Below are positions 1 through 64,000 of a stretch of 64,000 nt of DNA, one piece after another (within the stretch, counting starts at the first letter, position 1; each line of letters opens with the position of its first letter). Made by a program: the position numbers and the translations under genes. The stretch spans positions 1 through 64,000 of the forward strand of contig JBFMCO010000028.1 of NCBI GenBank assembly GCA_040754495.1, written 5' to 3'. This DNA is from Candidatus Micrarchaeota archaeon (GTDB lineage Archaea > Micrarchaeota > Micrarchaeia > Anstonellales > Bilamarchaeaceae). Under the pieces are notes generated by a model. That model searched no databases. It saw only the letters and a program-made list of their open reading frames with translations, and was not told the DNA's origin.

Positions 1-24
1 GGGCCCGAACGGTCCGGCACCGGA

Positions 25-72
25 AATACGCGACGAGCGCAAGCGAGCGTCTTGGCGAGCGAAGCGAGCCCA
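25..72. repeat. Tandem short hairpins of the GAGCG(A/C)AAGCGAG type
   Basis: GACGAGCGCAAGCGAGCGTC and GGCGAGCGAAGCGAGCC; related motifs at 39222-39245 and (reverse) 44812-44830. Confidence 0.5.
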
Positions 73-238
73 TCAAAAAGAAACGACAATGGACGAAATA
101 TTTAAATACATGGAAATGCAAAAAATAGAACAGGCAATCCGTTCCCCCAGTTTGAAAAAAAGGCCCAGATTGCCCCAGCGGAATGTTTAAATAGATGAAA
201 AACCATATATTAACACACAAGAAAAGGAGGCACCAGGC

Positions 239-1573
239 ATGATACTCGGGGACAACCTGCTGAAAAGGCTTGCGGAAGGCGACAGGGAGGCTGCCGCGCA
301 CCTCAGGGACATTCTCAGGACCGGCGTTATAGAGAAGGATGACGCCGCGGGTATCCTTGGCCATGCCGTCCAGGGCATGGCGAGGCAGTCGGCTCGTAGA
401 ACGGAAGGATTGCTGGCGAAGTTCGAGCTCTATTCCATCGTCAGCGAGCTTTGCTGCATCGTCGTGCCTCCTTCCGGAGGCATGGAGCAGGACCTCATGA
501 AAGCGGCCGCCAACGTGCTTTCCGTAGATGACAGGGATATAACCACGGTGTCGCTTTACGAGGACCTGGTGGCGCTTGCCATGAACGGCCCCGAAGGCTG
601 CTACGACAAGGTACCGAAGCAGATGGCGCAGGCCGCGAAATCGACTGCCGGGGGAAGCTTCAGGCAGACGATATCCACCGGCGCCGCGATTGCGAGGGCC
701 AGGGAGGGCAGCATAGAGGTAGACGGCACCTACCTCGAGGCCGCGAGGGTATGCCTCCTCAACGCGATGCATTACGGCTCTCCTGAAACCAGCACGTATG
801 CCTACGAAGCCGTTTCGCTCATACCGGACAACAAGGCATCCGACTACCTCCTGGACGCAGCCTGGGGAACGGAGGGCGAATCCAGGGCGAAGGCGCTCGG
901 GGCGCTGTTCGCGCACTATGGCGATGACACGGTAGCGCTTTACACCATCTCCATCCTGGCTAAGGAGAACCTGGATGTCCGGGCCGAGGTGGCGCAGATA
1001 GCCAAGGGGAACGAGGCTGCCGGGAGGATAATGGCCGGCCTCAGACACGGAGACGAGCTTGACACCGCCAGGGCGGACAAGGAGATGCTCCTTGAGACGG
1101 AATACCCGGACCCGACATGCCCCCAGAGGACCTACATAGAGATGGTATTCAATGCCGTGGAAACCGCCCTTTCGCCGGCAGGGGGTGGAAGGGGGGTCGA
1201 TTATGAGACTTCGGTCAAGCAGCTCGCCACATGGGGCGCGGACCCCGGGGGCATGGCAGACCTCTTCGACAAGCACAGCCTGAAGCTCATAAGAAGGAAC
1301 GTCGAGAACGCCCTCCTCCATGTGCTCGCCACGCATCCGGATTGCGGGGTGAGGGAGGAGGCTGCCGCAGGTCTGAAGAAGATAGGAAGCGACAGGGTCG
1401 AGGCTGTCCTGGAGAGGATAGTCGAGAGGCTGGGTGAGGGATGCCCGGCTGGCGCGCTTGCGTCTGATACGCTTGCTTCCATAAGGGGAAGCAAGGTCGA
1501 GATATTCGAGGTCGTGCTTCCGGCCCCGGCCAAAAGAAAGCCCCCTGCGCAGCCGCCGAGGCTCGTGCAGTAA
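239..1573 (+). CDS. Hypothetical helical protein with C-terminal HEAT/PBS-lyase-like repeat
   Basis: 444-aa ORF, AT-rich promoter upstream; HPDCGVREEAAAGLKKIG resembles a HEAT repeat. Confidence 0.6.
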   Translation: MILGDNLLKRLAEGDREAAAHLRDILRTGVIEKDDAAGILGHAVQGMARQSARRTEGLLAKFELYSIVSELCCIVVPPSGGMEQDLMKAAANVLSVDDRDITTVSLYEDLVALAMNGPEGCYDKVPKQMAQAAKSTAGGSFRQTISTGAAIARAREGSIEVDGTYLEAARVCLLNAMHYGSPETSTYAYEAVSLIPDNKASDYLLDAAWGTEGESRAKALGALFAHYGDDTVALYTISILAKENLDVRAEVAQIAKGNEAAGRIMAGLRHGDELDTARADKEMLLETEYPDPTCPQRTYIEMVFNAVETALSPAGGGRGVDYETSVKQLATWGADPGGMADLFDKHSLKLIRRNVENALLHVLATHPDCGVREEAAAGLKKIGSDRVEAVLERIVERLGEGCPAGALASDTLASIRGSKVEIFEVVLPAPAKRKPPAQPPRLVQ

Positions 1574-1613
1574 AACAGGAAGTCATTAAAACCACGTCTG
1601 GCAAATCCAATCG

Positions 1614-2408
1614 ATGGCGAGGGTGCGGATTCTCAAGAGGCAGGACAGGGCCTACATGGAGCTGCCCAGGGAGATGGCAGCTCACGACGAGGTGGAGGTT
1701 TTCCAGCTCCGCGAGGGGTACTACCTTCTCAGCGTGCCCCTCGGCCAGCCTTCCCCCCGCCAGGAGGGGGGCATCAGCGAGGCCGAGAAGGAGGTCCTGA
1801 AGAAGCTCCTTTCGATAAGGTTCGAAAACCGCACCCCGGAGCACGTCTCCGGCGCCCTTTCAGAAGAGGAGCTTTCCGTGCTGAAGGGGCTCGAAGGCAA
1901 GGGGCTCGTATACGTATTCAGGGGCGGCAAATACAAGGAAGGGGTTTATAGCGTCAAGGACAGCGCTTATTCCCTGGCAAAGGACAAGAAGGGGCCGGAG
2001 GCAGGGGCCAGGGCGGCTGGCGAGGGAGGCCGGAGGCAGGAAACGGCACACGTACAGTCCGAGCCCCCGCAGGGAGGGGGGGCCATCGTCACCCTGAAAA
2101 GCAGGGGCTTCGTCGTCGTCAACGACAAGAGGGAGGCGGTCGCCCTATCCGACTCGCTCGGGAGCGACATGAAGAGCGGGGCCGTGGTTGGAGTGAAAGG
2201 GTTCGACGGCAAATTCTACATAGTTACAAGAAGCTATTTCATGGCCGCCCAGGCCTCCATAGCGTCGGTGCTCAAGGATGACATGGACGCGCCCTCCATC
2301 GCCTCAGCTGCAAAGCTGGACCCGGAGGGCTGCATGGCCGCCCTCAGGCTCATGGCCGAGAACGGTGACATAATAGAGAAGAAGAGGGGCGTGTTCGCGC
2401 CTGTGTAG
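1614..2408 (+). CDS. Hypothetical protein, possible N-terminal AbrB-like and winged-helix domains
   Basis: 264-aa ORF with typical codon usage; domain guess from pattern only. Confidence 0.55.
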   Translation: MARVRILKRQDRAYMELPREMAAHDEVEVFQLREGYYLLSVPLGQPSPRQEGGISEAEKEVLKKLLSIRFENRTPEHVSGALSEEELSVLKGLEGKGLVYVFRGGKYKEGVYSVKDSAYSLAKDKKGPEAGARAAGEGGRRQETAHVQSEPPQGGGAIVTLKSRGFVVVNDKREAVALSDSLGSDMKSGAVVGVKGFDGKFYIVTRSYFMAAQASIASVLKDDMDAPSIASAAKLDPEGCMAALRLMAENGDIIEKKRGVFAPV

Positions 2409-2463
2409 GCGCCTCGCGCGGGCCGGGAGAGGATTAAAAACATTTTTATTCATTTAGACCAAC

Positions 2464-3453
2464 ATGCAAAGGAAGGTCTTACCGCCCCCGGAAGATAGGA
2501 ACAGGCGCATCAACGCAGAGCCGCTGACGGATGGATTCGGCTCGATTACCAGCTCCCGCATCAGGAGCGCGGTCAGGAAATTCGCGGCGGCCCACCTTAA
2601 GGGCGAGCTCAAGGCATTGCCGCTCGAGCCGGGCGACAGGCTCCTTCTTTCCGGTTCTAACCAGCTGGCCGTGGACTATCTCGGAGTGGAGGCAGGCTCA
2701 CTCCGGTACAGGGTAGGGCAGGGCGACATAGCAAAGCCCCTCATGAGGGCCTCCAGGGGCCTCAGGTTCGACATTTACGTCTCCTGCTACTGGACGCGCG
2801 GCTCTGTCGGCGAGTCATTCATGCTGCCGGAGAGCGCCCTTGCCACGGTCTCGGGCGTGCAGGCCATAGAGATGGTGGTGCACGACAGGAGGGACGGCGC
2901 GGTGTTCCCGAGCTGGCTTTCTCTGGGCCTGAACAAGGAGAAGCTGGTTACCACGCCGAAGGAGGTGCCGTCGCACCAGCGCCAGACGCTCAAGATGCCG
3001 GAGAGGCCGAAGGCGACGAGGAAGAGCGTCATGCCGCCTGCGGCCCCGAGGCAGGAGAAGGAGACCGTCTCCACGCTGTCGCCGTCCGAAGCCGCCCGCA
3101 AAGTGCTTGAGGCTGCGGGGGCCGCCATCCATTTCGCCCCCCTGACCGTCCCGGAGATGGTAAGCGACGGGATGACCGTGACCGTGGGGAAGACGAGAGT
3201 CGCGGTCTCGAAAAATAAGGGCTCTATCGAGCTGAGGTTCGTCAGGAACGGCAGCATGGTTTCCTGCGGCATTGATATCGAACAGGCCAGGCGCGAGAGG
3301 GGCATAGCGATTTCGGACGGCCACAGGGTGTCGTTCAACGCCTACCCCCTCCAGGGCAACGCCGCGGGGACCGCAAGCGAGTACGTGGTAGTGGCTACCG
3401 TCCTCACCCCAGGCAACGACATCTACGGCTCGTTCGTCTTCGGCGCCTCCTAG
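2464..3453 (+). CDS. Hypothetical protein
   Basis: 329-aa ORF with ATG after AT-rich spacer. Confidence 0.6.
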   Translation: MQRKVLPPPEDRNRRINAEPLTDGFGSITSSRIRSAVRKFAAAHLKGELKALPLEPGDRLLLSGSNQLAVDYLGVEAGSLRYRVGQGDIAKPLMRASRGLRFDIYVSCYWTRGSVGESFMLPESALATVSGVQAIEMVVHDRRDGAVFPSWLSLGLNKEKLVTTPKEVPSHQRQTLKMPERPKATRKSVMPPAAPRQEKETVSTLSPSEAARKVLEAAGAAIHFAPLTVPEMVSDGMTVTVGKTRVAVSKNKGSIELRFVRNGSMVSCGIDIEQARRERGIAISDGHRVSFNAYPLQGNAAGTASEYVVVATVLTPGNDIYGSFVFGAS

Positions 3454-3476
3454 ACCGCATTCTTTTTATTGGATGG

Positions 3477-4634
3477 GTGAGGATTAGCCAATCGCCTATG
3501 ATAATCAAGGACGAGATACACGGCACGCTCGAATTCGACGAGCTGGAAGGGAAGGTGATAGACAGCGCGCCCTTCCAGAGGCTGCGCAGGATAAAGCAGA
3601 TGTCGGTGACGAATCTCGTCTATCCGGGCGCCAACCACACGCGGTTCGAGCATTCCATCGGGACCGCCCACCTCTCGGAGGTCATAGCCAGGAGGCTCGG
3701 CCTGGAGCCCGACCTTGTCCGCAAGGTGAAGCTCTACGGGCTCCTGCATGACTTGGGCCACACCGCCTTTTCCCATGAGGGCGAGGATGTCGTGAAACGC
3801 CACATAGGAGACCACGAGTCGCTCGGAAGGAAGAGGATACTGCACGGGGAGGTGGCGGACGTGCTCTCTGAGAATTACGAGCCTAAGGAAATTGCCGACA
3901 TCGGCAAATCGCCTTACGGAAGCATAATCAGCTCAGACCTCGGCTCCGACAGGATGGATTACCTGAAGAGGGACGCGCTGAACACCGGGGTGGCGTACGG
4001 GATAATAGACATCGACCGGCTCGTCCACACGCTGGCGATGAAGGACGGCCAGCTCTGCATCGGCAAGGGCGGCCTGGAGGCCGCCGAGTACCTGCTTGTC
4101 GCGAGGTTCATGATGTTCTCGGCGGTCTACATGCACCGCACGGTGAGGATAGCCACCGCGATGCTCTACCGCGCCATGGAAGGCGCGATAAGCGACGGCA
4201 CGGTGGCGCCGGAGCTTTTTGCCGAGCTTGACGACGAGGGTGCGCTCTCTGCCATAGCGAAATCGGCCGGCGGGGGCCGTTTCGCGGAGGCCATCCTCAA
4301 GCGGAGGCTTTACAAGGAGGTCCTCTCCCTGCCCAAGGATGGATGGAGCGAGGAGAGGGCGAGAGAGCTCGAAGGCAGGCTTTCGGGCAGCCTCGGAAGG
4401 CCGGTCCTGGTAGACTATCCCCACCGGTTCTTCAAGCCGGTCGCGCTGAAAGCCGTCACGGATGAAGGCCTCAAGCCCATAATGGAGCTGTCCACGCTAA
4501 TCCAGTCGCTGAAGAAGGCAGAGGAGGACCGGATGAGAGTGCTCGTCCTTTCTGACAAGGAGATGCGGGATTCGCAGGCGGAAAGGATAAGAAGGATTGT
4601 CAGCGCGCGGCAAAGGAAGCCGCGTGGACGATGA
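3477..4634 (+). CDS. HD-domain phosphohydrolase (SAMHD1/dNTPase-like family)
   Basis: IKDEIHG, FQRLRRIKQ, HTRFEHSIGT, LLHDLGH, DRMDYL motifs. Confidence 0.92.
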   Translation: MRISQSPMIIKDEIHGTLEFDELEGKVIDSAPFQRLRRIKQMSVTNLVYPGANHTRFEHSIGTAHLSEVIARRLGLEPDLVRKVKLYGLLHDLGHTAFSHEGEDVVKRHIGDHESLGRKRILHGEVADVLSENYEPKEIADIGKSPYGSIISSDLGSDRMDYLKRDALNTGVAYGIIDIDRLVHTLAMKDGQLCIGKGGLEAAEYLLVARFMMFSAVYMHRTVRIATAMLYRAMEGAISDGTVAPELFAELDDEGALSAIAKSAGGGRFAEAILKRRLYKEVLSLPKDGWSEERARELEGRLSGSLGRPVLVDYPHRFFKPVALKAVTDEGLKPIMELSTLIQSLKKAEEDRMRVLVLSDKEMRDSQAERIRRIVSARQRKPRGR

Positions 4635-4761
4635 GGACGACAGCGACTATCGCTATGACCAGCGCCTTGGGCTCGATTTCCATCCCGCTTATCTTGACGT
4701 CCGGGGAGAACCCGATGATGCCCGCGGAAGACATCGGCATGGAAACCTTTTCCTGCTTCAT
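4600..4761 (-). CDS. secG: Preprotein translocase subunit Sec61beta (SecG)
   Basis: 53 aa MKQEKVSMPMSSAGIIGF...IEPKALV followed by one TM helix. Confidence 0.85.
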   Translation of the reverse strand: MKQEKVSMPMSSAGIIGFSPDVKISGMEIEPKALVIAIVAVVLIVHAASFAAR

Positions 4762-4893
4762 GAGCCGGATTTGGGGCGAACGATATAAAAGCCTTTGGCA
4801 TACCAAATAGAATGACTGCGGGAACGACGGGAAATGTGCCGGAGGCGGGAGCGCGCCGGCGTATCCGGTATAGGCCGCAGGGGAGCCGATGCT

Positions 4894-5634
4894 ATGGGCG
4901 ATGTCGAGATTCACAGGACCGCTGATATGAAGAGGCTGAAAAAGCCGACCGTAATCATGGGATTCCCGGGCACCGGCTTAGTCGGCAGCGTCGCCGCATC
5001 GCAGATAGTCGAATCGCTGGAGATGGCCTTCGGGGGCTACCTCTCGAGCTCGGACTTCGCCCCGCTCGCCGCCATCCACGACTACAAGCCCATGCCGGCC
5101 GCGCGCATCCACTATTCCGAGAAGCACAACATGGTCGTCATTATTTCCGAGATGACGATTCCAATCGGCTCATCGCTCGATGTTGCCGACAAGATATATG
5201 AATTCGCGAAATCCGTGGATGCGGCCGCGATAATCTCCCTGGGGGGCATCTCCCTGCAGGACGAGAAGAAGGGGGTCTTCGTCGTCTCGAGCGACCCGGA
5301 GATAGTGAAGGACGTCATATCGAAGAAGATTGCAAAGCCCATAAAGGAGGGCGCGACGACCGGCGTGACCGGTATCCTGCTCGCCAAGGGCTCGCTGGAG
5401 AGGTTCCCCATAACGACCATACTGGCCGAATCCTCCGAGGAGTACCTGGACCCGAGGGCGGCAACGAACGTGCTCAAGGTCCTGATGCGCATCACCGGCG
5501 TCCAGATAAACACTGGAAGGCTCGAGAAGGAGGCCGAGGAGTTCTCGAAGGACATCAAGGAAGCGGTCCTGAAATCCCGCATCGTGAAGAAGAAAGGCCC
5601 GAGCGCGAGCGAAGGCGGCTCTATGTATGGATGA
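4894..5634 (+). CDS. Proteasome assembly chaperone, PAC2 family
   Basis: GFPGTGLVGS, ITGVTGILL and YLDPRAA motifs; ends GSMYG (HbYX-like). Confidence 0.88.
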   Translation: MGDVEIHRTADMKRLKKPTVIMGFPGTGLVGSVAASQIVESLEMAFGGYLSSSDFAPLAAIHDYKPMPAARIHYSEKHNMVVIISEMTIPIGSSLDVADKIYEFAKSVDAAAIISLGGISLQDEKKGVFVVSSDPEIVKDVISKKIAKPIKEGATTGVTGILLAKGSLERFPITTILAESSEEYLDPRAATNVLKVLMRITGVQINTGRLEKEAEEFSKDIKEAVLKSRIVKKKGPSASEGGSMYG

Positions 5635-5785
5635 TGGGCCCGCCCCCATAAACTTCTGCGATTTCTTTTCCATGCCTAGCCATGGAAAGGCTTGACGTTA
5701 ATCAAGTCAAAAAGCATTTTTCGGGGGAGGGTCAGAAAAGTAGAGAGAAATGGGGAGGGGGCGGAGCCCCCTCCGCGTTTCTTCT

Positions 5786-5869
5786 TGCAGGAGGGAGGGT
5801 TCGAACCTCCGAAGGCGCTGAGCCAGAGGATTTTAAGTCCCCCGCGTTTGACCACTTCGCTACTCCTGC
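5786..5869 (-). tRNA. tRNA-Leu(TAA), no intron
   Basis: GCAGGAG acceptor, GGGGA-CT TAA AA-TCCTC anticodon arm, long variable arm, GGTTCGAAC T-loop. Confidence 0.95.
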
Positions 5870-5915
5870 GTATGTAGACCTGCTGCGCCTGCGCTAATCA
5901 TTGGAAGAAAAGGGA

Positions 5916-6860
5916 TTATAGAATACGCGCCCGCTTCCCGTCCGTCCAGACGGTCTCCTCGTAGCGCATCCCGTATCTTTTCAGGTAGAACGCGGGCTCC
6001 AGCGCCACCACTGAGCCGGCAAGCTTGTCCTCGAACTTCTCGCTGAGGCGCGGGAACTCATGCACGTCCAGCCCCACTCCGTGGCCGATGGAGTGTATCA
6101 TTTTCGGGAAACCGGCCTTCGCCACGAGGTCGCCGGCCAGCTTCGCCACCTCTTTCCCGGTCCCGAGCGAGGGAAGGGAATCCGCCAGGAACCAGCAGAT
6201 GTCCTGCAGCTTTTCGTACTGCTCCGTTTTCTTCCGGTCGTTATCGAGGATGAAGCACCTTGTGAGGTCCGCGCAATAGTGCCCGTACCTGACGCCGTAA
6301 TCCACAAGCACCAGCGAGCCGAGCCTCTTTTTCCCGGCACGATAATGCGGGAAGGACGTGTTCGCGTCCGTGGCGACTATGGGCTCGAACGCAGGCTCGA
6401 TGCCCATCCCGAAAGTCTGCCTCATGAGCTGCGCATGGACATCCAGCTCGGTCTTCGCCCCCCGCAAATCCAGCGAATCGAAGATATCCTTCGTGAGCCT
6501 GACCGCCCGCCTCATCTTCGCGGCCTCGTCCGGCCTTTTCCGCGCCCGCCCGATGATGAGCTCCTGCGAGCAATCCTTGAGGCGGCACGCCTTCCCGATG
6601 CGCGAGGCCAGCCTTGCGCTCACGGACGAGGCGTCGTATGAAACGGTCCTGCGCCGTATGAACTTCGAGAGCGTCTTGATTGCATCCGAATAGACGACGA
6701 CCTTCCCACGGAACTGGCGCCTGGCAATGGCCTCGTTCATGCCTGATGTAAGCAGGATGCGCCTTCTCCCGTCCTCAAGGAAAAAGCTGTGGTCTATGTC
6801 CACGCCTGAATGGTGGAAGAAGTTCGAATCGAAATTGTCGCCACGGTAGAGCAGCAGCAT
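5916..6860 (-). CDS. Xaa-Pro aminopeptidase (M24B)
   Basis: PHY, LVDYGVRY...ADLTR, HSIGHGVGLDVHE, ALEPAFY, RYEE metal-binding motifs. Confidence 0.9.
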   Translation of the reverse strand: MLLLYRGDNFDSNFFHHSGVDIDHSFFLEDGRRRILLTSGMNEAIARRQFRGKVVVYSDAIKTLSKFIRRRTVSYDASSVSARLASRIGKACRLKDCSQELIIGRARKRPDEAAKMRRAVRLTKDIFDSLDLRGAKTELDVHAQLMRQTFGMGIEPAFEPIVATDANTSFPHYRAGKKRLGSLVLVDYGVRYGHYCADLTRCFILDNDRKKTEQYEKLQDICWFLADSLPSLGTGKEVAKLAGDLVAKAGFPKMIHSIGHGVGLDVHEFPRLSEKFEDKLAGSVVALEPAFYLKRYGMRYEETVWTDGKRARIL

Positions 6861-6955
6861 GATGTGAGAACGGAGCGCCCGCTTATATTCGTTTCCCACC
6901 GTACGAAAAGCAAAGGGGTTTAATTCTTGAGCGGATTAGTCAAACCGGTGATACC

Positions 6956-7804
6956 TTGAGGTATGCGCTCCTTGCGGTCCTTGCGTTCATGCTGTTTTTC
7001 GGATGTGCCGGCATCATCGGCACCGAGAGTTCCCCGTCCTACAACGGCGGCGCGGTGCGCGAAGCCCTCGCGCCGACGTATGCTGCCGGAGGCGCGGACT
7101 ACTCGGCCCAGAAATACGTCACGAAGGAGGGCACGATAACGCTCAAGGTCCCGGAAGGCGCCCTCGAGAGCAGGGTGGAGGGCATAAAATCCGACCTTGA
7201 ATCCGAAGGCGCGGACCTCTCGAACGTGGTATACAACGAATACAGCGACCGCAAGCAGTACACGCTCACCGTGAAGGTCGCGCCAAGCAAGTTCGAATCC
7301 ATAAACGACATGCTGAAAGAGGCCGGCGAGGTCAAGGGCATGTCGGTCCAGCTCGAGGACGTCACCCAGCAGTACACGGACCTCGATACACGGATAAAAA
7401 ACAAGGAGGTGGAGCTGGGGAGGCTCTACAAGCTCTATAACCAGAGCGACAACGTGAGCGACCTCCTTGCCGTGGAGCGCGAGGTCACCCGGGTGGAGAC
7501 CGAGCTGGAGCTGCTCAAGGGCCAGAAGGACTACCTCTCATCGAGGGTGGAGCGCTCGACCATCACGATAACAATCTACGAGGAAAAACCCGCGAGCTCA
7601 TCGCTGACGCTGCCTCTCGAGGGCCTTGCCGCGCTCTTCTTCACCGCCATCGCGGCGGCAATAACGCTGATAGTCGGCCTGGCAGGATTCCTGCTTCCGA
7701 TAGCGGTCGTGGTGGGCCTCGTCTGGCTCGCGTACACGAAGCTTGCCGGGAAAAAGAAGGGGCCGAAGGCGCCTGAGCACAGCAAGATACCTGCTCCAGA
7801 GTAA
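6956..7804 (+). CDS. DUF4349-like lipoprotein/membrane protein
   Basis: Lipobox-like LFFGC, EDVTQQYTDLDTRIKN coiled coil, C-terminal TM hairpin. Confidence 0.8.
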   Translation: MRYALLAVLAFMLFFGCAGIIGTESSPSYNGGAVREALAPTYAAGGADYSAQKYVTKEGTITLKVPEGALESRVEGIKSDLESEGADLSNVVYNEYSDRKQYTLTVKVAPSKFESINDMLKEAGEVKGMSVQLEDVTQQYTDLDTRIKNKEVELGRLYKLYNQSDNVSDLLAVEREVTRVETELELLKGQKDYLSSRVERSTITITIYEEKPASSSLTLPLEGLAALFFTAIAAAITLIVGLAGFLLPIAVVVGLVWLAYTKLAGKKKGPKAPEHSKIPAPE

Positions 7805-7810
7805 GGAGGT

Positions 7811-7919
7811 CGGGCAGCCGGTTTCCGGCAGCCCGTTTCCGGTTCCCGGCAGCGTTGGCGGGGTTTCCGGTTGTGGGTTTTTGCTTCCGCCACGAAACAA
7901 CCCACGGCTGGCGGCCGGG
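7811..7919. repeat. Degenerate heptamer (GGTTTCC/GGAAACC) repeat element
   Basis: CCGGTTTCCGGCAGCCCGTTTCCGGTTCCCGG... between convergent genes. Confidence 0.65.
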
Positions 7920-7924
7920 TGCGC

Positions 7925-8251
7925 CTAGACCTCGACCGTCTGCTCGTTCCCGGGGTCCACTTCCACGATCAGCTTCGCCTTCTTGTCCGATGAGGGGAAC
8001 ACGAAATCCACGCTCTGGTCCTTCCTTATCCTCTTCCTCTCGAACCGCACTTCCTCGGTGCCGAAGCGGGCCACCACGCTGGCCTTGGCAAGGTTCCTCC
8101 TGGCGGTGATGGTGAGGCAGGTGTTCTGCCCCTCCTTGCGCTTGGAGTAGGAGAAGGGCTTCATGCCGAGGGCTATGAAAGCGATGATTGCCACCGCTAT
8201 AAGTATGAGCGAGCCTGCGCATATCAGGGGGAGGAGGTCTTCTTCGGTCAT
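7925..8251 (-). CDS. Small membrane-anchored hypothetical protein
   Basis: MTEEDLL, then TM helix and beta-rich domain; overlaps stop of PIN gene. Confidence 0.7.
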   Translation of the reverse strand: MTEEDLLPLICAGSLILIAVAIIAFIALGMKPFSYSKRKEGQNTCLTITARRNLAKASVVARFGTEEVRFERKRIRKDQSVDFVFPSSDKKAKLIVEVDPGNEQTVEV

Positions 8252-8637
8252 ACGAACCCCAGCTTGGATTTCGATTTCAGCGCAACAACTTTTATATCGA
8301 GCGCCCGGAGCTTTCTCCGCAGGGCGCTGTCGTTCGTGCACACGATGGCCCGGTTCGCCCCGGCATAGGCGGCTATCCAGTCGTCCACGTGGCCGGTGCT
8401 CGGAATAACCTCGATCCGCCCCCTGTTGGCCTCGACGAGTTTCAGCGCCAGCCGCGCACTCATCCCGTCCTTGCCAACAGCCTTGGATATCTTCCCCAGC
8501 TCCGAGATTGTCCGGGACGCTATCACGAAATGGTGGCTGACGTCTACGAGGTAGTCCAGCTCCCTCAGTATGTCTATCTTGAAGCGGAAGGGTATCAGGA
8601 GGAAGTTGGTGTCTAGGACCACCGGCCGGCTTGCCAT
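8248..8637 (-). CDS. PIN-domain nuclease (Fcf1/Utp24-like archaeal family)
   Basis: VVLDTNFLLIP, DDWI, VCTNDSALR motifs. Confidence 0.88.
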   Translation of the reverse strand: MASRPVVLDTNFLLIPFRFKIDILRELDYLVDVSHHFVIASRTISELGKISKAVGKDGMSARLALKLVEANRGRIEVIPSTGHVDDWIAAYAGANRAIVCTNDSALRRKLRALDIKVVALKSKSKLGFV

Positions 8638-8769
8638 GCGGATAGGTGGGCGGGCGGGCCATAAAAATGTATGCCGGCGGGGGCAATGGTGGAAATTGTG
8701 GGAGAAAGTGAATATTTATAAATGTTTCCGGGCATAATAAAGTCATAATCACGGGAGGGTGATTTCCGC

Positions 8770-9435
8770 ATGGCAGTCAATAACGATTTAGTTGCAAAGA
8801 AGGGCCCGGTCAGGGGCGAGGAGCACAGCGGCGAGAGCGAGCAGAAAGGACCTGCGAAGTTCTCCAAGATGAAGGGGCTCGTCGCATCCATCATGGTCGC
8901 AGGCGCTATTGCAGGCGCGAACGCATGCAGCAACGAGGAGAGCTCGAACCCTCCGGACATCCCGGCAACCGACGGGGGCTGCGAGGCTGATGCTGATTGT
9001 ACGGACGGCGGAACGACCGACGGCGGGACCACCGATGGCGGCCCGGACGTCGATGCCGGTCCTGACGTTGATGCCGGTCCCGATGTAGATGCCGGCCCGG
9101 ATGTTGACGGCGGCGTCAGCGACGGCGGAAACGACGGGGGCTTCGTGCCTGCCTGCACTGGCGTCCACGACGAGACCGTCGAGAACGCCGAGTTCCCGAA
9201 GAACGACGTTGTCGAGGTCGGCGGATACGGTTTCGAGTACCTGTCCTACACGAGCGGCTCCGTGACCCTTGACATCACGTGCGGCTCCGACAGCTCGGCT
9301 GTCGAGTCTGGCGTGGTCGTGGGCGGGGCTGAGAGAGTCGTCGAGGTGCCTGCAGACGGGAAGAGGATAAGGATAAACCTCGAGAACAAGAACACGTTCA
9401 GGGCGATCCTTGACGTGACCGTCGAACCCCTTTGA
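8770..9435 (+). CDS. Secreted/lipid-anchored protein with acidic DGG and GPDVDA repeats
   Basis: Hydrophobic segment ending ANAC; TDGG x3 and GPDVDA x3 plus GPDVDG, with synonymous codon variation. Confidence 0.75.
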   Translation: MAVNNDLVAKKGPVRGEEHSGESEQKGPAKFSKMKGLVASIMVAGAIAGANACSNEESSNPPDIPATDGGCEADADCTDGGTTDGGTTDGGPDVDAGPDVDAGPDVDAGPDVDGGVSDGGNDGGFVPACTGVHDETVENAEFPKNDVVEVGGYGFEYLSYTSGSVTLDITCGSDSSAVESGVVVGGAERVVEVPADGKRIRINLENKNTFRAILDVTVEPL

Positions 9436-9445
9436 TTTTTAATTT

Positions 9446-9841
9446 TCAGTCTTTTACGCCAAGGACATCGCGGGCCTTGGCGACATCCTTTTCATGCGGC
9501 CGGATGGCCACTTCCGTGAAGTCCTGCTTCCTGCTCACTATGTAGAGGCTCTCCAGGCTCACGCCCTTGTTTGCGAGCTTCCTGGTCATCTTGCCGAGCT
9601 CGCCCGGGCGGTTCTGCATCTTGTAGATTATCGTTTCCGCCTCCCTGACCTGGGCCCCCGGAATCTTGGAGAGCGCCTTCAGCGCGGTGGAAACGTCGCT
9701 CGTGATTATCCTGAAGACCGCCTTGCCGTCAAGGCCGTAGGCGGATATTGCCTCTATATTGACCCCCACGGAGCCGAGCGTCTCGGCGACCTGGGCAAGG
9801 GAACCTACGTCGTTGCTGGTTATGACAGTAATCTCTTTCAT
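9446..9841 (-). CDS. Tandem ACT-domain protein
   Basis: Two ACT repeats (NDVGSLAQVAETLGSVGVNIEAI; NRPGELGKMTRKLANKGVSLESL). Confidence 0.9.
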   Translation of the reverse strand: MKEITVITSNDVGSLAQVAETLGSVGVNIEAISAYGLDGKAVFRIITSDVSTALKALSKIPGAQVREAETIIYKMQNRPGELGKMTRKLANKGVSLESLYIVSRKQDFTEVAIRPHEKDVAKARDVLGVKD

Positions 9842-9906
9842 CAGACACCACCCGGGGATTTTAGGCTCCCAAAATTAAAGAATCTTTCCGTGGCTATTGT
9901 GATTGC

Positions 9907-10221
9907 ATGGTGAGCAAAAAGGGCATACTCGACAAGCTCAGCCAGGTGAATGACCCGGAGCTGGGCATGAACATAGTCGACCTCGGGCTGGTGTACGATG
10001 TGGACATCAGGGAGAGGAGGGAAGGCGAGCTCCAGAAGGTGTTCATAAAGATGACATTCACAACGCCCGCCTGCCCGATGATAAACGAGATGCTCCACGA
10101 GATACAGTCCAGGCTGGACGAGTTCAAGGACCTGGACGTCGAGCTTACCGTGGTGTTCGACCCCCCCTGGACGCCGGACATGATGTCCGAGCGGGCCAAG
10201 ATAAAGCTGGGGATATTATGA
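9907..10221 (+). CDS. DUF59/MIP18-family Fe-S assembly protein
   Basis: VNDPELGMNIVDLGLVY, TTPACP, DPPWTPDMMS. Confidence 0.92.
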   Translation: MVSKKGILDKLSQVNDPELGMNIVDLGLVYDVDIRERREGELQKVFIKMTFTTPACPMINEMLHEIQSRLDEFKDLDVELTVVFDPPWTPDMMSERAKIKLGIL

Positions 10222-10282
10222 GTTTTGGGTTGCCGGTTTTGGGTTTTGGCCTAAACCGGAAACTGGAAACAGGAAACCGCAC
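10222..10282. repeat. Heptamer repeat, inverted arrangement
   Basis: GGGTTGCCGGTTTTGGGTTTTGG ... CCGGAAACTGGAAACAGGAAACC. Confidence 0.7.
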
Positions 10283-10300
10283 CAGGAATGCCGTGATTTC

Positions 10301-11602
10301 ATGAGACTGACGTTTTATGGCGGGGCCCAGGAGGTGGGGCGCGCGTGCATGCTCCTCGAGGAAGGGAAGAAGAACCTCGTCCTGGACTGCGGGATCAAGC
10401 TTGGCGAGAAGACCGAATACCCGCTGCTCCACGACGACGAGCTCCGGCGCATCAGCGCCATAGCCATATCGCACGCGCACCTCGACCACAGCGGCTACCT
10501 GCCGCACGTGTACTCCAAGGGCGCGAGGCCGAAGATATTCCTCACAAAACCCACTAGGGACCTCATGGGCGTGCTCCTTTCCGACTACTACCGCATCCAC
10601 GAGGGCGGGCGCGAGAGGCGCAAGCTCTTCTCGTCAAAGGACGTGGACGGGGTGATGAGGGATGCCAGGATCATCGAGTACCACGAGCCAGTGGAGAGCG
10701 ATTTCAGGCTCACGTTCTATTCGGCAGGCCACATAATGGGGAGCGCAATCACCCTGGTTGAGAACGGCCCGCAGAGGCTGCTCTTCAGCGGGGACATATG
10801 CATGCGCAGGACGAGGGTGCTCGAGCCGGCGGAGAAGGGCATAGCGGCCGAGACGCTCATCGTCGAGACCACCTATGGCGGGAGGAATGATGCGATACCC
10901 GGCTACAAGGAGAGCTACCAGCGGATGATATCGATAATAAACGAGACGCTGGACTCGGGCGGGCACGTCATAATCCCGAGCTTCGCCGTGGGCCGCGCGC
11001 AGGAGGTCCTGCTGGCCCTGGACGACTACATGCGCTCGGGCGCCCTCCGGCCGTGCAAAATCTTCATAGAGGGCATGATAGGCAAGGCCATGAAGATATA
11101 CCGCCACAACGCGATATACGCCAACGAGGACATCAAGCGCAGGATACTGATGAGCGAGGACGACCCGTTCAATTCCCCGAACTTCCACCACCCGCGCTCG
11201 AAGAGCAGGGAGGACGTCCTGAAGGAGCCGGCCATAATAGTCACCACGTCAGGCATGCTGACAGGCGGGCCGGTGCTGTTCTACCTGGAGAAGCTCGGGG
11301 GCGACCCGAAAAATTCCATCATATTCGTGGGCTACCAGGCCGAGGGCACGCCAGGGAGCAGGCTGATGGCAGGGCAAAAGAGCATACAGATACGGGACAA
11401 GGAAATAGACGTAAGGATGAGGGTCGAGGGCGTGAGGCTCTCGGGGCACGCCGACTACAACGAGCTTGTGCAGTTCGTGAAGTCGGTCAGGGGCCTCAAA
11501 AGGGTGTTCCTGATGCACGGCGAGAAGACAGACCTCAAAGACGCGCTCGAAAAGGACTACGAGGTCGTGGTGCCCAGGCTGCTCGAGACCTATTCTGTAT
11601 AG
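10301..11602 (+). CDS. MBL-fold beta-CASP ribonuclease (aCPSF-like, no KH domains)
   Basis: GGAQEVGRAC, SHAHLDHSG, AGHIMG, ETTYG, LSGHAD, MHGE motifs. Confidence 0.92.
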   Translation: MRLTFYGGAQEVGRACMLLEEGKKNLVLDCGIKLGEKTEYPLLHDDELRRISAIAISHAHLDHSGYLPHVYSKGARPKIFLTKPTRDLMGVLLSDYYRIHEGGRERRKLFSSKDVDGVMRDARIIEYHEPVESDFRLTFYSAGHIMGSAITLVENGPQRLLFSGDICMRRTRVLEPAEKGIAAETLIVETTYGGRNDAIPGYKESYQRMISIINETLDSGGHVIIPSFAVGRAQEVLLALDDYMRSGALRPCKIFIEGMIGKAMKIYRHNAIYANEDIKRRILMSEDDPFNSPNFHHPRSKSREDVLKEPAIIVTTSGMLTGGPVLFYLEKLGGDPKNSIIFVGYQAEGTPGSRLMAGQKSIQIRDKEIDVRMRVEGVRLSGHADYNELVQFVKSVRGLKRVFLMHGEKTDLKDALEKDYEVVVPRLLETYSV

Positions 11603-11663
11603 GAAAGAAGAGAAGGAAAACCCGGAACACTAAACTGGAAACCCGATGCTGGCTGCCGGAGAC

Positions 11664-13745
11664 TCACGTAAATTCCCAGCACTCGGGCTCGCCGACAAAG
11701 AACGGCGCGTAGCAGAACTTGGACGCATCCCCGTTTATAATCGCCCATATCTTGCCCGTGCTGCCAGGGCTTGCCGTGATGGTGAAGCCCGTGCCGGAAT
11801 CGTCCGAGTCTCCGAGCGTCACGCCTCCCTCGGGGGACCAGGTGACGTTCGTGCAGGTCTCGTTCGCGTGCTCTCCGCATTTGATGCCCACCCAGCCGTT
11901 GTAGCCGGGGTATACGTTGAGCGGCCCGCTCCCGATTGTGCAGTATTGCGTCGAGCCCTCGTTGCCCGGGTCGCCGCCGGTGGTGTTGTTGCCGCCGCCG
12001 GAGCTTACCTGGACCGAGGAGAAGCACACGGAGCCGAGGATGGGGTCGGGCGCCGCCGCGAATCCGGCAAAGCCCCTTATCTTGCCGCTTGTGGCCCCGC
12101 CCGGAGCGGTGTACGTAGCTCCGGCGACGCTGTCGTTGCCGATGGCGCCGGCAAGGCCGTCTATGAGGTCGTAATCCGCGCTGTCAGGGTCGGTAGGGCT
12201 GCCCGATACGAAGCCGTTCAGCTCGAAGAACTTGGCCTGGTTCAAGGCCATGTTGGCGCTCGGCGGCAGGAGGTCGCACTCGTACGTCGGGTTCGTCACG
12301 GTGATGTTGGAGCCGCAGAGAGCGAGTCCGGACGTGTAGTTCAGCGTGCCATCGGAGCCCGGAGGCGAGGTCGTGTATGCCTGCGCCATGCTGCTGGTCC
12401 TCGTTATGAAATCGCCCGTAAGGCCGACCCAGAACCAGTTGTTGCCGATGCAGGGCGTCGGGTCGGCTGAAAGGTCGAAGCACTGGACTCCGAATTCCGC
12501 GACCTCATTCGTGCCGAGCGTCAGGCTGTCAGGGTCCACGTCGCACGTTATCGGCCCGGTGAGGGGCACGTCCTCGTTGCATGTCGCAGCCCCGCCGCAT
12601 GTGGCCGAGACGGTCTCGGCCTGGAAATTGAGCGTGGTCCCCCCCGAGGCGCCGGCCTGGCGCTCTATGAGGACATAGAGGTCCATGTCGCTTCCGGAGT
12701 TTATCGTGTCATTGAAGTGGTTGTCTGACGGGCACATGGACGGAGGCAGGCCGAGGGTTCCGCAGAGGCCGGACGGGAACGGCTCGACCGTGTATCCCGA
12801 ATTCGAGCTGGTGACCCCGGTCACGCGGATGGGGTCGCCGTCGTTGTGCATCGTCACCCTCACCTTCATCAGGTCCTCGTCGCCGAGCGCGGTCGGGGAG
12901 CTGATGCTGGTCTCGTGCATGTCGCACGTGCCGCCGGAATTCTGGACGTTGATGTTTATCGTGTCCGTGCCCACTGTCGCGGGGACGGCTGGGCCGTTGT
13001 GGGTGAAGAAGTCGAGCCAGAACCACAACGGGTTGTCATCGATGTTGAGCGGGTGCTTCACCACCGAGCCGAAGCACTCCACCCCGGAAAGCCGGCTGGA
13101 TATTGCGTGCGCACCGGCGCTGCCGGCACCGAAGTCCACGTTGCCTGCGCTCGGCATGGCGGAGGAGCCTTTCACGGTCGCGCCGTCAAGGACCTCGAAG
13201 GTTCCCTTGCAGAACACCGCTGCGCCGCCTTCCTTGTTGGCATGGAACTGTCCGGTCACGTTGTTGTAGGTCACCGGCTGGTTCGCGAAATTCGACGGGC
13301 CAAGAGTATTGTAGCGGTTCACGTCCGCCGAGTAGTCGTTCGCGTCGCCGAAAGTCTTCTGGCTGTTCCACGTGGCGGCTGGGAGCCAGCCGATGTTCCG
13401 GTTCTGGGTAACCCCGCCGCTTGGTACCATGGCAGGGCAGAATCCGCCTCCGCAGGTCGGGTAGATTGCGACAGCCGCGAAATCCGGCGTCGCCCACCTT
13501 GAAGTGACCGTCGGCAGGACGCGGAGCGTCGCGCCGGTGCAGACCGTGTCGCCGTTCTGCAGGTTGTTCGGGTCCCCGCTAGACACGTCCCCTGCGATCA
13601 CGCGGAGCGTGAAGTCCGTGGTGAACTGCATGTCGGTGTCGAAATGCCACGTCGGGTCCGAGCCCTGCCAGACCGCGTTGTTCACGTTAGTGGCGAACGA
13701 CGCGGACAAAAGAGCGAACAGCGCGAAAACGGTCTTGTGGTCCAT
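11664..13745 (-). CDS. Secreted Cys-rich surface protein with three C-terminal Ig-like repeats
   Basis: Signal peptide MDHKTVFALFALLSASFA; many Cys; repeats start CDVDPDSLTL, CDLLPPSANM, CTIGSGPLNV. Confidence 0.75.
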   Translation of the reverse strand: MDHKTVFALFALLSASFATNVNNAVWQGSDPTWHFDTDMQFTTDFTLRVIAGDVSSGDPNNLQNGDTVCTGATLRVLPTVTSRWATPDFAAVAIYPTCGGGFCPAMVPSGGVTQNRNIGWLPAATWNSQKTFGDANDYSADVNRYNTLGPSNFANQPVTYNNVTGQFHANKEGGAAVFCKGTFEVLDGATVKGSSAMPSAGNVDFGAGSAGAHAISSRLSGVECFGSVVKHPLNIDDNPLWFWLDFFTHNGPAVPATVGTDTININVQNSGGTCDMHETSISSPTALGDEDLMKVRVTMHNDGDPIRVTGVTSSNSGYTVEPFPSGLCGTLGLPPSMCPSDNHFNDTINSGSDMDLYVLIERQAGASGGTTLNFQAETVSATCGGAATCNEDVPLTGPITCDVDPDSLTLGTNEVAEFGVQCFDLSADPTPCIGNNWFWVGLTGDFITRTSSMAQAYTTSPPGSDGTLNYTSGLALCGSNITVTNPTYECDLLPPSANMALNQAKFFELNGFVSGSPTDPDSADYDLIDGLAGAIGNDSVAGATYTAPGGATSGKIRGFAGFAAAPDPILGSVCFSSVQVSSGGGNNTTGGDPGNEGSTQYCTIGSGPLNVYPGYNGWVGIKCGEHANETCTNVTWSPEGGVTLGDSDDSGTGFTITASPGSTGKIWAIINGDASKFCYAPFFVGEPECWEFT

Positions 13746-13746
13746 C

Positions 13747-15666
13747 CTACCTCTCCCTCCTCTTGCGGGGCACTGCCTCTCCGGAGATGCGCTTCTCGCC
13801 CTCCCCGCCCTTGAACCATGCCCCAGGCGTAATCGTGATGTTGAGCGAACCGTACGGCGAAGCCGGGATGCGCTGCTCCTCGGGCCCGCCGACTTCGCCT
13901 AGATAGCCGCCGCGGACGTCCACCGACACTCCGCGGTCGAACCTGAAGCCGAAGACGCCGAAGCCGTCGAGCGTGTGGCTGCCGGACGAGATGTTGTAGT
14001 CGTACCTGAAGCCCGGGCTGAAGAACAGGGACCAGTTCGGGTTCAGCTGCCATGTGAAGTCGGCCGGCCTGAGCTCGGCACCGACGCGGTGCTGCTCGAG
14101 GAAATACGAGTACTGGGGGGTGATTTCGGAGCGTATCCTCATCGTGTTCCCCTCCATCCAGTTGCCCTCGAAGCTTATGTTCGCGTAAACGTTCGTCGGC
14201 GCGCCCACTATCCCCGCGCCGACCCTGGACATCCTGACCGGGGCGCGCTGGCCCTCGCGGCCCGGGAACCTCACCTCCACGCCGGTCACGCCGAGATACG
14301 CGCCCTGGTCGCCGACCTGCACCCTCTGCGTGGCGCCGGTCTGGTCCGCCACATCCGCGCCTATTTCCCACGCGCGGTAGCCGACGTTGGCATGAAGGAC
14401 GATTTCCATCGGGTTGCCCCATGCGCTCGCGCCTATGCCTATCTGCGGCGTGACGCCGATAACGTGGCCCGTTCCCTCGAGCCTGCGGCTTCCCACCTGG
14501 CGGACGCCTCCGGCTTCGCCTGCGGCGCCCGGAGTTACCTCGAACTGCCGGAGCTGGCCGCTCATGAGCAGGTATTCGTAGTGCAGGCCGAGCGCGAGCC
14601 ACAGCACGCGGGGCTGGAACTCGCTGTCCCTAGAGCCCCGGATGAACTCGGTGAATGCCTCCATGTTCCTGTCGAACTCGTACCTGACCGTGACCCCCGC
14701 CCGCATGACCGCGATGGCACGCTGGTTCACGCTGATGACGTAGAGGTTGTTGAGCTGGCCGTACACCGCGTTCAGGGCCGGCTCCTGCGACAGCTCGGCA
14801 AGGCCGGTGCGCAGGTCGCCGCGCGATAGGGCCGCCATTGCCGCGGCGAAGTGAGGATGCACCGAGGAGTTCCATATCTCCTTGTTGGATGGTATCTGGC
14901 TGAGCGACTGGTGAAGCGCCTGCGCGGCAGCCGTCTGCGCCGCGATATCGTTCGGATGGTTGGTGAGCGTAGCGTACGCGTTGCCGAGCGAGGTCATCGC
15001 GCCGACTGCGTTGCTCTCGCCGCCGAACATGGAGTTCAGGGCCGGGGTGCTGCTCGCGTTTACGGCCACGAGGCTTTCGTTCGCGGAGCTGCTAAGAAGG
15101 TGAATCGGGCCCATGTCGCGGAGCTGCGTCTCGATGAGCGGCAGGGACTGCCTTGTTGCGGCCTGGTCCTCGGCCCTCGGCGCCTGCGCAAGGGCACCGC
15201 CGCGGCTTGTGCGTATGAGGGCCGCTATCTCGGTCCCTATGGTTTCATATGAGGAGTACTGGGCCTCGCCCTGCCCGATGCCCGCATCAATCGGCACGAG
15301 CGTCCTCTCGAGCGGCTGCGCCTGGTCCCCGAGCGTCCCTCCGCCCTGCACGAGCTCGTGCGTGCGGCGGATGGCGGCGATGTGGGAGCGCACGAGGTAC
15401 GCGACCGCGCCGTCGCGGCCGTTCCCCTCGCCGAGCACCCGGATTGCCTCGTCATAGACAGCCCTGCGGGCGTCGCCTTCGGGCGGCCGGTCGCCCCTCA
15501 TGAGCGTGATGAGTTCCCCTATGCGGACCGCGTACTGCGCCTGCGACTGCGCGTTCGGCGCGTTAGTCGGATGTGTCGCGCTCATCGGCCGGCTGAGGTC
15601 GTTTATCAGCGTAATCTGAGGATTCGCAGCTTCTTCCCTTCTTTCCCGAGTCGCAGGTCCGGTCAT
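13747..15666 (-). CDS. Helical N-terminal domain plus predicted transmembrane beta-barrel domain (paralog A)
   Basis: 639 aa; about 13 alternating hydrophobic/polar strands in the C-terminal ~300 aa; clear paralog of 15859-18006; RBS GAGGTGA. Confidence 0.7.
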   Translation of the reverse strand: MTGPATRERREEAANPQITLINDLSRPMSATHPTNAPNAQSQAQYAVRIGELITLMRGDRPPEGDARRAVYDEAIRVLGEGNGRDGAVAYLVRSHIAAIRRTHELVQGGGTLGDQAQPLERTLVPIDAGIGQGEAQYSSYETIGTEIAALIRTSRGGALAQAPRAEDQAATRQSLPLIETQLRDMGPIHLLSSSANESLVAVNASSTPALNSMFGGESNAVGAMTSLGNAYATLTNHPNDIAAQTAAAQALHQSLSQIPSNKEIWNSSVHPHFAAAMAALSRGDLRTGLAELSQEPALNAVYGQLNNLYVISVNQRAIAVMRAGVTVRYEFDRNMEAFTEFIRGSRDSEFQPRVLWLALGLHYEYLLMSGQLRQFEVTPGAAGEAGGVRQVGSRRLEGTGHVIGVTPQIGIGASAWGNPMEIVLHANVGYRAWEIGADVADQTGATQRVQVGDQGAYLGVTGVEVRFPGREGQRAPVRMSRVGAGIVGAPTNVYANISFEGNWMEGNTMRIRSEITPQYSYFLEQHRVGAELRPADFTWQLNPNWSLFFSPGFRYDYNISSGSHTLDGFGVFGFRFDRGVSVDVRGGYLGEVGGPEEQRIPASPYGSLNITITPGAWFKGGEGEKRISGEAVPRKRRER

Positions 15667-15751
15667 AGATTAGTCACCTCAATAATGACGCTTTAACACT
15701 TGGGGCGTGGTTATTAAAAAGATGCCCGGCCCGGAACGTCGGTGCGGCAGG

Positions 15752-15848
15752 GCGAGGGTTTCGGGTCTCCGGTTTCCTGTTTCCGGTTTCCGGTTTCGGG
15801 TTTTGCGCTCCCGGTACGGGGGACTGGAAACCGGATGCTGGCAGCCCG
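15752..15848. repeat. Heptamer repeat element
   Basis: CCGGTTTCCTGTTTCCGGTTTCCGGTTTCGGG ... TGGAAACCGGATGCTGGCAGCCC. Confidence 0.7.
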
Positions 15849-15858
15849 TCCGCCATGC

Positions 15859-18006
15859 TTACCGCCTTTCCCCGCTGTCGGTTCCGAGCCTGACTCCGCC
15901 GCTCACGCTTCCGCTGCTCCCCCAGTACCCTGGCGTGAGCACGAGGTTGAGCGTGCCGGTGACCGAGTCCGGGACGTGGTATGCCTCCTGCCCGAAGCGG
16001 TCCATGAAGTAGCCAACGCGCGCATCAAGGGCGACCCCGCCGGCGTATCTGAAGCTCGCATGCACGTACGGCTCGAAGCTGTGGATGAGGTGCTCGGTGT
16101 TCAGGTCGTACCTCAGCCCCGGGCCGAAGTACCACGTCCAGTTCTGCCCGCTCTGGATGCTGAAGTCTATCGGCCGCAGGTCCGCGCCCACGCGGTGCTG
16201 GAAGAACCATGAGTCGTCGAGCAGCTCCTGCCTCTTCCCCCAGAACAGCATGTAGTGGGGCGTGAGCGAGGTCTCGAGGCGCAGCGCGTTGCCCTCGGTC
16301 CACCTCTGCGACAGCGTGAAATATGCGTAGGGGTTCGTGTTGAACGTGCCGAGGCCCCACCTGCTCAGCCTGAACGAGGACATCCGCCCCTCGTAGCCGA
16401 CCATGGCGACGTCGAAGTTCAGCAGCCCGTATATGCTGCCCTGGTTGACTGAGAGCCTCTCGGCGCTGCCGTTTATGTTCACGGTCTGGTCTATGTTCCA
16501 CCAGAGGTAGCCGAGCCTCCCCGTGAGCGTGGTCTCGACCGGCTGGCTGAACATGCTCCCGCCCCAGGTCACCCCCGCCTGGAGGTCTATGGCATGGCCG
16601 TCGCCTTCGACAGGGCGGGCCGGGCCGCGCGAGACGGCCTGGTTCGTGGCCGGGTCTATGGATACCGTCTGGTCCCGCCCGCTCATGAGCAGCCAGGCGT
16701 AGTTGGCGCCCACGTCATAATGCAGGACGTCCCAGGCATAAGGCCGGTCGGACGTGCCGCGCCGGTATGCCTGGAACTCGGTGATGTTCTCCTGCTCGGG
16801 GAACCTGAGTATGAGGCTGGTGCGGATGCGCGCGAGCGCCCGCTGGCTTATCGTGACCTGGTGGAGGTTGCCGAGGGAGTCGTAAACCGCGTTGAACGCG
16901 ACCTCGCGCCTCAGCGCATCGAGCCCCCCGCGGAGGTCTCCCCTTGAAAGGGCCTGCATGGCCGCTGCGAAGTTCGGGTGAACGCTCTCGTTCCATATCT
17001 CCTTGTCCGAGGGAATCCTGCTGAGTGCCGAGTGGAGCGCCCGTGCCGCATCGGCCTGCGCCGAGAGGTCGCCGGGGCTGTTCATCATCACCGCATACGC
17101 GCTCGCGAGCGTGTTCAGGGATTCCTGCGCAATGGACTCGCCGCCGAAGAGGGAGTTCAGAGCGGGCGTGGACGCGGCGTCGAGCGCCACGAACTGCCTG
17201 TTGCCGAAGCCGCTCAGGAAGAACTGCGAGCCGAAATCGAACGGGAGCATAGCTATGAGCGGGAGCGACGGGTTCGTTACAGCCCGGTCCTGCTGCGTCG
17301 GGTGGTCGGTAATCCTCCCGCCCCTTATGGCGCGGATGAGCTCGGCCACTTCTGAGCTGACCGGGTCCAGCGCCTCGTAATTGCTCTCGCCCATCGCGAC
17401 TCCGCGCTCGATGCGCACGAGCCTCTGCTCGAGGCCGGCGGTCTCTATCCTCGCGTTCTCGTCTGCGGCCACCATGCCGTGCAGCCTGTGAAGCGCGGTC
17501 GAGTACGCGCGGGTCACGGCGTCGAGGGCCGTGCCGCGGTTGTTCCCGTAGAGCGCCATCGCACGGTCGTAAACGGGCCGCCTCGCATCGCCTGATGCCG
17601 GGGGGTTGAGAAGCAGTTCGCGTATGTCGTGCAGCCTGACAAGGTTGACCGAGAGGGCTTCCATCGTCGGCGCGTTCACCGGGTGGGTGATTGCGGTGAC
17701 ATCCCCGGGCAGGGCATTCAGCGTGGTGATGAGCTGGTCGTTCGTCGGCGCGCTGGCAGTAGCTCCGCCATCGGCCCTCTGCACCGCGGCCGGCTGTCTG
17801 GGCGGGGGCGGCTGGGAGGGGCCTCCGTCCTGGGCCAGCGCGTATCCGGGCGCGATGAGGCCGGCGACTGCGAGCGTGCCCGCGACCATGAACTCCCGCG
17901 CTCTCCTCGCGGTCGCTTCAAATCTGGTGGTTCCCCGTGTTTCCTTGTCGTTGATGCCGTTTGTCAGTCTCAAGCCTATCCCCTCCCTCTGCGAATATCC
18001 ATCCAC
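15859..18006 (-). CDS. Exported protein with helical domain plus predicted transmembrane beta-barrel (paralog B)
   Basis: 715 aa; signal-like FMVAGTLAVAGLIAPGYALA/QD; amphipathic strands such as IDLQAGVTW, WYFGPGLRYDL, VALDARVGYF. Confidence 0.7.
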   Translation of the reverse strand: MDGYSQREGIGLRLTNGINDKETRGTTRFEATARRAREFMVAGTLAVAGLIAPGYALAQDGGPSQPPPPRQPAAVQRADGGATASAPTNDQLITTLNALPGDVTAITHPVNAPTMEALSVNLVRLHDIRELLLNPPASGDARRPVYDRAMALYGNNRGTALDAVTRAYSTALHRLHGMVAADENARIETAGLEQRLVRIERGVAMGESNYEALDPVSSEVAELIRAIRGGRITDHPTQQDRAVTNPSLPLIAMLPFDFGSQFFLSGFGNRQFVALDAASTPALNSLFGGESIAQESLNTLASAYAVMMNSPGDLSAQADAARALHSALSRIPSDKEIWNESVHPNFAAAMQALSRGDLRGGLDALRREVAFNAVYDSLGNLHQVTISQRALARIRTSLILRFPEQENITEFQAYRRGTSDRPYAWDVLHYDVGANYAWLLMSGRDQTVSIDPATNQAVSRGPARPVEGDGHAIDLQAGVTWGGSMFSQPVETTLTGRLGYLWWNIDQTVNINGSAERLSVNQGSIYGLLNFDVAMVGYEGRMSSFRLSRWGLGTFNTNPYAYFTLSQRWTEGNALRLETSLTPHYMLFWGKRQELLDDSWFFQHRVGADLRPIDFSIQSGQNWTWYFGPGLRYDLNTEHLIHSFEPYVHASFRYAGGVALDARVGYFMDRFGQEAYHVPDSVTGTLNLVLTPGYWGSSGSVSGGVRLGTDSGERR

Positions 18007-18015
18007 CCTCTAGTA

Positions 18016-21000
18016 TTACTGCCTTGTAGCGCTCGGCCTCACGATGAGCACCGGCGTGGTGTCGCCGTATTCGACGACCGTGTTGGCAGGCGACGCCCTC
18101 TCGAAGCACACGTGCTGCGTGCCAGCCTCGTGGCTCATGCTGCGCTCCAGGCGCGCGTCCCTGATTGGCTCAAGCGTGCCCGCACGAACCTGGTAGAGGA
18201 CGTTCTCTGCCCTCACCCTGCCGTTGTCCTCGAGGACCGGGACCCACTCGGGGCCGGTCGAGGCCGCAAGGCCCGAGCGCCTCACGCGTACGACGAAGTC
18301 GCCCCTCGTGCCGTCGCTGAGCGTAACGCCCCTCATGACCTGGCCGAGGTATCTCGGCGCTCCGGATTCGCGGTACTGCGGGTTCAGGACGTACTGTATG
18401 GGCGAGCCGGACGAATCCGTCGGGCCGAGCACCTGGTACATGAACCAGTAGTATGTGAGGTTCTGCTGGCCGTGCTGCCTCTGGTACGTGTCGAGGTCGA
18501 CCGCGGAGCCGCTCCTGGGCTGTATCATGGTGCGCGTGGCCGAGAACCGGACGCGCCTCGGGTCTCCCGAGAGCCTCTCGACGCTTATTGCGTCCTGAGC
18601 CACGTAAGCGGATATCTCCGGCGTGACCACGGTCGGCCTCGGGATGTCCGTGAGGCGGCCGCCCGTGCCGTCCGTGAGGCTTTCGAGCCCCACCTCGGCC
18701 ACCGCTATGCCAATCCTCGGGTCTACGCGGCCTGCGAAAAGGTCCTGGTCCATGGCCGCTGCGGCGTCCCTGCGGACTCTCTGCGCCTCGGCAAGGGCGG
18801 CCTCTGCCCTAGTAATATATCTTACGCCGGGGGCCGGCCTCCTCTGCGCTCCTGTCCCGGCCACGGTGGACTGCTTGAGGTCCTGCACCCGAATCGGCTG
18901 GCCGTCCGCGAGCACGACGTTGCCGCCGAGCCGGTTGGACAGCTCGGCAATCCGTATGTCGAGGATAGCAAGGAACAGCCGGTTTACCTCGCGCTGCTGC
19001 GCCGCGGCGTCGCGCGAAGAATATGAGACGGATATCTCAGTCATCCGCTCGCCGAGCGCCTGCATGAGCGGCCTGCCGGCCGGAAGCCCGTATTCGCGCG
19101 CGATGCGCTGCATCTCGGTCTTGAGCGCGCGGTCCTGCGCCTCGTACGGAGTGCCCGTCCTTATCGGCCAGGAATCCGGCGCGTTGTTGAGCATGCGCAG
19201 GAGCGACGGCGTCGAATCATCTCCGCGCGTTATCGTCTGCCTGAAGAGCTCGGCGTATGCCTGCCCCCAGCGGTAGTGGTCCATGCCCTCGTGTGCGACG
19301 CTGGCCATGGCCTCATCGCCCGGGTTCTCGCCAGGCACCCAGTGCTGGTCCACCGGGCTGACCGTGGTCCTGCGCCTGCCTGCGAACCGCTCCATGTTCG
19401 GGAATCCGCCGAGCTGGTCCACGGCCGCTATCCTGCCCATCCTGAAATCAAGGGCTCCGAAAGGCCCGGAAAGGCTCCTTCCGGACATTGTGCGCTCGGT
19501 GGCCGAGGGCCCGAAGAGCGTCGCCTCGTCCCTGAGGCTGATGAGAAGCGATATGTGCCTCTGCTCGGCCGCGGCTGCTGCGGAGCGGCGCTCGGCCGAT
19601 GTCGGGTTGGCGGCATCCGCGACGGTCACTTCGGTCGCCGGCGTCCCATATGCGGCCAGCGACGCGAACATCGCCGGGGCCTCGCTCACGGCAAGCGGCC
19701 TCGGCGCGAGCATGTTTATGGCCTCTTCGGCGTAGTTCCTCGAGATGTTCGGGTGGAACGTGCCTGCAAGGTCCGGGTAGTTCAGCAGGAACTGGGCCCT
19801 CGCGCGGCTTATTACGTCGCGGGCTGATGTCAGCGTCGCCGATGGCAGCGATGTGGGGCGCATGCCCGCGTTCGCGACCCAGAGCTCGGCCTCCCTTATC
19901 GTGGAGAGGTTGAGCGCCATCTGGAAGAGCGTATCCGATACGAGAGGTATCTGCGCTGCCGGCGGGGCGGTAGCGGTGGCGGCCAGCCAGGCGTTCGCTG
20001 CCTGTATGAGCGCATCGTCCGCGGCCATGCCCGAGTCGCGCGCGAGCTGGACGGATGTCTCGAGGAATCCCCTGGCCATGGTGAGCCTCTCCTGGCTCTG
20101 CCCGTCCACCGGGACGTATGCAGCGCCGACCCTCCTCGTTCCCATCTGGTACGGGAGATACTCGGTCTCGAAAACAGGCCTCACCGAGCGGAGCCTCGCC
20201 ACATGCTGGACGTAGCCCTCGTTGGAGAGCGGCGCCCTCCTCGATATCTGGTCATAGACGCCGTAGAGGACGTCGTCGTGCACGTACTGCTTGGACTGCA
20301 TGAGGGCCGGAATCACCGCGCGCTCGGCATCCTGCCTCTGCCTGGCCGTGACAGTCGTTCCCGGCGTAAGGCCGAGGTGCAGCTCCACGATTCTCGTGCG
20401 CACCTGCTGGGAATAAGCGTTGTACGGGTTGAACTGCGGGTCGACGAGCGTCATTGAGGCTATGGAGTAGTTCTCCCACATGGGGATGCGGTCGCTCTGG
20501 TCCATGCCGTGGCCGCGGGCGTATTCCCACATGTCCACGAGCGTGTTGACGGTCCTCTCATCAGAGGTAACGGACTGGTAGAGGTCCGCGACCACGCGGA
20601 ACGGAATCCCGGCGGTCTGGCCCGAAAGGGCCCTTGCCTGGGTAAGCCGGACCTGCATGCTAGATTCAAGGTCCTCGCGGCCGTTCCTCTTGCCGTGCGA
20701 TGTGCGCGAATAGGTGCCTGCGCGGACCGAGTCGCGCCTCTCTGCCGCCTGGAGTTCCGCCCTCGTCGGCAGGTGGCTGGAATGAATCCTCGCCACCGCG
20801 CCGTCCGCTATCGGGATGACGCCCTGGTCGAGTATGAGCCGGTAAAACGCCTGCTCCCTCTGGAAGAGCTGCCTGGCTTCTGCTATCTTGCTTGCATCCG
20901 TGCGGCCGGCCTCGAGAAGGGAGAGCATCTGCTCCATGGGCCTCTCGCCGAGCAGCCAGACGCTGGGCAGGAGCTGCGCGATGTCGCGCGCTGCCTGCGT

Positions 21001-22020
21001 CGATGCGTTAGCCGGGTCCTGGACCCACTGCGAGAGCGCGGTGTACCTGTCGTTGAGCGGGTGCGCCCTGGCCTCGGAGACGGTGTAGCCCGCCGTTGTG
21101 GCGCCGGCCTCGAGAGCGCGCCTCCGCGCGTCGACTATCTCGCCGCTGTTTCCGTCGCGGCCGTAGGCGAACCTGCGTGCCTCCGCCACCTTGTCGTCGA
21201 CGCTTCTCTGGCGGATTGGGGTGCGGTCTATCTCGCGGTTGAGCTCGCGGATGAGCCTCCCTGCCCTGTCCCGGACCGTCCTGCTCTGGCCGCTCTGCTG
21301 GATTGCGTTCAGGTCGTCCAGAAGCTGCTGGTTCTGGGTGCGGAGCGTCTCGGCCGTGACGGCCGGAACTACGACCGGCGCAGGCACCACCGTCGGGGCG
21401 GGCTGGGCGGTCTGAGCCGGCTGGGCTGGCTGCGGCGCACCGAGCGTCGGGACTACCACGGCCTGGACTGCGTCCGCTCCACCGCCGCTGAGGGCGATGT
21501 TCGTCCTGAGGAGAAGCTCGGTGAGCACTGCGTCGTTTATTGAGCTGTCCTGGGTCCTGCCGGTGAGTCCGGACCGTGTGCGCCAGGAGGAGTTGAGCCA
21601 GGTGTTGACCGAGCGGAACCTTTCCTGCGGCGTGGTGCCGGTCACTGGGATGCCGAGCCTCTGCGCGTTCGTGGCCAGAGTCTCGATGAGCGTATTGACC
21701 GGAGCGTCGAGCTGGGAAATCTCGGCAGGCACGCCGGCGCGCCTCTTCTCGTCCATGAGCCTGCGAACCGCGTCGAGCTGGGTGACGAGCGTGTCCCTCA
21801 GAGCCTCAGCAGTCCTAACATCCGCCTGCCGCGAATCCTGCGCAGCAGCCTCGCGCATACCCGGTCCAGTCATAGTAGCACCCGCCGTAAAAGCAACAAG
21901 CAGGAATCGCCCGAAATACGACGTCCTGCGCCCGATATGAACATTCCCGGAGTTAGGATTTAAATATTCGCGCTCCCCCCCGACTGAATCTTGAGAATGT
22001 CTAAGCCTCGGTCCACCCAT
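18016..22020 (-). CDS. Giant (about 1334 aa) Arg/Ala/Gln-rich, probably exported helical protein
   Basis: ATG at 22020 with GGGGAGG RBS; signal-like FLLVAFTAGATMTGPGMREAAA/QD; alternative start at 21873 (MTGPG); shares a helical module with the two barrel proteins. Confidence 0.75.
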   Translation of the reverse strand: MGGPRLRHSQDSVGGEREYLNPNSGNVHIGRRTSYFGRFLLVAFTAGATMTGPGMREAAAQDSRQADVRTAEALRDTLVTQLDAVRRLMDEKRRAGVPAEISQLDAPVNTLIETLATNAQRLGIPVTGTTPQERFRSVNTWLNSSWRTRSGLTGRTQDSSINDAVLTELLLRTNIALSGGGADAVQAVVVPTLGAPQPAQPAQTAQPAPTVVPAPVVVPAVTAETLRTQNQQLLDDLNAIQQSGQSRTVRDRAGRLIRELNREIDRTPIRQRSVDDKVAEARRFAYGRDGNSGEIVDARRRALEAGATTAGYTVSEARAHPLNDRYTALSQWVQDPANASTQAARDIAQLLPSVWLLGERPMEQMLSLLEAGRTDASKIAEARQLFQREQAFYRLILDQGVIPIADGAVARIHSSHLPTRAELQAAERRDSVRAGTYSRTSHGKRNGREDLESSMQVRLTQARALSGQTAGIPFRVVADLYQSVTSDERTVNTLVDMWEYARGHGMDQSDRIPMWENYSIASMTLVDPQFNPYNAYSQQVRTRIVELHLGLTPGTTVTARQRQDAERAVIPALMQSKQYVHDDVLYGVYDQISRRAPLSNEGYVQHVARLRSVRPVFETEYLPYQMGTRRVGAAYVPVDGQSQERLTMARGFLETSVQLARDSGMAADDALIQAANAWLAATATAPPAAQIPLVSDTLFQMALNLSTIREAELWVANAGMRPTSLPSATLTSARDVISRARAQFLLNYPDLAGTFHPNISRNYAEEAINMLAPRPLAVSEAPAMFASLAAYGTPATEVTVADAANPTSAERRSAAAAAEQRHISLLISLRDEATLFGPSATERTMSGRSLSGPFGALDFRMGRIAAVDQLGGFPNMERFAGRRRTTVSPVDQHWVPGENPGDEAMASVAHEGMDHYRWGQAYAELFRQTITRGDDSTPSLLRMLNNAPDSWPIRTGTPYEAQDRALKTEMQRIAREYGLPAGRPLMQALGERMTEISVSYSSRDAAAQQREVNRLFLAILDIRIAELSNRLGGNVVLADGQPIRVQDLKQSTVAGTGAQRRPAPGVRYITRAEAALAEAQRVRRDAAAAMDQDLFAGRVDPRIGIAVAEVGLESLTDGTGGRLTDIPRPTVVTPEISAYVAQDAISVERLSGDPRRVRFSATRTMIQPRSGSAVDLDTYQRQHGQQNLTYYWFMYQVLGPTDSSGSPIQYVLNPQYRESGAPRYLGQVMRGVTLSDGTRGDFVVRVRRSGLAASTGPEWVPVLEDNGRVRAENVLYQVRAGTLEPIRDARLERSMSHEAGTQHVCFERASPANTVVEYGDTTPVLIVRPSATRQ

Positions 22021-22230
22021 GTTAAGCAGCCTCCCCTCGTAAACACTGTTGTATATTATTTGAAACACATGGTTTTTAAACCAATCTTTTCCACCGTCGA
22101 TAACTATCCGGGAGCCCTCCCTCCGGTGCCCGGGTGCGGTGATATGGGGGATAATATGCCCGAACATGTATATAAATATTATAGAATTTGGTTGTTTGCG
22201 CCTTTTGAAGAGCAGGGGGCTCCCTAAAAC

Positions 22231-22839
22231 TCAGGCGGCCTTGGCCGCGGGCTTTGCGGACTTGCCCTTCCGGACGATGAAGCCGGCCACCTGCATGACG
22301 ATGACTAGGGCGCCCAGGGCGAGGAGGGCGTATTCCGCGATGTTGGTGGGGCGGGCGCCGGTGGTTATCCCGCTCTGGGCGAGGAAATGGAACGGTGACA
22401 GGACGAAAGCGATGTAATTGAGCTGTTGTATCCGCTTCCACCACGGCCCGAGGCGGGCGAGGGCGAGGTCGTTCGATACTGCGGCTATCACGAGGAGGAT
22501 TATGGCGGCGGCGGCCCCTATCTGCAGGGGGAGGAAACCCAGCATCATCTCTATGTTCCAGCCGAAATACAGCGCGGTTACGAGAAGGCCGTGCACGAGC
22601 ACGAAGATGAACGCGGAAAGGCCGACCGCCCTCCGCGGCTCGACTAACGGGGCGAATTCCTTCGGCCGGAAGACGAAAAGCGGGCCTATCACGAGGCTGA
22701 CGCAGAGCAGGAGGAACGCGGATACCCCCATGAATCGGATGATAAGCTGCGCAGGCTGACCTTCGAGCGTGGCGTAATAGCCGGCAACGAGCGCGAGCGT
22801 TACCAGAAGCAGGAAGAACAGCATGCTGTGTTTCTGCAT
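22231..22839 (-). CDS. Ferric reductase-like/MsrQ (YedZ) heme-binding membrane protein
   Basis: PRRAVGLSAFIFVLVH and WKRIQQLNY...PFHF motifs, multiple TM helices. Confidence 0.8.
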   Translation of the reverse strand: MQKHSMLFFLLLVTLALVAGYYATLEGQPAQLIIRFMGVSAFLLLCVSLVIGPLFVFRPKEFAPLVEPRRAVGLSAFIFVLVHGLLVTALYFGWNIEMMLGFLPLQIGAAAAIILLVIAAVSNDLALARLGPWWKRIQQLNYIAFVLSPFHFLAQSGITTGARPTNIAEYALLALGALVIVMQVAGFIVRKGKSAKPAAKAA

Positions 22840-22943
22840 GCAGATGCATCGGAAACTGGGATTAAAAAGCATCCACTAACTTCCGCGCCAGCCTGCAACC
22901 CGGCCCCCGAAAGGGCAATAAGCCTTTGGAGAATCATCTTCCC

Positions 22944-24515
22944 ATGAAGTTTGCCGGGCATATCGTGGACGTGTTCGAAGGGAAGGTGCACCCCGGGGAA
23001 ATCGAATTCGGGAAGACGGTGCTGTCGGTCCGGAAGACCGGCTCCGCCCCGGGAAGATGCATTTTGCCCGGGCTCGTCGATGCGCACGTCCATACGGAAA
23101 GCTCCATGCTGGTGCCCTCCGAGTTCGCGAGGATTGCCATGGGGCACGGCACGGTGGGCGTGGTCGCGGACCCCCACGAGATTGCGAACGTCCTCGGCCT
23201 GCGCGGGGTGGAGTTCATGATGCGCGACGCGGCACGCTCGCCGATGAAGTTCTTCTTCGGCGCATCATCGTGCGTCCCGGCAACAGGCTTCGAGACCGCC
23301 GGGGCGAAGCTCGGGCCGCGTGAAATCGGACGGCTGCTCCGCAGGAAGAATGTGACGCACCTTTCCGAGGTCATGAACTACCCTGCCGTGATAGCCAGGG
23401 AAAAGGAGGTCATGGCCAAGATAGCGCTTGCGAAAAAATACGGGAAACGAATCGACGGCCACGCGCCGGGGCTGCGGGGCAGGATGCTTGATAAGTATCT
23501 CTCGGCCGGCATCGAGACCGACCATGAATGCTTCAGGGTGGAGGAGGCCCGCGAGAAGATGGAGAAGGGGATGCGGATACTCGTGCGGGAGGGCTCGGCG
23601 GCCAAGAACCTGAAGGCCCTGCACCCGCTGCTCAAAAACAGGAACATGCTCTGCTCGGACGACACCCATCCGGACGACCTGCTGGACGGCCACCTGGATG
23701 CAATCCTTCGCAAGTGCGTGGCTCTCGGCGTTGAGCCGATTGATGCGGTGAGGTGCTGCTCGCGCAACACGGCCGAGCACTACAGGCTGCCGGTCGGCCT
23801 GCTGCGCAGGGGGGACCCGGCTGATTTCGTTGTCGTGGACGACCTTAAGCGCTTCAATGTGCTCCAGACATGGATAGGGGGGAGGATGGTTTTCGGCGGG
23901 AGGCCGCCGGAGAGGAAGAAGCCGCTAGCGCCCATTAACAACTTCAAGGCCGCGCCCATAACGGCGGATGATATACGCCCTCCCTTTTCAGGCAGGTTCC
24001 CGGTCATCGGGGCGATAGACGGCGAGATTGTCACGGAGAAGCTCTTTCACGAAGGGAAGGCGCCGGATTTGCGGCACGATATCCTGAAAATCGTGGTGAT
24101 AAACAGGTACAGGACGGCCAAGCCCGCGGTCGGGTTCATAAAGGGCTTCGGCCTGCGCAGGGGGGCGATTGGCTCGAGCGTGATGCACGACTCGCACAAT
24201 GTCGGGGTCGTCGGGGCGGACGACGAGTCCATATGCAGGGCGGCCAACCGGATAACCTCGATGAAGGGCGGGCTTGCGGTCTATGACGGAAAGATGGATT
24301 CGCTCGCCCTGCCTTATGCCGGGCTGATGAGCGGGGAGCGCGGGGAGGCAGTGGCGAAAAAATACGGCCTGCTGACGAAGAAGGCGAAAAGGATGGGATG
24401 CCGCCTGCACGCGCCGTTCATGACGCTATCTTTCATGGGCCTGCTCGTGATTCCGCACTTGAAGATATCCGACAAGGGCGTATTCGATGCTGACAGATTC
24501 AAGTTCGTCGGATAG
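22944..24515 (+). CDS. ade: Adenine deaminase
   Basis: DAHVHTESSM, DPHEIANVLG, IDGHAP, TDHEC, REGSAAKNL, HDSHN. Confidence 0.95.
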   Translation: MKFAGHIVDVFEGKVHPGEIEFGKTVLSVRKTGSAPGRCILPGLVDAHVHTESSMLVPSEFARIAMGHGTVGVVADPHEIANVLGLRGVEFMMRDAARSPMKFFFGASSCVPATGFETAGAKLGPREIGRLLRRKNVTHLSEVMNYPAVIAREKEVMAKIALAKKYGKRIDGHAPGLRGRMLDKYLSAGIETDHECFRVEEAREKMEKGMRILVREGSAAKNLKALHPLLKNRNMLCSDDTHPDDLLDGHLDAILRKCVALGVEPIDAVRCCSRNTAEHYRLPVGLLRRGDPADFVVVDDLKRFNVLQTWIGGRMVFGGRPPERKKPLAPINNFKAAPITADDIRPPFSGRFPVIGAIDGEIVTEKLFHEGKAPDLRHDILKIVVINRYRTAKPAVGFIKGFGLRRGAIGSSVMHDSHNVGVVGADDESICRAANRITSMKGGLAVYDGKMDSLALPYAGLMSGERGEAVAKKYGLLTKKAKRMGCRLHAPFMTLSFMGLLVIPHLKISDKGVFDADRFKFVG

Positions 24516-24611
24516 GTTGGTATTTTATTTTGTTCTGAAAAGAAGCATCGTAGCCAAACCTCAGGAAGTTTGATAAAAGATTTACCCTGGGAGTTGTCTC
24601 GGAAATCTTTT

Positions 24612-24908
24612 GCAGGGGTTGCCGAGTGGTCAAAGGCGCCAGATTCAGGTGCGCTTCCCTATTGAAACGATGTTTCAATGGGGCCCAAAGAACGGTTCGC
24701 CGTTCTTTGTGGTTTGGAAAAAAGCGCCCAAAAACGGGCTGTTGAAAAATCCTTCCGGATTTTTTTGCAAGTCAGTTTTGGGCCGCCTCGTCGAGAACGG
24801 CGTTCCGTTCTCGATGCGCAAGAACGCTTCGCGTTCTTGGCTGTTTCCTAAAAGGCGGAAACGTCTGGTCGGTTAGTCCGTTCGAGAGTTCAAATCTCTT
24901 CCCCTGCA
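24612..24908 (+). tRNA. tRNA-Leu(CAG) with 213-nt intron at 37/38 (24650-24862)
   Basis: 5' exon GCAGGGG...CCAGA TT CAG G; 3' exon G TCTGG...GTTCAAATCTCTTCCCCTGCA; relaxed BHB (TTCA/GGAA, bulges GG|T and AC|G). Confidence 0.9.
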
Positions 24909-24928
24909 TATACTCTTTCTTAAGTTGG

Positions 24929-25249
24929 TCAAAAGCACACGACCTTATCGCTCTTCTTTACCAGTGCGTACAGGTCTTTCAATGAGGAGATGGGGCATAA
25001 ATTATCGCCTTCTTTGTTCCTCAGCTTAAGGCAGGTACCGCACGCGAGAATGATACCGCCTGCCGACGCAAATTTTTCTGCCTCGTCCTTTGCAGGGAAT
25101 TTCTCAGTGCTTATCTCCTCATAGTCGACGGCTTTGCCCACAAGGAAAACCCTTACTTCGTCGCCTTCTTTTTTCGAGAAGTTCGCAAGCCTGAAGGCAT
25201 TCCAGGCAGCCTCTATATCGCTGGTCGAAATCACGATTCCAAGTTCCAT
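24929..25249 (-). CDS. DsrE/DsrF-family protein
   Basis: AWNAFRLAN, VRVFLVGKAV, ILACGTCLKLR, CPIS. Confidence 0.88.
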   Translation of the reverse strand: MELGIVISTSDIEAAWNAFRLANFSKKEGDEVRVFLVGKAVDYEEISTEKFPAKDEAEKFASAGGIILACGTCLKLRNKEGDNLCPISSLKDLYALVKKSDKVVCF

Positions 25250-25262
25250 GTCAATCACCTGG

Positions 25263-25883
25263 TCATTCCAGGTCCTTCTTCATCTCTTCATATTGTTTTT
25301 TTGCTATCTCTCCCCGCGCATATCTCTGCTTAAGGATCTCTGAAGCCGTAAGCGCCCTGCTAGTCCCGGTAACGCTCCGGTAAAGCCAGAATATGGCCAG
25401 AATAAGCGCGACAAACACCAATACCCAAAACACAAGGCCGACTATCCAGCCCCAGCCGCCATACCCCATCATGTCGTAACCCATCATTCCGCCGTAAGGG
25501 TAATTCATCATGCCGCCTCCAAATCCTGATCCATAGCCACCGAACCTGCCCATCATGGGCATCATGCCCATCATGCCGCCGTATGTGACGCTCGTATTCG
25601 TTTGCCCGCAGTAGAGCACAAGCGCCATCTGTACATGCGCCTGCTCAAGGCTTGCAGAGCCTTCGCCGCCCATCATCTGGTCCATAGCCTCATGGGCTTG
25701 CCCCGGATGCATCTGCTCCATAAAATATTCGCCGATTAGTTCAAGCTGCTCCTGGCTGAGCTTGTCGCAGCTGATATTGGAATCGATAAGCTGTTTCGAA
25801 GCGGTGGCGTCCTCAGTGCTCATTGTCGCGAATAAAGGAACCGCAAGCGCCATGACCAGCATCATCATTAGAAACTGCTTCAT
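25263..25883 (-). CDS. Met/Gly-rich membrane protein with C-terminal SHOCT domain
   Basis: Signal peptide, HEAMDQMMGG, GMMG repeats, TM helix, ILKQRYARGEIAKKQYEEMK. Confidence 0.88.
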   Translation of the reverse strand: MKQFLMMMLVMALAVPLFATMSTEDATASKQLIDSNISCDKLSQEQLELIGEYFMEQMHPGQAHEAMDQMMGGEGSASLEQAHVQMALVLYCGQTNTSVTYGGMMGMMPMMGRFGGYGSGFGGGMMNYPYGGMMGYDMMGYGGWGWIVGLVFWVLVFVALILAIFWLYRSVTGTSRALTASEILKQRYARGEIAKKQYEEMKKDLE

Positions 25884-26215
25884 TCTATCACCTCGGATGC
25901 GCCGGCTAAATCCCTCATCTGCTTCAATCTCTCGCTTAAAATTTCGCGGATGATATCAAACGCCTTTATGATTTTAGGGTTAGCGAGGCGATAGTAGATA
26001 TTCACTCCCTTCCTTTTAGGCACAAGAATGCCCCTGCTTTTCATTATGGTCAGGTGCTGGGAGACATTCGACTGGCTCAGATTCGTTTTCCTTGTCAGTT
26101 CGGAAACTGTCAGCTCGCCGTTGCGCAGAAGGTTTAATACCTCAAGTCTTGTAGGGCTGGAAAAGACCTTGCACATGTCGGCATGCAACCGATAAATCTC
26201 TTTATCCATAGACAT
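25880..26215 (-). CDS. ArsR/SmtB-family transcriptional regulator
   Basis: SSPTRLEVL, ELTVSEL, SQSNVSQHL, YYRL. Confidence 0.92.
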   Translation of the reverse strand: MSMDKEIYRLHADMCKVFSSPTRLEVLNLLRNGELTVSELTRKTNLSQSNVSQHLTIMKSRGILVPKRKGVNIYYRLANPKIIKAFDIIREILSERLKQMRDLAGASEVIE

Positions 26216-26240
26216 TAGGATATTCTAATAAGTTTAATAA
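26214..26240 (-). promoter_or_regulatory. Putative ArsR operator palindrome and TATA box of a leaderless transcript
   Basis: ATTAGGATATTCTAAT (26214-26229) near-perfect palindrome overlapping the start codon; TTATTAAA on minus strand about 20 nt upstream. Confidence 0.55.
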
Positions 26241-26451
26241 CCATTCATGTCGCTCGAATCCAGCACTGCTGCCGGACTTGGGGGAAGAAACCGAAAAAAG
26301 GCTTAAATCCTCTGCCCCTCGTCTGTCCTGCAGCGCTTTGGCTTAAACCCAGGCTCACAGAACGGCTCCGGGATACCCCGTATCCTTTTCTATGCCTAAG
26401 GCTAGGGGTATTGAATTCCAGAAGCGTCATTCTATGCTTTCGCGAACGCCT

Positions 26452-26646
26452 TCAGAGTTTTTTCACGTTCTTGGCGCGCGGCCCGCGCTCGCTTTGCTCG
26501 ACTTCGTATTCCACGGCATCGCCGGCTGCGAGCACTGCGCCGCCTTCAATTGCCGAGGTGTGCACATACACGTCCTTGCCGTCGTCGCCCGTGATAAATC
26601 CGAAGCTCCGTGCGGCGTTGAACATCTTTACTTTTCCTTTCATCAT
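26452..26646 (-). CDS. cspA: Cold-shock protein
   Basis: KGKVKMFN..RSFGFIT, DVYVHTSAI, RGPRAKNV. Confidence 0.95.
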   Translation of the reverse strand: MMKGKVKMFNAARSFGFITGDDGKDVYVHTSAIEGGAVLAAGDAVEYEVEQSERGPRAKNVKKL

Positions 26647-26812
26647 ATCACCTTCGTTTCATCTTACCTGCAAGGAATGTAGATGCAGAGGGTATAAAAC
26701 ATCTAGCGATGCCATCACCATTTTATTTTTAGCCCGCGAAATCAGGAACGGATGAACCAAAGCCCCTATGAACGGACTACAAACCCAAGCTGGTGAGGGG
26801 CGGCGGGGACTG

Positions 26813-26850
26813 GTTTCCGCCTTTTAGTAAAAGGCGGCCCAAAACGGGCC
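26813..26850. repeat. Double-hairpin palindromic element related to tRNA intron sequences; may terminate glmU
   Basis: CCGCCTTTTAGTAAAAGGCGG plus GCCCAAAACGGGC directly after the glmU stop. Confidence 0.75.
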
Positions 26851-26851
26851 G

Positions 26852-28084
26852 TTAAACGTCCTCCTCGAACTTGCCGAACTCAATTGGCTGCCTTGTATAG
26901 ACGCGCGAGCCTGAGGGCACGTTCTTGTTCACCACGACTCCTGAATGAATCCAGCAGTTCGAGCCGATCAGCTTGCCCGGCATCGTGCAGGAGAGCACGC
27001 CGAATTTCGTGTTGTCGCCGACGAAAACGCCAAGCTTCTTCTTGCCTGAATTCGCCCATCCCCTCTCCGTGAGGACGTTCACGTTGTCGCCGTCGAAGCG
27101 GAAATTCGCGATTTGCGTGCCTGAGCCGAAATTGACATTCTCGCCTATCACGCTGTCGCCAATATAGGTGAGATGCTTGGCATTGACGGAATCAAGAAGG
27201 ATGCTGCTTTTCACCGTGCTGCCCGGGCCGATTGAGCAGTTCTTCCCGATGCTGTTGAATCCCCGCAGGCATGCGTTCGGGCCTATGACCGTGTTTTCCC
27301 CTAGGTATGCGCACCCTTCCACGTAGCTGTTGATGATTCTCGCGCCCTTCTCCATGATTACCTTCCCTTCAATCGTGGAATTCTCGATGTGCCCGCTTTT
27401 CGCTTCCATCCCGGACAGCAGGTGCTCGTTCGCCTCGAGCAGGTCCCACGGGTACGCGATGTCCCGCCAGTAGCCTTCAACGGGCACGCCTTTCGCGCCG
27501 ACAAAAAGGCTCACCAGCTCGTACTCGCCGCGCTCGGATTTCCCGAGGGATTTGAGCTCGCTGAACACGGTAGGCTCCATGCAGTATACCGAGAGGTTCG
27601 CGAGGTCGCTCTTCGGGTGCGCGGACTTCTCCTCGAAAAGGCTTATCCGCCCGCCCGAGAGCTCTGCCACGCCGTAGTTGTGCGGGTTCGCGACCTTCTT
27701 GAGGCCGACCGTGATTCCGCCCTCGTGCGCCTCCATGACCGCATTCATCACCGAAGCTTCGGTCACGATGTCGCCGGCAAGGGCAAGGAAGGTGTCGTCC
27801 AGCAGCTCCTGCGCGCACAGCAGCGCCGCGCCGGTGCCGTTGTCTGAGCCCTGCTCGACGAATTCGAGTTTCAGCCCGAGCCCGGCACTGGAAAGGTATT
27901 CGATGAGCTTCTCCTTCATGTGACGGACGACCACGACCGCCTCCTTCACCCCGGCCTTCTTCGCCTCGAGGAGAAGGTGGTGGATGATTGGCCTGCCGCC
28001 GGCGTAGAGCATGGGCTTGGGCCTCGTCTCGGTCAGGGGTCGCAGGCGCATGCCGTCCCCGGCTGCAAGAATCACGGCTTTCAT
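26852..28084 (-). CDS. glmU: Bifunctional sugar-1-phosphate nucleotidyltransferase/acetyltransferase (archaeal GlmU type)
   Basis: MKAVILAAGDGMRLRPLTETRPKP, hexapeptide repeats, KHLTYIGDSVIG. Confidence 0.9.
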   Translation of the reverse strand: MKAVILAAGDGMRLRPLTETRPKPMLYAGGRPIIHHLLLEAKKAGVKEAVVVVRHMKEKLIEYLSSAGLGLKLEFVEQGSDNGTGAALLCAQELLDDTFLALAGDIVTEASVMNAVMEAHEGGITVGLKKVANPHNYGVAELSGGRISLFEEKSAHPKSDLANLSVYCMEPTVFSELKSLGKSERGEYELVSLFVGAKGVPVEGYWRDIAYPWDLLEANEHLLSGMEAKSGHIENSTIEGKVIMEKGARIINSYVEGCAYLGENTVIGPNACLRGFNSIGKNCSIGPGSTVKSSILLDSVNAKHLTYIGDSVIGENVNFGSGTQIANFRFDGDNVNVLTERGWANSGKKKLGVFVGDNTKFGVLSCTMPGKLIGSNCWIHSGVVVNKNVPSGSRVYTRQPIEFGKFEEDV

Positions 28085-28178
28085 GTTTCTCCCGATGGTA
28101 AAATCCGCGACTGTGTTTAAGTTATTTGTGATATATCAACATAATCATTTATAAACTGTAACAAACAAATCAGCACCT

Positions 28179-29024
28179 ATGCCGGGGAGGAAGAGGCTTG
28201 CTTACGGGGATGGGGAGGGGGTGGAGGCGCGGAGGCCGAAGCTCATCAGGACGCTTGTTTTCGGCTCAGCTTTTTTTGCGGCCATGACCGCGTGCACTCC
28301 ATGCACCAATGCCGTGCCAATAAGGGAACCCGCGGTGGAGAGGCCGCGCAGGGCGCCGCCTGCCACGGAAAGCGCAGGGCATGCCGAGAGCCCAGGGGCG
28401 CCTTCATGCAGGTTCAGCGGGAGAACGCTTGAGTATTCCACCAATGATACCGTCATGAGGCTGGTCAATCTGCTCGATAGCGGCGAGAGCGTGAGGGAGG
28501 TAATTTGCCGCAGGGACCGCGCTTTCGTGCTCACAGACACAAGCCGCATAATCGTGCGGCCGGGCTCCGGCAACCAGTTGCCTGATGGGGACGGGACAGC
28601 CATAAGCCATTTAGCGTCTTACACGCGGACGGATATGGCCGGGCTGAATTCGAGGGGCATCGTGGACTGGGAGGCAACGGATTCTGCCTGCTATTTCCTC
28701 ACCAGGGACAGGAGGCTGACGGTGCTCGCGAACGACGAGCTCGGGGATACGGTTCCCGAATACGAGCTTCCCTTCGACACGGCGGGCCTCGGCCGCAACA
28801 GGATGGCCTTCCACTCGGGGTTCATTTTCATAGCGCCGCTTTCCGGGAGCGCGGTAGTGATGTCTTTCGGGGAGAACGCGGGGGCCTCTTACCTGCCGCT
28901 CGAATCAGCCGACAGGAGGGCGGGGTTCATAGTGAGGGGGGACAGGCTGTTCTTCGGAAAAAACGGAAAGGAAAAAGAGATAATAATAGGCGGGCCTGAT
29001 GCGCACGACGTCAGCGTCAGATGA
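28179..29024 (+). CDS. Membrane-anchored/secreted hypothetical protein, beta-rich
   Basis: 281-aa ORF with hydrophobic segment LVFGSAFFAAMTAC. Confidence 0.65.
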   Translation: MPGRKRLAYGDGEGVEARRPKLIRTLVFGSAFFAAMTACTPCTNAVPIREPAVERPRRAPPATESAGHAESPGAPSCRFSGRTLEYSTNDTVMRLVNLLDSGESVREVICRRDRAFVLTDTSRIIVRPGSGNQLPDGDGTAISHLASYTRTDMAGLNSRGIVDWEATDSACYFLTRDRRLTVLANDELGDTVPEYELPFDTAGLGRNRMAFHSGFIFIAPLSGSAVVMSFGENAGASYLPLESADRRAGFIVRGDRLFFGKNGKEKEIIIGGPDAHDVSVR

Positions 29025-29735
29025 CTAGCCGCGCTCGCGCTCCGCCCTGCTTCTCCACCGGACATCTATTCGGCTGATGACATCAAGGTCCGGGGTTTCG
29101 CCCCTGGCGTGCGCGCTGGCGAACTCCCTCTGGATGGCCACGTACGCAGGCCTCGCGGCGGCCATGAACTGGTCCCGGGTAAGCATGACTTCCCTGCCCT
29201 GGGCGTCGGTCGTGGTTATCCGGAAGTCGCTCGGCGCCGCGCTTTCGAGGTAGGTTATGAGCCTGCCGCCCTTCGTCTGGTCCGCGCGCGTCATGGTACC
29301 GCTCCACCTCAGGTCCCGGTTCGCGTCTATGGTATATGTCCGGCCGTCCACCGTGACCTCGTAGGAATGCCTGTGCGTCATGACCGGCGCGGGAGGCGTC
29401 CTGAGGGTGATTTCCGGCGAGATGTTCCGGATGCCGAGGTTCCTGTTGAGAAGCCTGCGGGCCTCGTCGAACCTCTTGTTGAGGCGGTGGTTGAGGATTT
29501 CGTTAAGCCTCGTAGCCACATTCATGAAGTCGCCTTGGGCCATGTAGGGCGGAACTACGACCCCCTCCCTTCCCCTTGCCACCTGGTCGGCGCGGGTGTA
29601 AATCTCACGCGCCTGCAGCGGGGAATATCCGAGCGCCTGCAACTGGGATATAACGGTCCTCTGGACCTCCTGCTGGGTAAGCCCCGTTGTCTCTTCCGCT
29701 CCTCCTCTCCTCCTCTGGGCTGGTGCTCCTGTCAT
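29025..29735 (-). CDS. Arg/Gln-rich hypothetical protein, tandem paralog 1 (MTGAPAQRR)
   Basis: RBS AGGTG; PVMT...YEVTVDGRTY matches the neighbouring paralogs. Confidence 0.75.
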   Translation of the reverse strand: MTGAPAQRRRGGAEETTGLTQQEVQRTVISQLQALGYSPLQAREIYTRADQVARGREGVVVPPYMAQGDFMNVATRLNEILNHRLNKRFDEARRLLNRNLGIRNISPEITLRTPPAPVMTHRHSYEVTVDGRTYTIDANRDLRWSGTMTRADQTKGGRLITYLESAAPSDFRITTTDAQGREVMLTRDQFMAAARPAYVAIQREFASAHARGETPDLDVISRIDVRWRSRAERERG

Positions 29736-29744
29736 AATAACACC

Positions 29745-30401
29745 TCACGGGTTCCTCGTCCGCCTGCCCTGCTGGGGCGCCATGGCGATGCGTATGTCCG
29801 GCCGCTCCACGTACTGGCCGTTCGTGTAGGTCCTTCCGACATAATCGTCGCGGAAGATGTCGAGCCTCTGGTTCGGCGCGCCTGAGTTGAATGCGGCCGA
29901 TTCGGCATCCCTTCCGACGCGCGTAACCTGCGCATACACGACCTGCCCTCCGCTTTCCACGAGCTTGTTGTTGAGGAGGAGGTCGTGGAGGATGGCCCTT
30001 GCGGCAACTTCATCCACCCTGCCGTTCGGCCTTGTCGGGAGGGGGTCCGGAAGGGCGACCTGGTAGGTCCTGTTGCCGAGCGTGACTTCATACACAGTAG
30101 CTTGGGTCATGCGTGGAGCCGGCCTTGGCTGCTGCGTCGGGGCCGGAGGCTGCGCCCTCTGCGGCACGGGCGAGAGCTGGGTGGGCTGCTGGCCGAGCTG
30201 CCGGGCAACCTCCTTCAGGCGCTCGGCTGCCTCCGCAAGGCGCTCGCTCTGCTCCATGAGCCTGCGCGCCTGGCTTGGCGGGATGGGCGAGCGAATCGGC
30301 GACAGGGCGTTTGCGATGTCCATCAGGGCGTCCCTTACCACCCTCAGCGTTCTATCCTGCTCCGTTTCCCGTTCTGGCCTTCTTTGTGCTGGTCCCGTCA
30401 T
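29745..30401 (-). CDS. Arg/Gln-rich hypothetical protein, tandem paralog 2 (MTGPAQRR)
   Basis: RBS AGGTGA; C-terminal region near-identical to paralog 3. Confidence 0.8.
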   Translation of the reverse strand: MTGPAQRRPERETEQDRTLRVVRDALMDIANALSPIRSPIPPSQARRLMEQSERLAEAAERLKEVARQLGQQPTQLSPVPQRAQPPAPTQQPRPAPRMTQATVYEVTLGNRTYQVALPDPLPTRPNGRVDEVAARAILHDLLLNNKLVESGGQVVYAQVTRVGRDAESAAFNSGAPNQRLDIFRDDYVGRTYTNGQYVERPDIRIAMAPQQGRRTRNP

Positions 30402-30410
30402 CAAATCACC

Positions 30411-31025
30411 TTAAGGATTCCTCGTCCGCCTGCCCTGCTGGGGCGCCATGGCGATGCGTATGTCCGGCCGCTCCACGTACTGGCCGTTCGTGTAGGTCCT
30501 TCCGACATAATCGTCGCGGAAGATGTCGAGCCTCTGGTTCGGCGCGCCTGAGTTGAATGCGGCCGATTCGGCATCCCTTCCGACGCGCGTAACCTGCGCA
30601 TACACGGCCTGCCCTCCGCTCTCGACAAGCCTGTTGTTGAGGAGGAGGTCGTGGAGGATGGCCCTTGCGGCCACTTCATCGACCTGGCCGCTGCGGGTGG
30701 TCGGGAGGGCCTGGGGAAGGGCGACCTGGTAGGTCCTGTTCCCGAGGTTGACCTGATAGACGAATGCCTGCGTCATCTGTGGTGCCGGCCTCGGCTGCTG
30801 GACCGGACCGGCCTGCTGGGGCGTCTTCTGCGGCACGGGCGAGGGGCGGCTCAGAAGGTTCTCGATTGTGTTGAGAAGCTCCCGCAGCGCGTCCCTTAAG
30901 CGCTCCAGTACCGGCCTCGGAGGCGGCCTGATTTGCACTTCCTGCCTAAATCTCTCGAGCGCCTCCGGATTGATCGTTATTACATGCTGCTCCGCTTCAG
31001 GTCTTCTTTGTGCGGGTCCAGTCAT
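30411..31025 (-). CDS. Arg/Gln-rich hypothetical protein, tandem paralog 3 (MTGPAQRR)
   Basis: 189-bp identity with paralog 2 at the 3' end; divergent helical N-terminus. Confidence 0.8.
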   Translation of the reverse strand: MTGPAQRRPEAEQHVITINPEALERFRQEVQIRPPPRPVLERLRDALRELLNTIENLLSRPSPVPQKTPQQAGPVQQPRPAPQMTQAFVYQVNLGNRTYQVALPQALPTTRSGQVDEVAARAILHDLLLNNRLVESGGQAVYAQVTRVGRDAESAAFNSGAPNQRLDIFRDDYVGRTYTNGQYVERPDIRIAMAPQQGRRTRNP

Positions 31026-31088
31026 AATATCACACAAAATGTATATTCGAAGAGAAGATTTTTTAACAGGCTTAGTATCAGATATGAT

Positions 31089-32132
31089 ATGCTTGAGCGA
31101 AAGAGGGTAGAGGACATACTATCCGGCTACAGGAAATTCAAGATTGCGACCATCTGCTCGCACTCCTCCCTCCAGATATTCAAGGGCGCAAGGGAGGAGG
31201 GGATAAAGACCATCGGCATCGTGCAGAAGGACAAGCGCAAGCTGTACGAGTCTTTTCCCCTTGGGCGGCCGGACGAATTCATCGAGGTGGACAGCTACGG
31301 GGACATACCGTTCGATTACCTCGTGGACGAGGAAGCGATAGTCATCCCTCACGGCTCGTTCGTGGAATACGTGGGGCAGGCTTTCGACGACATGGAAGTC
31401 CCGGTCTACGGCAACCGCGCCAGCATCGCGTGGGAGCGGAGCCGCGAGAAGATGTTCCAGTGGATAAGGAAGGCCGGCATCAAGACGCCCCGGACGTTCA
31501 AGCCCGACGAGATAGACGGGCCGGTCATGGTGAAGTTTCCGGGCGCCAAGGGCGGCAGGGGCTATATCATCGTGCGGTCGGAGAAGGAGTTTCGGGAAAA
31601 GGTCGGCGCTGACCGCGAGTGCATGATACAGGAGTTCCTGATAGGGGTCCGCGCGTACCCTCATTACTTCTTCAGCCCGTTCAAGAACCGCGGCTACGAG
31701 ACGAAGCAGGGGGAGCTCGAGCTTCTCGGCGTAGACAGGAGGGTGGAGAGCAGCGCAGACGAGATTGCGCGCGCGGTCTCGCTCGGGATGGAGCCGCACA
31801 TGGCTTTCACGGTCATAGGAAACGAGCCCCTGGTCCTCCGCGAATCGCTCCTCTCCGAGTACATGGAGATAGGGCGGATGATAAGCGAGACCTCCTTCGA
31901 CCTCTTCGGGGGCCTGATAGGGCCCTTCTGTGTCGAGACCATAATAACCGAGGAGCTGGAGATATACGCCTTTGAAATCAGCGCGCGCATCGTCGCCGGG
32001 ACGAACGTATATCCGGAGGGCTCGCCGTATTCGGTCTATTATTACAAGGAGCCGATGAGCGCGGGCAGGCGCATCGCCAAGGAGCTGAAGAAAGCGGCAA
32101 GGGCGAAGAAGCTCAAGCAGATAGTATACTGA
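31089..32132 (+). CDS. purP: FAICAR synthetase PurP
   Basis: IATICSHSSLQI, VIPHGSFVEYVG, VIGNEPLVLRESLL, FEISARIVAGTN. Confidence 0.93.
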   Translation: MLERKRVEDILSGYRKFKIATICSHSSLQIFKGAREEGIKTIGIVQKDKRKLYESFPLGRPDEFIEVDSYGDIPFDYLVDEEAIVIPHGSFVEYVGQAFDDMEVPVYGNRASIAWERSREKMFQWIRKAGIKTPRTFKPDEIDGPVMVKFPGAKGGRGYIIVRSEKEFREKVGADRECMIQEFLIGVRAYPHYFFSPFKNRGYETKQGELELLGVDRRVESSADEIARAVSLGMEPHMAFTVIGNEPLVLRESLLSEYMEIGRMISETSFDLFGGLIGPFCVETIITEELEIYAFEISARIVAGTNVYPEGSPYSVYYYKEPMSAGRRIAKELKKAARAKKLKQIVY

Positions 32133-32836
32133 TGGTCAGGATGGCAAGGGACAGCAGACCGGTGCATATCGCGATAATTCCTGACGGAAATCGCAGATGG
32201 GCCGAGAGGAAGGGCATAAGCAAGCGCGAGGGCTACGCCATAGGGATACGCAAGATAGGCGACGTCCTCAAGTGGTGCAAGGCCAGGAACGTCCGCATGC
32301 TCACCATGTGGGGCTTCTCCACCGACAACTTCAAGCGCGACAAGGAGGAGGTCGGCGAGCTTTTCGGCCTTTTCAAGGAGAACCTGGGGAAGGCGATAGA
32401 GAGCGACGACCGGAACAAAAAGGAGTTGCGGGTGCGCTTTTTCGGCCGGCTGCACCTGTTCCCGAAAGAGATGCAGGACATGATAAGGAAGGCCGAAGAG
32501 GTGACCTCTTCCGGAGACCGCAAGTACCAGCTCAACCTCCTGCTTTCGTACGGCGGCCGCGAGGAGATTGTCGATGCGGTCAACAGGATAATCGCGGAAG
32601 GCATCCGGGAAGTGGACGAAGACGGGATAAGCAGCCATCTTTACACGAAAGGCGTCCCGGACCCGGACCTGATAATAAGGACGTCGGGCGAGCAGAGGCT
32701 CTCAGGCCTGATGCCGTGGCAGAGCTGTTACAGCGAATTCTATTTCTGCAAAAAGCTCTGGCCGGACTTCTCCAGAAGGGATTTCGACTCGGCCCTGAAG
32801 GAGTACGCAAGGAGAAGAAGGAGATACGGCAGGTGA
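32132..32836 (+). CDS. uppS: cis-prenyltransferase (undecaprenyl diphosphate synthase family)
   Basis: HIAIIPDGNRRWA, FSTDNFKR, DLIIRTSGEQRLSG, LWPDF, RRYG. Confidence 0.95.
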   Translation: MVRMARDSRPVHIAIIPDGNRRWAERKGISKREGYAIGIRKIGDVLKWCKARNVRMLTMWGFSTDNFKRDKEEVGELFGLFKENLGKAIESDDRNKKELRVRFFGRLHLFPKEMQDMIRKAEEVTSSGDRKYQLNLLLSYGGREEIVDAVNRIIAEGIREVDEDGISSHLYTKGVPDPDLIIRTSGEQRLSGLMPWQSCYSEFYFCKKLWPDFSRRDFDSALKEYARRRRRYGR

Positions 32837-32843
32837 GAAAGGC

Positions 32844-33272
32844 TCACTTATGGAGCCCACTGTACCTGTCGCGGTAGCGGCGCATCATGTCGTCCACGCT
32901 GTTCGCCTGGTCGATTGCGAAGAGCACCTTCGATGCCATGAACAGGAGCACGACCGGCAGGAGGAGAAGGGCCCGCGCGGTCAGGCTGTCCTCCACCACC
33001 ATGAGGGCGACGAAAAGGAACATCCCCAGGCCGACGATGAAGTGCATCTTCGATATCAGCGCAAGGAGGAAGCTGAAGGGGCCGTCCTTCTTTTTGTTGT
33101 CGGCATCTGAAAACTCGATATGACCTGAGGCGAGAGCCGCGAGCACCCCGGTCTCAGGATGCGCAGCCCTGTCGTCGAGAGCCGAGGAGAGGCACATTGC
33201 GGCGAGGATGACGAGAACGGGTGCCAGGTGCCATATATTAACCACTGGGGGCTCAGAAATGCTAGTGGTCAT
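32844..33272 (-). CDS. Hypothetical membrane protein
   Basis: Three hydrophobic segments; start uncertain. Confidence 0.6.
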   Translation of the reverse strand: MTTSISEPPVVNIWHLAPVLVILAAMCLSSALDDRAAHPETGVLAALASGHIEFSDADNKKKDGPFSFLLALISKMHFIVGLGMFLFVALMVVEDSLTARALLLLPVVLLFMASKVLFAIDQANSVDDMMRRYRDRYSGLHK

Positions 33273-33402
33273 ATAAGTGTATAAATGACCGGCAAGAGTT
33301 TTTTAATTTCATGCTTACTTTTATGGGATGGAAGTTACTTTTTGGGAAGCCCTGCGGGTAATGGAATCGCTTATAAAAACTACCATCAAACAACCCTATC
33401 AT

Positions 33403-33620
33403 GCCGCAGTAGCTCAGTGGGAGAGCACACCCGGTTCTTTTAGGCATTGTTCTGCTGAAAGAATCTGTGAAGCTGAAGACTCTCAGTGAGTCGGAGGCCC
33501 TTTTCGGGCTGCCTTATCAAGGCAGAAACGGTGGGGTCGCTTGTTCAATGCGCTTTTTTAGTAAAAAAGCGCCCAAAAAACGGGCTTGCTAAAACGCGCG
33601 GACAAATCAGGCCTGCGGCA
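33403..33620 (+). tRNA. tRNA-Phe(GAA) with three introns: 30/31 (33432-33471), 37/38 (33479-33527), 58/59 (33549-33605)
   Basis: Splices to GCCGCAG TA GCTC AGTGGGA GAGC A CACCG CT GAA GA CGGTG GGGTC GCTTG TTCAAAT CAGGC CTGCGGC A; BHB-type motifs at all three junctions. Confidence 0.88.
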
Positions 33621-33894
33621 TTTCCTTCTTTTTCTTCTGAACCTCGATGGCGGGAGCTTCCCGGAGCTTCTTCTGGACTTCCTTCATAGGGTAAATCCTG
33701 AGGCAAGGCTCGGCGTCATTCCAAATGATTATCACCGGCCCATTCGTCCAGCCGGACGCTTTTAGAGCGGCTCTTAGTTTCTTTGGAAGGGTTATCTGCC
33801 TCGCTCCACCGTCGATAAAAATACTCGCCGTGCTCGCGATTTCTCCACTCTCTCCAAATCCTTTAGGGCCGAAAAACCTATCAGTTCCAACCAT
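33607..33894 (-). CDS. AbrB/MraZ-like DNA-binding protein (element)
   Basis: IFIDGGARQITLPKKLRAAL...CLRIYP; stop codon lies in the att repeat. Confidence 0.6.
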   Translation of the reverse strand: MVGTDRFFGPKGFGESGEIASTASIFIDGGARQITLPKKLRAALKASGWTNGPVIIIWNDAEPCLRIYPMKEVQKKLREAPAIEVQKKKKEMPQA

Positions 33895-33899
33895 GCACA

Positions 33900-33981
33900 T
33901 GCACGTTAATGGTTGTTTATTTAAACCTTTTCATCTCGACACATGCAAAGGGTTTTAAATGTTATTAATGTTTGCAAATGC
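33900..33981. promoter_or_regulatory. Divergent promoter region of the element
   Basis: Inverted TTTAAACCTTT / AAAGGGTTTTAAA boxes and repeated (A)TGCA sites between divergent regulator genes. Confidence 0.5.
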
Positions 33982-34143
33982 ATGAAAACGCAAACAAATA
34001 TCTCAGCTATACGCCTCCATCGCCCGACGGTCGAGCGGCTCCGAAAGTTCAAGCCATACCCTGAAATGAGCGATGATAAGCTCCTCAACATTCTCATTGA
34101 CAAGCTGGAGGCCGCCGAGCCCAAACCGGAGGCATCATCGTGA
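33982..34143 (+). CDS. Ribbon-helix-helix-like small DNA-binding protein (element)
   Basis: SAIRLHRPTVERLRKFK...SDDKLLNILID pattern. Confidence 0.6.
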   Translation: MKTQTNISAIRLHRPTVERLRKFKPYPEMSDDKLLNILIDKLEAAEPKPEASS

Positions 34144-34334
34144 AGCACGGAGCTATCCTATGCGCCACAGTGGGCTATTTTTCAGACGATATCACGGCAG
34201 AATGTTTCAAGCTCATGACCCGCCAGCTCGCAAAAGCAGCGGAGGAAGTCGAGGAGGACGACGCCGCCGAGGATGAGGACGTTTGCCCGGTCTGCGGCTG
34301 CGAGCCCTGCGATTGCGAGGATGAGGATGGATGA
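34140..34334 (+). CDS. Small acidic protein with CPVCGCEPCDC motif (element)
   Basis: GTGA overlap with the upstream ORF; Cys cluster. Confidence 0.6.
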   Translation: MKHGAILCATVGYFSDDITAECFKLMTRQLAKAAEEVEEDDAAEDEDVCPVCGCEPCDCEDEDG

Positions 34335-34540
34335 AACGCGCCCTCCTGCTTCTTGGAATCGCGGCCTTCCTCATAATCGCATCGGTAACGGCACGGCGCG
34401 AGCCTGAAACCGTCCAGGGCTACCGGACAGAGGAGCATCTCACACGGGCCTATTCCACCATCAACCATACCGGGCCCAACCGGACGGCCCGATGCCGCCT
34501 CTTCATAGACGGCTCGATGAGCTGTGGGGCGAGGCCTTGA
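34331..34540 (+). CDS. Small secreted/membrane protein (element)
   Basis: ATGA overlap; signal-like MKRALLLLGIAAFLIIASVTA. Confidence 0.6.
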   Translation: MKRALLLLGIAAFLIIASVTARREPETVQGYRTEEHLTRAYSTINHTGPNRTARCRLFIDGSMSCGARP

Positions 34541-34691
34541 ACGCGCATGGGAGGCCGAAAGGCCGGGGGGCTGGCGGCGCACTGGTCGCCATAATCGCCT
34601 CTGCCAGCCCCTTTCCCGGTCCTCAAGCAGGACATAGTGGAGATGGGGCGGCGGACCTTCGGGCAACCGCTGCCCTTCTCTTTCTGACGTG

Positions 34692-34862
34692 ATGCTGATG
34701 CCGCCCGCCCGTTCCTATCCTCTCCGCCGCTGCCTTCGATGCTACCACGAAACCCGCGAGGAGGACGACCACTGCCGCCGCTGCGGCGGCCGGATGCAGT
34801 TTCTCTTTCAAGACCGCTTATCAGGAGGTCCTACCCATGTCCCCGCCCCAAAATTCCAATAA
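34692..34862 (+). CDS. 56-aa zinc-ribbon protein (element; absent from the ORF track)
   Basis: MLMPPARSYPLRRCLRCYHETREEDDHCRRCGGRMQF...; CxxC-x10-CxxC. Confidence 0.5.
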   Translation: MLMPPARSYPLRRCLRCYHETREEDDHCRRCGGRMQFLFQDRLSGGPTHVPAPKFQ

Positions 34863-35676
34863 GAATAAAGCCTCAAAAAAAGAGGAGTTTCTCGCTGGTA
34901 GCGAGCCGACCAGCGAGCCGCACGTCGAAAAACCAGCGAGCGCCCAAAAATCGCCCTCCGACGATGATTCCAAAAGGAATCTCGCTGGTTTCTCGCTACC
35001 CAGCGAGCCCAACGTCGGAGAATCAATACCAGTGTCCGCACACCGGTTGCAGTGGAAATTCTCGCTCCGTTCACACCGCCCGCAGCGCCCGCCTTTCCGC
35101 ACCGTGAAGATGCGGAACTGGGAGCAGCGCATATGGACGCATGAGGGCGCGACCTTCGTAAGCGGTCCGAATACGCTCCAACTCTTCCTGGAGCTCGGAA
35201 AGCGCCGCTCGACCGCCTCGACCTTGCATGCGGGCGAGCTCGGAAACCGCGCCTGGGACACGGACCGGAGCATTTTCGACAGCTTCTTAAGCTGCCAGTG
35301 GGGGGCCCGCTCAATTCGAGCGCCGAAATCCCCCAGGAACGCCGAAAATTCATGGTCCGTCATCTGCCCACCCGTCCTTATACTGGTGGGCTATGGCGTT
35401 ATGAAATGTATTATTTTGCCGGGCCCTCACCCTTCGGCTCGAAGTCCCCGCAGCGGCAGAGCGAACAGCTCCCCCCGGCGTCGTGGTCTCGCATCTCGTG
35501 GCCGCACGTGCATGTCATGCCAGGACCTCCAGCTCCTCCGGCTCGTCGTACAGGGGCCGGATGACGAGCTCCGGTTCATTACAGGCCTGCGGCAATTTTT
35601 TCCTACTGATTTCCGCTCCGGAATTGCGTTCCTCTGTGAAAAAAGTTACACTAATAAAGGCATACCCACAAAATGA
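34837..35676 (+). CDS. Element protein, possibly a degenerate replication initiator; reads through the distal att
   Basis: GGAGG RBS; AHRLQWKFSL...VKMRNWEQR segment loosely recalls putative Reps of small archaeal elements; the 3' half looks degenerate. Confidence 0.4.
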   Translation: MSPPQNSNKNKASKKEEFLAGSEPTSEPHVEKPASAQKSPSDDDSKRNLAGFSLPSEPNVGESIPVSAHRLQWKFSLRSHRPQRPPFRTVKMRNWEQRIWTHEGATFVSGPNTLQLFLELGKRRSTASTLHAGELGNRAWDTDRSIFDSFLSCQWGARSIRAPKSPRNAENSWSVICPPVLILVGYGVMKCIILPGPHPSARSPRSGRANSSPRRRGLASRGRTCMSCQDLQLLRLVVQGPDDELRFITGLRQFFPTDFRSGIAFLCEKSYTNKGIPTK

Positions 35677-35682
35677 TGCCTT

Positions 35683-36684
35683 ATGAAACTAGTTATACCA
35701 AAGGGCTACACGCCCGCTCTGGACGTGAGGAGAACCGAGGAGGCGATTCCGAGGATAAAATCCTTCTTCGAGAGGAGCCTTGCGGAGAACCTCAGGCTCG
35801 AGAGGGCCTCGGCGCCCCTGTTTGTCAGGAGAGGGACGGGCATAAACGACGACCTGAACGGCGTTGAGAGGAAGGTTTCGTTCGACATCATGGACGGCGC
35901 CATCGATGTCGAGGTGGTGAACTCGCTCGCGAAATGGAAGCGGATGGCTCTCGCCCGCTACGGCTATGGCCAAGGCGAGGGCATCTGGACCGACATGAAC
36001 GCCATCCGCCGCGACGAGGAGCTGGACAACCTCCACTCGGTGTACGTGGACCAGTGGGACTGGGAGAGGGTCATAAGCAGGGCGGAGAGGACGGTGGAGT
36101 TCCTCATGGCCGTGGTGGACCGCATCTACGATGCCATGAAGAGGACGGAAATGATGATATTCGACAGGTACGGCGTCGAGCCGGCATTGCCGGAACGCAT
36201 GGAATACGTCACAACGCACCAGCTCGAGGAGGCGCATCCGAACCTGTCAAGGAAGGAGAGGGAGGTCGTCGCGGCGAGGGGGGCCGGGGCCCTGTTCCTC
36301 ATGAAGATAGGGGGCAGGCTCAAAGACGGCAAGCCGCACGACGGCCGCGCCCCGGATTACGACGACTGGGAGCTGAACGGGGACATAATAGTCTGGAATC
36401 CAGTGCTCCAGTCCGCCTTCGAGCTCTCCTCCATGGGGATACGCGTGGACAAGGACGCGCTCCTGCGCCAGCTCCGCGAGGCCAACGCAATGGACCGCCT
36501 CGGACTGGAGTTCCACAGGATGCTCATGGATGGCGAGCTTCCGCTTTCGGTCGGCGGCGGGATAGGGCAGTCGAGGATGTGCATGTTCCTGCTCAGGAAG
36601 GCCCATATAGGCGAGGTGCAGGCCAGCGTCTGGCCCCCGGACATGATTTCCGAGCTGGAACGGCACGGCGTCAGGCTGCTCTAG
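35683..36684 (+). CDS. asnA: Aspartate--ammonia ligase (asparagine synthetase A)
   Basis: INDDLNGVER, EVVNSLAKWKR, HSVYVDQWDWE, RAPDYDDW, SVGGGIGQSR, HIGEVQASVWP. Confidence 0.96.
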   Translation: MKLVIPKGYTPALDVRRTEEAIPRIKSFFERSLAENLRLERASAPLFVRRGTGINDDLNGVERKVSFDIMDGAIDVEVVNSLAKWKRMALARYGYGQGEGIWTDMNAIRRDEELDNLHSVYVDQWDWERVISRAERTVEFLMAVVDRIYDAMKRTEMMIFDRYGVEPALPERMEYVTTHQLEEAHPNLSRKEREVVAARGAGALFLMKIGGRLKDGKPHDGRAPDYDDWELNGDIIVWNPVLQSAFELSSMGIRVDKDALLRQLREANAMDRLGLEFHRMLMDGELPLSVGGGIGQSRMCMFLLRKAHIGEVQASVWPPDMISELERHGVRLL

Positions 36685-36810
36685 CAGGCGGGGAAGGATT
36701 AAATACGCTTCTGCCTAGAAGCTATAACACAGAAACAAACCGGCCAGTCTTACTGATAGGGAGCTAAGGTCGGCAAAAAATTTTCCGCTCAGCTTGAAGA
36801 AGGTGATGGA

Positions 36811-37047
36811 TTGAAACTCGACCAGATGGTGCTCTGCTGCTGGCACAAGCCCAGGGAGGCGATAGTGGTGCTGAAGACAGGCGCAGCCATTCCCAGGGAA
36901 GTGCTTGACCGCATCCCCGCCAGCAGGGAGAAATCCCTCATGATGGAATCCGGCGGGATGTGCGACCCGTGCGCTGCAGGATTTGTGGCAGGACTCAAAG
37001 GAAGGAAGCCGGCCGAAGAAGGGATAATGAAGGGCGGGCAGGGCTAG
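36811..37047 (+). CDS. Small Cys-containing hypothetical protein
   Basis: CCWH and GMCDPC; start uncertain. Confidence 0.45.
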   Translation: MKLDQMVLCCWHKPREAIVVLKTGAAIPREVLDRIPASREKSLMMESGGMCDPCAAGFVAGLKGRKPAEEGIMKGGQG

Positions 37048-37604
37048 AGCGAGCGGATTATCTCCATCAGCCTCTCATACTTCGTGAAGCCGGCGCCCTC
37101 GTTTATGTGGCCCGCGCCGGGCTCGGTTATGAGTTTTGCGTTCAGGAGCTTTGCCATCCTCTGTCCCTCTGAAAGCTCTATGTAAGGGTCGTTGTCCGAG
37201 CTTATCACGATGAATTTGTCCGCCTTTTCCCGTATCCTCTTCCAGTCGAAATCCCTGTCGACGAAATTTCTTATCTCACGTATGCCCAGGTCCTTGGCGA
37301 AGCCCGCGACCATTATTACCGCCTTTGCCTTCTCGCCCGGCCCGAAGCTCTCGAGCAACCGGAGGATGGCCGGGCCGCCGAGGCTGTGGCTTATCAGCAC
37401 CCATCCGTCTTCAGGGCGGAACTCCGGGACAATGCTCCGCGCCGTGGCGAGCCAGGCTTCGAGTTTAGGGTTCTGGGTTTCGGGAAAGTCAGGACTCAGA
37501 ACCTCATAACCCAAAACCCGCAGCTCGTCCTGCAGCCAGCCGCTCCAGCAGCTTCGCCCATCGCCGCCCCAGCAGTGGAAGAGGAAGAACTTCATCCCAA
37601 TCAC
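37044..37604 (-). CDS. RBBP9/YdeN-family alpha/beta hydrolase
   Basis: FHCWGG, W.GWL, SHSLGG nucleophile elbow, SDNDPY, AGHIN. Confidence 0.92.
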   Translation of the reverse strand: MIGMKFFLFHCWGGDGRSCWSGWLQDELRVLGYEVLSPDFPETQNPKLEAWLATARSIVPEFRPEDGWVLISHSLGGPAILRLLESFGPGEKAKAVIMVAGFAKDLGIREIRNFVDRDFDWKRIREKADKFIVISSDNDPYIELSEGQRMAKLLNAKLITEPGAGHINEGAGFTKYERLMEIIRSL

Positions 37605-37951
37605 AACAGCTTCAGCTTCCCGAAAACCGCGTCCAGCTCAGACTCGTCCCACGGCCCGGCCGCGAAGCACGTGATGGTGCCCGGCTCGAGCTGGGTGTGC
37701 CCGGCGTCCCGTATCAGCTCGCACGGGATGCCTGCCGCCTTCCCCTTGTTGTAGAATTCGAGCAGCTCCTCCTCGCTCTGGACCTTGAGGACGACTTTCA
37801 TCTGGCCTTCCATCTCCCAGGCGCGGGTGATTTCAGGATTGGATTTGGCGACGCGCTTGTAGGCGGAAAGCGACGCGTGACTGGACTGGGCGGCGAGCTT
37901 CCCCTTCCCCATGCCCAAATCCGCGCGCACCACAATAGTCTGCTTGAACAT
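37601..37951 (-). CDS. pth2: Peptidyl-tRNA hydrolase Pth2
   Basis: KQTIVVRADLGMGKGKLAAQSSHA, IRDAGHTQLEPGTIT. Confidence 0.96.
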   Translation of the reverse strand: MFKQTIVVRADLGMGKGKLAAQSSHASLSAYKRVAKSNPEITRAWEMEGQMKVVLKVQSEEELLEFYNKGKAAGIPCELIRDAGHTQLEPGTITCFAAGPWDESELDAVFGKLKLL

Positions 37952-37991
37952 CGCAATCAGATGGCAGGGAAAACTTAAAATGAGCAGGCTT

Positions 37992-38660
37992 TCAGCCGGC
38001 GCTCCTCGCTTCGGCGGATGAGGCTGCGGGAGCGGCAGCAGGCGGCTTCGACGTCCTCGCTTTCGATAGGTCCACGAGATTGTCCGGGACGTCCTCGTGG
38101 ATGCCGGCCGGCCTCAGCATGTGTGCAAGGCGGAGGAGGCCCTCCGCACTCTGCGGGGCGCGCATGAGGTCGGCGGACGAGTACCTGCCTTCGCTGATTA
38201 TGTAGGTCCTTATCGTCGCCGGCTCGTACCAGATAACCGGCTCGCCGTTCGAGTCGAACCGGCATCTGGCCTCGTACCGCTCGAACTCCGGGACGCCAGT
38301 GACAGGAACGCTTCTCAGCGTAAGGTCGAAGCCCATCCCGGCCACTCTGTGGTGCAGGTCCTCGTCTATCGTCCTGTCCGTGGTCAGGAACTCGAGCCTT
38401 GCCGCCACCTTGAGCCCCCCGTGGAACTCGTCGACGACCTCGATTGTCGCCCCGAAGAGCTCCCTGAGCTTGCTCCGCGCGTCCGTGAAGCGTGCGTAGC
38501 TGTCGAAGAAATTCCTGCGGAAGAGCGATGAGAATACGGAGCGCACCTCGTCATCAGGAAGAACCCGGATTCCTTCCGGCAGGGGCTCGGCTTTCTTGAA
38601 GCTGCTGCCGTCGCCGGAAAGGCGTACGCCTGCCCTTTGCGCTGGAAGGTTCCGCATCAT
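37992..38660 (-). CDS. Hypothetical protein
   Basis: ORF from MMRNLPAQR with typical codon usage. Confidence 0.6.
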   Translation of the reverse strand: MMRNLPAQRAGVRLSGDGSSFKKAEPLPEGIRVLPDDEVRSVFSSLFRRNFFDSYARFTDARSKLRELFGATIEVVDEFHGGLKVAARLEFLTTDRTIDEDLHHRVAGMGFDLTLRSVPVTGVPEFERYEARCRFDSNGEPVIWYEPATIRTYIISEGRYSSADLMRAPQSAEGLLRLAHMLRPAGIHEDVPDNLVDLSKARTSKPPAAAPAASSAEARSAG

Positions 38661-38719
38661 GGTCACCTGTGTATTTCCGCACAAAGAAGACTTATAAAGG
38701 TCTGTCACAAAAACAGAGC

Positions 38720-39133
38720 ATGCTCCCTGAGAGCGAAATCGTGCTCCGCATGGTGGCCGCGACCATCATCGGCCTGCTTGTGGGATTCTCCAGGCGCCAG
38801 AAAGTCGCGGGCGTGCGGACTTTCGCGCTCTTCTGCCTGGGCTGCGCCATATTCACCCTCATCTCGATAAGCGACATTTTCGGGCCGATGACTGACCAGA
38901 CGAGGATACTCGGCCAGGTGGTAACCGGCATCGGCTTCCTCGGGCTCGGCGTCATCTGGAAGCAGGGAGTGAAACCCACTGGCCTCACCACCGCCGCGGC
39001 GATATGGGTGACTGCGGCAATCGGGATGCTCATCGGCCTCGGATTGTGGGTTGAGGTAGTGGTCGCTACAGTACTGACGCTCTTCCTCGTCTATTCCAAA
39101 GGGCTGCTCTCACGGATGGGCATCTCGGACTAG
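38720..39133 (+). CDS. MgtC/SapB-family membrane protein
   Basis: AGVRTF, RILGQVVTGIGFLGLGVI, GLTTAAAIWVTAAIG. Confidence 0.92.
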   Translation: MLPESEIVLRMVAATIIGLLVGFSRRQKVAGVRTFALFCLGCAIFTLISISDIFGPMTDQTRILGQVVTGIGFLGLGVIWKQGVKPTGLTTAAAIWVTAAIGMLIGLGLWVEVVVATVLTLFLVYSKGLLSRMGISD

Positions 39134-39215
39134 ATTAGCGGCATCCGGTTTCGTGTCGGGTGCATGGTTTTCGGAGTTGAGCCGGGAGGAGGGGCCGGAC
39201 CTCAGGAAGTTTGAT

Positions 39216-39270
39216 GACCGGGCGAAGCGCAAAGCGCTTCGCTGGTCCCTTGGACGATGCGTCGTCCAAG
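39216..39270. terminator. Two strong hairpins between convergent genes
   Basis: GCGAAGCGC-AAA-GCGCTTCGC and CTTGGACGA-TGCG-TCGTCCAAG. Confidence 0.5.
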
Positions 39271-39295
39271 TGGAAAATTTAACCGGAGCACGGAC

Positions 39296-41857
39296 TTAGG
39301 AGATTTTCCAGTACTTCTTGTTCTTCACGAAGTTCTTCTGCGCTTCTATGAGGTCCAGATAGAACGCCTCCTCGCTCCGGTGGAGGCGCCGGAGGACGCG
39401 GTCGGCCGTGGCCGGCCCTATCCCGTATGTGGAGAGCGCGATGAGCGCTTTTTTGCCGTACGTGCGGATGAGGCCTGCCGAGTATTCGAGGTCATGCGTA
39501 GCCTCCCCCTCCCGGCCGAGCAGCGCGAGGGACATCTGGCCGCACTTGTGGCATTTCACGCTCTCCGGGGCGCCTGCAAGGTGGAGGAAACGGGTGGCGC
39601 CGCAGCTTACGCATCTGAGCTGGAGCGTTTTCGTAAGAGCATGCTCCTTGAACGTGGAGACCATGCGCTCGCGCGGCTCGAATCCTCCGACGGCTTCCGC
39701 GCCGGATATGCGCGCAAGGCCTATTGCCGCGAAGAAGCTCGGCTTCTTCCTGACATCGAAGGCGAGGCGCGTCCTGCCGGCACGGACATCCCCGAGCAGC
39801 TTCTCCAAGCCCTCGGTGTCGAAGTAGCGGAAGAAGATTGAGCGCATAGCCTCCTCGTACACGACCGAGTGCCGCATGGCGCTCAGGAAGCGCCCGCTCA
39901 CGCTCGCATCCTCAGAGAGCAGGCCGAACATGCGCCCGACATGCAGGAACTTGAAACGCAGGAGGGCGGAATTCTCAAGGGCCTCCTCGAGATGGGCGCG
40001 CACATTGCGCAGCTCGCGGAACGCGCGCTCCACTGTGTCCTGCTTCAGGGGAAACGGCAGCTTCACCATGACGCGGTAGGGATCCGCGACGGCTATCACG
40101 CTCTCGCCTATCAGCCCCGAGAGCTTTTTGGAGAATATGCGCGAGAGGCATTCGTTTATCCTCGTGCCGGTGCAGGAGTGTATCACCACGATGTCGTCTA
40201 TCATCTCCACGACCATGGTCCGCTCGTCTGGCAGTGGCGAGACGTCTTTCTTCGCGGCCCGCATCCGGCCGACATGCTGGGCGACTTCCAATGAGACTGG
40301 TATGTCCTCGCCGGCCCAGGAAGGCACCATTATGTCCGTGCCGCCGCCCGGCTCGGCCAGCACCTCGCTCCCGGTTATGTCGATTACGTGCCAGGGCATG
40401 CCGTGCGAGAGGAAGCTCGAGCCTTCTGCCAGGCTGACCACGAACTCCTCGTCCAGGCTCGAGATGACGCGGTTGGTGGTTATGTCCTTCATGAGGAACC
40501 GCTTCGTTTTTGGAATCGTGCTCAGGAAGGACGAATAGTACTGGCGCGCCCGGCTCTTCGCCCTGATGCTCACCCTGTGGGCGTCCTCGTCGTAGAATAC
40601 AAGGCCCTCCGCATAGAGCTGCAGCGCGACCATGCGCAGCTTGTCGTACGTGATGCCGTACGCATAGGAGCGGGAGAGGATGGAGTGCGCCTTCATCAGG
40701 TCCATCCTGCCCAAATCGAGGCAGAGGCCGACAAGCTGGTGCGCGATTACGTCCAGGGCGCCGCGCTCTGCCCGCTTGTCCTCCATCCATCCGTTGCGGG
40801 CAAGGACTGCGATGACCTCGCTTTCCAGCATGTCGTCGAAATCAGAGGGGAACACGATTCCTTTCGGCGTCTTGCCGAGGCTGTGGCCGGAGCGGCCGAC
40901 GCGCTGGAGGAGGCGGAAGACCTGGTGCGGGGAGCCGTACTGCATGATGAGGGACACGTCGCCTATGTCTATCCCGAGCTCGAGGGACGAGGTGCAGAGT
41001 ATTGAGTTCAGCTTTCCGCTCTTGAATTCGTCCTCGGCCGACTGGCGCACGTCCTTTGCGAGCGAGCCGTGGTGGACGCCGATGGGGGCGCCGAGCTTCC
41101 TCAGGGACGCCCCGAGCTCCTCGGCCGTGCTGCGGGTGTTCACGAATATGAGGGAGCGGTTCCTGGCTGAGAGCTCGCTGATGCGTTCGAGCTTCCTGCC
41201 CTCATGCTCGACCGAGACGTCCATAGGCCGGTTCCTGCCGCTCTCGCAGACCACGTGGGCGCGCTCGCCGAAGAGGAGCTTCGCGGCCTCGCTCTCGTTG
41301 GCCACCGTCGCGGTGAGGCCGATGCGCTGGAACGACGCCAGCTCCGAGAAGCGCTCGAGGCCCATCGAGAGCTGCGCACCGCGCTTGTTGTCGAGGATGT
41401 CGTGCACCTCGTCCACTATCACGAACTCCACGGTGGCAAGGTGCTTCCGCATAATCCTGCCGAGCATGAGGGCCTGTAGCGACTCCACGGTCGTGAGCAG
41501 GATGCGGGGCGGGCTCCTGCGGTGCTTCGCCCGCTCGGCCATTGTCGTGTCGCCGGTGCGGATATCGTGGCTTATCTCCAGCCGCTCGCACCACCAGCCA
41601 AAGCGCTCCTTGAGGTCTCGCGAAAGGGCGCGCAGCGGGGTGATGTAGAGCGCCTTTATTCCAGGCTCCCGGTTCCCTGCATCCAGCCCTGCCTTTATCT
41701 TCTCCAGTACCGGGAGCAGCGCGCTCTCGGTCTTGCCTGAGCCCGTAGGGGCAAGTATAAGGACGTTCTCGCCGGCAAGCAGCCTGGGTATGGCGAGTTT
41801 CTGGATGGGGGTAAGCTCTCCGAACCGTTCCCTGACCAATTCGACTACCGTAGGCAT
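39296..41857 (-). CDS. lhr: Lhr-like DEAD/DEAH helicase
   Basis: APTGSGKT, IRTGDT, TTVESL, DEVH, HHGSL, SSLELGIDIG, QRVGRSGH; C-terminal CxxC Zn sites. Confidence 0.93.
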   Translation of the reverse strand: MPTVVELVRERFGELTPIQKLAIPRLLAGENVLILAPTGSGKTESALLPVLEKIKAGLDAGNREPGIKALYITPLRALSRDLKERFGWWCERLEISHDIRTGDTTMAERAKHRRSPPRILLTTVESLQALMLGRIMRKHLATVEFVIVDEVHDILDNKRGAQLSMGLERFSELASFQRIGLTATVANESEAAKLLFGERAHVVCESGRNRPMDVSVEHEGRKLERISELSARNRSLIFVNTRSTAEELGASLRKLGAPIGVHHGSLAKDVRQSAEDEFKSGKLNSILCTSSLELGIDIGDVSLIMQYGSPHQVFRLLQRVGRSGHSLGKTPKGIVFPSDFDDMLESEVIAVLARNGWMEDKRAERGALDVIAHQLVGLCLDLGRMDLMKAHSILSRSYAYGITYDKLRMVALQLYAEGLVFYDEDAHRVSIRAKSRARQYYSSFLSTIPKTKRFLMKDITTNRVISSLDEEFVVSLAEGSSFLSHGMPWHVIDITGSEVLAEPGGGTDIMVPSWAGEDIPVSLEVAQHVGRMRAAKKDVSPLPDERTMVVEMIDDIVVIHSCTGTRINECLSRIFSKKLSGLIGESVIAVADPYRVMVKLPFPLKQDTVERAFRELRNVRAHLEEALENSALLRFKFLHVGRMFGLLSEDASVSGRFLSAMRHSVVYEEAMRSIFFRYFDTEGLEKLLGDVRAGRTRLAFDVRKKPSFFAAIGLARISGAEAVGGFEPRERMVSTFKEHALTKTLQLRCVSCGATRFLHLAGAPESVKCHKCGQMSLALLGREGEATHDLEYSAGLIRTYGKKALIALSTYGIGPATADRVLRRLHRSEEAFYLDLIEAQKNFVKNKKYWKIS

Positions 41858-41900
41858 GGCTGACCTTGATTAGCACGGAGCATGATAAAAAACGAACCTG

Positions 41901-42161
41901 CTAGAGCCGTATCTCGAAGACGCCGCGCTCGGGGCTATCTTCGGGCGGCTTCCTCTCCTGCTTCCTCTGCCACTCTTCATAGCGGCGCCAGGTCTCCTCA
42001 TCGGCGCCGTCCTCCACAGTGGGCTGCGGACGCCTGTCAGGCTCCTGCTTTTGCTTCCTGCGGTCGATAAGCGGGATTATGTATGCAGGGGGAACCCATG
42101 ACGGCACCGGAAGCTGGGTAACCGCTTTCTGGCTTCTCTGTTGCCCGAACTGCAGCTTCAT
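41901..42161 (-). CDS. Small hypothetical protein
   Basis: 86 aa, AT-rich promoter upstream. Confidence 0.55.
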   Translation of the reverse strand: MKLQFGQQRSQKAVTQLPVPSWVPPAYIIPLIDRRKQKQEPDRRPQPTVEDGADEETWRRYEEWQRKQERKPPEDSPERGVFEIRL

Positions 42162-42463
42162 GACTCTATTGTGCCTGACACTGTTTTTAAACTTATGTCA
42201 CACAAAATGGAAGATTTTCCAGCCGGGGCTTTTATAGCGGAGTAAATTTGGCCAGTGATTTGGAAAATTTACATGTCCAGGCACAATAAATGGCCGATTC
42301 TTGGAAAAATTTTACAGCAAAGCGCCGTTCCGGCCTTGCGGCAGCGTGAATACATTTTATATTCACGACGATTTTATTTAGTTGAGAGGGTTTTGAAGCG
42401 ATTGAAGAAGGGCAGTGGATGGGGATGCAAAACCCCACTATGAAATGCTGAAGAGGGTTTTGA

Positions 42464-43360
42464 ATGGATGAGAAGGAACTGGACAGCTTCAGGCAGGCTG
42501 GAAAAATCGCGTCCAAGATACGGGAGGACAGCAAGCGCCTGATAATGGTGGGGGAATCCCTGCTGGACATAGCCGAGACCGTGGAGAAGATGATAGACGA
42601 GGAGGGGGCGAAGCCGGCCTTCCCCGTGAACATCTCGGTCAACGACATCGCCGCGCACTACACCCCGGAATTCGAATCCGCAGCTTCGCTCGGAGAAAAA
42701 GACCTCGTGAAGGTGGACCTGGGGATAGAGGTCAACGGGGCCCTCTCGGACACCGCATATACGGTTGACCTGGACGGCTCGAACGAAAAGCTTGTGCTGG
42801 CATCATCCGTTGCGCTCGAAAACGCCATAAAGGCCATCCGGCCGGGCGTCGCGGTGGGCGATGTTGGCGGGACAATCGAGCAGACGATAAAAGGATACGG
42901 GTTCAACCCGATTTCCAACCTGTCCGGGCACATGATAAAATCGAACGAGCTCCATGCGGGAGTGGAGATACCGAACATAAAGACGAACGACCCGTACCGC
43001 TTCGTCGCCGGGGACATATTCGCGGTCGAGCCTTTCGCGACGACCGGGAGCGGGTACGTTGAGGATTTGGAGCAGGTGGAGATATTCTCGCTCTACATGC
43101 CCTCCAAGATAAGGATGAGGCAGTCGCGCAAGATTGTCGAGCACGTGCTGCAGAACTACGGGATGCTGCCTTTTGCTGAGAGATGGGTGCGCAAGAGCTT
43201 CCAGTCAAAGCTCCTTGTCAGCGCCGCGCTCAAAGAGCTGCTGCAGAACCACTTCATCCGGGGCTACCCGGTCCTGCGCGAGGTGTCGCGCGGGCTTGTC
43301 TCGCAGACCGAGCACACGATACTGGTGACCGAAAGCGGGTGCGACGTCCTGACAAGATGA
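42464..43360 (+). CDS. map: Methionine aminopeptidase type II
   Basis: AFPVNISVNDIAAHY, VDLG, SDTA, LSGH, AVEPFAT, QTEHT. Confidence 0.96.
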   Translation: MDEKELDSFRQAGKIASKIREDSKRLIMVGESLLDIAETVEKMIDEEGAKPAFPVNISVNDIAAHYTPEFESAASLGEKDLVKVDLGIEVNGALSDTAYTVDLDGSNEKLVLASSVALENAIKAIRPGVAVGDVGGTIEQTIKGYGFNPISNLSGHMIKSNELHAGVEIPNIKTNDPYRFVAGDIFAVEPFATTGSGYVEDLEQVEIFSLYMPSKIRMRQSRKIVEHVLQNYGMLPFAERWVRKSFQSKLLVSAALKELLQNHFIRGYPVLREVSRGLVSQTEHTILVTESGCDVLTR

Positions 43361-44097
43361 CTATTTCAGCGAGACAAGAACCATGCTGCCCCGCTCCCTG
43401 ACGCTCTCGTCCAGCGCCGGATAGGCAGCCGGCTGATAGGCGGCCGGGTCGGGAAAGAACATGGCTGCGGGCGGAAAGTGCAGATGCTCAAGCGTTAGGC
43501 CGGCGCGATCAAGGAACCCGAGCAGCTCGCTATTGCCCCTTGGCCTCCGGGGCGAGAACGCCTCGTTCAATCCCATGCCCGGGATATTGCTGACCACCAG
43601 CCTCCCCCGGGCCTCAGGAACGGGAGGAGGCATGAGAGCGTCCTGCGATAATCCACGTAGTTCAGGATGTCGACCATGATGAACGTGTCGAAGAGCGGAG
43701 GGCCCGTGCGTATGTCAGCGCCGATATGGCGGGCAAGGAGGGCAAGCTTCTTTTTCTGCGAAAACGCGTCCGGCTCCGGGTGCTCTATGTCGGCCTGCAG
43801 CTCGAGGACGTTCCCGCTGAGACTGTAAGGGTACGGCATGCCGATGTCCACGCGTACTACGCGCTTGCCCTCGGACGGATAGTAGAGGGGGCGGGCCTTG
43901 CCATTCCGGCCGGCCACGCTGCCGCTCCCCAAATCCAGCAGGCGCTCGCCTAGCGTCCCCCTGAGCTGCATCCGGTCGAGAAGGGGCCGGACCTGGGCGT
44001 ATTTGAAGTCAGGGGCATATCCGGAGCCCCACTGGCCCTTCCAGAATTCCCGCCTCGCCTCTCCTTCGCCCTCGATGCGGCGGATTGCGGCGCGCAT
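43361..44097 (-). pseudogene. Class I SAM-dependent methyltransferase-like gene split by a 1-nt frameshift
   Basis: LLDLGSGS, RVDI, DTFIMVDILNY...LRPGG continues as GRLVVSN in another frame at the C5 run 43604-43608. Confidence 0.65.
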
Positions 44098-44098
44098 G

Positions 44099-44614
44099 TC
44101 ACATCTTCCCGGTCCGGCCCGCGAACGCGTACGCGCGGTCCAGGTCGTTGAACTGGCGGTGCCGGTCCTTATCATCTTCAGGGCCCTTTTCCTCCTGCTG
44201 CTGGCAGAACTCTGCCAGGAGCATGGGCGTGTCCTCTTCAAGGAGCCGTTCCCTCCCTACTACCCGGTTGCCCCTAAGAAAACGGAACTCCGCGGACTCA
44301 CGGACGATGACGAAGGCGCTGCCTTTCACGAGGTCGTTGCACCGCTCCGATTTGCGAAAGCCGTAGAAAGTGGAAAGCTGGCGGCTGATGGATTCCCGAA
44401 TTGCCTCGCCGCCGCGGATTTCACCGGACACGAGTGGCAGCCTGGAGGAGAATTCATCGCTGAATACCACCCTGCACGACTCGCTGGTTTCGCATGCATG
44501 TGCCCTTATTGAGGAATGGAGGACCGTGCCCGTAGCGATTGGCGGGGGGGCCTGGCGGCCCGCGCACGAGGATAGCGCCAAGGCGGATGCCACGGCAAGT
44601 TTCCTGAGATGCAT
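44099..44614 (-). CDS. Putative lipoprotein
   Basis: MHLRKLAVASALALSSC lipobox-like N-terminus. Confidence 0.6.
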   Translation of the reverse strand: MHLRKLAVASALALSSCAGRQAPPPIATGTVLHSSIRAHACETSESCRVVFSDEFSSRLPLVSGEIRGGEAIRESISRQLSTFYGFRKSERCNDLVKGSAFVIVRESAEFRFLRGNRVVGRERLLEEDTPMLLAEFCQQQEEKGPEDDKDRHRQFNDLDRAYAFAGRTGKM

Positions 44615-44691
44615 GGGTCCTTATTTGCACAAATGTATTTTTAATACCACACACATCAAATTATAGAAATGCTAGGTAAAGACTAGCTCAA

Positions 44692-44800
44692 GGGCCCGTG
44701 TGGCAACCTGGATAACCGGCAGGGCTTCGGATGCCTTTGACCGATTGCGGTCTTTTGCTGGAGCCACCCTGAGATGCGGGTTCAAATCCCGTCGGGCCCG
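44692..44800 (+). tRNA. tRNA-Arg(TCG) with 35-nt intron at 37/38 (44731-44765)
   Basis: GGGCCCG/CGGGCCC acceptor, CAGGG/CCCTG stem, CT TCG G|...|A loop, BHB CTTC/GGAG, GTTCAAATC T-loop. Confidence 0.88.
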
Positions 44801-44847
44801 TTTTTGTCAACTTCGCTCGCTTACGCTCGCGGTTGACAGGCATTGCT

Positions 44848-45672
44848 TCAGGACAGGAATTGCTTCTGGACCGGCCTCAGGGCAGGATACATATCGGCAA
44901 GCGCGGCTACTGCCTCCTCCATGGGCCCGGACAGGTAGTGGCCGCTCGCGCACCCGAGGGCTAAATCGCTGATGATGGCGCCGTAGCGCTCCTGCGCGTC
45001 GCTCTCGCGGGCTTCTCCGGCATCTATGTCCCTGAGCAGTTTCCTGGCCTCGTTGCCGGCACGCAGGAGGCTGAGGAAACAGAGCACCTCCGGGTCCTCG
45101 AAGATAGTAAGCCCGGACATTCCCGGATGGGCGCCGTGCACCGTGAAGCTGGAGACGCCGGAGCCGCCCATCACTGCAAGAGCCGAGAACTTAGAGCCGT
45201 CCGGCGCCTCGACCGTGGAGAGATAAGCCGGGTGCCCGAATTCGCGCAGCATCGCGGCAGCCAGAAGGCTGGATTCCTCCATCACGCTTACGGTGATTAT
45301 CCTGGGGCCGCTCTCCTCCTTGGAATGTGCAAGCAGCACCTCCGGCCGCATCGGCTTCCTGGTCTGGTGCACGTGGGTGCGGGCCGCGCGTATCATGGCC
45401 GCGCCCCCTTCACGCATCAGCGGGAGGCCGAGGCTTATGACAAGCATGGCGTCATCAGGCCCGGCAGGCATTGCCCCCGGGGCCGCATGGTCCACGAGCC
45501 TGGCGACTTCATCCCCTCCCTTGTAGGGACATATGGCGGCTGCGTCCAGGCGGCTCGATTTGAGGGCCTGCTCCAGCATCGGGTCCTGCAGGCGCTCGCC
45601 CAGCCGGAGGAGAGGCCCCTTGCTGCTGCGCGGCGGGCGGAGAGGCGGGTTGAACGTGTAGGTGTGGGGCAT
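44848..45672 (-). CDS. Hypothetical protein, paralog of the C-terminal half of 45677-47233
   Basis: EESSLLAAAMLREFGHPAY...HPGM matches FEQYMLAAAALRIRGIMAY...HPDM. Confidence 0.65.
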   Translation of the reverse strand: MPHTYTFNPPLRPPRSSKGPLLRLGERLQDPMLEQALKSSRLDAAAICPYKGGDEVARLVDHAAPGAMPAGPDDAMLVISLGLPLMREGGAAMIRAARTHVHQTRKPMRPEVLLAHSKEESGPRIITVSVMEESSLLAAAMLREFGHPAYLSTVEAPDGSKFSALAVMGGSGVSSFTVHGAHPGMSGLTIFEDPEVLCFLSLLRAGNEARKLLRDIDAGEARESDAQERYGAIISDLALGCASGHYLSGPMEEAVAALADMYPALRPVQKQFLS

Positions 45673-45676
45673 GGAA

Positions 45677-47233
45677 TCAGCCTTTTTCAGGCTCCTTTTT
45701 GGCGTCGCTTATCCATTTGCCGAGAAGCACCTGGACGGTATGTGGGAAGCCGTTTCTGGCCATGATGGAGTCGATAGCCGTTTCCTTGGCTGCAAGCACT
45801 ATGGGGTCCTCGCTTTCGATTGACTCCGGGTCAATCTCCTCGGCGAGTATGCGCCCGGCCACCTGGGCAATTGCGTCGGCGGCTTCCTTCCCGTTGTTGA
45901 TGCGGTGCCTGTTGATGTCGGATTCGAGCAGGGCCGAGCCTGCGCCGGCCGAGAGCATGGTCATCGCACGCGGGATGAATGGGTTTCCGTCCCACCTTTT
46001 CACGGACTCGAAGAGGCATCTGGCTATCCTGTTGAGCTGGTTTCCGGCCTCGTCCGGAGAAAGCTGCCTGTCCTCCAGGCTCTGCGAGATTATCTCCGCG
46101 ACAAGGTGCCTTATCCTCGTTTCGGCCAGCATCGCATGCGCGGCCCCCTGCGCCGCCCTGTCGCTGAGCAGGTCTATCGCGCCCATATCGGGATGGAAGC
46201 GCGTGAGGTCGAATGTCACGAGCGGCACGTCCTTCGTCATGTCTATCACGGCCAGGAGGGGCACGGTCGCCTCGCCCCCGTCAAGGCCCGGCATGACAGC
46301 CTGCGCTGGGTATGCCATGATGCCCCTGATGCGGAGCGCGGCCGCGGCCAGCATATACTGCTCGAACGGGTGCATGAGCGCGAACTGCTCCGCGCCCGTA
46401 ACATGGGACTGGAGCTTTCTCCCTTCCTGCCCCAATATGAGGCCGGCGGATGGAATCTCGTCCGGGGGGAGGTACGCGGTCATGGCCTCCCCGTAGACGA
46501 AGCTGTGGCCGCTGGAATGATGCCTCGGCAACCGGTTGTAATCAATCATGCTCCGGGCCATCTCAGGCGGCATGCCGCTGGAAACAAGAATCTCAGGCCT
46601 GATGTCCATCAGCCGTTCTATCATCGGGTAGAGGTCGCTGCCCTTCAAGCCCCTGAAGACCGCTTCTGCGAATCTCTCCACGTGGCCGTCCTTGTCGGCA
46701 TAAGGCCCCCTCTGGAGAGGAATCGCATGCCTCTCCAGTTGTGGCATAGCCATCTCAAGCTGCGCAAAGATGTCGTCGCCGCCCCGCGCTGGCCCTTCAC
46801 GCACAAGGGCGAGCTTTCCGCGCACCCCAGAGGGCCGTTCTCCAAGGCCCCATACGTAGCCTTTCATGTGGCCCTCATCTGAGCATCCGGCCGCTTCCCG
46901 TGTGCTTACGCCTTCAGAACCCGGCGTCTCAGAATCAAGGATTCTGCCGAACCGCACCCTCTGGACGGTTCCGGCGAGTATGACGTGCTCCGCTTTCTCG
47001 AACGCTGCCCTCTCGGCATAATCGCGCTCGTATGCGCCAATGCTGCCCGGGGATTGCGCCTTCTCCGGCCCTGCAGCGACGGCAGCTCCGGCGCTGGCCG
47101 CAAGGGTTTCGACTGACGCTGCCGATGCTGGCGTTTCGGCAATCGGCTCGGCTTTCGGCTCCGGCGGCTTCGGCGGCTCGTCCCTGCCTCCTCCGCTACC
47201 CCTTTTCTTCCTCATGTCCCTGAGCAGCCCCAT
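45677..47233 (-). CDS. Hypothetical protein, possible degenerate transglutaminase-like fold
   Basis: 518-aa ORF; low-complexity N-terminus; shared module with the downstream gene. Confidence 0.65.
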   Translation of the reverse strand: MGLLRDMRKKRGSGGGRDEPPKPPEPKAEPIAETPASAASVETLAASAGAAVAAGPEKAQSPGSIGAYERDYAERAAFEKAEHVILAGTVQRVRFGRILDSETPGSEGVSTREAAGCSDEGHMKGYVWGLGERPSGVRGKLALVREGPARGGDDIFAQLEMAMPQLERHAIPLQRGPYADKDGHVERFAEAVFRGLKGSDLYPMIERLMDIRPEILVSSGMPPEMARSMIDYNRLPRHHSSGHSFVYGEAMTAYLPPDEIPSAGLILGQEGRKLQSHVTGAEQFALMHPFEQYMLAAAALRIRGIMAYPAQAVMPGLDGGEATVPLLAVIDMTKDVPLVTFDLTRFHPDMGAIDLLSDRAAQGAAHAMLAETRIRHLVAEIISQSLEDRQLSPDEAGNQLNRIARCLFESVKRWDGNPFIPRAMTMLSAGAGSALLESDINRHRINNGKEAADAIAQVAGRILAEEIDPESIESEDPIVLAAKETAIDSIMARNGFPHTVQVLLGKWISDAKKEPEKG

Positions 47234-47451
47234 GAATGTACATCCCTCTGGCGTGGTTTATGTTGTAATTACTGTTACAAAATATATAAAAATGTATAGA
47301 AAACAGCAAAACCGACCGAAACGACGGTTGCCGATAGGTGATTCGATACTTTTATATTAGCTAGCTCCAACACAACTTGAAACCTACACTTCGAGCCAGG
47401 ACTTTTCCGCTTGGAAACTGGAAACTGAAAACCGCAAATGACAGTGATGTT

Positions 47452-49260
47452 ATGGATTTTGTCTGCAAGATAGCCGGCCAGGCCGGGGCAGGCGTTATGA
47501 CCACCGGCAGGCTGATGGTGAAATGCTTCACGAGAGGCGGCTACAACGCCATAGGGTATCCCGAGTATCCGTCCCTCATCCGGGGCGGCCACAACACCGT
47601 GCAGGTCCGCGTAAGCGACAATCCTGTGAATTCCCCGCTCCAGACGCTGGACATAGTGATTGCCCTCAACAAGGACGCGATATTCTACCACATGAACAGC
47701 ATGGCAAAGGGCGGCATCATCATCTACGACCAGCTCATAGACGCAGGCAAGTTCAGGATACGGGACGACGTGAAGATGTATCCGCTCCCGCTTTCCAAGC
47801 TGACGCAGGAGGCCGGCGGCACCGAGCAGATGAAGAACACGGCCGCGCTGGGGGCGGCGCTTGCCGCCGTGGATTACCCCTTTGAAGTCCTGGAAGGAAT
47901 CATGCGGGACGAGTTTCGGCGCAAGGGAGAGGAGGTTATAAAGAAGAACGTCGGGGCGGCCAAAGCGGGCTACGACTACGTGAAAGGCAACGGGATAAAA
48001 TGCCTGAAGACGCTCAAGCCGCTTTCCGACAAGCGGAAGATAATCATAACGGGCAACGAGGCCATAACCCTCGGGGCGATAAGGGGAGGGCTGAAGTTCT
48101 ATGCCGCCTACCCCATGACGCCCGCCTCCAGCATCCTGCACTACATGATAGAGAACGAGAAGGCGTTCAACCTGGTCGCGAAACAGACCGAGGACGAGAT
48201 AGCGGCCATCAACTATGCAATCGGCGCGTCCTTTGCCGGCGCCCGGAGCATGGTCGGCACATCCGGCGGCGGGTTCGCGCTCATGGTCGAGGCGCTCGGC
48301 ATGGCCGCGATATCCGAAACGCCCATCGTCGTGGCCCTCGCGCAGAGGATAGGCCCGAGCACCGGCATGCCAACCTGGACCGAGCAGGGAGACCTCAGGT
48401 TCGCGCTCCACGCGTCCCAGGGCGACTTCCCGAGAATCATACTCGCCCCGGGCGACGTGCAGGAGTGCTTCTTCCTGGCGGCAAAGGCCCTGAACCTTGC
48501 GGAGAAATACCAGGTTCCGGTCATACTGATGTCGGACAAGAACCTCTCCGAGAGCGTGTTCTCTACGGAAAAGTTCGACCAGTCGAAGGTGAAAATCGAG
48601 CGGGGAAAGATAGCGCCGGGCCTCCCGCCGCTTCCGCCAATGACGCGCTGGAAGCGGTATGAACTCACCGGGGACGGGGTGTCGCCGAGGGTATTCCCCG
48701 GGACGGAAAACGGCATCCATGTCTCGACTTCTTACGAGCATGACGAGACCGGATTCAGCTCGGAGAGCTTCATCATGCGCACGAAGCAGGTGCAGAAGAG
48801 GGCTTCCAAGGTGAAATCCATCCTGAAGGAGATGGAGGCGCCGGGGCTTTATGGGCCGAAGGACGCCGAGGTCACGCTTGTTGGCTGGGGCTCGATGAAG
48901 CTTTCCGCGCTGGATGCCCTGCCGCTCCTTGAGCAGAAGGGGATAAAGGCGAACTTCCTGCACTTTACGCATATCTTCCCGCTCGATGAGGCCGTGGTGA
49001 AGGCTGCGCTCGCCGGCGCGAAGAAGACCGTCCTGCTCGAGAACAACTCCACCGCGCAGTTTGCCGGCGTGCTCAGGGAGCACATGGGCGCGGTGATGGA
49101 CTTCCACATCCTCAAGTACGACGGCAGGCCCTTCTTCCCGGAGCAGATTGCCGGGGAGGTGGAAAGGCTGAGGAAGGCCGGATACAGGGGCGACAAGGAG
49201 ACTGTCGTAGTTGAGAAGGAGGACCTGGAATACTACCATCCGCAGAGGCATGGTCTTTAG
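47452..49260 (+). CDS. korA: 2-oxoacid:ferredoxin oxidoreductase alpha subunit (gamma-alpha fusion)
   Basis: KIAGQAGAGV, YPSLIRGGHN, AYPMTPAS, TEDEIAA, TSGGGFALM, RIGPSTGMPT. Confidence 0.95.
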   Translation: MDFVCKIAGQAGAGVMTTGRLMVKCFTRGGYNAIGYPEYPSLIRGGHNTVQVRVSDNPVNSPLQTLDIVIALNKDAIFYHMNSMAKGGIIIYDQLIDAGKFRIRDDVKMYPLPLSKLTQEAGGTEQMKNTAALGAALAAVDYPFEVLEGIMRDEFRRKGEEVIKKNVGAAKAGYDYVKGNGIKCLKTLKPLSDKRKIIITGNEAITLGAIRGGLKFYAAYPMTPASSILHYMIENEKAFNLVAKQTEDEIAAINYAIGASFAGARSMVGTSGGGFALMVEALGMAAISETPIVVALAQRIGPSTGMPTWTEQGDLRFALHASQGDFPRIILAPGDVQECFFLAAKALNLAEKYQVPVILMSDKNLSESVFSTEKFDQSKVKIERGKIAPGLPPLPPMTRWKRYELTGDGVSPRVFPGTENGIHVSTSYEHDETGFSSESFIMRTKQVQKRASKVKSILKEMEAPGLYGPKDAEVTLVGWGSMKLSALDALPLLEQKGIKANFLHFTHIFPLDEAVVKAALAGAKKTVLLENNSTAQFAGVLREHMGAVMDFHILKYDGRPFFPEQIAGEVERLRKAGYRGDKETVVVEKEDLEYYHPQRHGL

Positions 49261-49269
49261 GTGATTCTT

Positions 49270-50136
49270 ATGGCCATCATGGACTTCAACGTCAGGGAAA
49301 AGAGCCAGTGGTGCATCGGCTGCGGGGATTTCGCCATAGTGGGCGGCCTTAAGCAGGCGCTTGCCGAGCTGAATATCCCGCACCACCAGGTGGCGATATC
49401 GTCGGGCATAGGGTGCAGCGGCAAGACGCCGCATTACCTGAACGTCTACGGGTTCGAGGGCCTGCACGGCAGGTCCCTCCCGGTCGCATCAGGAATCAAG
49501 CTCGCGAACCACAAGCTGACCGTGCTCGCCATGGGCGGGGACGGCGACGGCTACGGCATCGGGGCCGGCCATTTCGTGCATATCATGAGGCGCAACTACG
49601 ACATGACGTACATAGTCCATAACAACCAGATATACGGCCTCACGACCGGGCAGGCTTCCCCGACCACGCAGCTCGGCATGAAGACCAAGACCACGCCCGG
49701 GGGCGTCATAGAGATGCCCTTCAATCCGATGGCGGGCGCCATCATTGGAGGCGCTACGTTCGTCGGGAGGGCTTTTGCGGGCGACCTCCTGCACATGAAG
49801 GCCATGATGAAGGAGGCGATTGCGCACAGGGGATTCGCGCTTCTCGACGTCTTGCAGCCATGCGTCACGTTCAACAAGCTTAACACATACGATTTCTTCA
49901 CCAAAAGATGCTACAAGCTCCAGGATGCCGGGCATGATTCGTCGGACAAGCCCAGGGCGCTCGATAAGGCGATGGAGGACTTCCGCTCGAATTACGAGAA
50001 GATTCCGGTCGGCGTATTCTACAAGGAGAGCAGGCCGACCTACGAGGACAGCCTGCCGCAGCTGAAGGAGAAGGCGCTTGTGGAGCACTCGCTTGATGGG
50101 ATAGACATCTCGCCAGCGTATGCGGACCTCGAGTAA
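49270..50136 (+). CDS. korB: 2-oxoacid:ferredoxin oxidoreductase beta subunit
   Basis: WCIGCGDF, SGIGCSG, LHGRSLP, GGDGDG...NNQIYGLTTGQ, QPCVTFN. Confidence 0.95.
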   Translation: MAIMDFNVREKSQWCIGCGDFAIVGGLKQALAELNIPHHQVAISSGIGCSGKTPHYLNVYGFEGLHGRSLPVASGIKLANHKLTVLAMGGDGDGYGIGAGHFVHIMRRNYDMTYIVHNNQIYGLTTGQASPTTQLGMKTKTTPGGVIEMPFNPMAGAIIGGATFVGRAFAGDLLHMKAMMKEAIAHRGFALLDVLQPCVTFNKLNTYDFFTKRCYKLQDAGHDSSDKPRALDKAMEDFRSNYEKIPVGVFYKESRPTYEDSLPQLKEKALVEHSLDGIDISPAYADLE

Positions 50137-50139
50137 GCA

Positions 50140-50982
50140 TCAGGCAGGCTTTGGCGGAGGCTCCTCTCCGTCCCAGACGCTCCAGTCATAAATTGCATTC
50201 ACCGGTATCCCTCCACGGACCATGAAGGTTTTTCCGTATTCGCATCTGACGCCCATGCATTCCGGGTCGGCGAAAATGCTCCTGCTTTCCATTAGCCTTG
50301 GAACGTCTATATGGAACCGCACCTGCACCTCCCCGGTTCCATAAACCGAACCCCCCATGTCCCCGGCATCCTCCTCGTATTTCTTCAGGTACATGAACGA
50401 TTTTGCCGGTTCGGTAATTGCCGGGTTGATTATTACGCCCCCTTCAAGGGCGCTTATGAAACTGCGGAAAGATGAGCGGTCGGGGCGCAGGTGGCCGTCG
50501 AAAGCGAATGCCGCCCGGTCATGGTTCAGGAAGCGGTCGGGAAGCGAGAGCGGAACCAGGTGGACAAGATAGGACGACTCGGCATCCATATAGTCTTCCA
50601 CGCTCGGGGGGCCTGCCTGTCCCGGGCGCCTGCTCATCAGGGCTTCTTCATACGCCCGCTTCCACCTGCGCATCTCTGCCAGCACTTTTTCCCTGAATTC
50701 CGGCGGAACCGCGTCTATCAGCCTGTATTCGTAGATAATCCCCAGGCGTGCGGCCTCTTCCCTCCGCCTTTCTATGAAACCATATGAGAAGAGGGTCTCA
50801 GAATCCGATTCATCGAAAGAATCCCATGGCATGCATTGCCGGTACGGATAAGCGAACTCAGGCAGGCTGACTTTTTCCGGCTTTATCGGGTCCGGCTGGA
50901 CCTTGTGCCTGTTTTCAAGTACCCTCGAAAGGGCGGTTTTTACCTCCCTCCGAAGAGCTGCTTCCCGCTGTCTGCCATACAT
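50140..50982 (-). CDS. Hypothetical protein
   Basis: 280-aa ORF convergent on korB. Confidence 0.55.
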   Translation of the reverse strand: MYGRQREAALRREVKTALSRVLENRHKVQPDPIKPEKVSLPEFAYPYRQCMPWDSFDESDSETLFSYGFIERRREEAARLGIIYEYRLIDAVPPEFREKVLAEMRRWKRAYEEALMSRRPGQAGPPSVEDYMDAESSYLVHLVPLSLPDRFLNHDRAAFAFDGHLRPDRSSFRSFISALEGGVIINPAITEPAKSFMYLKKYEEDAGDMGGSVYGTGEVQVRFHIDVPRLMESRSIFADPECMGVRCEYGKTFMVRGGIPVNAIYDWSVWDGEEPPPKPA

Positions 50983-51079
50983 ATTGTTATATTTAATGGT
51001 AAAATATTATAAATCAACCCATAACAGCGCCTGCGGCAATAAGCAGGATAAAATAGTTATCGGGGGCAGAACCATTATC

Positions 51080-54000
51080 GTGCAACTAGTCCCGCGGGCG
51101 TACCAGCTCTCAATCTACGAGTCCATCAACAGGCACGGCAACACGCTAGTCGTACTGCCGACTGGCCTTGGCAAGACGCTGATCGCCCTCATGCTCATCC
51201 GGGACAGGATGAAAACCGGGAGGTGCCTTTTCCTCACGCCGACAAAGCCCCTTGCGAAGCAGCACCAGCATTCTGTCATGAAGACCCTGGAGCTGCCGGA
51301 CAAGAACGTCGTGCTTGTTACCGGCGAGGTGAGCCCGAAGAAGCGCAAGGAGATGTACCTTACCGATGTGATTGTGAGCACCCCGCAGACGATAAAGAAC
51401 GACCTTGAGAACGGCGTGCTCGAGCCGAAATTCTCCCTTGTCATATTCGACGAGTGCGTAGCTGCTGATACGAAGGTTTTGTTAGCAGATGGCTCGATGG
51501 CTCCGATATGGAGGATAGTTAAGGAAAGAAAGCCGGTTTGGGTGAACTCGTATAATGAAAAAAGCGGGAGAATAGAGCCGAAAGAGGTCATAGGTTTCCA
51601 TCGTATCCCCTGCAAAAAGAATTTTGTCAGGGTTGAGGCCGGCGATACGCTCGTAGATTGTACCGAGGACCACCTTTTTTTATGCCAAAGCGTGGACGGG
51701 GTCGAATGGAAAAAAGCATCCGAATTGGACGGGGGGACTTCAGTCCTTGTACAGGAGGCATTCCAGGGGAAAGGAGGGGGTGTAAAGATCTCTTCCGCAC
51801 CACTAGTCAGCGAGGCGGCTATAAAAAGCACCTACACAGGCAACTGGAACCGGGCCAAACAACATTTTTATAGAACTATTGAAAAATTGCAAAAAGCAGG
51901 GATATTTCCTTTCACATACCAAAATCCGAATTGCCTGACCATGGCTAGGCTTTTTGGCTATGCACTTGGCGACGGGTGGCTGACCAAAAAGAATGGGCAG
52001 GCCACATATTTAGGTTTCTGCGGGCCGACGGATGATTTAAGGCTCGTTGCGGAAGACCTGGATTCCCTTGATAGCCGATACTCAAACATAAGCAGCAGAA
52101 TGACAAACTCGCTGGTATCAGGCCCATACGGGGATGTGACGATAAGGGGACGCTCCGAAAGCTTCCTCTGCGCTTCACCACACATTGTCCGAATTACTTA
52201 CGCTCTTGGCTTCCCTGTGGGGGATAAGGCAAAAACAGAGTTCGCATTGCCTAATTGGTTAATGAATGCGCCATCCCCGGTAGCACGTGCGTTTCTCTCT
52301 GGATTGATATCAGCCGAATGTCATGTGCCCACACCAAGAGGAAACGGACGGACAATCTTCGCAAGCAAATTAGCATTCTATAAAGATAAAAAACTCGAGA
52401 CGAACGGTAGAATATATGCGAGGGACCTGGTGGCTTTGTTTAAAAAAGTAGGCGTCAGGGCAGTTTATGCGATAAGAAAAGGGAATAAAAGAAAAGATAA
52501 AACAGAAACCTTGAAGTTTGAGATAACAATTGGAAACTCTCTTTCGAACCAGCTTGCATTCCTAGGCAATGTCCCTTTTGCATATTCGAAGAGAAAATCC
52601 TCAAAAGCAGGTTCCATACTTGCCTACTTGCAAATGAAAAGGGAGGCGCTTTGTGAGAGGGAGCGCTACTGGAAAGCCAGTAAAAAACTGCACGCCAGTG
52701 GTTTGAGTGCCAGTAAGATATCAAAAAAACTCGGAATAGCAGCGCATACAATTGAATCATGGTTATACTTGGGAAGGAAACCCACCCAGACAAGCATATT
52801 GGTTCCCTCCTTCAACGAGTGGATTAGCCATAATCGCGACAATAGCGCAGCTTCTTTTCCACGGCTGCAGGTAAAGAAAGTAACGAAGATAAAGAGACCA
52901 AAATACGTATATGACCTGAGTGTCAGGGACAATCATAATTATTTTGCCAACAATGTCCTGGTTCACAACTGCCATCGTGCAGTAGGAGACTACGCGTATA
53001 CAATCGTAGCGGAGAAGACGCGCGGGCCGGAGACGCTCTTCGTCGGCCTCACCGCCTCCCCGGGAGGGCAGATGGACCGCATACGGGAGGTCATGAAGGC
53101 CCTTTCCATCGAGAACGTGGAGATAAGGGGCCACGACGACCCGGACGTCGCGCCGTACGTGCAGAAGAGCACGGTGAGCTGGGTGCCGGTGCCCCTTTCG
53201 GACCATTTCAAGGACATAAAGAGGGAGCTCGACCCGCTCGCATCCAAATACGCCGAGCGCCTCGCCTCGATGGGATTCCCGCCGCCCCTCAAGCACAAGG
53301 GCAAGTTCATGCAGCTGCGCGAGCGCATCCTGAACATCCCGCACAACATCAAATATCCGGCGCTCGTCGCCTATTCGGTCCTCCTGCATCTCTTGCACAT
53401 GACCGAGCTGCTCGAGACGCAGGGCGTCTATCCCCTGCGCGACTATTTGAAGAAGCTGGAGGAAAAAGACAGCAAGTCGGCCAGGCTCCTGCTCCACGAG
53501 CCTGGCCTCGCGCGCATCAGGGCTCTTTGCCAGAAGGATGAGGACCACCCGAAGATGCCCGTCCTCATCGACATGGTGAAGAAGCTTTCTGGGAAGAAGA
53601 TGATTGTCTTCGTGCAATACCGCTCGCAGATTGCCAGGATTGAGGAGGTCCTTAATTCGAGCGGCGTGAGCGCGAAGCGCTTTGTCGGCAAGAAGGACGG
53701 CGTCACGAAAAAGATGCAGGAGGAGACCATCGCGGATTTCCGGGAGGGGAAGTTCGACGTCCTCGTCGCTTCGAGCATAGGGGAGGAAGGGCTGGACATA
53801 CCGGCCGTGGATGCCGTGATATTCTACGAGCCTGTCCCGAGCGAAATCCGCAGCATACAGAGGCGCGGGAGGGCAGCGAGGCTGAAGGAAGGGCAGATAA
53901 TCGTGCTCATGACCAAGGGCACGAGGGATGAGTACTACTATTACGCGGCGAACAACCGCGAGAAGAGGATGAAGAAAATCCTCGGCGGCATGCAGAGGGC

Positions 54001-54217
54001 GAAGAAGAAGCCGGGATTCGAGAGGGCGGATGCGCTTTCGAAGGATTCGGAGAGCGATGCGCAGCCCCGGGTGCCGGAGCCGGGAGGGCTGAAAGCGGAG
54101 GCTGGAAACCCGGAACCGGAAACCATAGGGCGGAAGCCGCCCTTAACCGTGGGGCCGGGGGCGGCGGCAGGAAAACGCAAGCAGCCCCCGAAACAGACGA
54201 AGATGACCGATTTTTAA
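51080..54217 (+). CDS. hef: Hef/FANCM-like DEAH helicase with intein, no ERCC4 nuclease domain, C-terminal PIP box
   Basis: PTGLGKT, PTKPLAKQH, DE[intein]CH, GLTASPG, SIGEEGLDIP, QRRGRAAR; ends QTKMTDF. Confidence 0.9.
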   Translation: MQLVPRAYQLSIYESINRHGNTLVVLPTGLGKTLIALMLIRDRMKTGRCLFLTPTKPLAKQHQHSVMKTLELPDKNVVLVTGEVSPKKRKEMYLTDVIVSTPQTIKNDLENGVLEPKFSLVIFDECVAADTKVLLADGSMAPIWRIVKERKPVWVNSYNEKSGRIEPKEVIGFHRIPCKKNFVRVEAGDTLVDCTEDHLFLCQSVDGVEWKKASELDGGTSVLVQEAFQGKGGGVKISSAPLVSEAAIKSTYTGNWNRAKQHFYRTIEKLQKAGIFPFTYQNPNCLTMARLFGYALGDGWLTKKNGQATYLGFCGPTDDLRLVAEDLDSLDSRYSNISSRMTNSLVSGPYGDVTIRGRSESFLCASPHIVRITYALGFPVGDKAKTEFALPNWLMNAPSPVARAFLSGLISAECHVPTPRGNGRTIFASKLAFYKDKKLETNGRIYARDLVALFKKVGVRAVYAIRKGNKRKDKTETLKFEITIGNSLSNQLAFLGNVPFAYSKRKSSKAGSILAYLQMKREALCERERYWKASKKLHASGLSASKISKKLGIAAHTIESWLYLGRKPTQTSILVPSFNEWISHNRDNSAASFPRLQVKKVTKIKRPKYVYDLSVRDNHNYFANNVLVHNCHRAVGDYAYTIVAEKTRGPETLFVGLTASPGGQMDRIREVMKALSIENVEIRGHDDPDVAPYVQKSTVSWVPVPLSDHFKDIKRELDPLASKYAERLASMGFPPPLKHKGKFMQLRERILNIPHNIKYPALVAYSVLLHLLHMTELLETQGVYPLRDYLKKLEEKDSKSARLLLHEPGLARIRALCQKDEDHPKMPVLIDMVKKLSGKKMIVFVQYRSQIARIEEVLNSSGVSAKRFVGKKDGVTKKMQEETIADFREGKFDVLVASSIGEEGLDIPAVDAVIFYEPVPSEIRSIQRRGRAARLKEGQIIVLMTKGTRDEYYYYAANNREKRMKKILGGMQRAKKKPGFERADALSKDSESDAQPRVPEPGGLKAEAGNPEPETIGRKPPLTVGPGAAAGKRKQPPKQTKMTDF
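51455..52969 (+). mobile_element. 505-aa intein with LAGLIDADG homing endonuclease in Hef Walker B
   Basis: Starts CVAADTKVLLADG, ends VLVHN before C; LFGYALGDG and LSGLISAEC motifs; visibly more AT-rich than the host gene. Confidence 0.95.
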
Positions 54218-54241
54218 ACACTATTATATAGTTTTAATAAC

Positions 54242-54769
54242 ATGCGTTCAGTAAGGCTCGCCTGGAGCGCCGGGGCAGGCGCCGAGAGGCGCTACGGGGC
54301 CTGGGAGAAGACGAAGGCATTCGCCCGCGCGGCAGTCCGGCTGGAGGACCCCCTCCTGTCGGTCGCGAAGAGCGGCCTTCTCGGCCTCCACGACATTCCT
54401 GATTCGAAGTGGGACTCGTACCGGAGGCGCTGCCGCAGGAAAGGCGTCGTGTTCGATGAAGCGGAGGAGGAGTATTTGTGGGCTTCAGGCGCATACAGGT
54501 TCCTGAAAGCCGGGAGGGAAGAGAGGGAGCAGGCCCCGAGGACGCTGAAGATATTCGACAGCTACCGCAAAATAAGCGGCCGCCTTGAATCAGCAGGCGG
54601 AGCCGAAATTCAAAGGCTCACCGTGTTCCTGGACGACTTGTGCGCCATGGCGGACATCCTGGCCCAGTCCGGAGCCGTGAATTCTAAGGACGGGCTTGAA
54701 GACCTTTCCACGGTCCTGCTGCTGCACTCTAGGTTTTCTTCACGCGGCTCACGCTCGTCTCAAGGATGA
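54242..54769 (+). CDS. Hypothetical protein
   Basis: 175-aa ORF after AT-rich spacer. Confidence 0.55.
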   Translation: MRSVRLAWSAGAGAERRYGAWEKTKAFARAAVRLEDPLLSVAKSGLLGLHDIPDSKWDSYRRRCRRKGVVFDEAEEEYLWASGAYRFLKAGREEREQAPRTLKIFDSYRKISGRLESAGGAEIQRLTVFLDDLCAMADILAQSGAVNSKDGLEDLSTVLLLHSRFSSRGSRSSQG

Positions 54770-55907
54770 ACGCAAGCTCGTCCTCCGAGAACTCGTAGAA
54801 GTCCATCAGCGCGTGCGGGTTCTTCTTGCCGAACTCCTTGAGGAGCGGGAGGTAGCCGAGCGAATGGCGCCTGCTCGCATGCACTTTGGCGCCGATTTTC
54901 GAGCCAATCGCCTTCAGCATCGCCCTGCGCTCCACCGTGCGGGACATGTTCCGCAGGTAGGTCGGGAAGCTGTACTTGGTGAATTTCCTGTATGCGCCCG
55001 CTTTCGCGAGCGCGACGCCCGCGGTAGACAAATCTATGGAATATTTCAGGAGCTGCCAGTTGGTCCTCCTGATGCGCCCGTCGAAGATGTCGGCTTTGGA
55101 GAGCGTGGCGTATGCGCGGGCGATTTCGTCGGGCTTCTCGTATTCCGCGGGGATGTTCTCGTCTATCCACAGCTTGATGAGGTCGTAGTCTATTTCCCCG
55201 CTGATGGCCTCGCGCACTGCCGAGTAGCTCTCGGCCTTGAGGATGCCGCGGATAATCTCGAATATGTCCTTCTCATGCACCCTTGCAGTCGGGCCGAGCG
55301 ACTGCAGGTCGGTCAGGGCCGCGCGCATGTCGCCTTCCGCGCGCAGGGCGATTTCATCGATAACGGCAGGCGCGAGGGGGAGCGACTCGGCCTTGGCAAC
55401 ATGCTCGAGATGCTTCTTGAGCGAGAGGCGGTTTATGCGCTTGAGCTCCACGATGTCGCACTCGGAGCGGATGCCGGAGAACGTCTTGTCCCAGATGTCC
55501 GTCGCGGTGACGATGGCCGGGCACGGCGCCTCCGCGAGGAATCCCTTTATGGCTGCCCCGCCTCCGCTGTCGGCCCTGCCCGCAAGCACGTCCGCGTCGT
55601 CGATGAGGATGAGCTTCTGCCTGCCAAATAAGCTGCCGGCCATGGCGGACTGGCCGAGGATGCGCTCGACACGCTGGCGGTTGCGCAGCTCGCTCGCGTT
55701 CATCTCCACCAGGTCGAGGTCGTATTCCTGCTTAAGCGCGTAGGCGATGGACGTCTTGCCGGTTCCTGGAGGGCCCCACAGGAGAATGGGCTTCCTGCGC
55801 TTGCCTGCAACCCACTGCAGGAGCCACTGGCGGATGTACTCGATTTTTTCCTGGTTGCCGACTATCTCCCCGAGCTTTTTCGGCGCGTATTTGACTGTGA
55901 AAAGCAT
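54729..55907 (-). CDS. rfcL: Replication factor C large subunit
   Basis: KYAPKKL, GPPGTGKTS, EMNASELR, LIDDAD, GDMRAA, LWIDENI. Confidence 0.95.
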   Translation of the reverse strand: MLFTVKYAPKKLGEIVGNQEKIEYIRQWLLQWVAGKRRKPILLWGPPGTGKTSIAYALKQEYDLDLVEMNASELRNRQRVERILGQSAMAGSLFGRQKLILIDDADVLAGRADSGGGAAIKGFLAEAPCPAIVTATDIWDKTFSGIRSECDIVELKRINRLSLKKHLEHVAKAESLPLAPAVIDEIALRAEGDMRAALTDLQSLGPTARVHEKDIFEIIRGILKAESYSAVREAISGEIDYDLIKLWIDENIPAEYEKPDEIARAYATLSKADIFDGRIRRTNWQLLKYSIDLSTAGVALAKAGAYRKFTKYSFPTYLRNMSRTVERRAMLKAIGSKIGAKVHASRRHSLGYLPLLKEFGKKNPHALMDFYEFSEDELAFILETSVSRVKKT

Positions 55908-57766
55908 CAGGACACCTCGCGGATTTTCCCGCTCTTGGCCCAGAATTCCTCCACCGCGGCTTCGGGCGCTCCTGTCACTATCGTCCTCTCGTCCCTGCTG
56001 AGTATCCAGCTGTACTTGCTCCACTTGAACCGCTCATCCATATAAACTATGGCCACCCGGTCGCTCTCCTTCCTCCGCGCGCGCCCAGCGGCCTGGAGCG
56101 CCTTTATTGTCCCGGGATAGAGATAGCCGTAGTCCCACCCCCGGCCGAACCTCTCGTCGTAGTAGTCTATCAGCGCCCTTGACTCGAGACCCATCTCGTC
56201 GAGGGCCACCCCGACTATGACGACGCTCTTTATCTGCCCGTCCGCATAATCCACGCCCTCGGAGAGGGATCCGCCCTGCACCCCGCACAGGACGCCGCCC
56301 GAGTCGAAGTCCCTCAGCATCTGCCGGATTTCGTGCGGCCTCATCTGCGGCCTCTGGACATGCAGGTTCCGGGAGAGCATGAGGGGCAGGACGTGGTTCT
56401 GGACCTCGTAGGACGGGAAGAACACCGCGGTGCCGCCCGGAGTCTTCGATACTATGGCGTCAAGCTTGCCGGCTATGGCCGCGTAGCCCTCTGCGTCGCG
56501 TTTTGAGTACCGGGTTGTGAGGTTTTCGGTTATGACATTCACCACGCTCGACGGGTCGAAAGGCGAGGGGTAGCTGCGCATGACGGTCCGCTCCCTGTCC
56601 AGGCCGAGGACGTCGCGGTGCATCTCCATGGGCAGCAGCGAGCCGCTCATGAGAACGGCTGACGCGCACTGGTTGAGGATGGCCGTCCCTACGCTCGGGT
56701 CAAGGACCTTCCGGGACAGGAAGAAGTTCACCCCGCGCCTGCTGAGTATGCGGACGCACGAGCGGTCGGCCCCGTCATTCCACTCTGCAAGGAACCTGGC
56801 GAGCCGGAGGCATGCGCTCTTGCGGCCGGTCTTCTCCACGAATGCCTCGCCGGACTGCTCGAGGCGGGCGACCGCCTCCTCCATGCCGAGGCCGAAGCGC
56901 CCGATGAACTCCTCGAAATCAACTGCCGAGACTACGCGCTCCCTGGACTTGCCGAGGAGCCCCTCGCTCCATGAGGCGAACTCCTCCTCCACCGGCCCTG
57001 CGTCCAGGCCGAGGAACCGCATCTCCTTTGCCATCCTGGCGAATATGAACGAGCTGACCGTCCTGGAGAGGCTGCTGCGCACGCGCGGGGCGAGGTTGTG
57101 CGCCTCGTCCACGATTATTATGGAGTCCTCTACCCTCTTCTTGATTTTCATGAGGAAGATGTCCCTTATGTGCGGGGACATTATGTGGTGGTAGTCCGCG
57201 ATGATGACGTTCGAGGCCGAGGCGAGCTTGAGCAGCCATTCGTACGGGCAGGAGAGCTGCTCCCTGCCCATGCGTATCAGCTCGTGGTGCGAGCGGCCTG
57301 TGCCGTAGCCTTCCAGGACGACCTTGAACTTCGCTTCCGCCTTGGCTTCCTGCGCCCGCCCGTACCCTTTCGCGTTGCCGAAGAACTGGCACTCGGCTTT
57401 CTGCCTCTTCCTCTGGCAGGCGGCCTGGAAGCTCTCGTTGTCCAGGCCGGCTAGCGTTTCGTCGATGCAACAGTGCGAGCGGCCGACCATGTCCACTGCG
57501 CGGATTGGAAGCGAATATTTCCCCGCTATGCCGCGGACGACGTCCATCGCGATTTTATGCTGGGAGATTTTCGGCGTTAGGAAGAATACTGTGCGGCTCT
57601 CCTCCAGCGCGTTCGATATCGCGGCGGCGAGCGAGGCGTCGGTCTTTCCGAGGCCCGTTGGGGCGTGCGCCATGAACGTGCAGCCGAAGGATATGGCGCG
57701 GTGCATGTCCTCCATCAGCTCCTTCTGGTGCGGGCGGACCGAGGGGTGCCTGAAATAGAGCGCCAT
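55907..57766 (-). CDS. xpd: XPD/Rad3-like Fe-S DNA helicase
   Basis: APTGLGKT, four Fe-S Cys (SHCC..C..C..CPYE), DEAHN, SEGVDY, QAAGRARR. Confidence 0.92.
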   Translation of the reverse strand: MALYFRHPSVRPHQKELMEDMHRAISFGCTFMAHAPTGLGKTDASLAAAISNALEESRTVFFLTPKISQHKIAMDVVRGIAGKYSLPIRAVDMVGRSHCCIDETLAGLDNESFQAACQRKRQKAECQFFGNAKGYGRAQEAKAEAKFKVVLEGYGTGRSHHELIRMGREQLSCPYEWLLKLASASNVIIADYHHIMSPHIRDIFLMKIKKRVEDSIIIVDEAHNLAPRVRSSLSRTVSSFIFARMAKEMRFLGLDAGPVEEEFASWSEGLLGKSRERVVSAVDFEEFIGRFGLGMEEAVARLEQSGEAFVEKTGRKSACLRLARFLAEWNDGADRSCVRILSRRGVNFFLSRKVLDPSVGTAILNQCASAVLMSGSLLPMEMHRDVLGLDRERTVMRSYPSPFDPSSVVNVITENLTTRYSKRDAEGYAAIAGKLDAIVSKTPGGTAVFFPSYEVQNHVLPLMLSRNLHVQRPQMRPHEIRQMLRDFDSGGVLCGVQGGSLSEGVDYADGQIKSVVIVGVALDEMGLESRALIDYYDERFGRGWDYGYLYPGTIKALQAAGRARRKESDRVAIVYMDERFKWSKYSWILSRDERTIVTGAPEAAVEEFWAKSGKIREVS

Positions 57767-57883
57767 GTAAGGAATTTCTGCGGGAGCGTATTTAAGCCGT
57801 TTCCGGGGCGGTTTCCCGGACCGGAGAGAACTATTAAGAACTTCATAGGAATACCTAAGAGCAGACACCCGGAGGCGTATCTT

Positions 57884-59176
57884 ATGAAAGTGCTGCTGGT
57901 CGGAGACCGGGCGCGCGAGAACGTGCTTGCTGAGCAGCTTGCGCGGAGCTCGGAGCTGTATGTCGCCATGCAGCATCCCAACCCGGGGATAATGAAGGCC
58001 TCGCAGAAGGTATTTGTCTGCGACTTCTCGAACATCGAGGCAATCGGGGGATGGGCGGTCAGGGAAGGGATAGATTTCGCGCTCGTCACGTCCGAAACCG
58101 CGCTGGCAAAGGGCCTCACGGACGCGCTCGAGGAGGTCGGAATCCGCATGGCTTCGCCGCCTAGCGCCGGAACGGTGATAGGGGAGAGCGCGGTTTATGC
58201 GATGAACATGATGAGGGCCGCAGGCATAGCCACGCCGCGCTTTGCGGTCTGCAAGGACGAGGCGGAAATGATTAAGGCGATGAAGGAGATTCCCAGGATG
58301 GTCGTGAAGCCTTCGGTCAAGGTCGAATGGAAAGGCACGCGGTTCGGGGAGACTGATTTCAAAAAGCCGGCGGAGGCCCTCAGCCACGGGAAGAAGATGA
58401 TAAGAAGGCACGGCTCGGTCGTCATCGAGGAGCTCGTGGACGGGGAGACGTTCTCCATGCAGGGCCTGACGGACGGGAAGTCGCTGTCGGTGATGCCGCC
58501 GGTGCATATAGTGAAGAGGGCGCAGGAGGGCAACAAAGGAGAGCTGACCGAGGGAATGGGCGGCTTCTCCGCAGGGAAGCTGCTGCCCTTCCTGAGGCAG
58601 GCAGACCTGGACTACGCCCGGGACAGCCTCTGGAAGCTCGTCGCCGCGCTCAAGTCCAAAGGCGTCGAGTACCGCGGCCCCATCCGGGGCGAGTTCATGG
58701 CCACCGGAAGCGGCACCATCATGCTTGACGCGTACGCGACGCTCGGCGACATAGACGCGCTGAATAATTTCCTGCTCCTGCGCACGCAGCTCGGTGAGGT
58801 GCTCACATCCGTCGTGGAAGGCTCGCTGAAGCCGTTCTCGTTCATGGAGAGGGCGACAGTGGTGAAATACCTCGTGCCAGAGGGGTACCCCGGGAAGGCG
58901 AAGAAGACCGGGGTCGAAATAGACGAGAGGGCGCTGTGGAACAACGGGGCGAAGGCGTATTTCGAGAAGGTCGAAAGCCGGGACGGGTCCCTGGAAACGA
59001 CCGACCAGAGGGCGCTCGCAATCTGCGCCGGCGGCCAGACGCTGGACGAGGCGCAGGCGAAATGCGAGGACGCGGCCTGCTCGGTGCGCGGCGCGCTATC
59101 GCACAGGAGGGATATCGCTTCACCCGAGTACATCAGCCGCACCATAAAGCACATGGCCCTCCTGCGCAGCCGGTAG
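57884..59176 (+). CDS. purD: PurD-like ATP-grasp protein (divergent phosphoribosylamine--glycine ligase)
   Basis: Full PurD architecture (HPNPGI, EELVDGETFS, GMGGFS, KYLVPEGYP), but several signature motifs are altered. Confidence 0.75.
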   Translation: MKVLLVGDRARENVLAEQLARSSELYVAMQHPNPGIMKASQKVFVCDFSNIEAIGGWAVREGIDFALVTSETALAKGLTDALEEVGIRMASPPSAGTVIGESAVYAMNMMRAAGIATPRFAVCKDEAEMIKAMKEIPRMVVKPSVKVEWKGTRFGETDFKKPAEALSHGKKMIRRHGSVVIEELVDGETFSMQGLTDGKSLSVMPPVHIVKRAQEGNKGELTEGMGGFSAGKLLPFLRQADLDYARDSLWKLVAALKSKGVEYRGPIRGEFMATGSGTIMLDAYATLGDIDALNNFLLLRTQLGEVLTSVVEGSLKPFSFMERATVVKYLVPEGYPGKAKKTGVEIDERALWNNGAKAYFEKVESRDGSLETTDQRALAICAGGQTLDEAQAKCEDAACSVRGALSHRRDIASPEYISRTIKHMALLRSR

Positions 59177-59286
59177 CAGGAACTGGTTTCCGGCATCCGG
59201 TTGCCGGCAGCCGGTTTCGGGTTGTGGGTTTTGGGTTTTGGCGGAACGAAAGGCCGGGAACCGGAAACCCGGAACTGGAAACCCTG
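59177..59286. repeat. Heptamer repeat, inverted arrangement
   Basis: GGTTTCCGGCATCCGGTTGCCGG...GGGTTTTGGGTTTTGG ... GGGAACCGGAAACCCGGAACTGGAAACCC. Confidence 0.7.
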
Positions 59287-59305
59287 AAGAATGGCCGTGA
59301 TTCAG

Positions 59306-60022
59306 ATGAAGTTCCTCTACAATGCCCCTGCGCTATTCCACAAAGGCGCGATAATTGTCGGCGACACGCATTTCGGCATGGAGGAAAAGCTCCGCCGCAG
59401 GGGAATCTACGACGACCAGTTCAGCATGCGGCTTGCGGAGAAGCTGTTGGGGCTGGTCCATGAGCATCGGGCGAAGAAGCTGATATTCCTTGGAGACGTG
59501 AAGGAGGACATCACCATGCTCGACCGCAGGTGCGACGAGGCGCTCTCAAGATTGTCAATGGCCTGCCAGCTCACCATTGTCAGGGGCAACCATGACGGGG
59601 GCATCGAGCAGTTCGGGCGCGCCCGCGTGGAGCCGGCAGGGGGCATGGTGTACGAGGGCCTCGGCCTGATGCACGGGCACTCGTGGCCCTCGCCGGAACT
59701 CATGATGTGCGACTATCTCGTGATGGGCCACCAGCACCCGATGGTCTCGATTACGGACGCGTTCGGGAAACGGCACAGCGAGCCGGTGTGGCTTGTCGCG
59801 GAATGCTCCGCGGAAACGCTCGCGAAACGCTATCCGGAGTCCAACAGGAAAATAAAACTCGTCCTCATGCCCGCATTCAACCCGCTGGTCGGTTCATCCA
59901 TAAATGCCGACGATAAAGAGCGCCTCGGGCCGATTCTTAACAACAAACTATTTAAACTCGACGATGCATTAGTATTCCGTCTGGACGGCACACGTCTTGG
60001 TAAGCTCGAAAACATTGTTTGA
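59306..60022 (+). CDS. Calcineurin-like metallophosphoesterase (COG1407/ICC-like)
   Basis: GDTHFG, LGDVKE, RGNHD, MHGH, GHQHP, MPAFNPL. Confidence 0.9.
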   Translation: MKFLYNAPALFHKGAIIVGDTHFGMEEKLRRRGIYDDQFSMRLAEKLLGLVHEHRAKKLIFLGDVKEDITMLDRRCDEALSRLSMACQLTIVRGNHDGGIEQFGRARVEPAGGMVYEGLGLMHGHSWPSPELMMCDYLVMGHQHPMVSITDAFGKRHSEPVWLVAECSAETLAKRYPESNRKIKLVLMPAFNPLVGSSINADDKERLGPILNNKLFKLDDALVFRLDGTRLGKLENIV

Positions 60023-60033
60023 GGCGGCCATAT

Positions 60034-60285
60034 ATGGGAAGAAGGAGACGCGGACGCGAAAGGCTCGAAACTTGCGTATCATGCGGCCGGGCGGTGCCGC
60101 GCGACAAGGCTGTTGAGTACACAAGAAGGACTCACTTCACGACCGACTTGAAAGAGGATAATGTTACGTACACGGGTTTCAGCGATTCCTATTATTGCAT
60201 CAGCTGCGCCAAGCACAGGAGGATATTCGAGATGAAGAAACAGCAGGCGCAGAGGCAGAGGGAAAAGAGGGAACTCTATGGATGA
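60034..60285 (+). CDS. rps26e: 30S ribosomal protein S26e
   Basis: GRERLETCVSCGRAVPRDKAV...YCISCAKHRRI. Confidence 0.9.
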   Translation: MGRRRRGRERLETCVSCGRAVPRDKAVEYTRRTHFTTDLKEDNVTYTGFSDSYYCISCAKHRRIFEMKKQQAQRQREKRELYG

Positions 60286-60571
60286 GATATCCTTCGATGG
60301 CAAGAAGTACGTAGCTCTGAAACAGGATATCGGAAATCTCCCGCTGATTGTTGTCAAGGCAAAGAAAGGGTACATAGCCTGCAGCTACATAGACAAGGAC
60401 ACCGCGGAGAAGGTCGGCGACATAGCCGCCTTCGTGTCCGGCGTCAAGTGCCTGGACGACCTCAAGAAAGCGAAAATCAGGCAGGCGACCACCTGGGCCG
60501 AGGACCTCGGCATCCGTGAGGGCATGAGCGTGAAGAAGGCGCTCGAGCTCATGGACGTAGTGACCGAGTAA
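60278..60571 (+). CDS. DUF1805 (YunC-like) protein
   Basis: LPLIVVKAKKGYIACSY, AFVSGV, LGIREGMS. Confidence 0.85.
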   Translation: MDEISFDGKKYVALKQDIGNLPLIVVKAKKGYIACSYIDKDTAEKVGDIAAFVSGVKCLDDLKKAKIRQATTWAEDLGIREGMSVKKALELMDVVTE

Positions 60572-60601
60572 TCCGGCATCCTGAGCCGGTTAGGAGAAGC
60601 T

Positions 60602-61153
60602 TCAGCGTTTGCCGCGTATGACCCCTATCACGAATAGCGGCAGTATGTAGACGAGCGCGCAGATGTTGTTCGGGTTAAGCGTGTAGTAGTTCTCAGGGGC
60701 AATCTTCGCGAGGTTCTCGGTCTCGTCATAGCACATGTCCCGCGTCACTTCGTCCCCCAGAAGCGCGGTCCCGAAGTCGTCCCTGCGGGTTATGAAGCCG
60801 CACGTGTCCGAGTTCCTCGTTATCTTTGCGACCTCGAAGTAGCAGTTGTTGGAGACGAGCTCGGCCTTCCTCCGGATGTCCTTCTGCTGGCCGTTCGGGT
60901 CGTATGGCGAGCCGTACGTGTTCCAGATGGCGTCGCAGATGTTGACCGCCTCGCTGCAGGGGCCGAAGGAGCCGGATGGGCGGGAGCCGCACAGGTATGC
61001 CATCGTGATGGCCGCCTCGCTGTAGCACCTCATCTTCTCCGCGTCCCTTGTCAGGGACGGGTCGCTGTTGCACTCCGGCACGGTGCGCAGGCCGAGGGCT
61101 CCCGAGAGGAGCAGGAACGATGAGAACAGCATGAGGACAAGGACTGGTCTCAC
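60602..61153 (-). CDS. Secreted Cys-rich protein with C-terminal membrane anchor
   Basis: GTG start overlapping the tbp stop; signal peptide; repeated RxxC/NNCY/DMCY; C-terminal TM plus RGKR. Confidence 0.7.
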   Translation of the reverse strand: MRPVLVLMLFSSFLLLSGALGLRTVPECNSDPSLTRDAEKMRCYSEAAITMAYLCGSRPSGSFGPCSEAVNICDAIWNTYGSPYDPNGQQKDIRRKAELVSNNCYFEVAKITRNSDTCGFITRRDDFGTALLGDEVTRDMCYDETENLAKIAPENYYTLNPNNICALVYILPLFVIGVIRGKR

Positions 61154-61719
61154 ACCGACCCCTTCTCTGCGTAAGGCTTGAGAAGCGTCTTGGCCTTCGC
61201 GAGCACGATGCGTATCTCCTTCTCGTTCTTGGCCCCGGCGCATATGACCTTGCCGTTCTTGAAGAGCAGGAGCGATGCCTTCGGGTCCTTGAACTTCAGG
61301 ATGGCACCCGGGAACTGCTCGGGCTCGTACTCCACGTCCTTTATCTTGTAGGCGATTTTGTACAGGTCGAGCTCAAGGCCCAGGTTGGCCGAGGCGACGA
61401 TGTTCGTTATCTCTATTTTCGGCTTCTTGGTCTTCGTGATTTTCTTCGCATAAGGCGTGAGCATCTTTATGGTCTTCTGTATCGTCTTCTCTATGAGCTC
61501 CCTCTTCTTGCAGCCCACGCACACGACCTTGCCGTTCTTGAAGAGCAGGAGCGATGCCTTCGGGTCCTTGAACTTCAGGATGGCACCCGGGAACTGCTCG
61601 GGCTCGTACTCTATCTCCGGAATCTTGTTGGCCAGGGCGTAAAGGTCCAGCTCAAGGCCCAGAGAAGCAGAGGCTACCATGTTCGTTATGACGAAATCGG
61701 GTTGTTTAGATTTAGACAA
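61150..61719 (-). CDS. tbp: TATA-box binding protein
   Basis: Two repeats ITN.VASA...EYEPEQFPG...LLFKNGKV.C.G. Confidence 0.97.
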   Translation of the reverse strand: MSKSKQPDFVITNMVASASLGLELDLYALANKIPEIEYEPEQFPGAILKFKDPKASLLLFKNGKVVCVGCKKRELIEKTIQKTIKMLTPYAKKITKTKKPKIEITNIVASANLGLELDLYKIAYKIKDVEYEPEQFPGAILKFKDPKASLLLFKNGKVICAGAKNEKEIRIVLAKAKTLLKPYAEKGSV

Positions 61720-61827
61720 GGAACCACCTGTTAGGCTAGCCTAACATAGATGACCTTTATAAATGAAGCAATTGTTTAAAAACACTTTCCATTATCAATC
61801 CCGTAAAACTAATTACCAGTGATTCAC

Positions 61828-62106
61828 ATGGTCAAGGCTTCGAGAGGCTCATTCAGCAGACGGACGAGGAAGCTCAAGGGCAAGAGCGTAACCAGCGTAG
61901 CCACGCTGGTCCGGACTTTCAACGTCGGAGACAAGGTCATAATAGCACCGAGGGCGAGATTCGAGGCCCTGCCGCACCTGCGCTATTCGAGCAGGCACGG
62001 CGTTATAAAGGAGAAGCGCGGCAAGAGCTACGTAGTGGAAGTGGGCGACTTTAACACGAAAAAAAGCGTGATAGTCGGCCCGGTCCACCTGAAACTGGCA
62101 TCCTGA
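61828..62106 (+). CDS. rpl21e: 50S ribosomal protein L21e
   Basis: SRRTRKL, GDKV, PHLRY, GPVHL. Confidence 0.95.
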   Translation: MVKASRGSFSRRTRKLKGKSVTSVATLVRTFNVGDKVIIAPRARFEALPHLRYSSRHGVIKEKRGKSYVVEVGDFNTKKSVIVGPVHLKLAS

Positions 62107-62115
62107 GGTGTTAAT

Positions 62116-62433
62116 ATGAACATCAAATCTTCAAAGCCTGTTCCAGTCAGCCTTTCCAAGGAGATAATGGCAAAGAGGAGCGAGGAGGGCGAGCTGGGCT
62201 ATGAGCAGTCGCAGACGCTCGACAACACTGCGCGCTTCGCCGTTTTCGACAGCAAGAAGGCCCAGAAACTAATCGAGGCGCTCGCCGGAAGCGGCAAGAT
62301 CAGCGAGGAGCTGGCGGTCAAGATAGTGGATGTGCACCCGGACAACGCGGCTACCCTGAAGGCCATCCTAGTCAAGGACAGAGTCGAACTCTCAGAAGAA
62401 GAGCTTAACAATATCCTCAAGGAGCTCGCTTGA
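62116..62433 (+). CDS. rpo4: RNA polymerase subunit Rpo4 (F)
   Basis: ELGYEQ, AVKIVDVHP; conserved L21e-rpo4-DUF655 order. Confidence 0.92.
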   Translation: MNIKSSKPVPVSLSKEIMAKRSEEGELGYEQSQTLDNTARFAVFDSKKAQKLIEALAGSGKISEELAVKIVDVHPDNAATLKAILVKDRVELSEEELNNILKELA

Positions 62434-62446
62434 GGGAGGGGATGGG

Positions 62447-63007
62447 ATGGAAGACTATGCATGGGTCATCGAGTATTTGCCATCAGGCCGCGCCGACGCC
62501 ATAAAGAAGGAGGCGGCAGTGCAGCTTCTCGGGACCAGGTTCTTCACGCTGCTCGAGGCTACGGTCAACCCTAACGCCACGATAGTGATGGGCCAGAAGG
62601 TCTATGTGGGGAAAGAGGGGCGGGAAGAGGTAGCCCACATCAAGGGCAGGATAAAGTACGACGACCTCACAGGAGGCGCAAGGGACTTCCTGCCGACCAT
62701 GCTCAAGAAGGCCGTCCAGGAAAGGGAAGCGGATTTCGTCGCATTCATCAACACTGCAAAGCCCATCTCCATCCGGGTCCATACGCTCGACCTCCTCCCG
62801 GGCATAGGGAAGAAGAACATGGAGGCGCTCCTGCGGGAGAGGGAAGTCAAGCCTTTCGAGTCTTTCGCAGACATACACGCGAGGGTTCCCAGCCTGGCAG
62901 ACCCCATGGGGGTGTTCATACACCGCATCCTCAGCGAGCTGGAGGGGAAGGAGAAGTACTACCTTTTCACGAAGCCGCCGTTCCAGCCCAGGTTCCCCGG
63001 AAGATGA
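62447..63007 (+). CDS. DUF655 HhH RNA-binding protein
   Basis: FFTLLE, FINTAKPISIRVHTLDLLPGIGKK, PFESFADI. Confidence 0.92.
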   Translation: MEDYAWVIEYLPSGRADAIKKEAAVQLLGTRFFTLLEATVNPNATIVMGQKVYVGKEGREEVAHIKGRIKYDDLTGGARDFLPTMLKKAVQEREADFVAFINTAKPISIRVHTLDLLPGIGKKNMEALLREREVKPFESFADIHARVPSLADPMGVFIHRILSELEGKEKYYLFTKPPFQPRFPGR

Positions 63008-63011
63008 GCTT

Positions 63012-64000
63012 GTGAGACACCTTCTGCTGCTGCTGTTCCTAGCCCCGCCGCTTTTGGCAGCCCCTTATGAGGTTGGGCACGACGACAACATGTCCGCGGT
63101 GATGCTCAGGATATACGCGGTGGTGGACACCAACGCGACTACGCAGGCGGAATACGAGGCGTTCCTCGGCGCCCGCACGCTCATCGTCCCGGGGAGCGGC
63201 ATAAACATAGGAGAGCGCTCGCTCCTGGAGATGTCAAAGGCAGAGAACACCTGGCTTGCCCGGGCGAAGGAAGGCAACGACAGCAACGCGACATTCTCTT
63301 CGATTTCGGCAGGCAATTACCCGCTCGTGATACTTATAGGGGGGACCGAGCAGAATGAGATTACCCGGCAGGCCGTGGCCGCAGGCTGGTTCAACCAGAC
63401 GGACACGGTCGAAGGCGGCTATGTAGTCAAGACCGGGAAGCTGCCTTCCGGGACGGTGGTTGTGGCGGTATCCGACAAGCTCGGGTTCAAGGAGGGCAAT
63501 CCGCAGCGCGAGAGCGTCGCATATTCGCCGCTTGGCGCCATCATGCCGAAGGAATACGTCCCTGCGGCTGCCACCGGCATATCGCTCCTTCTCCTCGCGC
63601 TCATGAACCTGGGCAGGACCGTCTTCGAGTTCAAGGCACTCGACATCGGGAGGAAGGGGAAGAAGGTCGGGGAGGGCGCGGTGATGTACCGGGGCCTGAA
63701 CATTACCGAGATGGCGGCCATCCTCGGGGCTTCGCTAATCCTCGGCATATCCATCAGCTGGCAGTATTTCGGCGCCAATTTCCTCGGCTGGCTCGCAATC
63801 AACACGATTATCTGCCTCGTGGGAGCTGTAATCCACGAGGTCACGCACAGGATTTTCGCGCACCACTTCAAAATCAGGATGGAGTACCGCTTCTGGTCCG
63901 CGGGCTCGCTCCTCACGCTGGTCAGCTCGTACCTGGGCAACGCCTTCTCCATACAGGCGTTCATACTGGAGGAGGTGGAACCGGGGACGGCGAAGTGGAA
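63012..64000 (+). CDS. Partial membrane Zn-metalloprotease (site-2/M50-like) with extracellular N-terminal domain; absent from the ORF track because it runs off the window
   Basis: GTG start, signal peptide, open frame to window end; VIHEVTHRIFAH..IRMEYRFW HExxH motif after a TM helix. Confidence 0.75.
   Translation, partial: MRHLLLLLFLAPPLLAAPYEVGHDDNMSAVMLRIYAVVDTNATTQAEYEAFLGARTLIVPGSGINIGERSLLEMSKAENTWLARAKEGNDSNATFSSISAGNYPLVILIGGTEQNEITRQAVAAGWFNQTDTVEGGYVVKTGKLPSGTVVVAVSDKLGFKEGNPQRESVAYSPLGAIMPKEYVPAAATGISLLLLALMNLGRTVFEFKALDIGRKGKKVGEGAVMYRGLNITEMAAILGASLILGISISWQYFGANFLGWLAINTIICLVGAVIHEVTHRIFAHHFKIRMEYRFWSAGSLLTLVSSYLGNAFSIQAFILEEVEPGTAKW

Follow-up and report, generated by a model that had tools for sequence, protein, structure and literature searches.

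The DNA analysed here, a window of 64,000 nucleotides from the MAG of a Micrarchaeota (DPANN) archaeon whose genome is 80% complete, carries a cluster of four genes that we tentatively read as encoding a lineage-specific envelope or host-contact module, in which a barrel protein serves as anchor or pore and an Ig-like protein as fibre. On an equally provisional footing, the module may belong to one family of Micrarchaeota, mostly to one genus, and unite, always in the same order, three protein families that are unrelated to one another. The original prediction had proposed an undescribed envelope or host-contact complex derived from one expanded family. The conserved gene order, the exported look of the products, their fast evolution and their coupling fit an undescribed module of this kind, whereas the single expanded family did not survive closer comparison. 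Membrane insertion, complex formation and an adhesive or host-contact role are what we infer for the products.

All four large minus-strand genes that had been claimed are present in the sequence, as co-oriented open reading frames (ORFs) at 18016-22167, 15859-18006, 13747-15666 and 11664-13745, and none of their products has a match in Pfam or NCBIfam. By the longest ORFs, the gaps between them are 9, 192 and 1 nt. Of the tight spacing described earlier, the 1-nt gap stands, but the 9-nt gap between the giant gene and barrel gene B (barB) holds only by the longest ORF; 42 nt is likelier, because a TTG at 17973, with GGGAGGGG ahead of it, gives the 704-aa product that is the gene call in the protein database. 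The giant protein starts at M50 of its longest ORF (nt 22020, MGGPRLRH), the position at which its orthologues start. From upstream to downstream, the features are:

22029 to 22186, minus strand: AT-rich region ahead of the giant gene, promoter-like by reading of the sequence, function predicted
18016 to 22020, minus strand: giant protein of 1334 aa, counted from its conserved start, by sequence and orthologue starts
15859 to 17973, minus strand: barrel protein B (barB), 704 aa from the TTG start at 17973 (715 aa from a GTG at 18006)
15667 to 15858, minus strand: spacer between barB and barA, from sequence and repeat search
13747 to 15666, minus strand: barrel protein A (barA), 639 aa, from AlphaFold2 and structure searches
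11664 to 13745, minus strand: predicted secreted Ig-like protein, 693 aa, from sequence, AlphaFold2 and Foldseek
11602 to 11653, minus strand: terminator-like region downstream of the Ig gene, from a motif match, putative function

Upstream of the giant gene, TATA-like boxes lie at 22168-22186, 22073-22080 and 22051-22065, and a Shine-Dalgarno-like GAGGGGAGG at 22030-22038; these AT-rich boxes, spanning 22051-22186, bear out the AT-rich promoter that had been placed near 22050-22200. A sigma-70 scan of the same region found nothing, as expected because the host is an archaeon. The spacer between barB and barA holds the heptamer repeat noticed earlier in one of the gaps, which is a real array of the CGGAAAC type with 6.7 copies at 15757-15803, together with a 20-nt motif at 15823-15842, whose second copy, downstream of the Ig stop codon at 11634-11653, is followed by a T-rich tract at 11602-11620. 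This motif has two matches in the window against zero expected, and a related short motif, CSGGTTTCC, is enriched (8 against 1.7 expected); the RNA fold of the spacer was no better than that of shuffles (z -0.64). Ahead of barA stand a TATA-like box, TTTTTAATAA at 15711-15720, and a Shine-Dalgarno sequence, GAGGTGA at 15674-15680, both kept at equal distance in relatives. With these conserved signals before barA and the terminator-like motif after barB, a single operon is not supported, and the separate promoter-like box of barA leaves room for more than one transcript. The barrel and Ig genes themselves are, on sequence grounds, translationally coupled: the Ig gene starts 1 nt past the barA stop codon with its Shine-Dalgarno sequence inside the barA 3′ end, stop and start overlap by 4 nt at four other loci (L015, L018, L020 and L021), and the two genes abut or overlap at every locus seen.

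Wherever the locus of a relative spans this region, in either of two genera, the genes come in the order giant, barrel(s), Ig, in line with the synteny that the original prediction called for. Within the genus it holds in all 12 loci examined as far as the contigs reach, 10 of them with the complete triad and two on short contigs cut by their ends; diverged triads also occur in two further members of the genus and in a second genus (L026-L029), and orthologues of the giant protein were found in every relative's locus covering its position. The sequences themselves have diverged fast, with cluster orthologues 29-61% identical as against 66-80% for the adjacent beta-CASP nuclease. A profile of the barrel family matches 19 of the 22 genomes of the genus, three other genera weakly, and none of the 236 genomes searched from other families of the phylum; run against 1.84 billion representatives, the barrel profile recovered 112 proteins, of which all named ones come from Micrarchaeota. 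The Ig family is much more widespread, being present in 18 of the 23 genera of the family, compared with 4 for the barrel family. In one genus, g19, the Ig gene is preceded by the gene of a 497-aa protein that resembles the barrel protein no more than by a faint match to its N-terminal domain.

A module of about 100 aa had been claimed as common to the giant protein and both barrels. BLASTP found no detectable similarity between giant and barrels, and the hhalign probability stayed below 1% in every comparison, with 0.7% for the whole proteins, 0.15% for the named segments (E 0.38) and 0.18% when the giant was set against the N-terminal half of the barrels. The shared module therefore fails, the notion of one expanded family falls with it, and the giant was rejected as a member of the barrel family (0.2-0.7%, by whole proteins or named segments). 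It has no match in Pfam, NCBIfam or PDB sequences either. It contains 0.5% K and 10.7% R. Its crude composition is consistent with a helical protein, and its C-terminal domain of about 190 aa is beta-rich by composition. This domain, with 47% mean identity, is better conserved than any other part, and it recurs at 61% identity in a protein of 238 aa on contig C19, where it stands alone; that protein carries an RRDFLK signal and a lipobox-like Cys.

The barrel proteins are full-length paralogues of each other (39% identity over 617 aa, E 1e-136), barB being restricted to a subclade of the genus and always lying upstream of barA. Both share with the giant an extreme poverty in lysine, the three proteins having 0.4-0.6% K (0.6% in barA) against 4.4% in the long ORFs of the genome. 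The leader, hydrophobic stretch and cleavage-like site that had been noted in the giant and barB are present, as AxA-Q sites conserved in orthologues: the giant begins with a hydrophilic leader of about 30 aa, then a hydrophobic segment and the site, and barB with a leader, followed by a segment that resembles a signal peptide, its hydrophobic window lying at residues 39-57, and by an ALA-QD site. Together with the Sec-type signal peptide of the Ig-like protein, export signals are thus found in three of the four products, and the products of the cluster look exported as far as sequence can tell. A signal peptide is absent from barA of the window and of nine relatives, and present in barB and in the single barrels of L018 and L019; in all two-barrel species barA is without one, as are three of the five species (L017-L021) in which barA is the only copy. 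The missing signal peptide of barA speaks against an envelope module, as do the missing Omp85, the missing C-terminal aromatic residue and the fact that all structural evidence is predicted. Omp85/BamA (PF01103) was not found in the 80% complete genome and was found in seven diderm control genomes; the C-terminal aromatic beta-signal is absent, the last strand of barA ending near residue 612 of 639 and being followed, in both paralogues, by a disordered charged tail of 25-30 aa. Neither paralogue has a match in Pfam, where the outer-membrane barrels form clan MBB with PF13505, PF03349, PF03797, PF06178, PF04575 and others, or in NCBIfam, a PDB profile search came back empty, and PF13505 matches 2 of 28 barrel-family members below threshold (E 4e-4 and 0.1 or better).

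AlphaFold2 modelled barA with mean pLDDT 81.2 and pTM 0.62, as a predicted helical domain at about residues 16-305, a 12-14-stranded beta-barrel at about 308-612 and then the charged tail. In the wide VIA-align search CymA was the best match (Z 15.7, rmsd 3.6 Å, 238 residues), followed among others by the COG4313 channel (14.6), FapF (14.6), KdgM (14.3) and OmpG (14.0), with autotransporter beta-domains at Z 13.6-14.0, and bacterial outer-membrane barrels fill every one of the first 47 rows. The ESM-Atlas neighbours are likewise all bacterial outer-membrane proteins, and an independent ESM model and language-model features place barA near the same proteins. The two predictors agree on a closed barrel, its 12-14 strands lying within the 8-26 of the bacterial outer-membrane superfamily, that fits solved 12-14-strand barrels at 2.8-3.6 Å over 170-238 residues. 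Hydrophobic and polar residues alternate family-wide in all 12 strands at the sequence level; the predicted strands run to as many as 29 residues and all loops are short. The label of barrel is thereby supported by modelling and structure search, and for one or two proteins of the gene set a C-terminal barrel resembling that of bacterial outer-membrane pores is predicted with confidence; for barB, we infer the helical domain and C-terminal barrel from its paralogue.

The label of Ig-like is also borne out by modelling, since AlphaFold2 (pLDDT 70.6) predicts tandem beta-sandwiches and Foldseek relates them to cadherin ectodomains, the S-layer proteins EA1, SbsB and Sap, and invasin (E 1e-8 to 4e-11). 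The protein has a pI of 4.1, 21 Cys and nine N-x-S/T sequons, is probably glycosylated, and ends in a conserved C-terminus of the CWEF type. Its most widely conserved part is the N-terminal 200 aa or so, and an internal domain (residues 397-583) varies from one to four copies among relatives. For the barA and Ig pair, co-folding barA 14-625 with Ig 19-400 scored 0.42, against 0.00 for the best of three controls, a result to be read against a co-folding mark that 58 of 80 solved complexes and 2 of 110 mismatched pairs reach, with only 7 of those 80, plus both passing mismatches, doing so at a score of 0.60 or below. The runs agreed in at least 41% of contacts, with a partner pLDDT of at least 78, and lend weak support to the suggestion that barA binds the N-terminal part of the Ig protein.

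Cultivated Micrarchaeota are reported to have a cytoplasmic membrane and an S-layer, not two membranes (bioRxiv 10.1101/2021.04.28.441871). Homologues of the canonical S-layer protein of about 950 aa are encoded elsewhere in all 21 searched genomes of the genus and in the present one (contigs C39, C43 and C45). The cluster as the S-layer itself was rejected, as none of the four proteins matches PF05123 or these homologues and the canonical gene lies elsewhere; it follows that the cluster exists alongside the S-layer, not in its place. Since the genus keeps its S-layer gene, the known membranes available to the barrel are limited to the cytoplasmic membrane or that of a host.

DPANN archaea depend on hosts, and one alternative is that the barrels are host-directed pore formers inserted into the membrane of the partner as a conduit for metabolite uptake, with the Ig-like protein as host-binding adhesin and the giant as tether. 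Host dependence, a producer with no known membrane besides the cytoplasmic one (bioRxiv 10.1101/2021.04.28.441871) and no Omp85 found, the lysine poverty of giant and barrels, the fast evolution and the variable number of Ig repeats all speak for it, as do the unexplained envelope-spanning structures that cryo-ET has revealed at contact sites in a Micrarchaeon co-culture (PMC11329633). We nevertheless judge it unlikely, as the barrel here is predicted to be monomeric with 12-14 strands, like resident outer-membrane proteins, no host is known for the genus, and barA has no recognisable export signal. Known beta pore-forming toxins build their barrels from many subunits, unlike the one modelled here.

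Improbable, too, is that the neighbours are independent secreted or surface proteins, such as variable surface antigens of a symbiont, that form no common machine and owe their order to shared regulation or history. The promoter-like box before barA and the terminator-like motif after barB, the unrelatedness of giant and barrels, the wider spread of the Ig family, the arrangement in g19 and the weakness of the co-folding support would all suit such proteins; the order, however, has survived divergence of the proteins to about 30% identity and spans two genera, the barrel gene adjoins or overlaps the Ig gene at all loci seen, and the co-folding score exceeds all three controls. Lower still do we rate the chance that prediction has produced a spurious barrel or that the domain is soluble, being an amphipathic beta-sheet or sandwich packed on other envelope proteins, such as the S-layer or the giant, outside any lipid bilayer. 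Strands of up to 29 residues, far longer than a bilayer needs, joined by short loops, the lack of sequence-level membership of any outer-membrane-barrel family and the signal-less barA could be explained in this way, but two independent predictors give a closed barrel with a close fit to solved ones, the alternation of hydrophobic and polar residues is strict and conserved in all strands, and the close structural neighbours are without exception membrane barrels.

In the preferred envelope or host-contact module, the barrel protein would sit as anchor or pore in a lipid membrane, whether of its own cell or of a partner cell, and the Ig-like protein, whose coupled gene downstream would yield it in fixed proportion, would dock to it through the conserved N-terminal domain, while the variable Ig repeats may project outward as the contact surface. 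The giant could be a scaffold in the space beneath the S-layer, its conserved C-terminal domain acting outside the cell. Archaea are not known to make barrels of the outer-membrane type. A bolder version, in which an archaeon makes true membrane-embedded outer-membrane-type beta-barrels, of a family that arose within Micrarchaeota, with no BamA and partly without signal peptides, in an unrecognised second lipid layer or the membrane of a partner, and forms with them, the Ig-like fibre and the giant scaffold a contact or uptake apparatus, we regard as doubtful.

Among known systems, the closest in shape are the bacterial monomeric barrels CymA (4d5b), OmpG (2f1c), the COG4313 channel (4rl8), KdgM (4pr7), FapF (5o65) and FadL/TodX (1t16/3brz), which match barA residues of about 308-612 with Z 13-15.7 and rmsd 2.8-5.4 Å. 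Bacterial monomeric 12-14-strand barrels have the same hydrophobic/polar strand alternation as barA, and FadL, TodX and FapF have an N-terminal hatch or plug that aligns with parts of residues 177-305. They differ in that there is no sequence similarity (5-10% identity in structural alignments), and in that the present barrels come from an archaeal host in which an outer membrane is not known and Omp85 was not found, have no C-terminal aromatic end, very long strands and short loops, and include one paralogue without a signal peptide.

Intimin/invasin and the autotransporters NalP (1uyo), BrkA (3qq2), Hbp (3aeh) and EstA (3kvn) are alike in pairing a 12-strand-type barrel with a surface-exposed Ig-like chain; autotransporter barrels are among the best structural matches of barA, and invasin and FdeC among those of the Ig protein. 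Inverse autotransporters, however, join barrel and Ig-like (Big) passenger in a single chain, whereas here they are separate ORFs 1 nt apart, and the cluster proteins have no Big, LysM or intimin match in Pfam, no passenger linker and no sequence similarity to inverse autotransporters. Slam (PF04575) and BBP2-type TPR-plus-barrel proteins are alike in placing a helical domain at the N-terminus, ahead of a barrel of the 14-strand type, and the Slam barrel gene adjoins a surface-protein gene, as in the cluster. They are the nearest named ESM-Atlas clusters by shape, at low TM scores (0.35-0.40 by query, 0.47-0.53 by target), and as the barrels have no Pfam match to PF04575, PF10082 or TPR families the likeness to Slam is one of shape only. 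From the same phylum comes SLP_Mh (PF05123-type; bioRxiv 10.1101/2021.04.28.441871), which is of a different family; like the Ig-like protein, which counts bacterial S-layer proteins among its fold matches, it is an exported, probably glycosylated envelope protein.

The window belongs to contig C28 of a 1.63-Mb metagenome-assembled genome with 80% completeness, and the genes flanking the cluster are archaeal, among them PurP-type DUF1246/DUF1297 genes, XPD- and Lhr-type helicases, an intein-bearing helicase, a β-CASP nuclease, and a tRNA presumably carrying an intron. The 109-nt tRNA at 44692–44800 was found by Rfam (39.9 bits) and is absent from the ARAGORN output, and the ORF at 50903–54217 encodes a 1104-aa DEAD/Helicase_C protein split by an intein splicing domain (residues 194–689). 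The G+C content is 64–67% in the cluster region, compared to about 60% in the flanks. The longest ORFs of the four genes are as follows.

18016–22167, minus strand, giant protein
15859–18006, minus strand, barrel B
13747–15666, minus strand, barrel A
11664–13745, minus strand, Ig-like protein

Alignment of orthologues places the start of the giant protein at M50 (nt 22020, MGGPRLRH), the same coordinate as in the original prediction, and the more likely start of barrel B is a TTG at 17973 behind GGGAGGGG, giving a 704-aa product as in the protein database. The tight head-to-tail spacing described for the four minus-strand genes is indeed present (gaps of 9 or 42 nt, 192 nt, and 1 nt), as are the heptamer repeat, with 6.7 copies inside the 192-nt spacer between barrel B and barrel A, and the AT-rich region before the giant gene, which contains TATA-like boxes and a Shine-Dalgarno-like run. 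A 257-aa membrane protein encoded upstream (22076–22849) was rejected as a cluster member, since the loci of relatives have no counterpart.

About 45–50 nt upstream of barrel A lies a separate TATA-like box, TTTTTAATAA, accompanied by a Shine-Dalgarno sequence, both at positions conserved among relatives, and a 20-nt motif found nowhere else in the window follows the stop codons of barrel B and of the Ig-like gene (15823–15842 and 11634–11653). As far as such signals can be read from the DNA, they argue against co-transcription of all four genes as a single unit and suggest two likely units, giant–barrel B and barrel A–Ig. At every locus the Ig-like gene either begins right next to the barrel A stop or overlaps barrel A by 4 nt, which argues for coupled translation. 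The 20-nt motif falls within a family of GGTTTCC-like heptamers and longer degenerate runs located just past the stop codons of many genes throughout the genome, and is thus probably terminator-related; CSGGTTTCC occurs 8 times in the window compared to 1.7 expected, and a site of this kind is at 7818–7826. The heptamers probably serve as a terminator signal particular to the lineage, and their reverse complement makes up the heptamer array of the barrel B–barrel A spacer. RNA folds of that spacer and of the region after the Ig-like gene were no better than those of shuffled sequences, and a sigma-70 promoter scan was uninformative, the organism being an archaeon.

Gene order was compared in 12 loci from other species of the genus, and the expected synteny was found, with the full order of giant, barrel(s), and Ig-like protein in 10 loci and two short contigs keeping what they cover; the β-CASP gene lies downstream of the cluster in 8 of the 12. 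Two barrel genes, as in the window, are present in the loci of seven relatives, and five more distant species have a single gene of the barrel A type. The triad was also seen, in diverged form, in additional genus members and in one other genus. A barrel profile matched 19 of 22 genomes of the genus and three genomes of other genera in the same family, and nothing elsewhere in a 301-genome sample of the phylum. Among 1.84 billion representative proteins the profile matched 112, and ten sampled from these have no Pfam domain, the three that are named all being Micrarchaeota. The Ig family is wider, reaching 18 of the 23 genera of the family. Orthologues share 29–61% identity for the cluster proteins, compared to 66–80% for the neighbouring nuclease.

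No match was found in Pfam or NCBIfam for any of the four cluster proteins, PDB sequence searches with the proteins or their alignments gave nothing usable, and the named homologues all belong to Candidatus Micrarchaeota/Micrarchaeia. Two of 28 barrel-family members have a sub-threshold match to PF13505. Barrel A and barrel B are full-length paralogues (39% identity over 617 aa, E 1e-136). The original prediction had extended this kinship to the giant protein through a module of about 100 aa common to three genes, a claim that has to be abandoned: BLASTP of the giant against either barrel gave nothing, and profile–profile alignment by hhalign, using 11- and 28-sequence profiles, returned probabilities of 0.15–0.7% both for the whole proteins and for the exact segments quoted.

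An AlphaFold2 model of barrel A, built on a 28-sequence alignment (mean pLDDT 81.2), is predicted to consist of helices at residues 16–305 followed by long antiparallel strands at 308–612. Foldseek with the whole model against the PDB gave no match at E ≤ 0.001, and the barrel was recognised only via VIA-align and the ESM Atlas. In the exhaustive VIA-align search, bacterial outer-membrane barrels fill rows 1–47, including CymA (Z 15.7, 3.6 Å over 238 residues), the COG4313 channel and FapF (Z 14.6), KdgM (Z 14.3, 2.8 Å), OmpG (Z 14.0), autotransporter β-domains (Z 13.6–14.0), and FadL and TodX (Z 13–14). The Atlas shape search returned only clusters of bacterial outer-membrane proteins, including TPR-plus-barrel types of the Slam/BBP2 kind, and an alignment-free Atlas model and language-model features point to the outer-membrane type as well. 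Hydrophobic and polar residues alternate strictly in 12 of 12 strands throughout the family. The label of barrel thus appears well chosen for barrel A, as far as these predicted structures go.

The Ig-like protein has a classical signal peptide and is clearly secreted; it has a pI of 4.1, 9 sequons, and 21 cysteines, of which 19 are invariant. Its model is a chain of β-sandwiches (pLDDT 70.6) whose fold matches include cadherins, the bacterial S-layer proteins EA1, SbsB, and Sap, and invasin, so that its label too is consistent with the predicted structure. The N-terminal ~200 residues are the part of the family kept most widely, and an internal domain varies from one to four copies among relatives, a length variation that is typical of surface fibres. 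In two diverged triads (L027:1792–6192 and L029:3570–7079) the Ig-like proteins reach 1169–1466 aa, due to repetition, up to four times, of a domain matching residues 397–583. For the giant protein, the composition points to a body that is mostly helical and to a β-rich C-terminal domain, the latter being the best conserved part, and an ESM Atlas look-up yielded no usable match. Lysine is extremely scarce in the giant and both barrels, at 0.4–0.6% compared to 4.4% in the long ORFs of the genome.

The giant protein and barrel B, as well as their orthologues, have in common the N-terminal layout that had been noticed from the start: a hydrophilic leader of about 30–40 aa, often beginning with M-x-(K/R)-L-R, then a hydrophobic segment of 12–19 residues, and an AxA-Q(D/E) site. 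Tat export was rejected, since a search of the 80%-complete genome gave no match for TatC (PF00902) and the twin arginine is unconserved in the leaders of these two proteins. A 2828-aa ORF on contig C16 (2411–10898) has a giant-like extended leader (MAGPRLS..., with a hydrophobic segment about 40 residues in), and such leaders may be a lineage-specific type for very large exported proteins. Contig C19 encodes at 15040–15756 (L033:1198–1914) a 238-aa protein with an RRDFLK twin-arginine-like signal and a lipobox-like AGIGC; apart from the signal it is a second copy of the C-terminal domain of the giant (61% identity, E 4e-77), closer to it than most giant orthologues are to one another. Recurrence of the domain in a protein with such a signal and lipobox-like cysteine implies that it acts outside the cytoplasm.

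Barrel A has no signal peptide in the window or in nine relatives. In three single-barrel species a small ORF with a barrel B-like leader and hydrophobic segment lies upstream of the signal-less barrel A (L017:9720–9926, L020:6459–6620, L021:8660–8883), stopping at its ribosome-binding site in three different frame relations, and its apparent conservation partly overlaps barrel A promoter DNA; L018 and L019 have this leader as part of the barrel protein itself. Signal-less barrel A begins with MTG, MGG, MAQ, or MGQ, depending on the species, and in seven of nine species this tripeptide equals the Met-tripeptide directly after the hydrophobic segment of the giant in the same genome, an identity that may stem from gene conversion, from an internal start, or from a mature N-terminus or docking motif common to both. 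At least five more ORFs without signal peptides, on contigs C19 and C41 and in the window, begin with the MTGPAQRR-type start of barrel A, among them three tandem minus-strand paralogues at window 29025–31037.

Could the cluster encode a replacement for the S-layer? Searches for PF05123 gave no match in this genome or in 21 genomes of the genus; with a profile built from two S-layer-type proteins of Micrarchaeota, homologues turned up in all 21 and in this genome. The genus thus keeps the canonical Micrarchaeota S-layer gene, and the cluster is not the S-layer. In the present genome that gene occurs only as fragments (C39:2001–2828, C43:6–560, C45:806–1660), of which C43 at least sits at a contig end, a pattern suggestive of an assembly broken by strain variation.

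Co-folding of barrel A (residues 14–625) with the Ig-like protein (19–400) scored 0.42, compared to 0.00 for the best of three controls, with at least 41% of contacts agreeing between runs and partner pLDDT of at least 78; among reference pairs, 58 of 80 solved complexes and 2 of 110 mismatched ones reach the mark used, and at 0.60 or under only 7 of the 80 do so, together with both passing mismatches. Binding of the two coupled products would accordingly be made mildly more probable, no more. That the products are independent surface proteins is rather unlikely in our judgement. The best-supported reading, which we hold tentatively and at somewhat less than even, is a lineage-specific envelope or host-contact module, in which the porin-like barrel protein would serve as membrane anchor or pore, the coupled Ig-like fibre would use its conserved N-terminal domain to dock there and would expose its variable repeats, and the giant scaffold would complete the assembly.

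Two further readings concern the barrel itself. A non-membrane β domain we consider improbable; the VIA-align matches and the strand alternation point the other way. A host-directed pore we regard as unlikely, if slightly less so. Omp85 was not found in the 80%-complete genome, and no outer membrane is known, the cultivated relative having one membrane and an S-layer (bioRxiv 10.1101/2021.04.28.441871). A barrel-shaped 21-nm complex, as yet unidentified, has been reported beneath the symbiont's S-layer in a Micrarchaeon co-culture (PMC11329633), and is mentioned here as context only.

If the barrels are real, they would provide gene candidates for unexplained envelope structures at DPANN–host contact sites. 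Transmembrane β-barrels count as a hallmark of organelles and of the bacterial outer membrane, and it is an old dispute whether or not Micrarchaeota/ARMAN cells have a second membrane. Barrels that are real and membrane-embedded would bear on this dispute, and would raise the question of how insertion proceeds without BAM. In the literature searched, neither this family nor porin-like barrels in Micrarchaeota were described, and transmembrane β-barrels in DPANN archaea came up only once, in a brief comment that Altiarchaeales may have a distant relative of PopA (PMC12228718). Being small, conserved, and translationally coupled, the cluster is directly testable. Its products would work in the manner of the barrel-plus-Ig adhesins of the intimin/invasin type or of the Slam-type barrels with a helical domain, yet they are members of neither family.

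Follow-up and report, generated by a model that had tools for sequence, protein, structure and literature searches.

Genes A and B of the 64,000-nt stretch analysed here (the window), from a Micrarchaeota archaeon, encode two paralogous proteins whose C-terminal domains are predicted to fold as closed beta-barrels of the outer-membrane type. On the evidence of the models, we regard them as a real and novel archaeal beta-barrel family. Integral beta-barrel membrane proteins are commonly regarded as a mark of diderm bacteria and of the organelles descended from them, with insertion held to be Omp85-dependent. To our knowledge, barrels of this kind have so far been found solely in bacterial, mitochondrial and chloroplast outer membranes, and our literature searches returned no archaeal beta-barrel outer-membrane protein. 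The reading that we favor, at a probability of about one half, is that A and B are clade-specific envelope proteins whose barrel would lie in a lipid layer and, with the products of the neighboring genes C and D, serve as a channel or anchor independently of Omp85.

The C-B-A-D gene cluster

By prediction and comparison, C, B, A and D form a conserved operon. Its features are as follows.

11664..13745, minus strand: gene D, secreted ORFan of 693 aa with a classical signal peptide, acidic and rich in Cys, Thr and Gly
13747-15666, minus strand: gene A, ORF of 639 aa, paralogous to B but with no signal peptide
13816..14745, minus strand: residues 308-617 of A, predicted barrel domain homologous to B 381-695, with the same conserved columns
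15667..15858, strand not applicable: B-A spacer of 192 nt, holding a 60-aa ORF
15859-18006, minus strand: gene B, ORF of 715 aa with signal peptide, Pro-rich linker, helical domain, beta-barrel and short tail, as predicted
15922..16866, minus strand: residues 381-695 of B, predicted closed 12-14-stranded antiparallel beta-barrel
16867..17742, minus strand: residues 89-380 of B, all-helical N-terminal domain (DSSP of the AF2 model)
17833..18006, minus strand: residues 1-58 of B, probable Sec-type signal peptide
18016..22167, minus strand: gene C, ORFan of 1383 aa with a signal-like N terminus, 9 nt upstream of B and first gene of the cluster

BLASTP aligned A with B at 39% identity over 613 aa (E 1e-140), confirming the paralogy claimed in the first-pass annotation, and set the two barrel domains in register (A317 = B390, A617 = B695). 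The strand motifs quoted in that annotation were all located in the two translations. Both C termini also have the features it described, namely TPGxW, then a basic tail, and no terminal aromatic beta-signal; the TPGxW follows the last strand, and the tail has 20-22 residues with a basic end and no final aromatic residue. The ATG of A is preceded, one codon upstream, by an in-frame stop (open frame of 640 aa), and the ATG of D is found one base past the stop of A.

Orthologues of C, of 1283 and 1335 aa, occupy the equivalent position in L001 and L003. D has 38 homologues, of which those named by their source all come from Micrarchaeota-type archaea except one short contig labelled Thaumarchaeota, and D-type locus tags adjoin A-type genes in five named MAGs. 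The contig is not chimeric with bacterial DNA, the outcome named beforehand as refuting the idea: the gene order of the cluster, beside the same beta-CASP gene, is kept on Micrarchaeota contigs of 195-302 kb. The G+C content of the cluster is 0.65-0.67, compared with about 0.60 in the flanks, because its proteins are rich in Ala, Gly and Arg and poor in Lys.

The probable signal peptide of B, as judged from its sequence, comprises a long basic n-region (RRAREF), a hydrophobic h-region and a cleavage-type site between YALA and QD. It contains the only hydrophobic segment of the protein (Kyte-Doolittle value of 1.75 in a 19-residue window at residue 39), and this type of signal region is conserved in the B-type homologues P0033, P0034 and P0019. 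Its RR pair was not read as a Tat signal because no TatC was found in the source genome, which is 80% complete. Neither a Sec nor a Tat signal was detected in A or in most of its orthologues. The N terminus of A is instead a nonclassical tag, MTGPATRERRE, of a type (M-T/A-G/Q-P-A-Q-R-R) common to other, mostly Lys-depleted, proteins of the genome. The 60-aa ORF in the B-A spacer does not resemble a signal peptide. In single-copy genomes a small signal-like ORF lies upstream of A; its joining to A by read-through or frameshift was considered and rejected, as the ORF shares the frame of A in L003 but not in L001.

Predicted fold, relatives and distribution

The AF2 model of B, built from 71 sequences, had a mean pLDDT of 86.2 and a pTM of 0.70. 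Residues 381-690 form 13 strands in it, mostly with pLDDT values above 90, and the single chain closes as an antiparallel, all-next-neighbour barrel of 12-14 strands. The C-terminal barrel claimed at the outset was thus what structure prediction returned, not a sandwich or an open sheet. The initial description of some 13 or more short strands with strict alternation holds for their number and for the alternation, which is conserved by column in the 71 homologues, but not for their length, as five of them span 22-30 residues. The best 50 solved structures nearest to the barrel model were all bacterial outer-membrane barrels. The helical domain of B is interrupted at residues ~245-285 (LPLI...FGG) by an extended segment, its most conserved stretch, and the alignments with FadL, TodX, COG4313 and FapF start at about B residue 250, where the N-terminal part of those proteins is positioned.

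None of the proteins A to D matched a Pfam or NCBIfam family, S-layer domains TIGR01564 and TIGR01567 of NCBIfam included, and the 71-sequence profile retrieved nothing from all PDB sequences at E values up to 10; no bacterial OMP family was matched by sequence in these three collections. Scanning 1.84 billion representative proteins yielded 55 relatives and no more. Homologues of A and B with source-given names are all archaeal, nearly all from Micrarchaeota. The first-pass annotation had proposed checking the distribution across Micrarchaeota and other DPANN lineages: the family is present in 26 of 65 genomes of one family-level clade of Micrarchaeota and absent from the 235 genomes sampled elsewhere, and we therefore draw no inference on Micrarchaeota or DPANN in general. 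The proposed search for Omp85/BamA (PF01103) gave no match in the source genome, which is 80% complete, nor in any of 30 other genomes from its genus; positive controls were matched. Because these 31 genomes lack a detectable Omp85 and the terminal aromatic beta-signal is absent, no known insertion route accounts for the barrels.

The hydrophobic-substrate channels FadL/TodX and COG4313, and FapF, are among the closest known systems. Their sequences are unrelated to those of A and B, and in B, unlike in these proteins, ~100 helical residues separate the putative plug segment from the barrel. The translocator domains of type Va autotransporters (BrkA 3qq2, NalP 1uyo, AIDA-I 4mee, EstA 3kvn) are alike in barrel geometry and in nothing else. 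A and B share no sequence similarity with them and do not match PF03797, and their N-terminal domain is helical, whereas autotransporters have a beta-helix passenger and a helical linker in the pore. The missing beta-signal, the organism in which no BamA was found and the lack of a signal peptide on A are further differences. The TPR-plus-barrel exopolysaccharide exporters BcsC, PelB and PgaA, whose barrels have 16-18 strands, are encoded in polysaccharide synthase operons; in contrast, the A/B cluster contains no synthase, and no TPR family was detected in A or B. Beta pore-forming toxins assemble their barrel from hairpins of many protomers, whereas a single chain provides all 12-14 strands in our model.

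The clade has other barrel candidates. In a second family, unrelated to A/B and conserved widely across the clade, the barrel is joined to an enzyme domain; models of the two unrelated families reached pLDDT values of 86-90 from 70-sequence alignments. The Atlas model of a third candidate, L015, resembles TonB-dependent-receptor-type barrels, and a single-protein query with it found no match in other genomes of the family. Another flagged protein of the genome is a giant one whose C terminus looks barrel-like. An amphipathic-strand scan of the genome, in which B ranked third, is crude and served for candidate picking only; it was rejected as evidence for barrels since a helicase, tRNA synthetases and an antisense ORF (L017) were among its hits. 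On a more ambitious reading, the family-level clade would have a true outer membrane housing at least two to three unrelated bacterial-type barrel families, of an origin independent of bacterial OMPs or diverged past recognition, and inserted without Omp85. If true, Archaea would thereby have their first beta-barrel outer-membrane proteome. We hold this broader reading only tentatively, with the odds somewhat against it.

Hydrophobic and polar faces of the barrel

In each of strands 2-13, 5-7 alternate positions are hydrophobic in over 70-99% of the 71 homologues, and this column-by-column conservation indicates that the alternation is not due to chance. The pooled composition of the hydrophobic face is 21% Leu, 14% Val, 14% Phe, 12% Tyr, 11% Ile and 5% Trp; that of the opposite face is 19% Gly, 12% Arg, 10% Ser, 10% Thr and 9% Glu. 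In the helical domain, which served as an internal control, conservation is far higher in hydrophobic than in polar columns (entropy of 1.84 versus 2.86 bits, p = 3e-16), the behavior of a soluble core as far as sequence variation reveals it. In the barrel the corresponding values are 2.44 and 2.41 bits, the latter falling to 2.11 if Gly/Pro columns are included; with the Gly/Pro-dominated columns removed, the polar face is merely as conserved as the hydrophobic one, not more. Aromatic residues occupy 30.6% of the belt positions and 14.4% of the helical core. A variable, aromatic-rich hydrophobic face opposite a polar face is a known signature of lipid-facing and lumen-facing residues, respectively. 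The variation of the barrel faces fits a lipid-facing belt, from which we infer that the hydrophobic face points outward.

The same data weigh on a reading that dispenses with a lipid membrane, which we consider unlikely: a soluble or S-layer-embedded barrel packed on a plug or on partners (C, D or the S-layer), or a lipid-scavenging barrel that binds lipid inside. The hydrophobic and strongly conserved segment 245-285 of B could fill the barrel, and the lack of a signal peptide on A leaves room for at least one paralogue to be cytoplasmic. S-layers occur in cultivated Micrarchaeota (10.1101/2021.04.28.441871), and bacteria have lipid-trapping porin-like barrels (PMC12228718). However, the hydrophobic face varies as a lipid-exposed surface would, unlike the conserved helical core of the same proteins; its aromatic share is twice that of the core, and Tyr and Trp sit at both strand ends. 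The polar face carries conserved Arg, Glu, Asp and Gly, as would a lumen, and soluble barrels account for none of the 50 nearest structures.

Proposed location in the envelope

In the favored reading of A and B as envelope proteins, a soluble-type helical domain of ~290 residues would be followed by a monomeric, closed 12-14-stranded barrel of ~310 residues, and the Sec-type signal peptide of B would direct its export. A hydrophobic belt of 9-13 residues with Tyr/Trp/Phe girdles on each strand would hold the barrel in a lipid layer beyond the cytoplasmic membrane, the lumen being lined by the Gly/Arg/Ser/Thr/Glu-rich face and possibly plugged by the LPLI...FGG segment. With the secreted products of the co-transcribed genes C (giant and mostly helical) and D (Cys-rich and adhesin-like), the barrels, assembled without Omp85/BamA, could constitute a cell-surface channel or anchor. 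A role as a pore or outer-membrane protein is plausible, and the models suggest that this archaeal lineage either has a second membrane or pierces that of its host. Points against the favored reading are the lack of an export signal on A and most of its orthologues, the missing beta-signal, the negative Omp85 search in 31 genomes and the S-layers of cultivated relatives.

The pore protein in the outer membrane of Ignicoccus is small and helical. Ignicoccus, ARMAN and Altiarchaeum are archaeal lineages with a reported second membrane (PMC8871954). The double membrane of ARMAN invoked in the first-pass annotation has been reported, but it is contested: Micrarchaeum harzensis, which is in cultivation, carries an S-layer (10.1101/2021.04.28.441871), and cultivated Micrarchaeota, which may not belong to the A/B clade, have one membrane under it (10.1101/2021.04.28.441871; PMC11329633). 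The name Bilamarchaeum was dismissed as a hint of two layers, as it refers to a turtle.

The barrels might alternatively end up in the host archaeon's membrane, where they would serve the uptake of metabolites or lipids as contact channels or pore formers, and not reside in an outer membrane of the symbiont. As ectosymbionts, Micrarchaeota depend on a host, and imaging of contact sites has shown cytoplasmic bridges and envelope complexes (PMC11329633); the shared tag of A could mark a dedicated export route, and the cluster includes the adhesin-like secreted D. This reading is improbable, however, as known pore-forming toxins combine hairpins of many subunits while a barrel supplied by one chain would not stay soluble in transit, the signal peptide of B is an ordinary one, and the enzyme-fused, clade-wide second family looks like a resident envelope protein. 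A prediction artefact, bacterial contamination or the recent transfer of a bacterial outer-membrane protein is very improbable: the case rests wholly on structure prediction and the cluster exceeds its flanks in G+C, but two unrelated families gave confident models, conservation of the dyad pattern does not depend on the model, protein composition explains the G+C content, the gene order recurs on long Micrarchaeota contigs, relatives are few, and no bacterial OMP family matched by sequence in Pfam, NCBIfam or PDB.

An archaeal clade with several predicted barrels and no Omp85 would bear on the two-membrane question in DPANN, which is disputed for Micrarchaeota, and the A and B genes provide markers for testing the double membrane there. 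It would also bear on BAM-free barrel assembly, on assembly in ether-lipid membranes, and on material exchange between genome-reduced symbionts and their hosts.

ARAGORN found one tRNA, which was uninformative as to provenance. A weak, sub-threshold match to an S-layer C-terminal domain, the only one in the genome, lies outside the cluster (G000:C39:2016-2195) and counts against the favored reading.

Two paralogous proteins with predicted C-terminal barrels

Genes A and B lie on the minus strand in a co-oriented block with genes C and D:

11664-13745, minus strand: D, 693 aa, its ATG one base past the stop codon of A
13747-15666, minus strand: A, ORF of 639 aa
Between B and A: spacer of 192 nt
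15859-18006, minus strand: B, ORF of 715 aa
18016-22167, minus strand: C, 1383 aa, ending 9 nt before B

A and B are paralogues (39% identity over 613 aa, E 1e-140), and none of the four products matches a family in Pfam or NCBIfam. The first-pass annotation had described A and B as paralogues ending in outer-membrane (OM)-type barrels, and the ORFs, their paralogy, the strand motifs and the structural model of B bear this out. All the motifs that it named are present in the translations, and both C termini consist of TPGxW and a basic tail, with no terminal aromatic residue. The G+C content of the block is 0.64-0.67 versus ~0.60 in the flanks. Lys accounts for 0.4-0.7% of residues in A, B and C, versus a genome median of 4.6%, and Arg for 8-11%; Lys depletion also occurs in several giant proteins of the same genome, e.g., of 6147 aa (contig C42) and 2828 aa (contig C16).

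An AlphaFold2 model of B was built with 71 homologues (mean pLDDT 86.2, pTM 0.70), with low confidence at the N terminus (residues 1-25 and 43-80) and in the last 15 residues. It comprises the following parts:

26-50: helix, the signal peptide
Between signal peptide and helical domain: Pro-rich disordered linker
89-380: helical domain, broken at ~245-285 by an extended segment of high conservation
381-690: 13 strands

Structural neighbours of the B model, with scores
BrkA: 15.8 (rmsd 3.2 Å, 213/245 residues)
COG4313 channel: 15.2
AIDA-I: 15.0
NalP: 15.0
FapF: 14.5
CymA: 14.3
TodX: 14.0
OmpG: 13.5
KdgM: 13.2 (rmsd 2.7 Å)

The model superposes at ~3 Å on nearly all residues of a closed 12-stranded barrel, which makes an open sheet or beta-sandwich, the outcome that the annotation had named as refuting, impossible for this prediction. 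Alignments to known barrels start at residue 428 or at ~390, in families that we take to be 12- and 14-stranded, respectively, and the wall of the B barrel would thus contain 12-14 strands. Foldseek and ESM Atlas shape searches returned mainly bacterial OM barrels with low TM-scores; the Foldseek rows also include Vip3 toxins and lyases. The C-terminal domains of A and B very probably adopt a closed, OM-type barrel fold. Judged from this predicted fold they would work like bacterial OM proteins (OMPs), but they differ from these in three defining features, namely the beta-signal, the presence of Omp85 in the organism and the sequence family. Their N-terminal domain also differs in nature from that of autotransporters. 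A fold of this kind is unexpected in this domain of life, and its presence is directly testable.

A putative lipid-facing belt

The belt was judged from the 71-sequence alignment, in which the helical domain served as an internal control. Strands 2-13 each have 5-7 alternate positions that are hydrophobic in 70-99% of the sequences, with Tyr, Trp or Phe concentrated at either end. The hydrophobic face is composed of L (21%), V (14%), F (14%), Y (12%), I (11%), A (8%) and W (5%), and the opposite face of G (19%), R (12%), S (10%), T (10%) and E (9%), with many conserved Gly, Arg and Glu/Asp residues. Within the helical domain, conservation is far stronger in hydrophobic than in polar columns (entropy 1.84 versus 2.86 bits, p = 3e-16), as in soluble proteins, and aromatic residues make up 14.4% of hydrophobic positions. 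The hydrophobic face of the barrel varies much more than this core does and is conserved no better than the polar face (2.44 versus 2.41 bits, or 2.11 with Gly/Pro columns); its aromatic share is 30.6%. Lipid-exposed residues of OMPs are interchangeable, aromatic-rich hydrophobics, and lumen-facing ones form a constrained polar face. The alignment thus provides good indirect evidence that the hydrophobic face would contact lipid and the polar face line the lumen. A protein-packed or lipid-binding barrel located outside any lipid membrane appears unlikely.

A crude scan of the genome assembly (G000) yielded further barrel candidates. In the 745-aa L010 protein (G000:C17:3745-5982), a signal peptide precedes a central region of amphipathic strands, and the C-terminal domain is weakly transglutaminase-like; residues 200-520 of L010 were modelled as ~15 strands (pLDDT 90.2, pTM 0.84). 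The named sources of the 70 L010 homologues are almost all Micrarchaeota-type archaea, one MAG being labelled only "bacterium", and its profile matches 32 of 65 genomes of the window's family-level clade and none of 235 elsewhere, the same restriction as for A and B. The restriction of two unrelated, confidently predicted OM-type barrel families to one clade argues for a resident lipid layer that would house both, rather than for a single odd protein. The 523-aa L015 protein (G000:C40:26524-28095), with a signal peptide, has a low-confidence ESM Atlas model resembling TonB-dependent-receptor-type barrels (TM 0.52-0.59); a single-protein query with it gave no match in any other genome of the family.

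Export, assembly and the host membrane

At its N terminus, B combines a long basic n-region (RRAREF) with a single hydrophobic segment and a YALA|QD site, an arrangement kept in B-type homologues. Signal peptides are present in C and D too. A has none, and an in-frame stop precedes its ATG by one codon. Its orthologues open with a conserved polar tag (MAQ.AQRR or MGG.AQ.E; MTGPATRERRE in A itself), which may serve in sorting or export. Seven or more further ORFs of the genome start with the tag, including three tandem genes at 29025-31037, whose relatives in L003, a genome with a single barrel gene, start with MAQ..RR as well. Counting A and the three tandem genes, the variants MTGPAQRR, MTGPATRERRE and MTGAPAQRRR open at least eight otherwise unrelated ORFs without signal peptides (window 13747-15666, 29025-31037 and 18016-22167; contigs C14, C19, C41, C42 and C49). 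Two of the tandem ORFs (29745-31037) are likewise Lys-depleted. No TatC was found in G000. In genomes with one barrel gene, a 51-55-aa ORF lies directly upstream of A (L001:9823-9990, L003:9767-9922); it starts with basic residues, contains one hydrophobic helix and ends in the conserved motif PIPLxFT. We rejected it as a split signal peptide of A: it is in the frame of A in L003 and in another frame in L001, and is thus a separate small membrane protein.

The annotation had proposed OM pores or host-contact channels assembled without BAM. PF01103 (Omp85/BamA) had no match in G000 (80% complete) or in 30 further genomes of the genus, whereas the seven diderm controls were matched. This negative result agrees with assembly without BAM, and the predicted closed barrel and its two faces support the OM reading; the lack of a signal peptide on A speaks against it. 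The proposal is supported in part. As the most likely reading, at about even odds (roughly 0.5), A and B are barrels embedded in a lipid layer that forms the outer part of the symbiont's envelope, where they would act as a plugged channel or an anchor together with C and D.

ARMAN, Ignicoccus and Altiarchaeum are listed as two-membrane archaea (PMC8871954). For the cultivated Micrarchaeum harzensis, an S-layer was found by freeze-etching and proteomics and the two-membrane reading was questioned (10.1101/2021.04.28.441871). Cryo-tomography of micrarchaeote ARM-1 showed an S-layer and, below it, a 21-nm barrel-shaped complex docking host nanotubes (PMC11329633). Both S-layers were seen in organisms not placed in the clade that carries A and B. 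In G000, a 534-aa open frame weakly matches TIGR01564, a Methanococcales-type S-layer family, in its C-terminal part (G000:C39:2016-2195; E 3.6e-4, 19 bits, sub-threshold), and possibly encodes an S-layer protein. A full-text literature search, with many subscription journals outside its reach, found no paper on beta-barrel OMPs of Micrarchaeota or other archaea. Insertion of the barrels into the host membrane is rather improbable.

Distribution and provenance

With the 71-sequence profile, the A/B family was detected in 27 of 301 sampled genomes of the phylum, all in one family-level clade (26 of its 65 genomes, the window's own left out; 21 of 22 in the window's genus), and in none of the 235 genomes sampled in 29 other families. 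Among 5.8 billion clustered proteins, A has 34 relatives, and those with a source name are all Micrarchaeota or Micrarchaeia; for B, exhaustive scanning of 1.84 billion representatives with HMMER gave no more than 55 relatives. Two Micrarchaeota contigs (302 kb and 195 kb) carry C, the small ORF, A, D and then an opposite-strand beta-CASP nuclease, an order matched in the window, and in five named MAGs the locus tags of D-type and A-type genes follow one another directly. The contig is therefore not the chimera with bacterial DNA that the annotation had named as a refuting case, and the cluster is chromosomal and conserved. A prediction artefact or contamination is highly improbable.

Elsewhere in the window, a 1104-aa DEAD/ResIII helicase (50903-54217) is interrupted by an intein (Intein_splicing match, residues 194-689). 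The 1.6-Mb genome also contains three open frames of 6147-6841 aa (C22, 20178-40703; C42, 3466-21909 and 26751-46709), one of which is poor in Lys and opens with a MAQTQR.. tag.

Follow-up and report, generated by a model that had tools for sequence, protein, structure and literature searches.

Why should proteins that lack signal peptides, and that are not homologous to one another, begin with the same few residues? The 64,000-nt stretch of DNA analyzed here (the window), from a tiny symbiotic archaeon of Candidatus Micrarchaeota, poses this question at five sites, all on the reverse strand and all exactly where a preliminary description had placed an MTG(A)P motif. In the ORF list, the barrel A gene (13,747–15,666; 639 aa) opens with M-T-G-P-A-T-R-E-R-R-E-E (first 12 codons, 15,631–15,666), with a stop one codon upstream and a Shine-Dalgarno sequence, GAGGTGA, read off the sequence 7 nt before the start (15,674–15,680). 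Three further ORFs form the P family: P1 (29,025–29,735; 236 aa; tag at 29,700–29,735), a distant member that starts M-T-G-A-P-A-Q-R-R-R at 29,735; P2 (29,745–30,401; 218 aa; tag at 30,366–30,401, behind GGTG-N5); and P3 (30,411–31,025; 204 aa; tag at 30,990–31,025), the first gene of the operon. P2 and P3 both read M-T-G-P-A-Q-R-R-P-E from their starts at 30,401 and 31,025. These three, counted earlier among unrelated proteins though called paralogs, are homologous to one another and are not independent cases: two of them share 67% identity, and homologs from other genomes connect the third to that pair. The fifth site lies inside the reading frame of a giant protein. The broader claim of a shared N-terminal motif on proteins without signal peptides is borne out, with at least 15 mutually non-homologous families carrying it; as judged by sequence comparison, the tag heads at least 15 unrelated, lineage-specific protein families in one genus of Micrarchaeota (DPANN).

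We scanned N-termini across ~1,609 gene calls of this genome, made with a crude home-made caller whose start choices are likewise crude. After Met1, no tripeptide was more over-represented than T-G-P (7 versus 0.37 expected; Poisson p = 1.5e-7), and counting one near-identical pair once left six cases (p ~3e-6 by hand arithmetic). Within the genus, full scans covered two genomes, this one and its relative G157, in which A-Q-P took the equivalent place (8 versus 0.31 expected; p = 1.7e-9). The motif thus exceeds chance expectation in both; in the control genome G302, from a different genus, no tripeptide went below p = 3e-5 and no comparable tag set emerged. Four further ORFs starting M-T-G-P lie elsewhere in this genome: C41 (a 365-aa M23 cell-wall peptidase), C14, C19 and C33. 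M-T-G-Q starts occur on C49 and C21. A specific tie to the barrel system, as had been suggested, did not hold up: the tag occurs genome-wide, and on other contigs it is also found on giant kinase-bearing proteins, the M23 peptidase and small orphans. A survey of 401 genomes of the phylum for GGTG-N4-7 followed by M-A-Q-P codons gave 5 matches in G157 and 0–2 elsewhere, a pattern too narrow to gauge breadth given that the first residues are genome-specific.

Those first residues form dialects, mostly M-T-G in this genome and M-A-Q in G157, and they change jointly across unrelated families. Orthologs of barrel A, P1, P3, the C19 protein, the C21 protein, the M23 peptidase and the giant internal start each keep the tag in the dialect of their own genome, and four of the five comparable ortholog pairs with A-Q in G157 have T-G here. 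Across genomes the co-variation reaches significance in a naive Fisher test alone (p = 0.003); the phylogenetically controlled comparison has just three independent pairs and is underpowered. Tags coincide exactly with real starts of translation. Median ortholog identity in the genus is 66%, and the tag is kept while the adjoining linker diverges. Codon usage points to the peptide as the conserved object: tags draw on every Thr codon (ACC, ACA, ACG and ACT, as previously listed) and on every Pro codon, barrel A orthologs retain the tag Arg across codon families (CGG versus AGG), the DNA upstream of tags is unrelated apart from the Shine-Dalgarno sequence, and the two dialects have no nucleotide motif in common. 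On this codon evidence, selection acts on the tag as protein, and the concerted, genome-specific shift of dialect suggests that a single reader or processing enzyme, common to all tagged families, acts on it in trans.

The tagged proteins are a distinctive set. Against 800 kb of G302, homologs turned up for none of the 21, compared with 491 of 1,588 others; tagged genes are Cys-poor (0.67% versus 1.39% for the rest) and GC-richer than other genes; and housekeeping and ribosomal genes are without the tag. Their products comprise a predicted barrel, an M23 peptidase, giants that include proteins of 6,000–7,000 residues, and small orphans. Pfam gave no matches for any window protein or for most tagged proteins, the exceptions being M23, GDSL and AAA+. 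A loosely tag-like start also occurs on a double AAA+ ATPase that is expected to be cytoplasmic, which counts against a sorting role. In the AF2 model of P2 the tag is disordered and the C-terminal domain exceeds pLDDT 94; a Foldseek search of the PDB with the P-family C-terminal domain model returned no match below E = 0.09.

Barrel A sets out the problem most sharply. Behind its tag lies a helical domain and then a predicted 12–14-stranded membrane-type beta-barrel, with long strands over residues 308–612 in an AF2 model of pLDDT 81.6. Foldseek E-values were by themselves not significant; VIA-align gave Z 14–15.7, with rmsd 2.8–3.8 Å over 170–240 residues, to CymA, FapF, EspP, KdgM and OmpG. 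Barrel A is predicted, from this model, to be an outer-membrane-type barrel, and at its N-terminus the tag stands in place of a Sec signal peptide, which was not found. Its neighbor and paralog barrel B (15,859–18,006, reverse strand), assigned by alignment and orthologs and 39–40% identical to barrel A, carries a classical signal peptide (basic, hydrophobic, A-x-A|Q) and no tag. In eight genomes of the genus the tag-type barrel occurs alone, and four single-barrel loci have a nested in-frame start, AGGTG-N6-ATG or GGTG-N5-ATG, after a signal-peptide-like segment.

The giant protein has the same arrangement. Its gene occupies 18,016–22,020 on the reverse strand (1,334 aa), with the N-terminus at 22,020 because the G157 ortholog aligns from residue 1. 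The MTGPGMRE start previously noted at 21,873 is indeed in frame behind GGTG-N5, and it is internal, not the N-terminus of the protein. The internal start and tag M-T-G-P-G-M-R-E-A-A-A-Q occupy 21,838–21,873. Directly before them comes a signal-peptide-like hydrophobic segment (21,874–21,918), and 5 nt ahead of the ATG is the in-frame GGTG (21,879–21,882), made of GGT, a rarely used Gly codon, and the G that comes next. In 25 genomes the protein runs from a basic tail through a hydrophobic segment to the internal start with its tag, then A-x-A-Q and the long body. All 25 orthologs conserve the internal start codon, its tag following each genome's dialect, and 24 of them have GGTG-N5-ATG, GGT accounting for only 4–6% of Gly codons. 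A genome-wide scan for nested starts after hydrophobic segments clearly recovered only the giant family, and a nested start in the C16 family was seen outside that scan. A conserved ribosome-binding site and start codon in frame inside an ORF, as expected for internal-initiation proteoforms, are present at the giant and single-barrel loci.

We tentatively propose that the tag is a protein-level N-terminal recognition tag of a lineage-specific protein set, engaged by a common trans-acting reader that likely belongs to a Sec-independent route to the envelope or the host cell; we consider this a real possibility, somewhat short of an even chance. The tag would direct proteins without Sec signals (the membrane-type barrel, the M23 peptidase, giants and small orphans) to a common partner, which would most probably be that Sec-independent route. 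The giant gene and the single-copy barrel gene would each yield a long form routed by Sec and a short form led by the tag; where a genome has two barrels, these roles appear to have been split, B keeping the signal peptide and A the tag. A more specific version is possible and rather doubtful: that the tag is the delivery signal of a Sec-independent route carrying unfolded membrane barrels, the peptidase and giant enzyme-bearing effectors to the cell's own envelope or to the host, with nested starts supplying both forms. FtsK-like and PilB-type ATPases, considered as export machines, occur equally in the tag-less G302 and none stands out; no compartment, shell or receptor gene was noticed adjoining tagged genes.

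Several other readings must be weighed against the form of the tag itself, which is M-[A/T/G]-[Q/G]-[P/A/T]-x-[Q/T/R]-[R/K]-[R/E]-[P/R]-[E], ~10–12 residues without a hydrophobic stretch. Met removal requires a small second residue, and X-Pro bonds resist aminopeptidases. The tag could accordingly be read as a maturation or stability cap, in which a small position 2 permits Met removal and X-Pro blocks aminopeptidase trimming or sets acetylation, protecting long-lived or exposed proteins, with the dialect mirroring the specificity of a Met aminopeptidase or acetyltransferase. The first residues suit such a cap: in a set of 53 tags drawn from three families, 46 have A, T or G at position 2 (A30, T10, G6), position 3 is mainly Q27 or G17, Pro is most common at position 4, and positions 2 and 3 are coupled, with A-Q, T-G and G-G used and T-Q almost never. 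The giant internal start has only these first four residues in common with other tags, a point that also weighs against the recognition-tag proposal. A cap nevertheless leaves unexplained the conserved basic and then acidic stretch at positions 6–12 (position 7 is R or K in 27 of the 53), the restriction to lineage-specific proteins without signal peptides, and the arrival at the membrane of a barrel that lacks one. We therefore regard it as unlikely, if the most serious of the alternatives.

The peptide might instead be the by-product of a feature of the RNA, one that enhances translation initiation or is targeted by a common regulatory RNA or protein, uniting these genes in one regulon. Every tag lies at a start that is either leaderless or led by a Shine-Dalgarno sequence, with conserved Shine-Dalgarno spacing; the P3 start region has no Shine-Dalgarno sequence and an A/T-rich box ~20 nt upstream, from which its transcript may be leaderless. 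Rare A-ending codons are also abundant at tags, where GGA makes up 9 of 14 Gly codons (hand count) against 14% genome-wide and CAA recurs in G157, and many tags contain AGG/AGA/GAG purine runs. However, A/T-ending codons are enriched two- to three-fold in codons 2–11 of all genes, so that the rare-codon bias is generic and largely explained. The free variation of Thr and Pro third positions, the Arg kept between CGG and AGG, the untagged housekeeping and ribosomal genes and the want of a nucleotide motif common to both dialects likewise speak against an RNA-level origin, which we consider improbable.

A degradation or quality-control tag, keeping down the levels of effector-like proteins that could be toxic to the cell itself or passing them to the proteasome or an unfoldase (a Cdc48-like AAA+ ATPase), would fit a peptide that is disordered and exposed at the N-terminus in models (AF2 pLDDT over the tag of 36 and 58 in two models, the former for barrel A residues 1–13), that is borne by giant enzyme-bearing proteins, and that occurs in a genus encoding AAA+ unfoldases. 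Yet no protease link was found, the barrel family's exchange of a signal peptide for a tag would go unexplained, and we know of no N-degron of such form in archaea; the prospects of this reading are poor.

Equally hard to sustain is the view that the tag is a relic without present function, either what remains of lost signal peptides (their c-region and cleavage site) or a 5′ module that recombination has carried from one young gene to another. Tags do look like the c-region and A-x-A|Q site of the genus's signal peptides, and in several families the tag start directly follows a signal-peptide-like segment. Against this, most tagged families have no upstream signal peptide in any genome, upstream DNA is not common to tagged genes and synonymous sites differ, the tag is retained across the genus at its level of divergence despite the diverging linker, and concerted dialect shifts require ongoing selection. 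Chance likeness or start-codon mis-annotation, suggested by the crude gene caller and by some loosely matching starts that are clearly unrelated, is very improbable given the p values in two genomes, the clean negative control, the stops 1–3 codons before several tag starts and their conserved Shine-Dalgarno spacing.

These observations bear on the ways in which DPANN cells display proteins at their surface or transfer them to hosts; besides Sec, Tat and prepilin-type peptides, archaeal sorting signals are few. Against this background the tag resembles a sorting label or a mark for processing of a kind not described before, and giants and a porin-like barrel with no signal peptide are among the proteins that it heads. 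If the tag marks a lineage-specific "interaction" gene set, it offers a sequence handle for listing candidate surface and effector proteins in uncultured cells and, if the reader exists, a bait for finding it. The genus-wide nested in-frame start, apparently split between paralogs after duplication, would be a clear-cut natural example of paired archaeal proteoforms.

Known export signals provide the nearest comparisons. Tat and Sec signal peptides are likewise N-terminal, and the tag often has paired Arg and a small-x-Ala-Gln run like the signal-peptidase sites of the genus. A Tat signal was rejected: tags are polar throughout, with no hydrophobic h-region, and TatC (PF00902) was not found in this genome (80% complete), G157 (92%) or G302, in a search that matched 11 of 14 control genomes. 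A Sec class I signal peptide was set aside as well, since tagged proteins have no hydrophobic core, a feature present in barrel B and in the long giant form. Type III secretion signals resemble the tag in being extremely N-terminal, disordered and non-hydrophobic, on effector-like proteins without Sec peptides; they have no sequence consensus, whereas the tag has one, and the organism here is an archaeon. Type III-like export was rejected, no FHIPEP/SctV gate (PF00771) having been found in this genome or G157, both of which are incomplete. The prePAAR of T6SS effectors and the LXG domains of T7SSb toxins are N-terminal effector markers which, like the tag, head polymorphic, lineage-specific, effector-like proteins with small helper genes. 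They show no sequence or fold similarity to the tag, being folded domains or TM-linked motifs, and to our knowledge neither secretion system occurs in archaea.

Short targeting peptides on cargo include the peroxisomal PTS2, the encapsulation peptides of encapsulins and microcompartments, and the capsid-targeting sequence of phage T4. In each, as with the tag, one N-terminal peptide of ~10 residues heads unrelated cargo, there read by one receptor; their sequences are unrelated to the tag, whose cargo extends to proteins of 6,000–7,000 residues and a membrane barrel. Nested starts have their own precedents. Dual-start motifs (phage holin/antiholin; the internal starts of SctQ/SpaO, CheA and ClpB) likewise combine a conserved in-frame internal Shine-Dalgarno sequence with an ATG to give two products. 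Alternative in-frame starts also underlie N-terminal proteoforms such as long and short Salmonella SseL, in which one form has a targeting signal and the other lacks it, and the OmpX and PagC barrels have been listed in review as candidate proteoform pairs (PMC13515050). In the Micrarchaeota genus, the predicted long form bears a Sec-like peptide and the short form the tag, so that, compared with the dual-start motifs, the two would differ by a whole signal-peptide-like segment, and the head of the short form recurs on unrelated genes.

All five M-T-G-(A)-P sites of the preliminary description are present in the window (C28:1-64000 of a 1.63-Mb source genome in 72 contigs). The genes inspected are archaeal in character. 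Barrel A, a predicted outer-membrane-type barrel (13747-15666, minus strand), opens with M-T-G-P-A-T-R-E-R-R-E-E, preceded by GAGGTGA-N7 and by a stop one codon upstream of the start. The giant ORF (18016-22020, minus strand) carries an in-frame M-T-G-P-G-M-R-E at 21873 behind GGTG-N5, the same spacing as before two of three small genes, P1, P2 and P3 (starts 29735, 30401 and 31025, minus strand); the first gene of their operon lacks a Shine-Dalgarno sequence. These small genes had been treated as independent cases but count as one family, because two are 67% identical, and homologs from other genomes, together with a common C-terminal domain, connect the more distant third to them. Members of the P family are present in 9 of the 28 genomes sampled from the genus and absent from ~370 other Micrarchaeota. 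In a model of P2 (29745-30401), its C-terminal 110 residues form a small alpha/beta domain (pLDDT above 94), for which Foldseek returned no match in the PDB. Short Arg-rich tails, such as R-R-T-R-N-P and R-K-R-R-E-R, end the P-family proteins (29025-31025) and both barrels, with their basic character retained throughout the alignment of the family (A2). The cluster of adhesin, barrels and giant (12000-22000) has 64-67% GC, versus ~60% in the remaining window.

A six-frame scan of the source genome recovered further ORFs starting M-T-G-P on contigs C41 (a 365-aa M23 peptidase, Pfam 5.8e-22), C14 (a gene cut by the contig end), C19 (a 137-aa HEAT-like protein) and C33 (a 99-aa protein), along with M-T-G-Q starts on C49 and C21. 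Among 1,609 genes from a crude gene caller, T-G-P headed the tripeptides over-represented after Met1 (7 observed versus 0.37 expected, p 1.5e-7), so the motif does exceed chance expectation. The same pipeline applied to the whole genome of a relative in the genus (G157; median ortholog identity 66%) placed A-Q-P first (8 versus 0.31, p 1.7e-9). In the negative control, 800 kb of a genome from a different genus of the same family (G302), there was no comparable enrichment (best tripeptide p 3e-5) and no tag-like set. The M23 peptidase (C41:47698-48795; locus L113:9699-10796, minus strand) is tagged, lacks a signal peptide and has a G157 ortholog beginning with the M-A-Q form; the archaeon that encodes it is not expected to make peptidoglycan itself.

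Orthologs in the two congeneric genomes are both tagged, with M-T-G in the source genome corresponding to M-A-Q in G157. This switch of dialect is seen in barrel A, P1, P3, the C19 and C21 proteins, the M23 peptidase and the internal site of the giant; when 440 ortholog pairs were compared automatically, four of the five with A-Q in G157 had T-G in the source genome. Two families run the opposite way (A-G in the source genome, T-G in G157), which makes the dialect a strong preference rather than a rule. Of 53 tags from three families across the genus, 46 have A, T or G at position 2, 44 have Q or G at position 3, 42 have P, A or T at position 4, and 27 have R or K at position 7. Tag-like heads also occur on giant proteins of 6,000-7,000 residues. 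At G157 C2:3-30508, five large same-strand genes follow in succession (805-2,895 aa); one encodes a GDSL lipase domain, and most open with tag-like heads. In the 1,977-aa member a second, internal tag comes behind a hydrophobic segment. Source-genome orthologs of these genes lie on C16 and C49.

One dialect spanning unrelated families of a genome is hard to explain other than by a common trans-acting factor. A tree of giant orthologs contains at least four separate origins of Gly at tag position 3, and Gly there coincides with Gly at the equivalent position in barrel A (Fisher p 0.003, 14 genomes); this co-variation is no more than suggestive, since there are just three phylogenetically independent pairs, two concordant and none opposite.

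The giant's M-T-G-P is an internal start rather than the N-terminus, as the G157 ortholog aligns from Met 22020. Versions of this giant from 25 genomes share one N-terminal plan: a basic tail, a hydrophobic segment of 12-15 residues, a conserved start codon, a tag that follows the dialect of each genome, and the run A-x-A-Q. The internal codon is Met in 24 genomes and TTG in one, and GGTG lies five bases ahead of the internal ATG in 24 of 25 orthologs. That GGTG consists of the Gly codon GGT, used for only 4-6% of Gly residues, and the first base of a following codon that begins with G; its retention strongly supports a conserved ribosome-binding site in frame, predicted to yield a short form without the hydrophobic segment. 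Four single-barrel loci are built alike, with a signal-peptide-like extension, AGGTG-N6 or GGTG-N5, ATG and tag.

Tagged proteins lack a hydrophobic N-terminal segment, and both AlphaFold models show a disordered tag (pLDDT 58 in P2, 36 in barrel A). Barrel A, encoded by 16 of 21 genomes in the genus, is predicted to consist of a helical domain and, after it, a closed barrel resembling bacterial outer-membrane channels (Z 14-15.7 to CymA, FapF, EspP, KdgM and OmpG; Foldseek E-values alone are weak). Its paralog barrel B (15859-18006, minus strand) becomes homologous directly after a classical signal peptide, exactly at the tag position of A. Eight genomes of the genus have the tag-type barrel as their only barrel; where there are two, B has only the signal peptide and A only the tag, an arrangement that would fit a division of labour following duplication. 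Signal peptides of the genus (15859-18006 and orthologs) end A-x-A↓Q-[D/E/N]-G-P, so mature proteins start with Gln and continue into a P/Q-rich linker, an N-terminus that looks like a tag minus Met. The tagged set (21 proteins), loosely defined, is lineage-specific: none has a homolog in the G302 sample, versus 491 of 1,588 other genes. It has half the Cys content and ~4% higher GC, and housekeeping genes carry no tag.

The best-supported reading, which we hold tentatively, is that the tag may serve Sec-independent sorting or recognition. TatC was not found in G000 (the source genome), G157 or G302, so the Arg pairs of their signal peptides belong to Sec n-regions; a type III secretion (T3SS) gate was not found in G000 or G157. 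General secretion-type ATPases do not single out a reader, being equally present in the tag-less G302. A double AAA+ (Cdc48-like) ATPase (G157 C3:62546-65257, L089:2546-5257, minus strand; G000 C45:30517-34713) carries a long Q/P-rich N-terminal extension, with M-A-Q at its start in both genomes; it could be a candidate unfoldase, but that start may have no relation to the tag.

The main rival, an N-terminal maturation or stability cap, would account for the head of small residue, X and Pro and for the coupling between positions 2 and 3, but leaves unexplained both the conserved charged stretch and a barrel A without signal peptide. Control at the RNA level is less likely. Conservation lies in the protein, as had been proposed: tags use all four Thr and all four Pro codons, barrel A orthologs retain Arg despite changes of codon family, and upstream DNA is dissimilar except for the Shine-Dalgarno sequence. 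Rare A-ending codons do occur in tags; codons ending in A or T show a 2-3-fold enrichment at codons 2-11 across all genes of G000 and G157 (CAA, for example, 21-24% versus 6-7% elsewhere), so the rare codons of the tags support real starts rather than an RNA motif. Less likely, too, is that the tag acts as a degron or persists as a functionless relic.

The tag finds its closest described counterparts in the N-terminal signals of T3SS, where long and short proteoforms occur (PMC13515050), and in short cargo-targeting peptides such as PTS2. It falls outside both classes on every test that needs a known machine.
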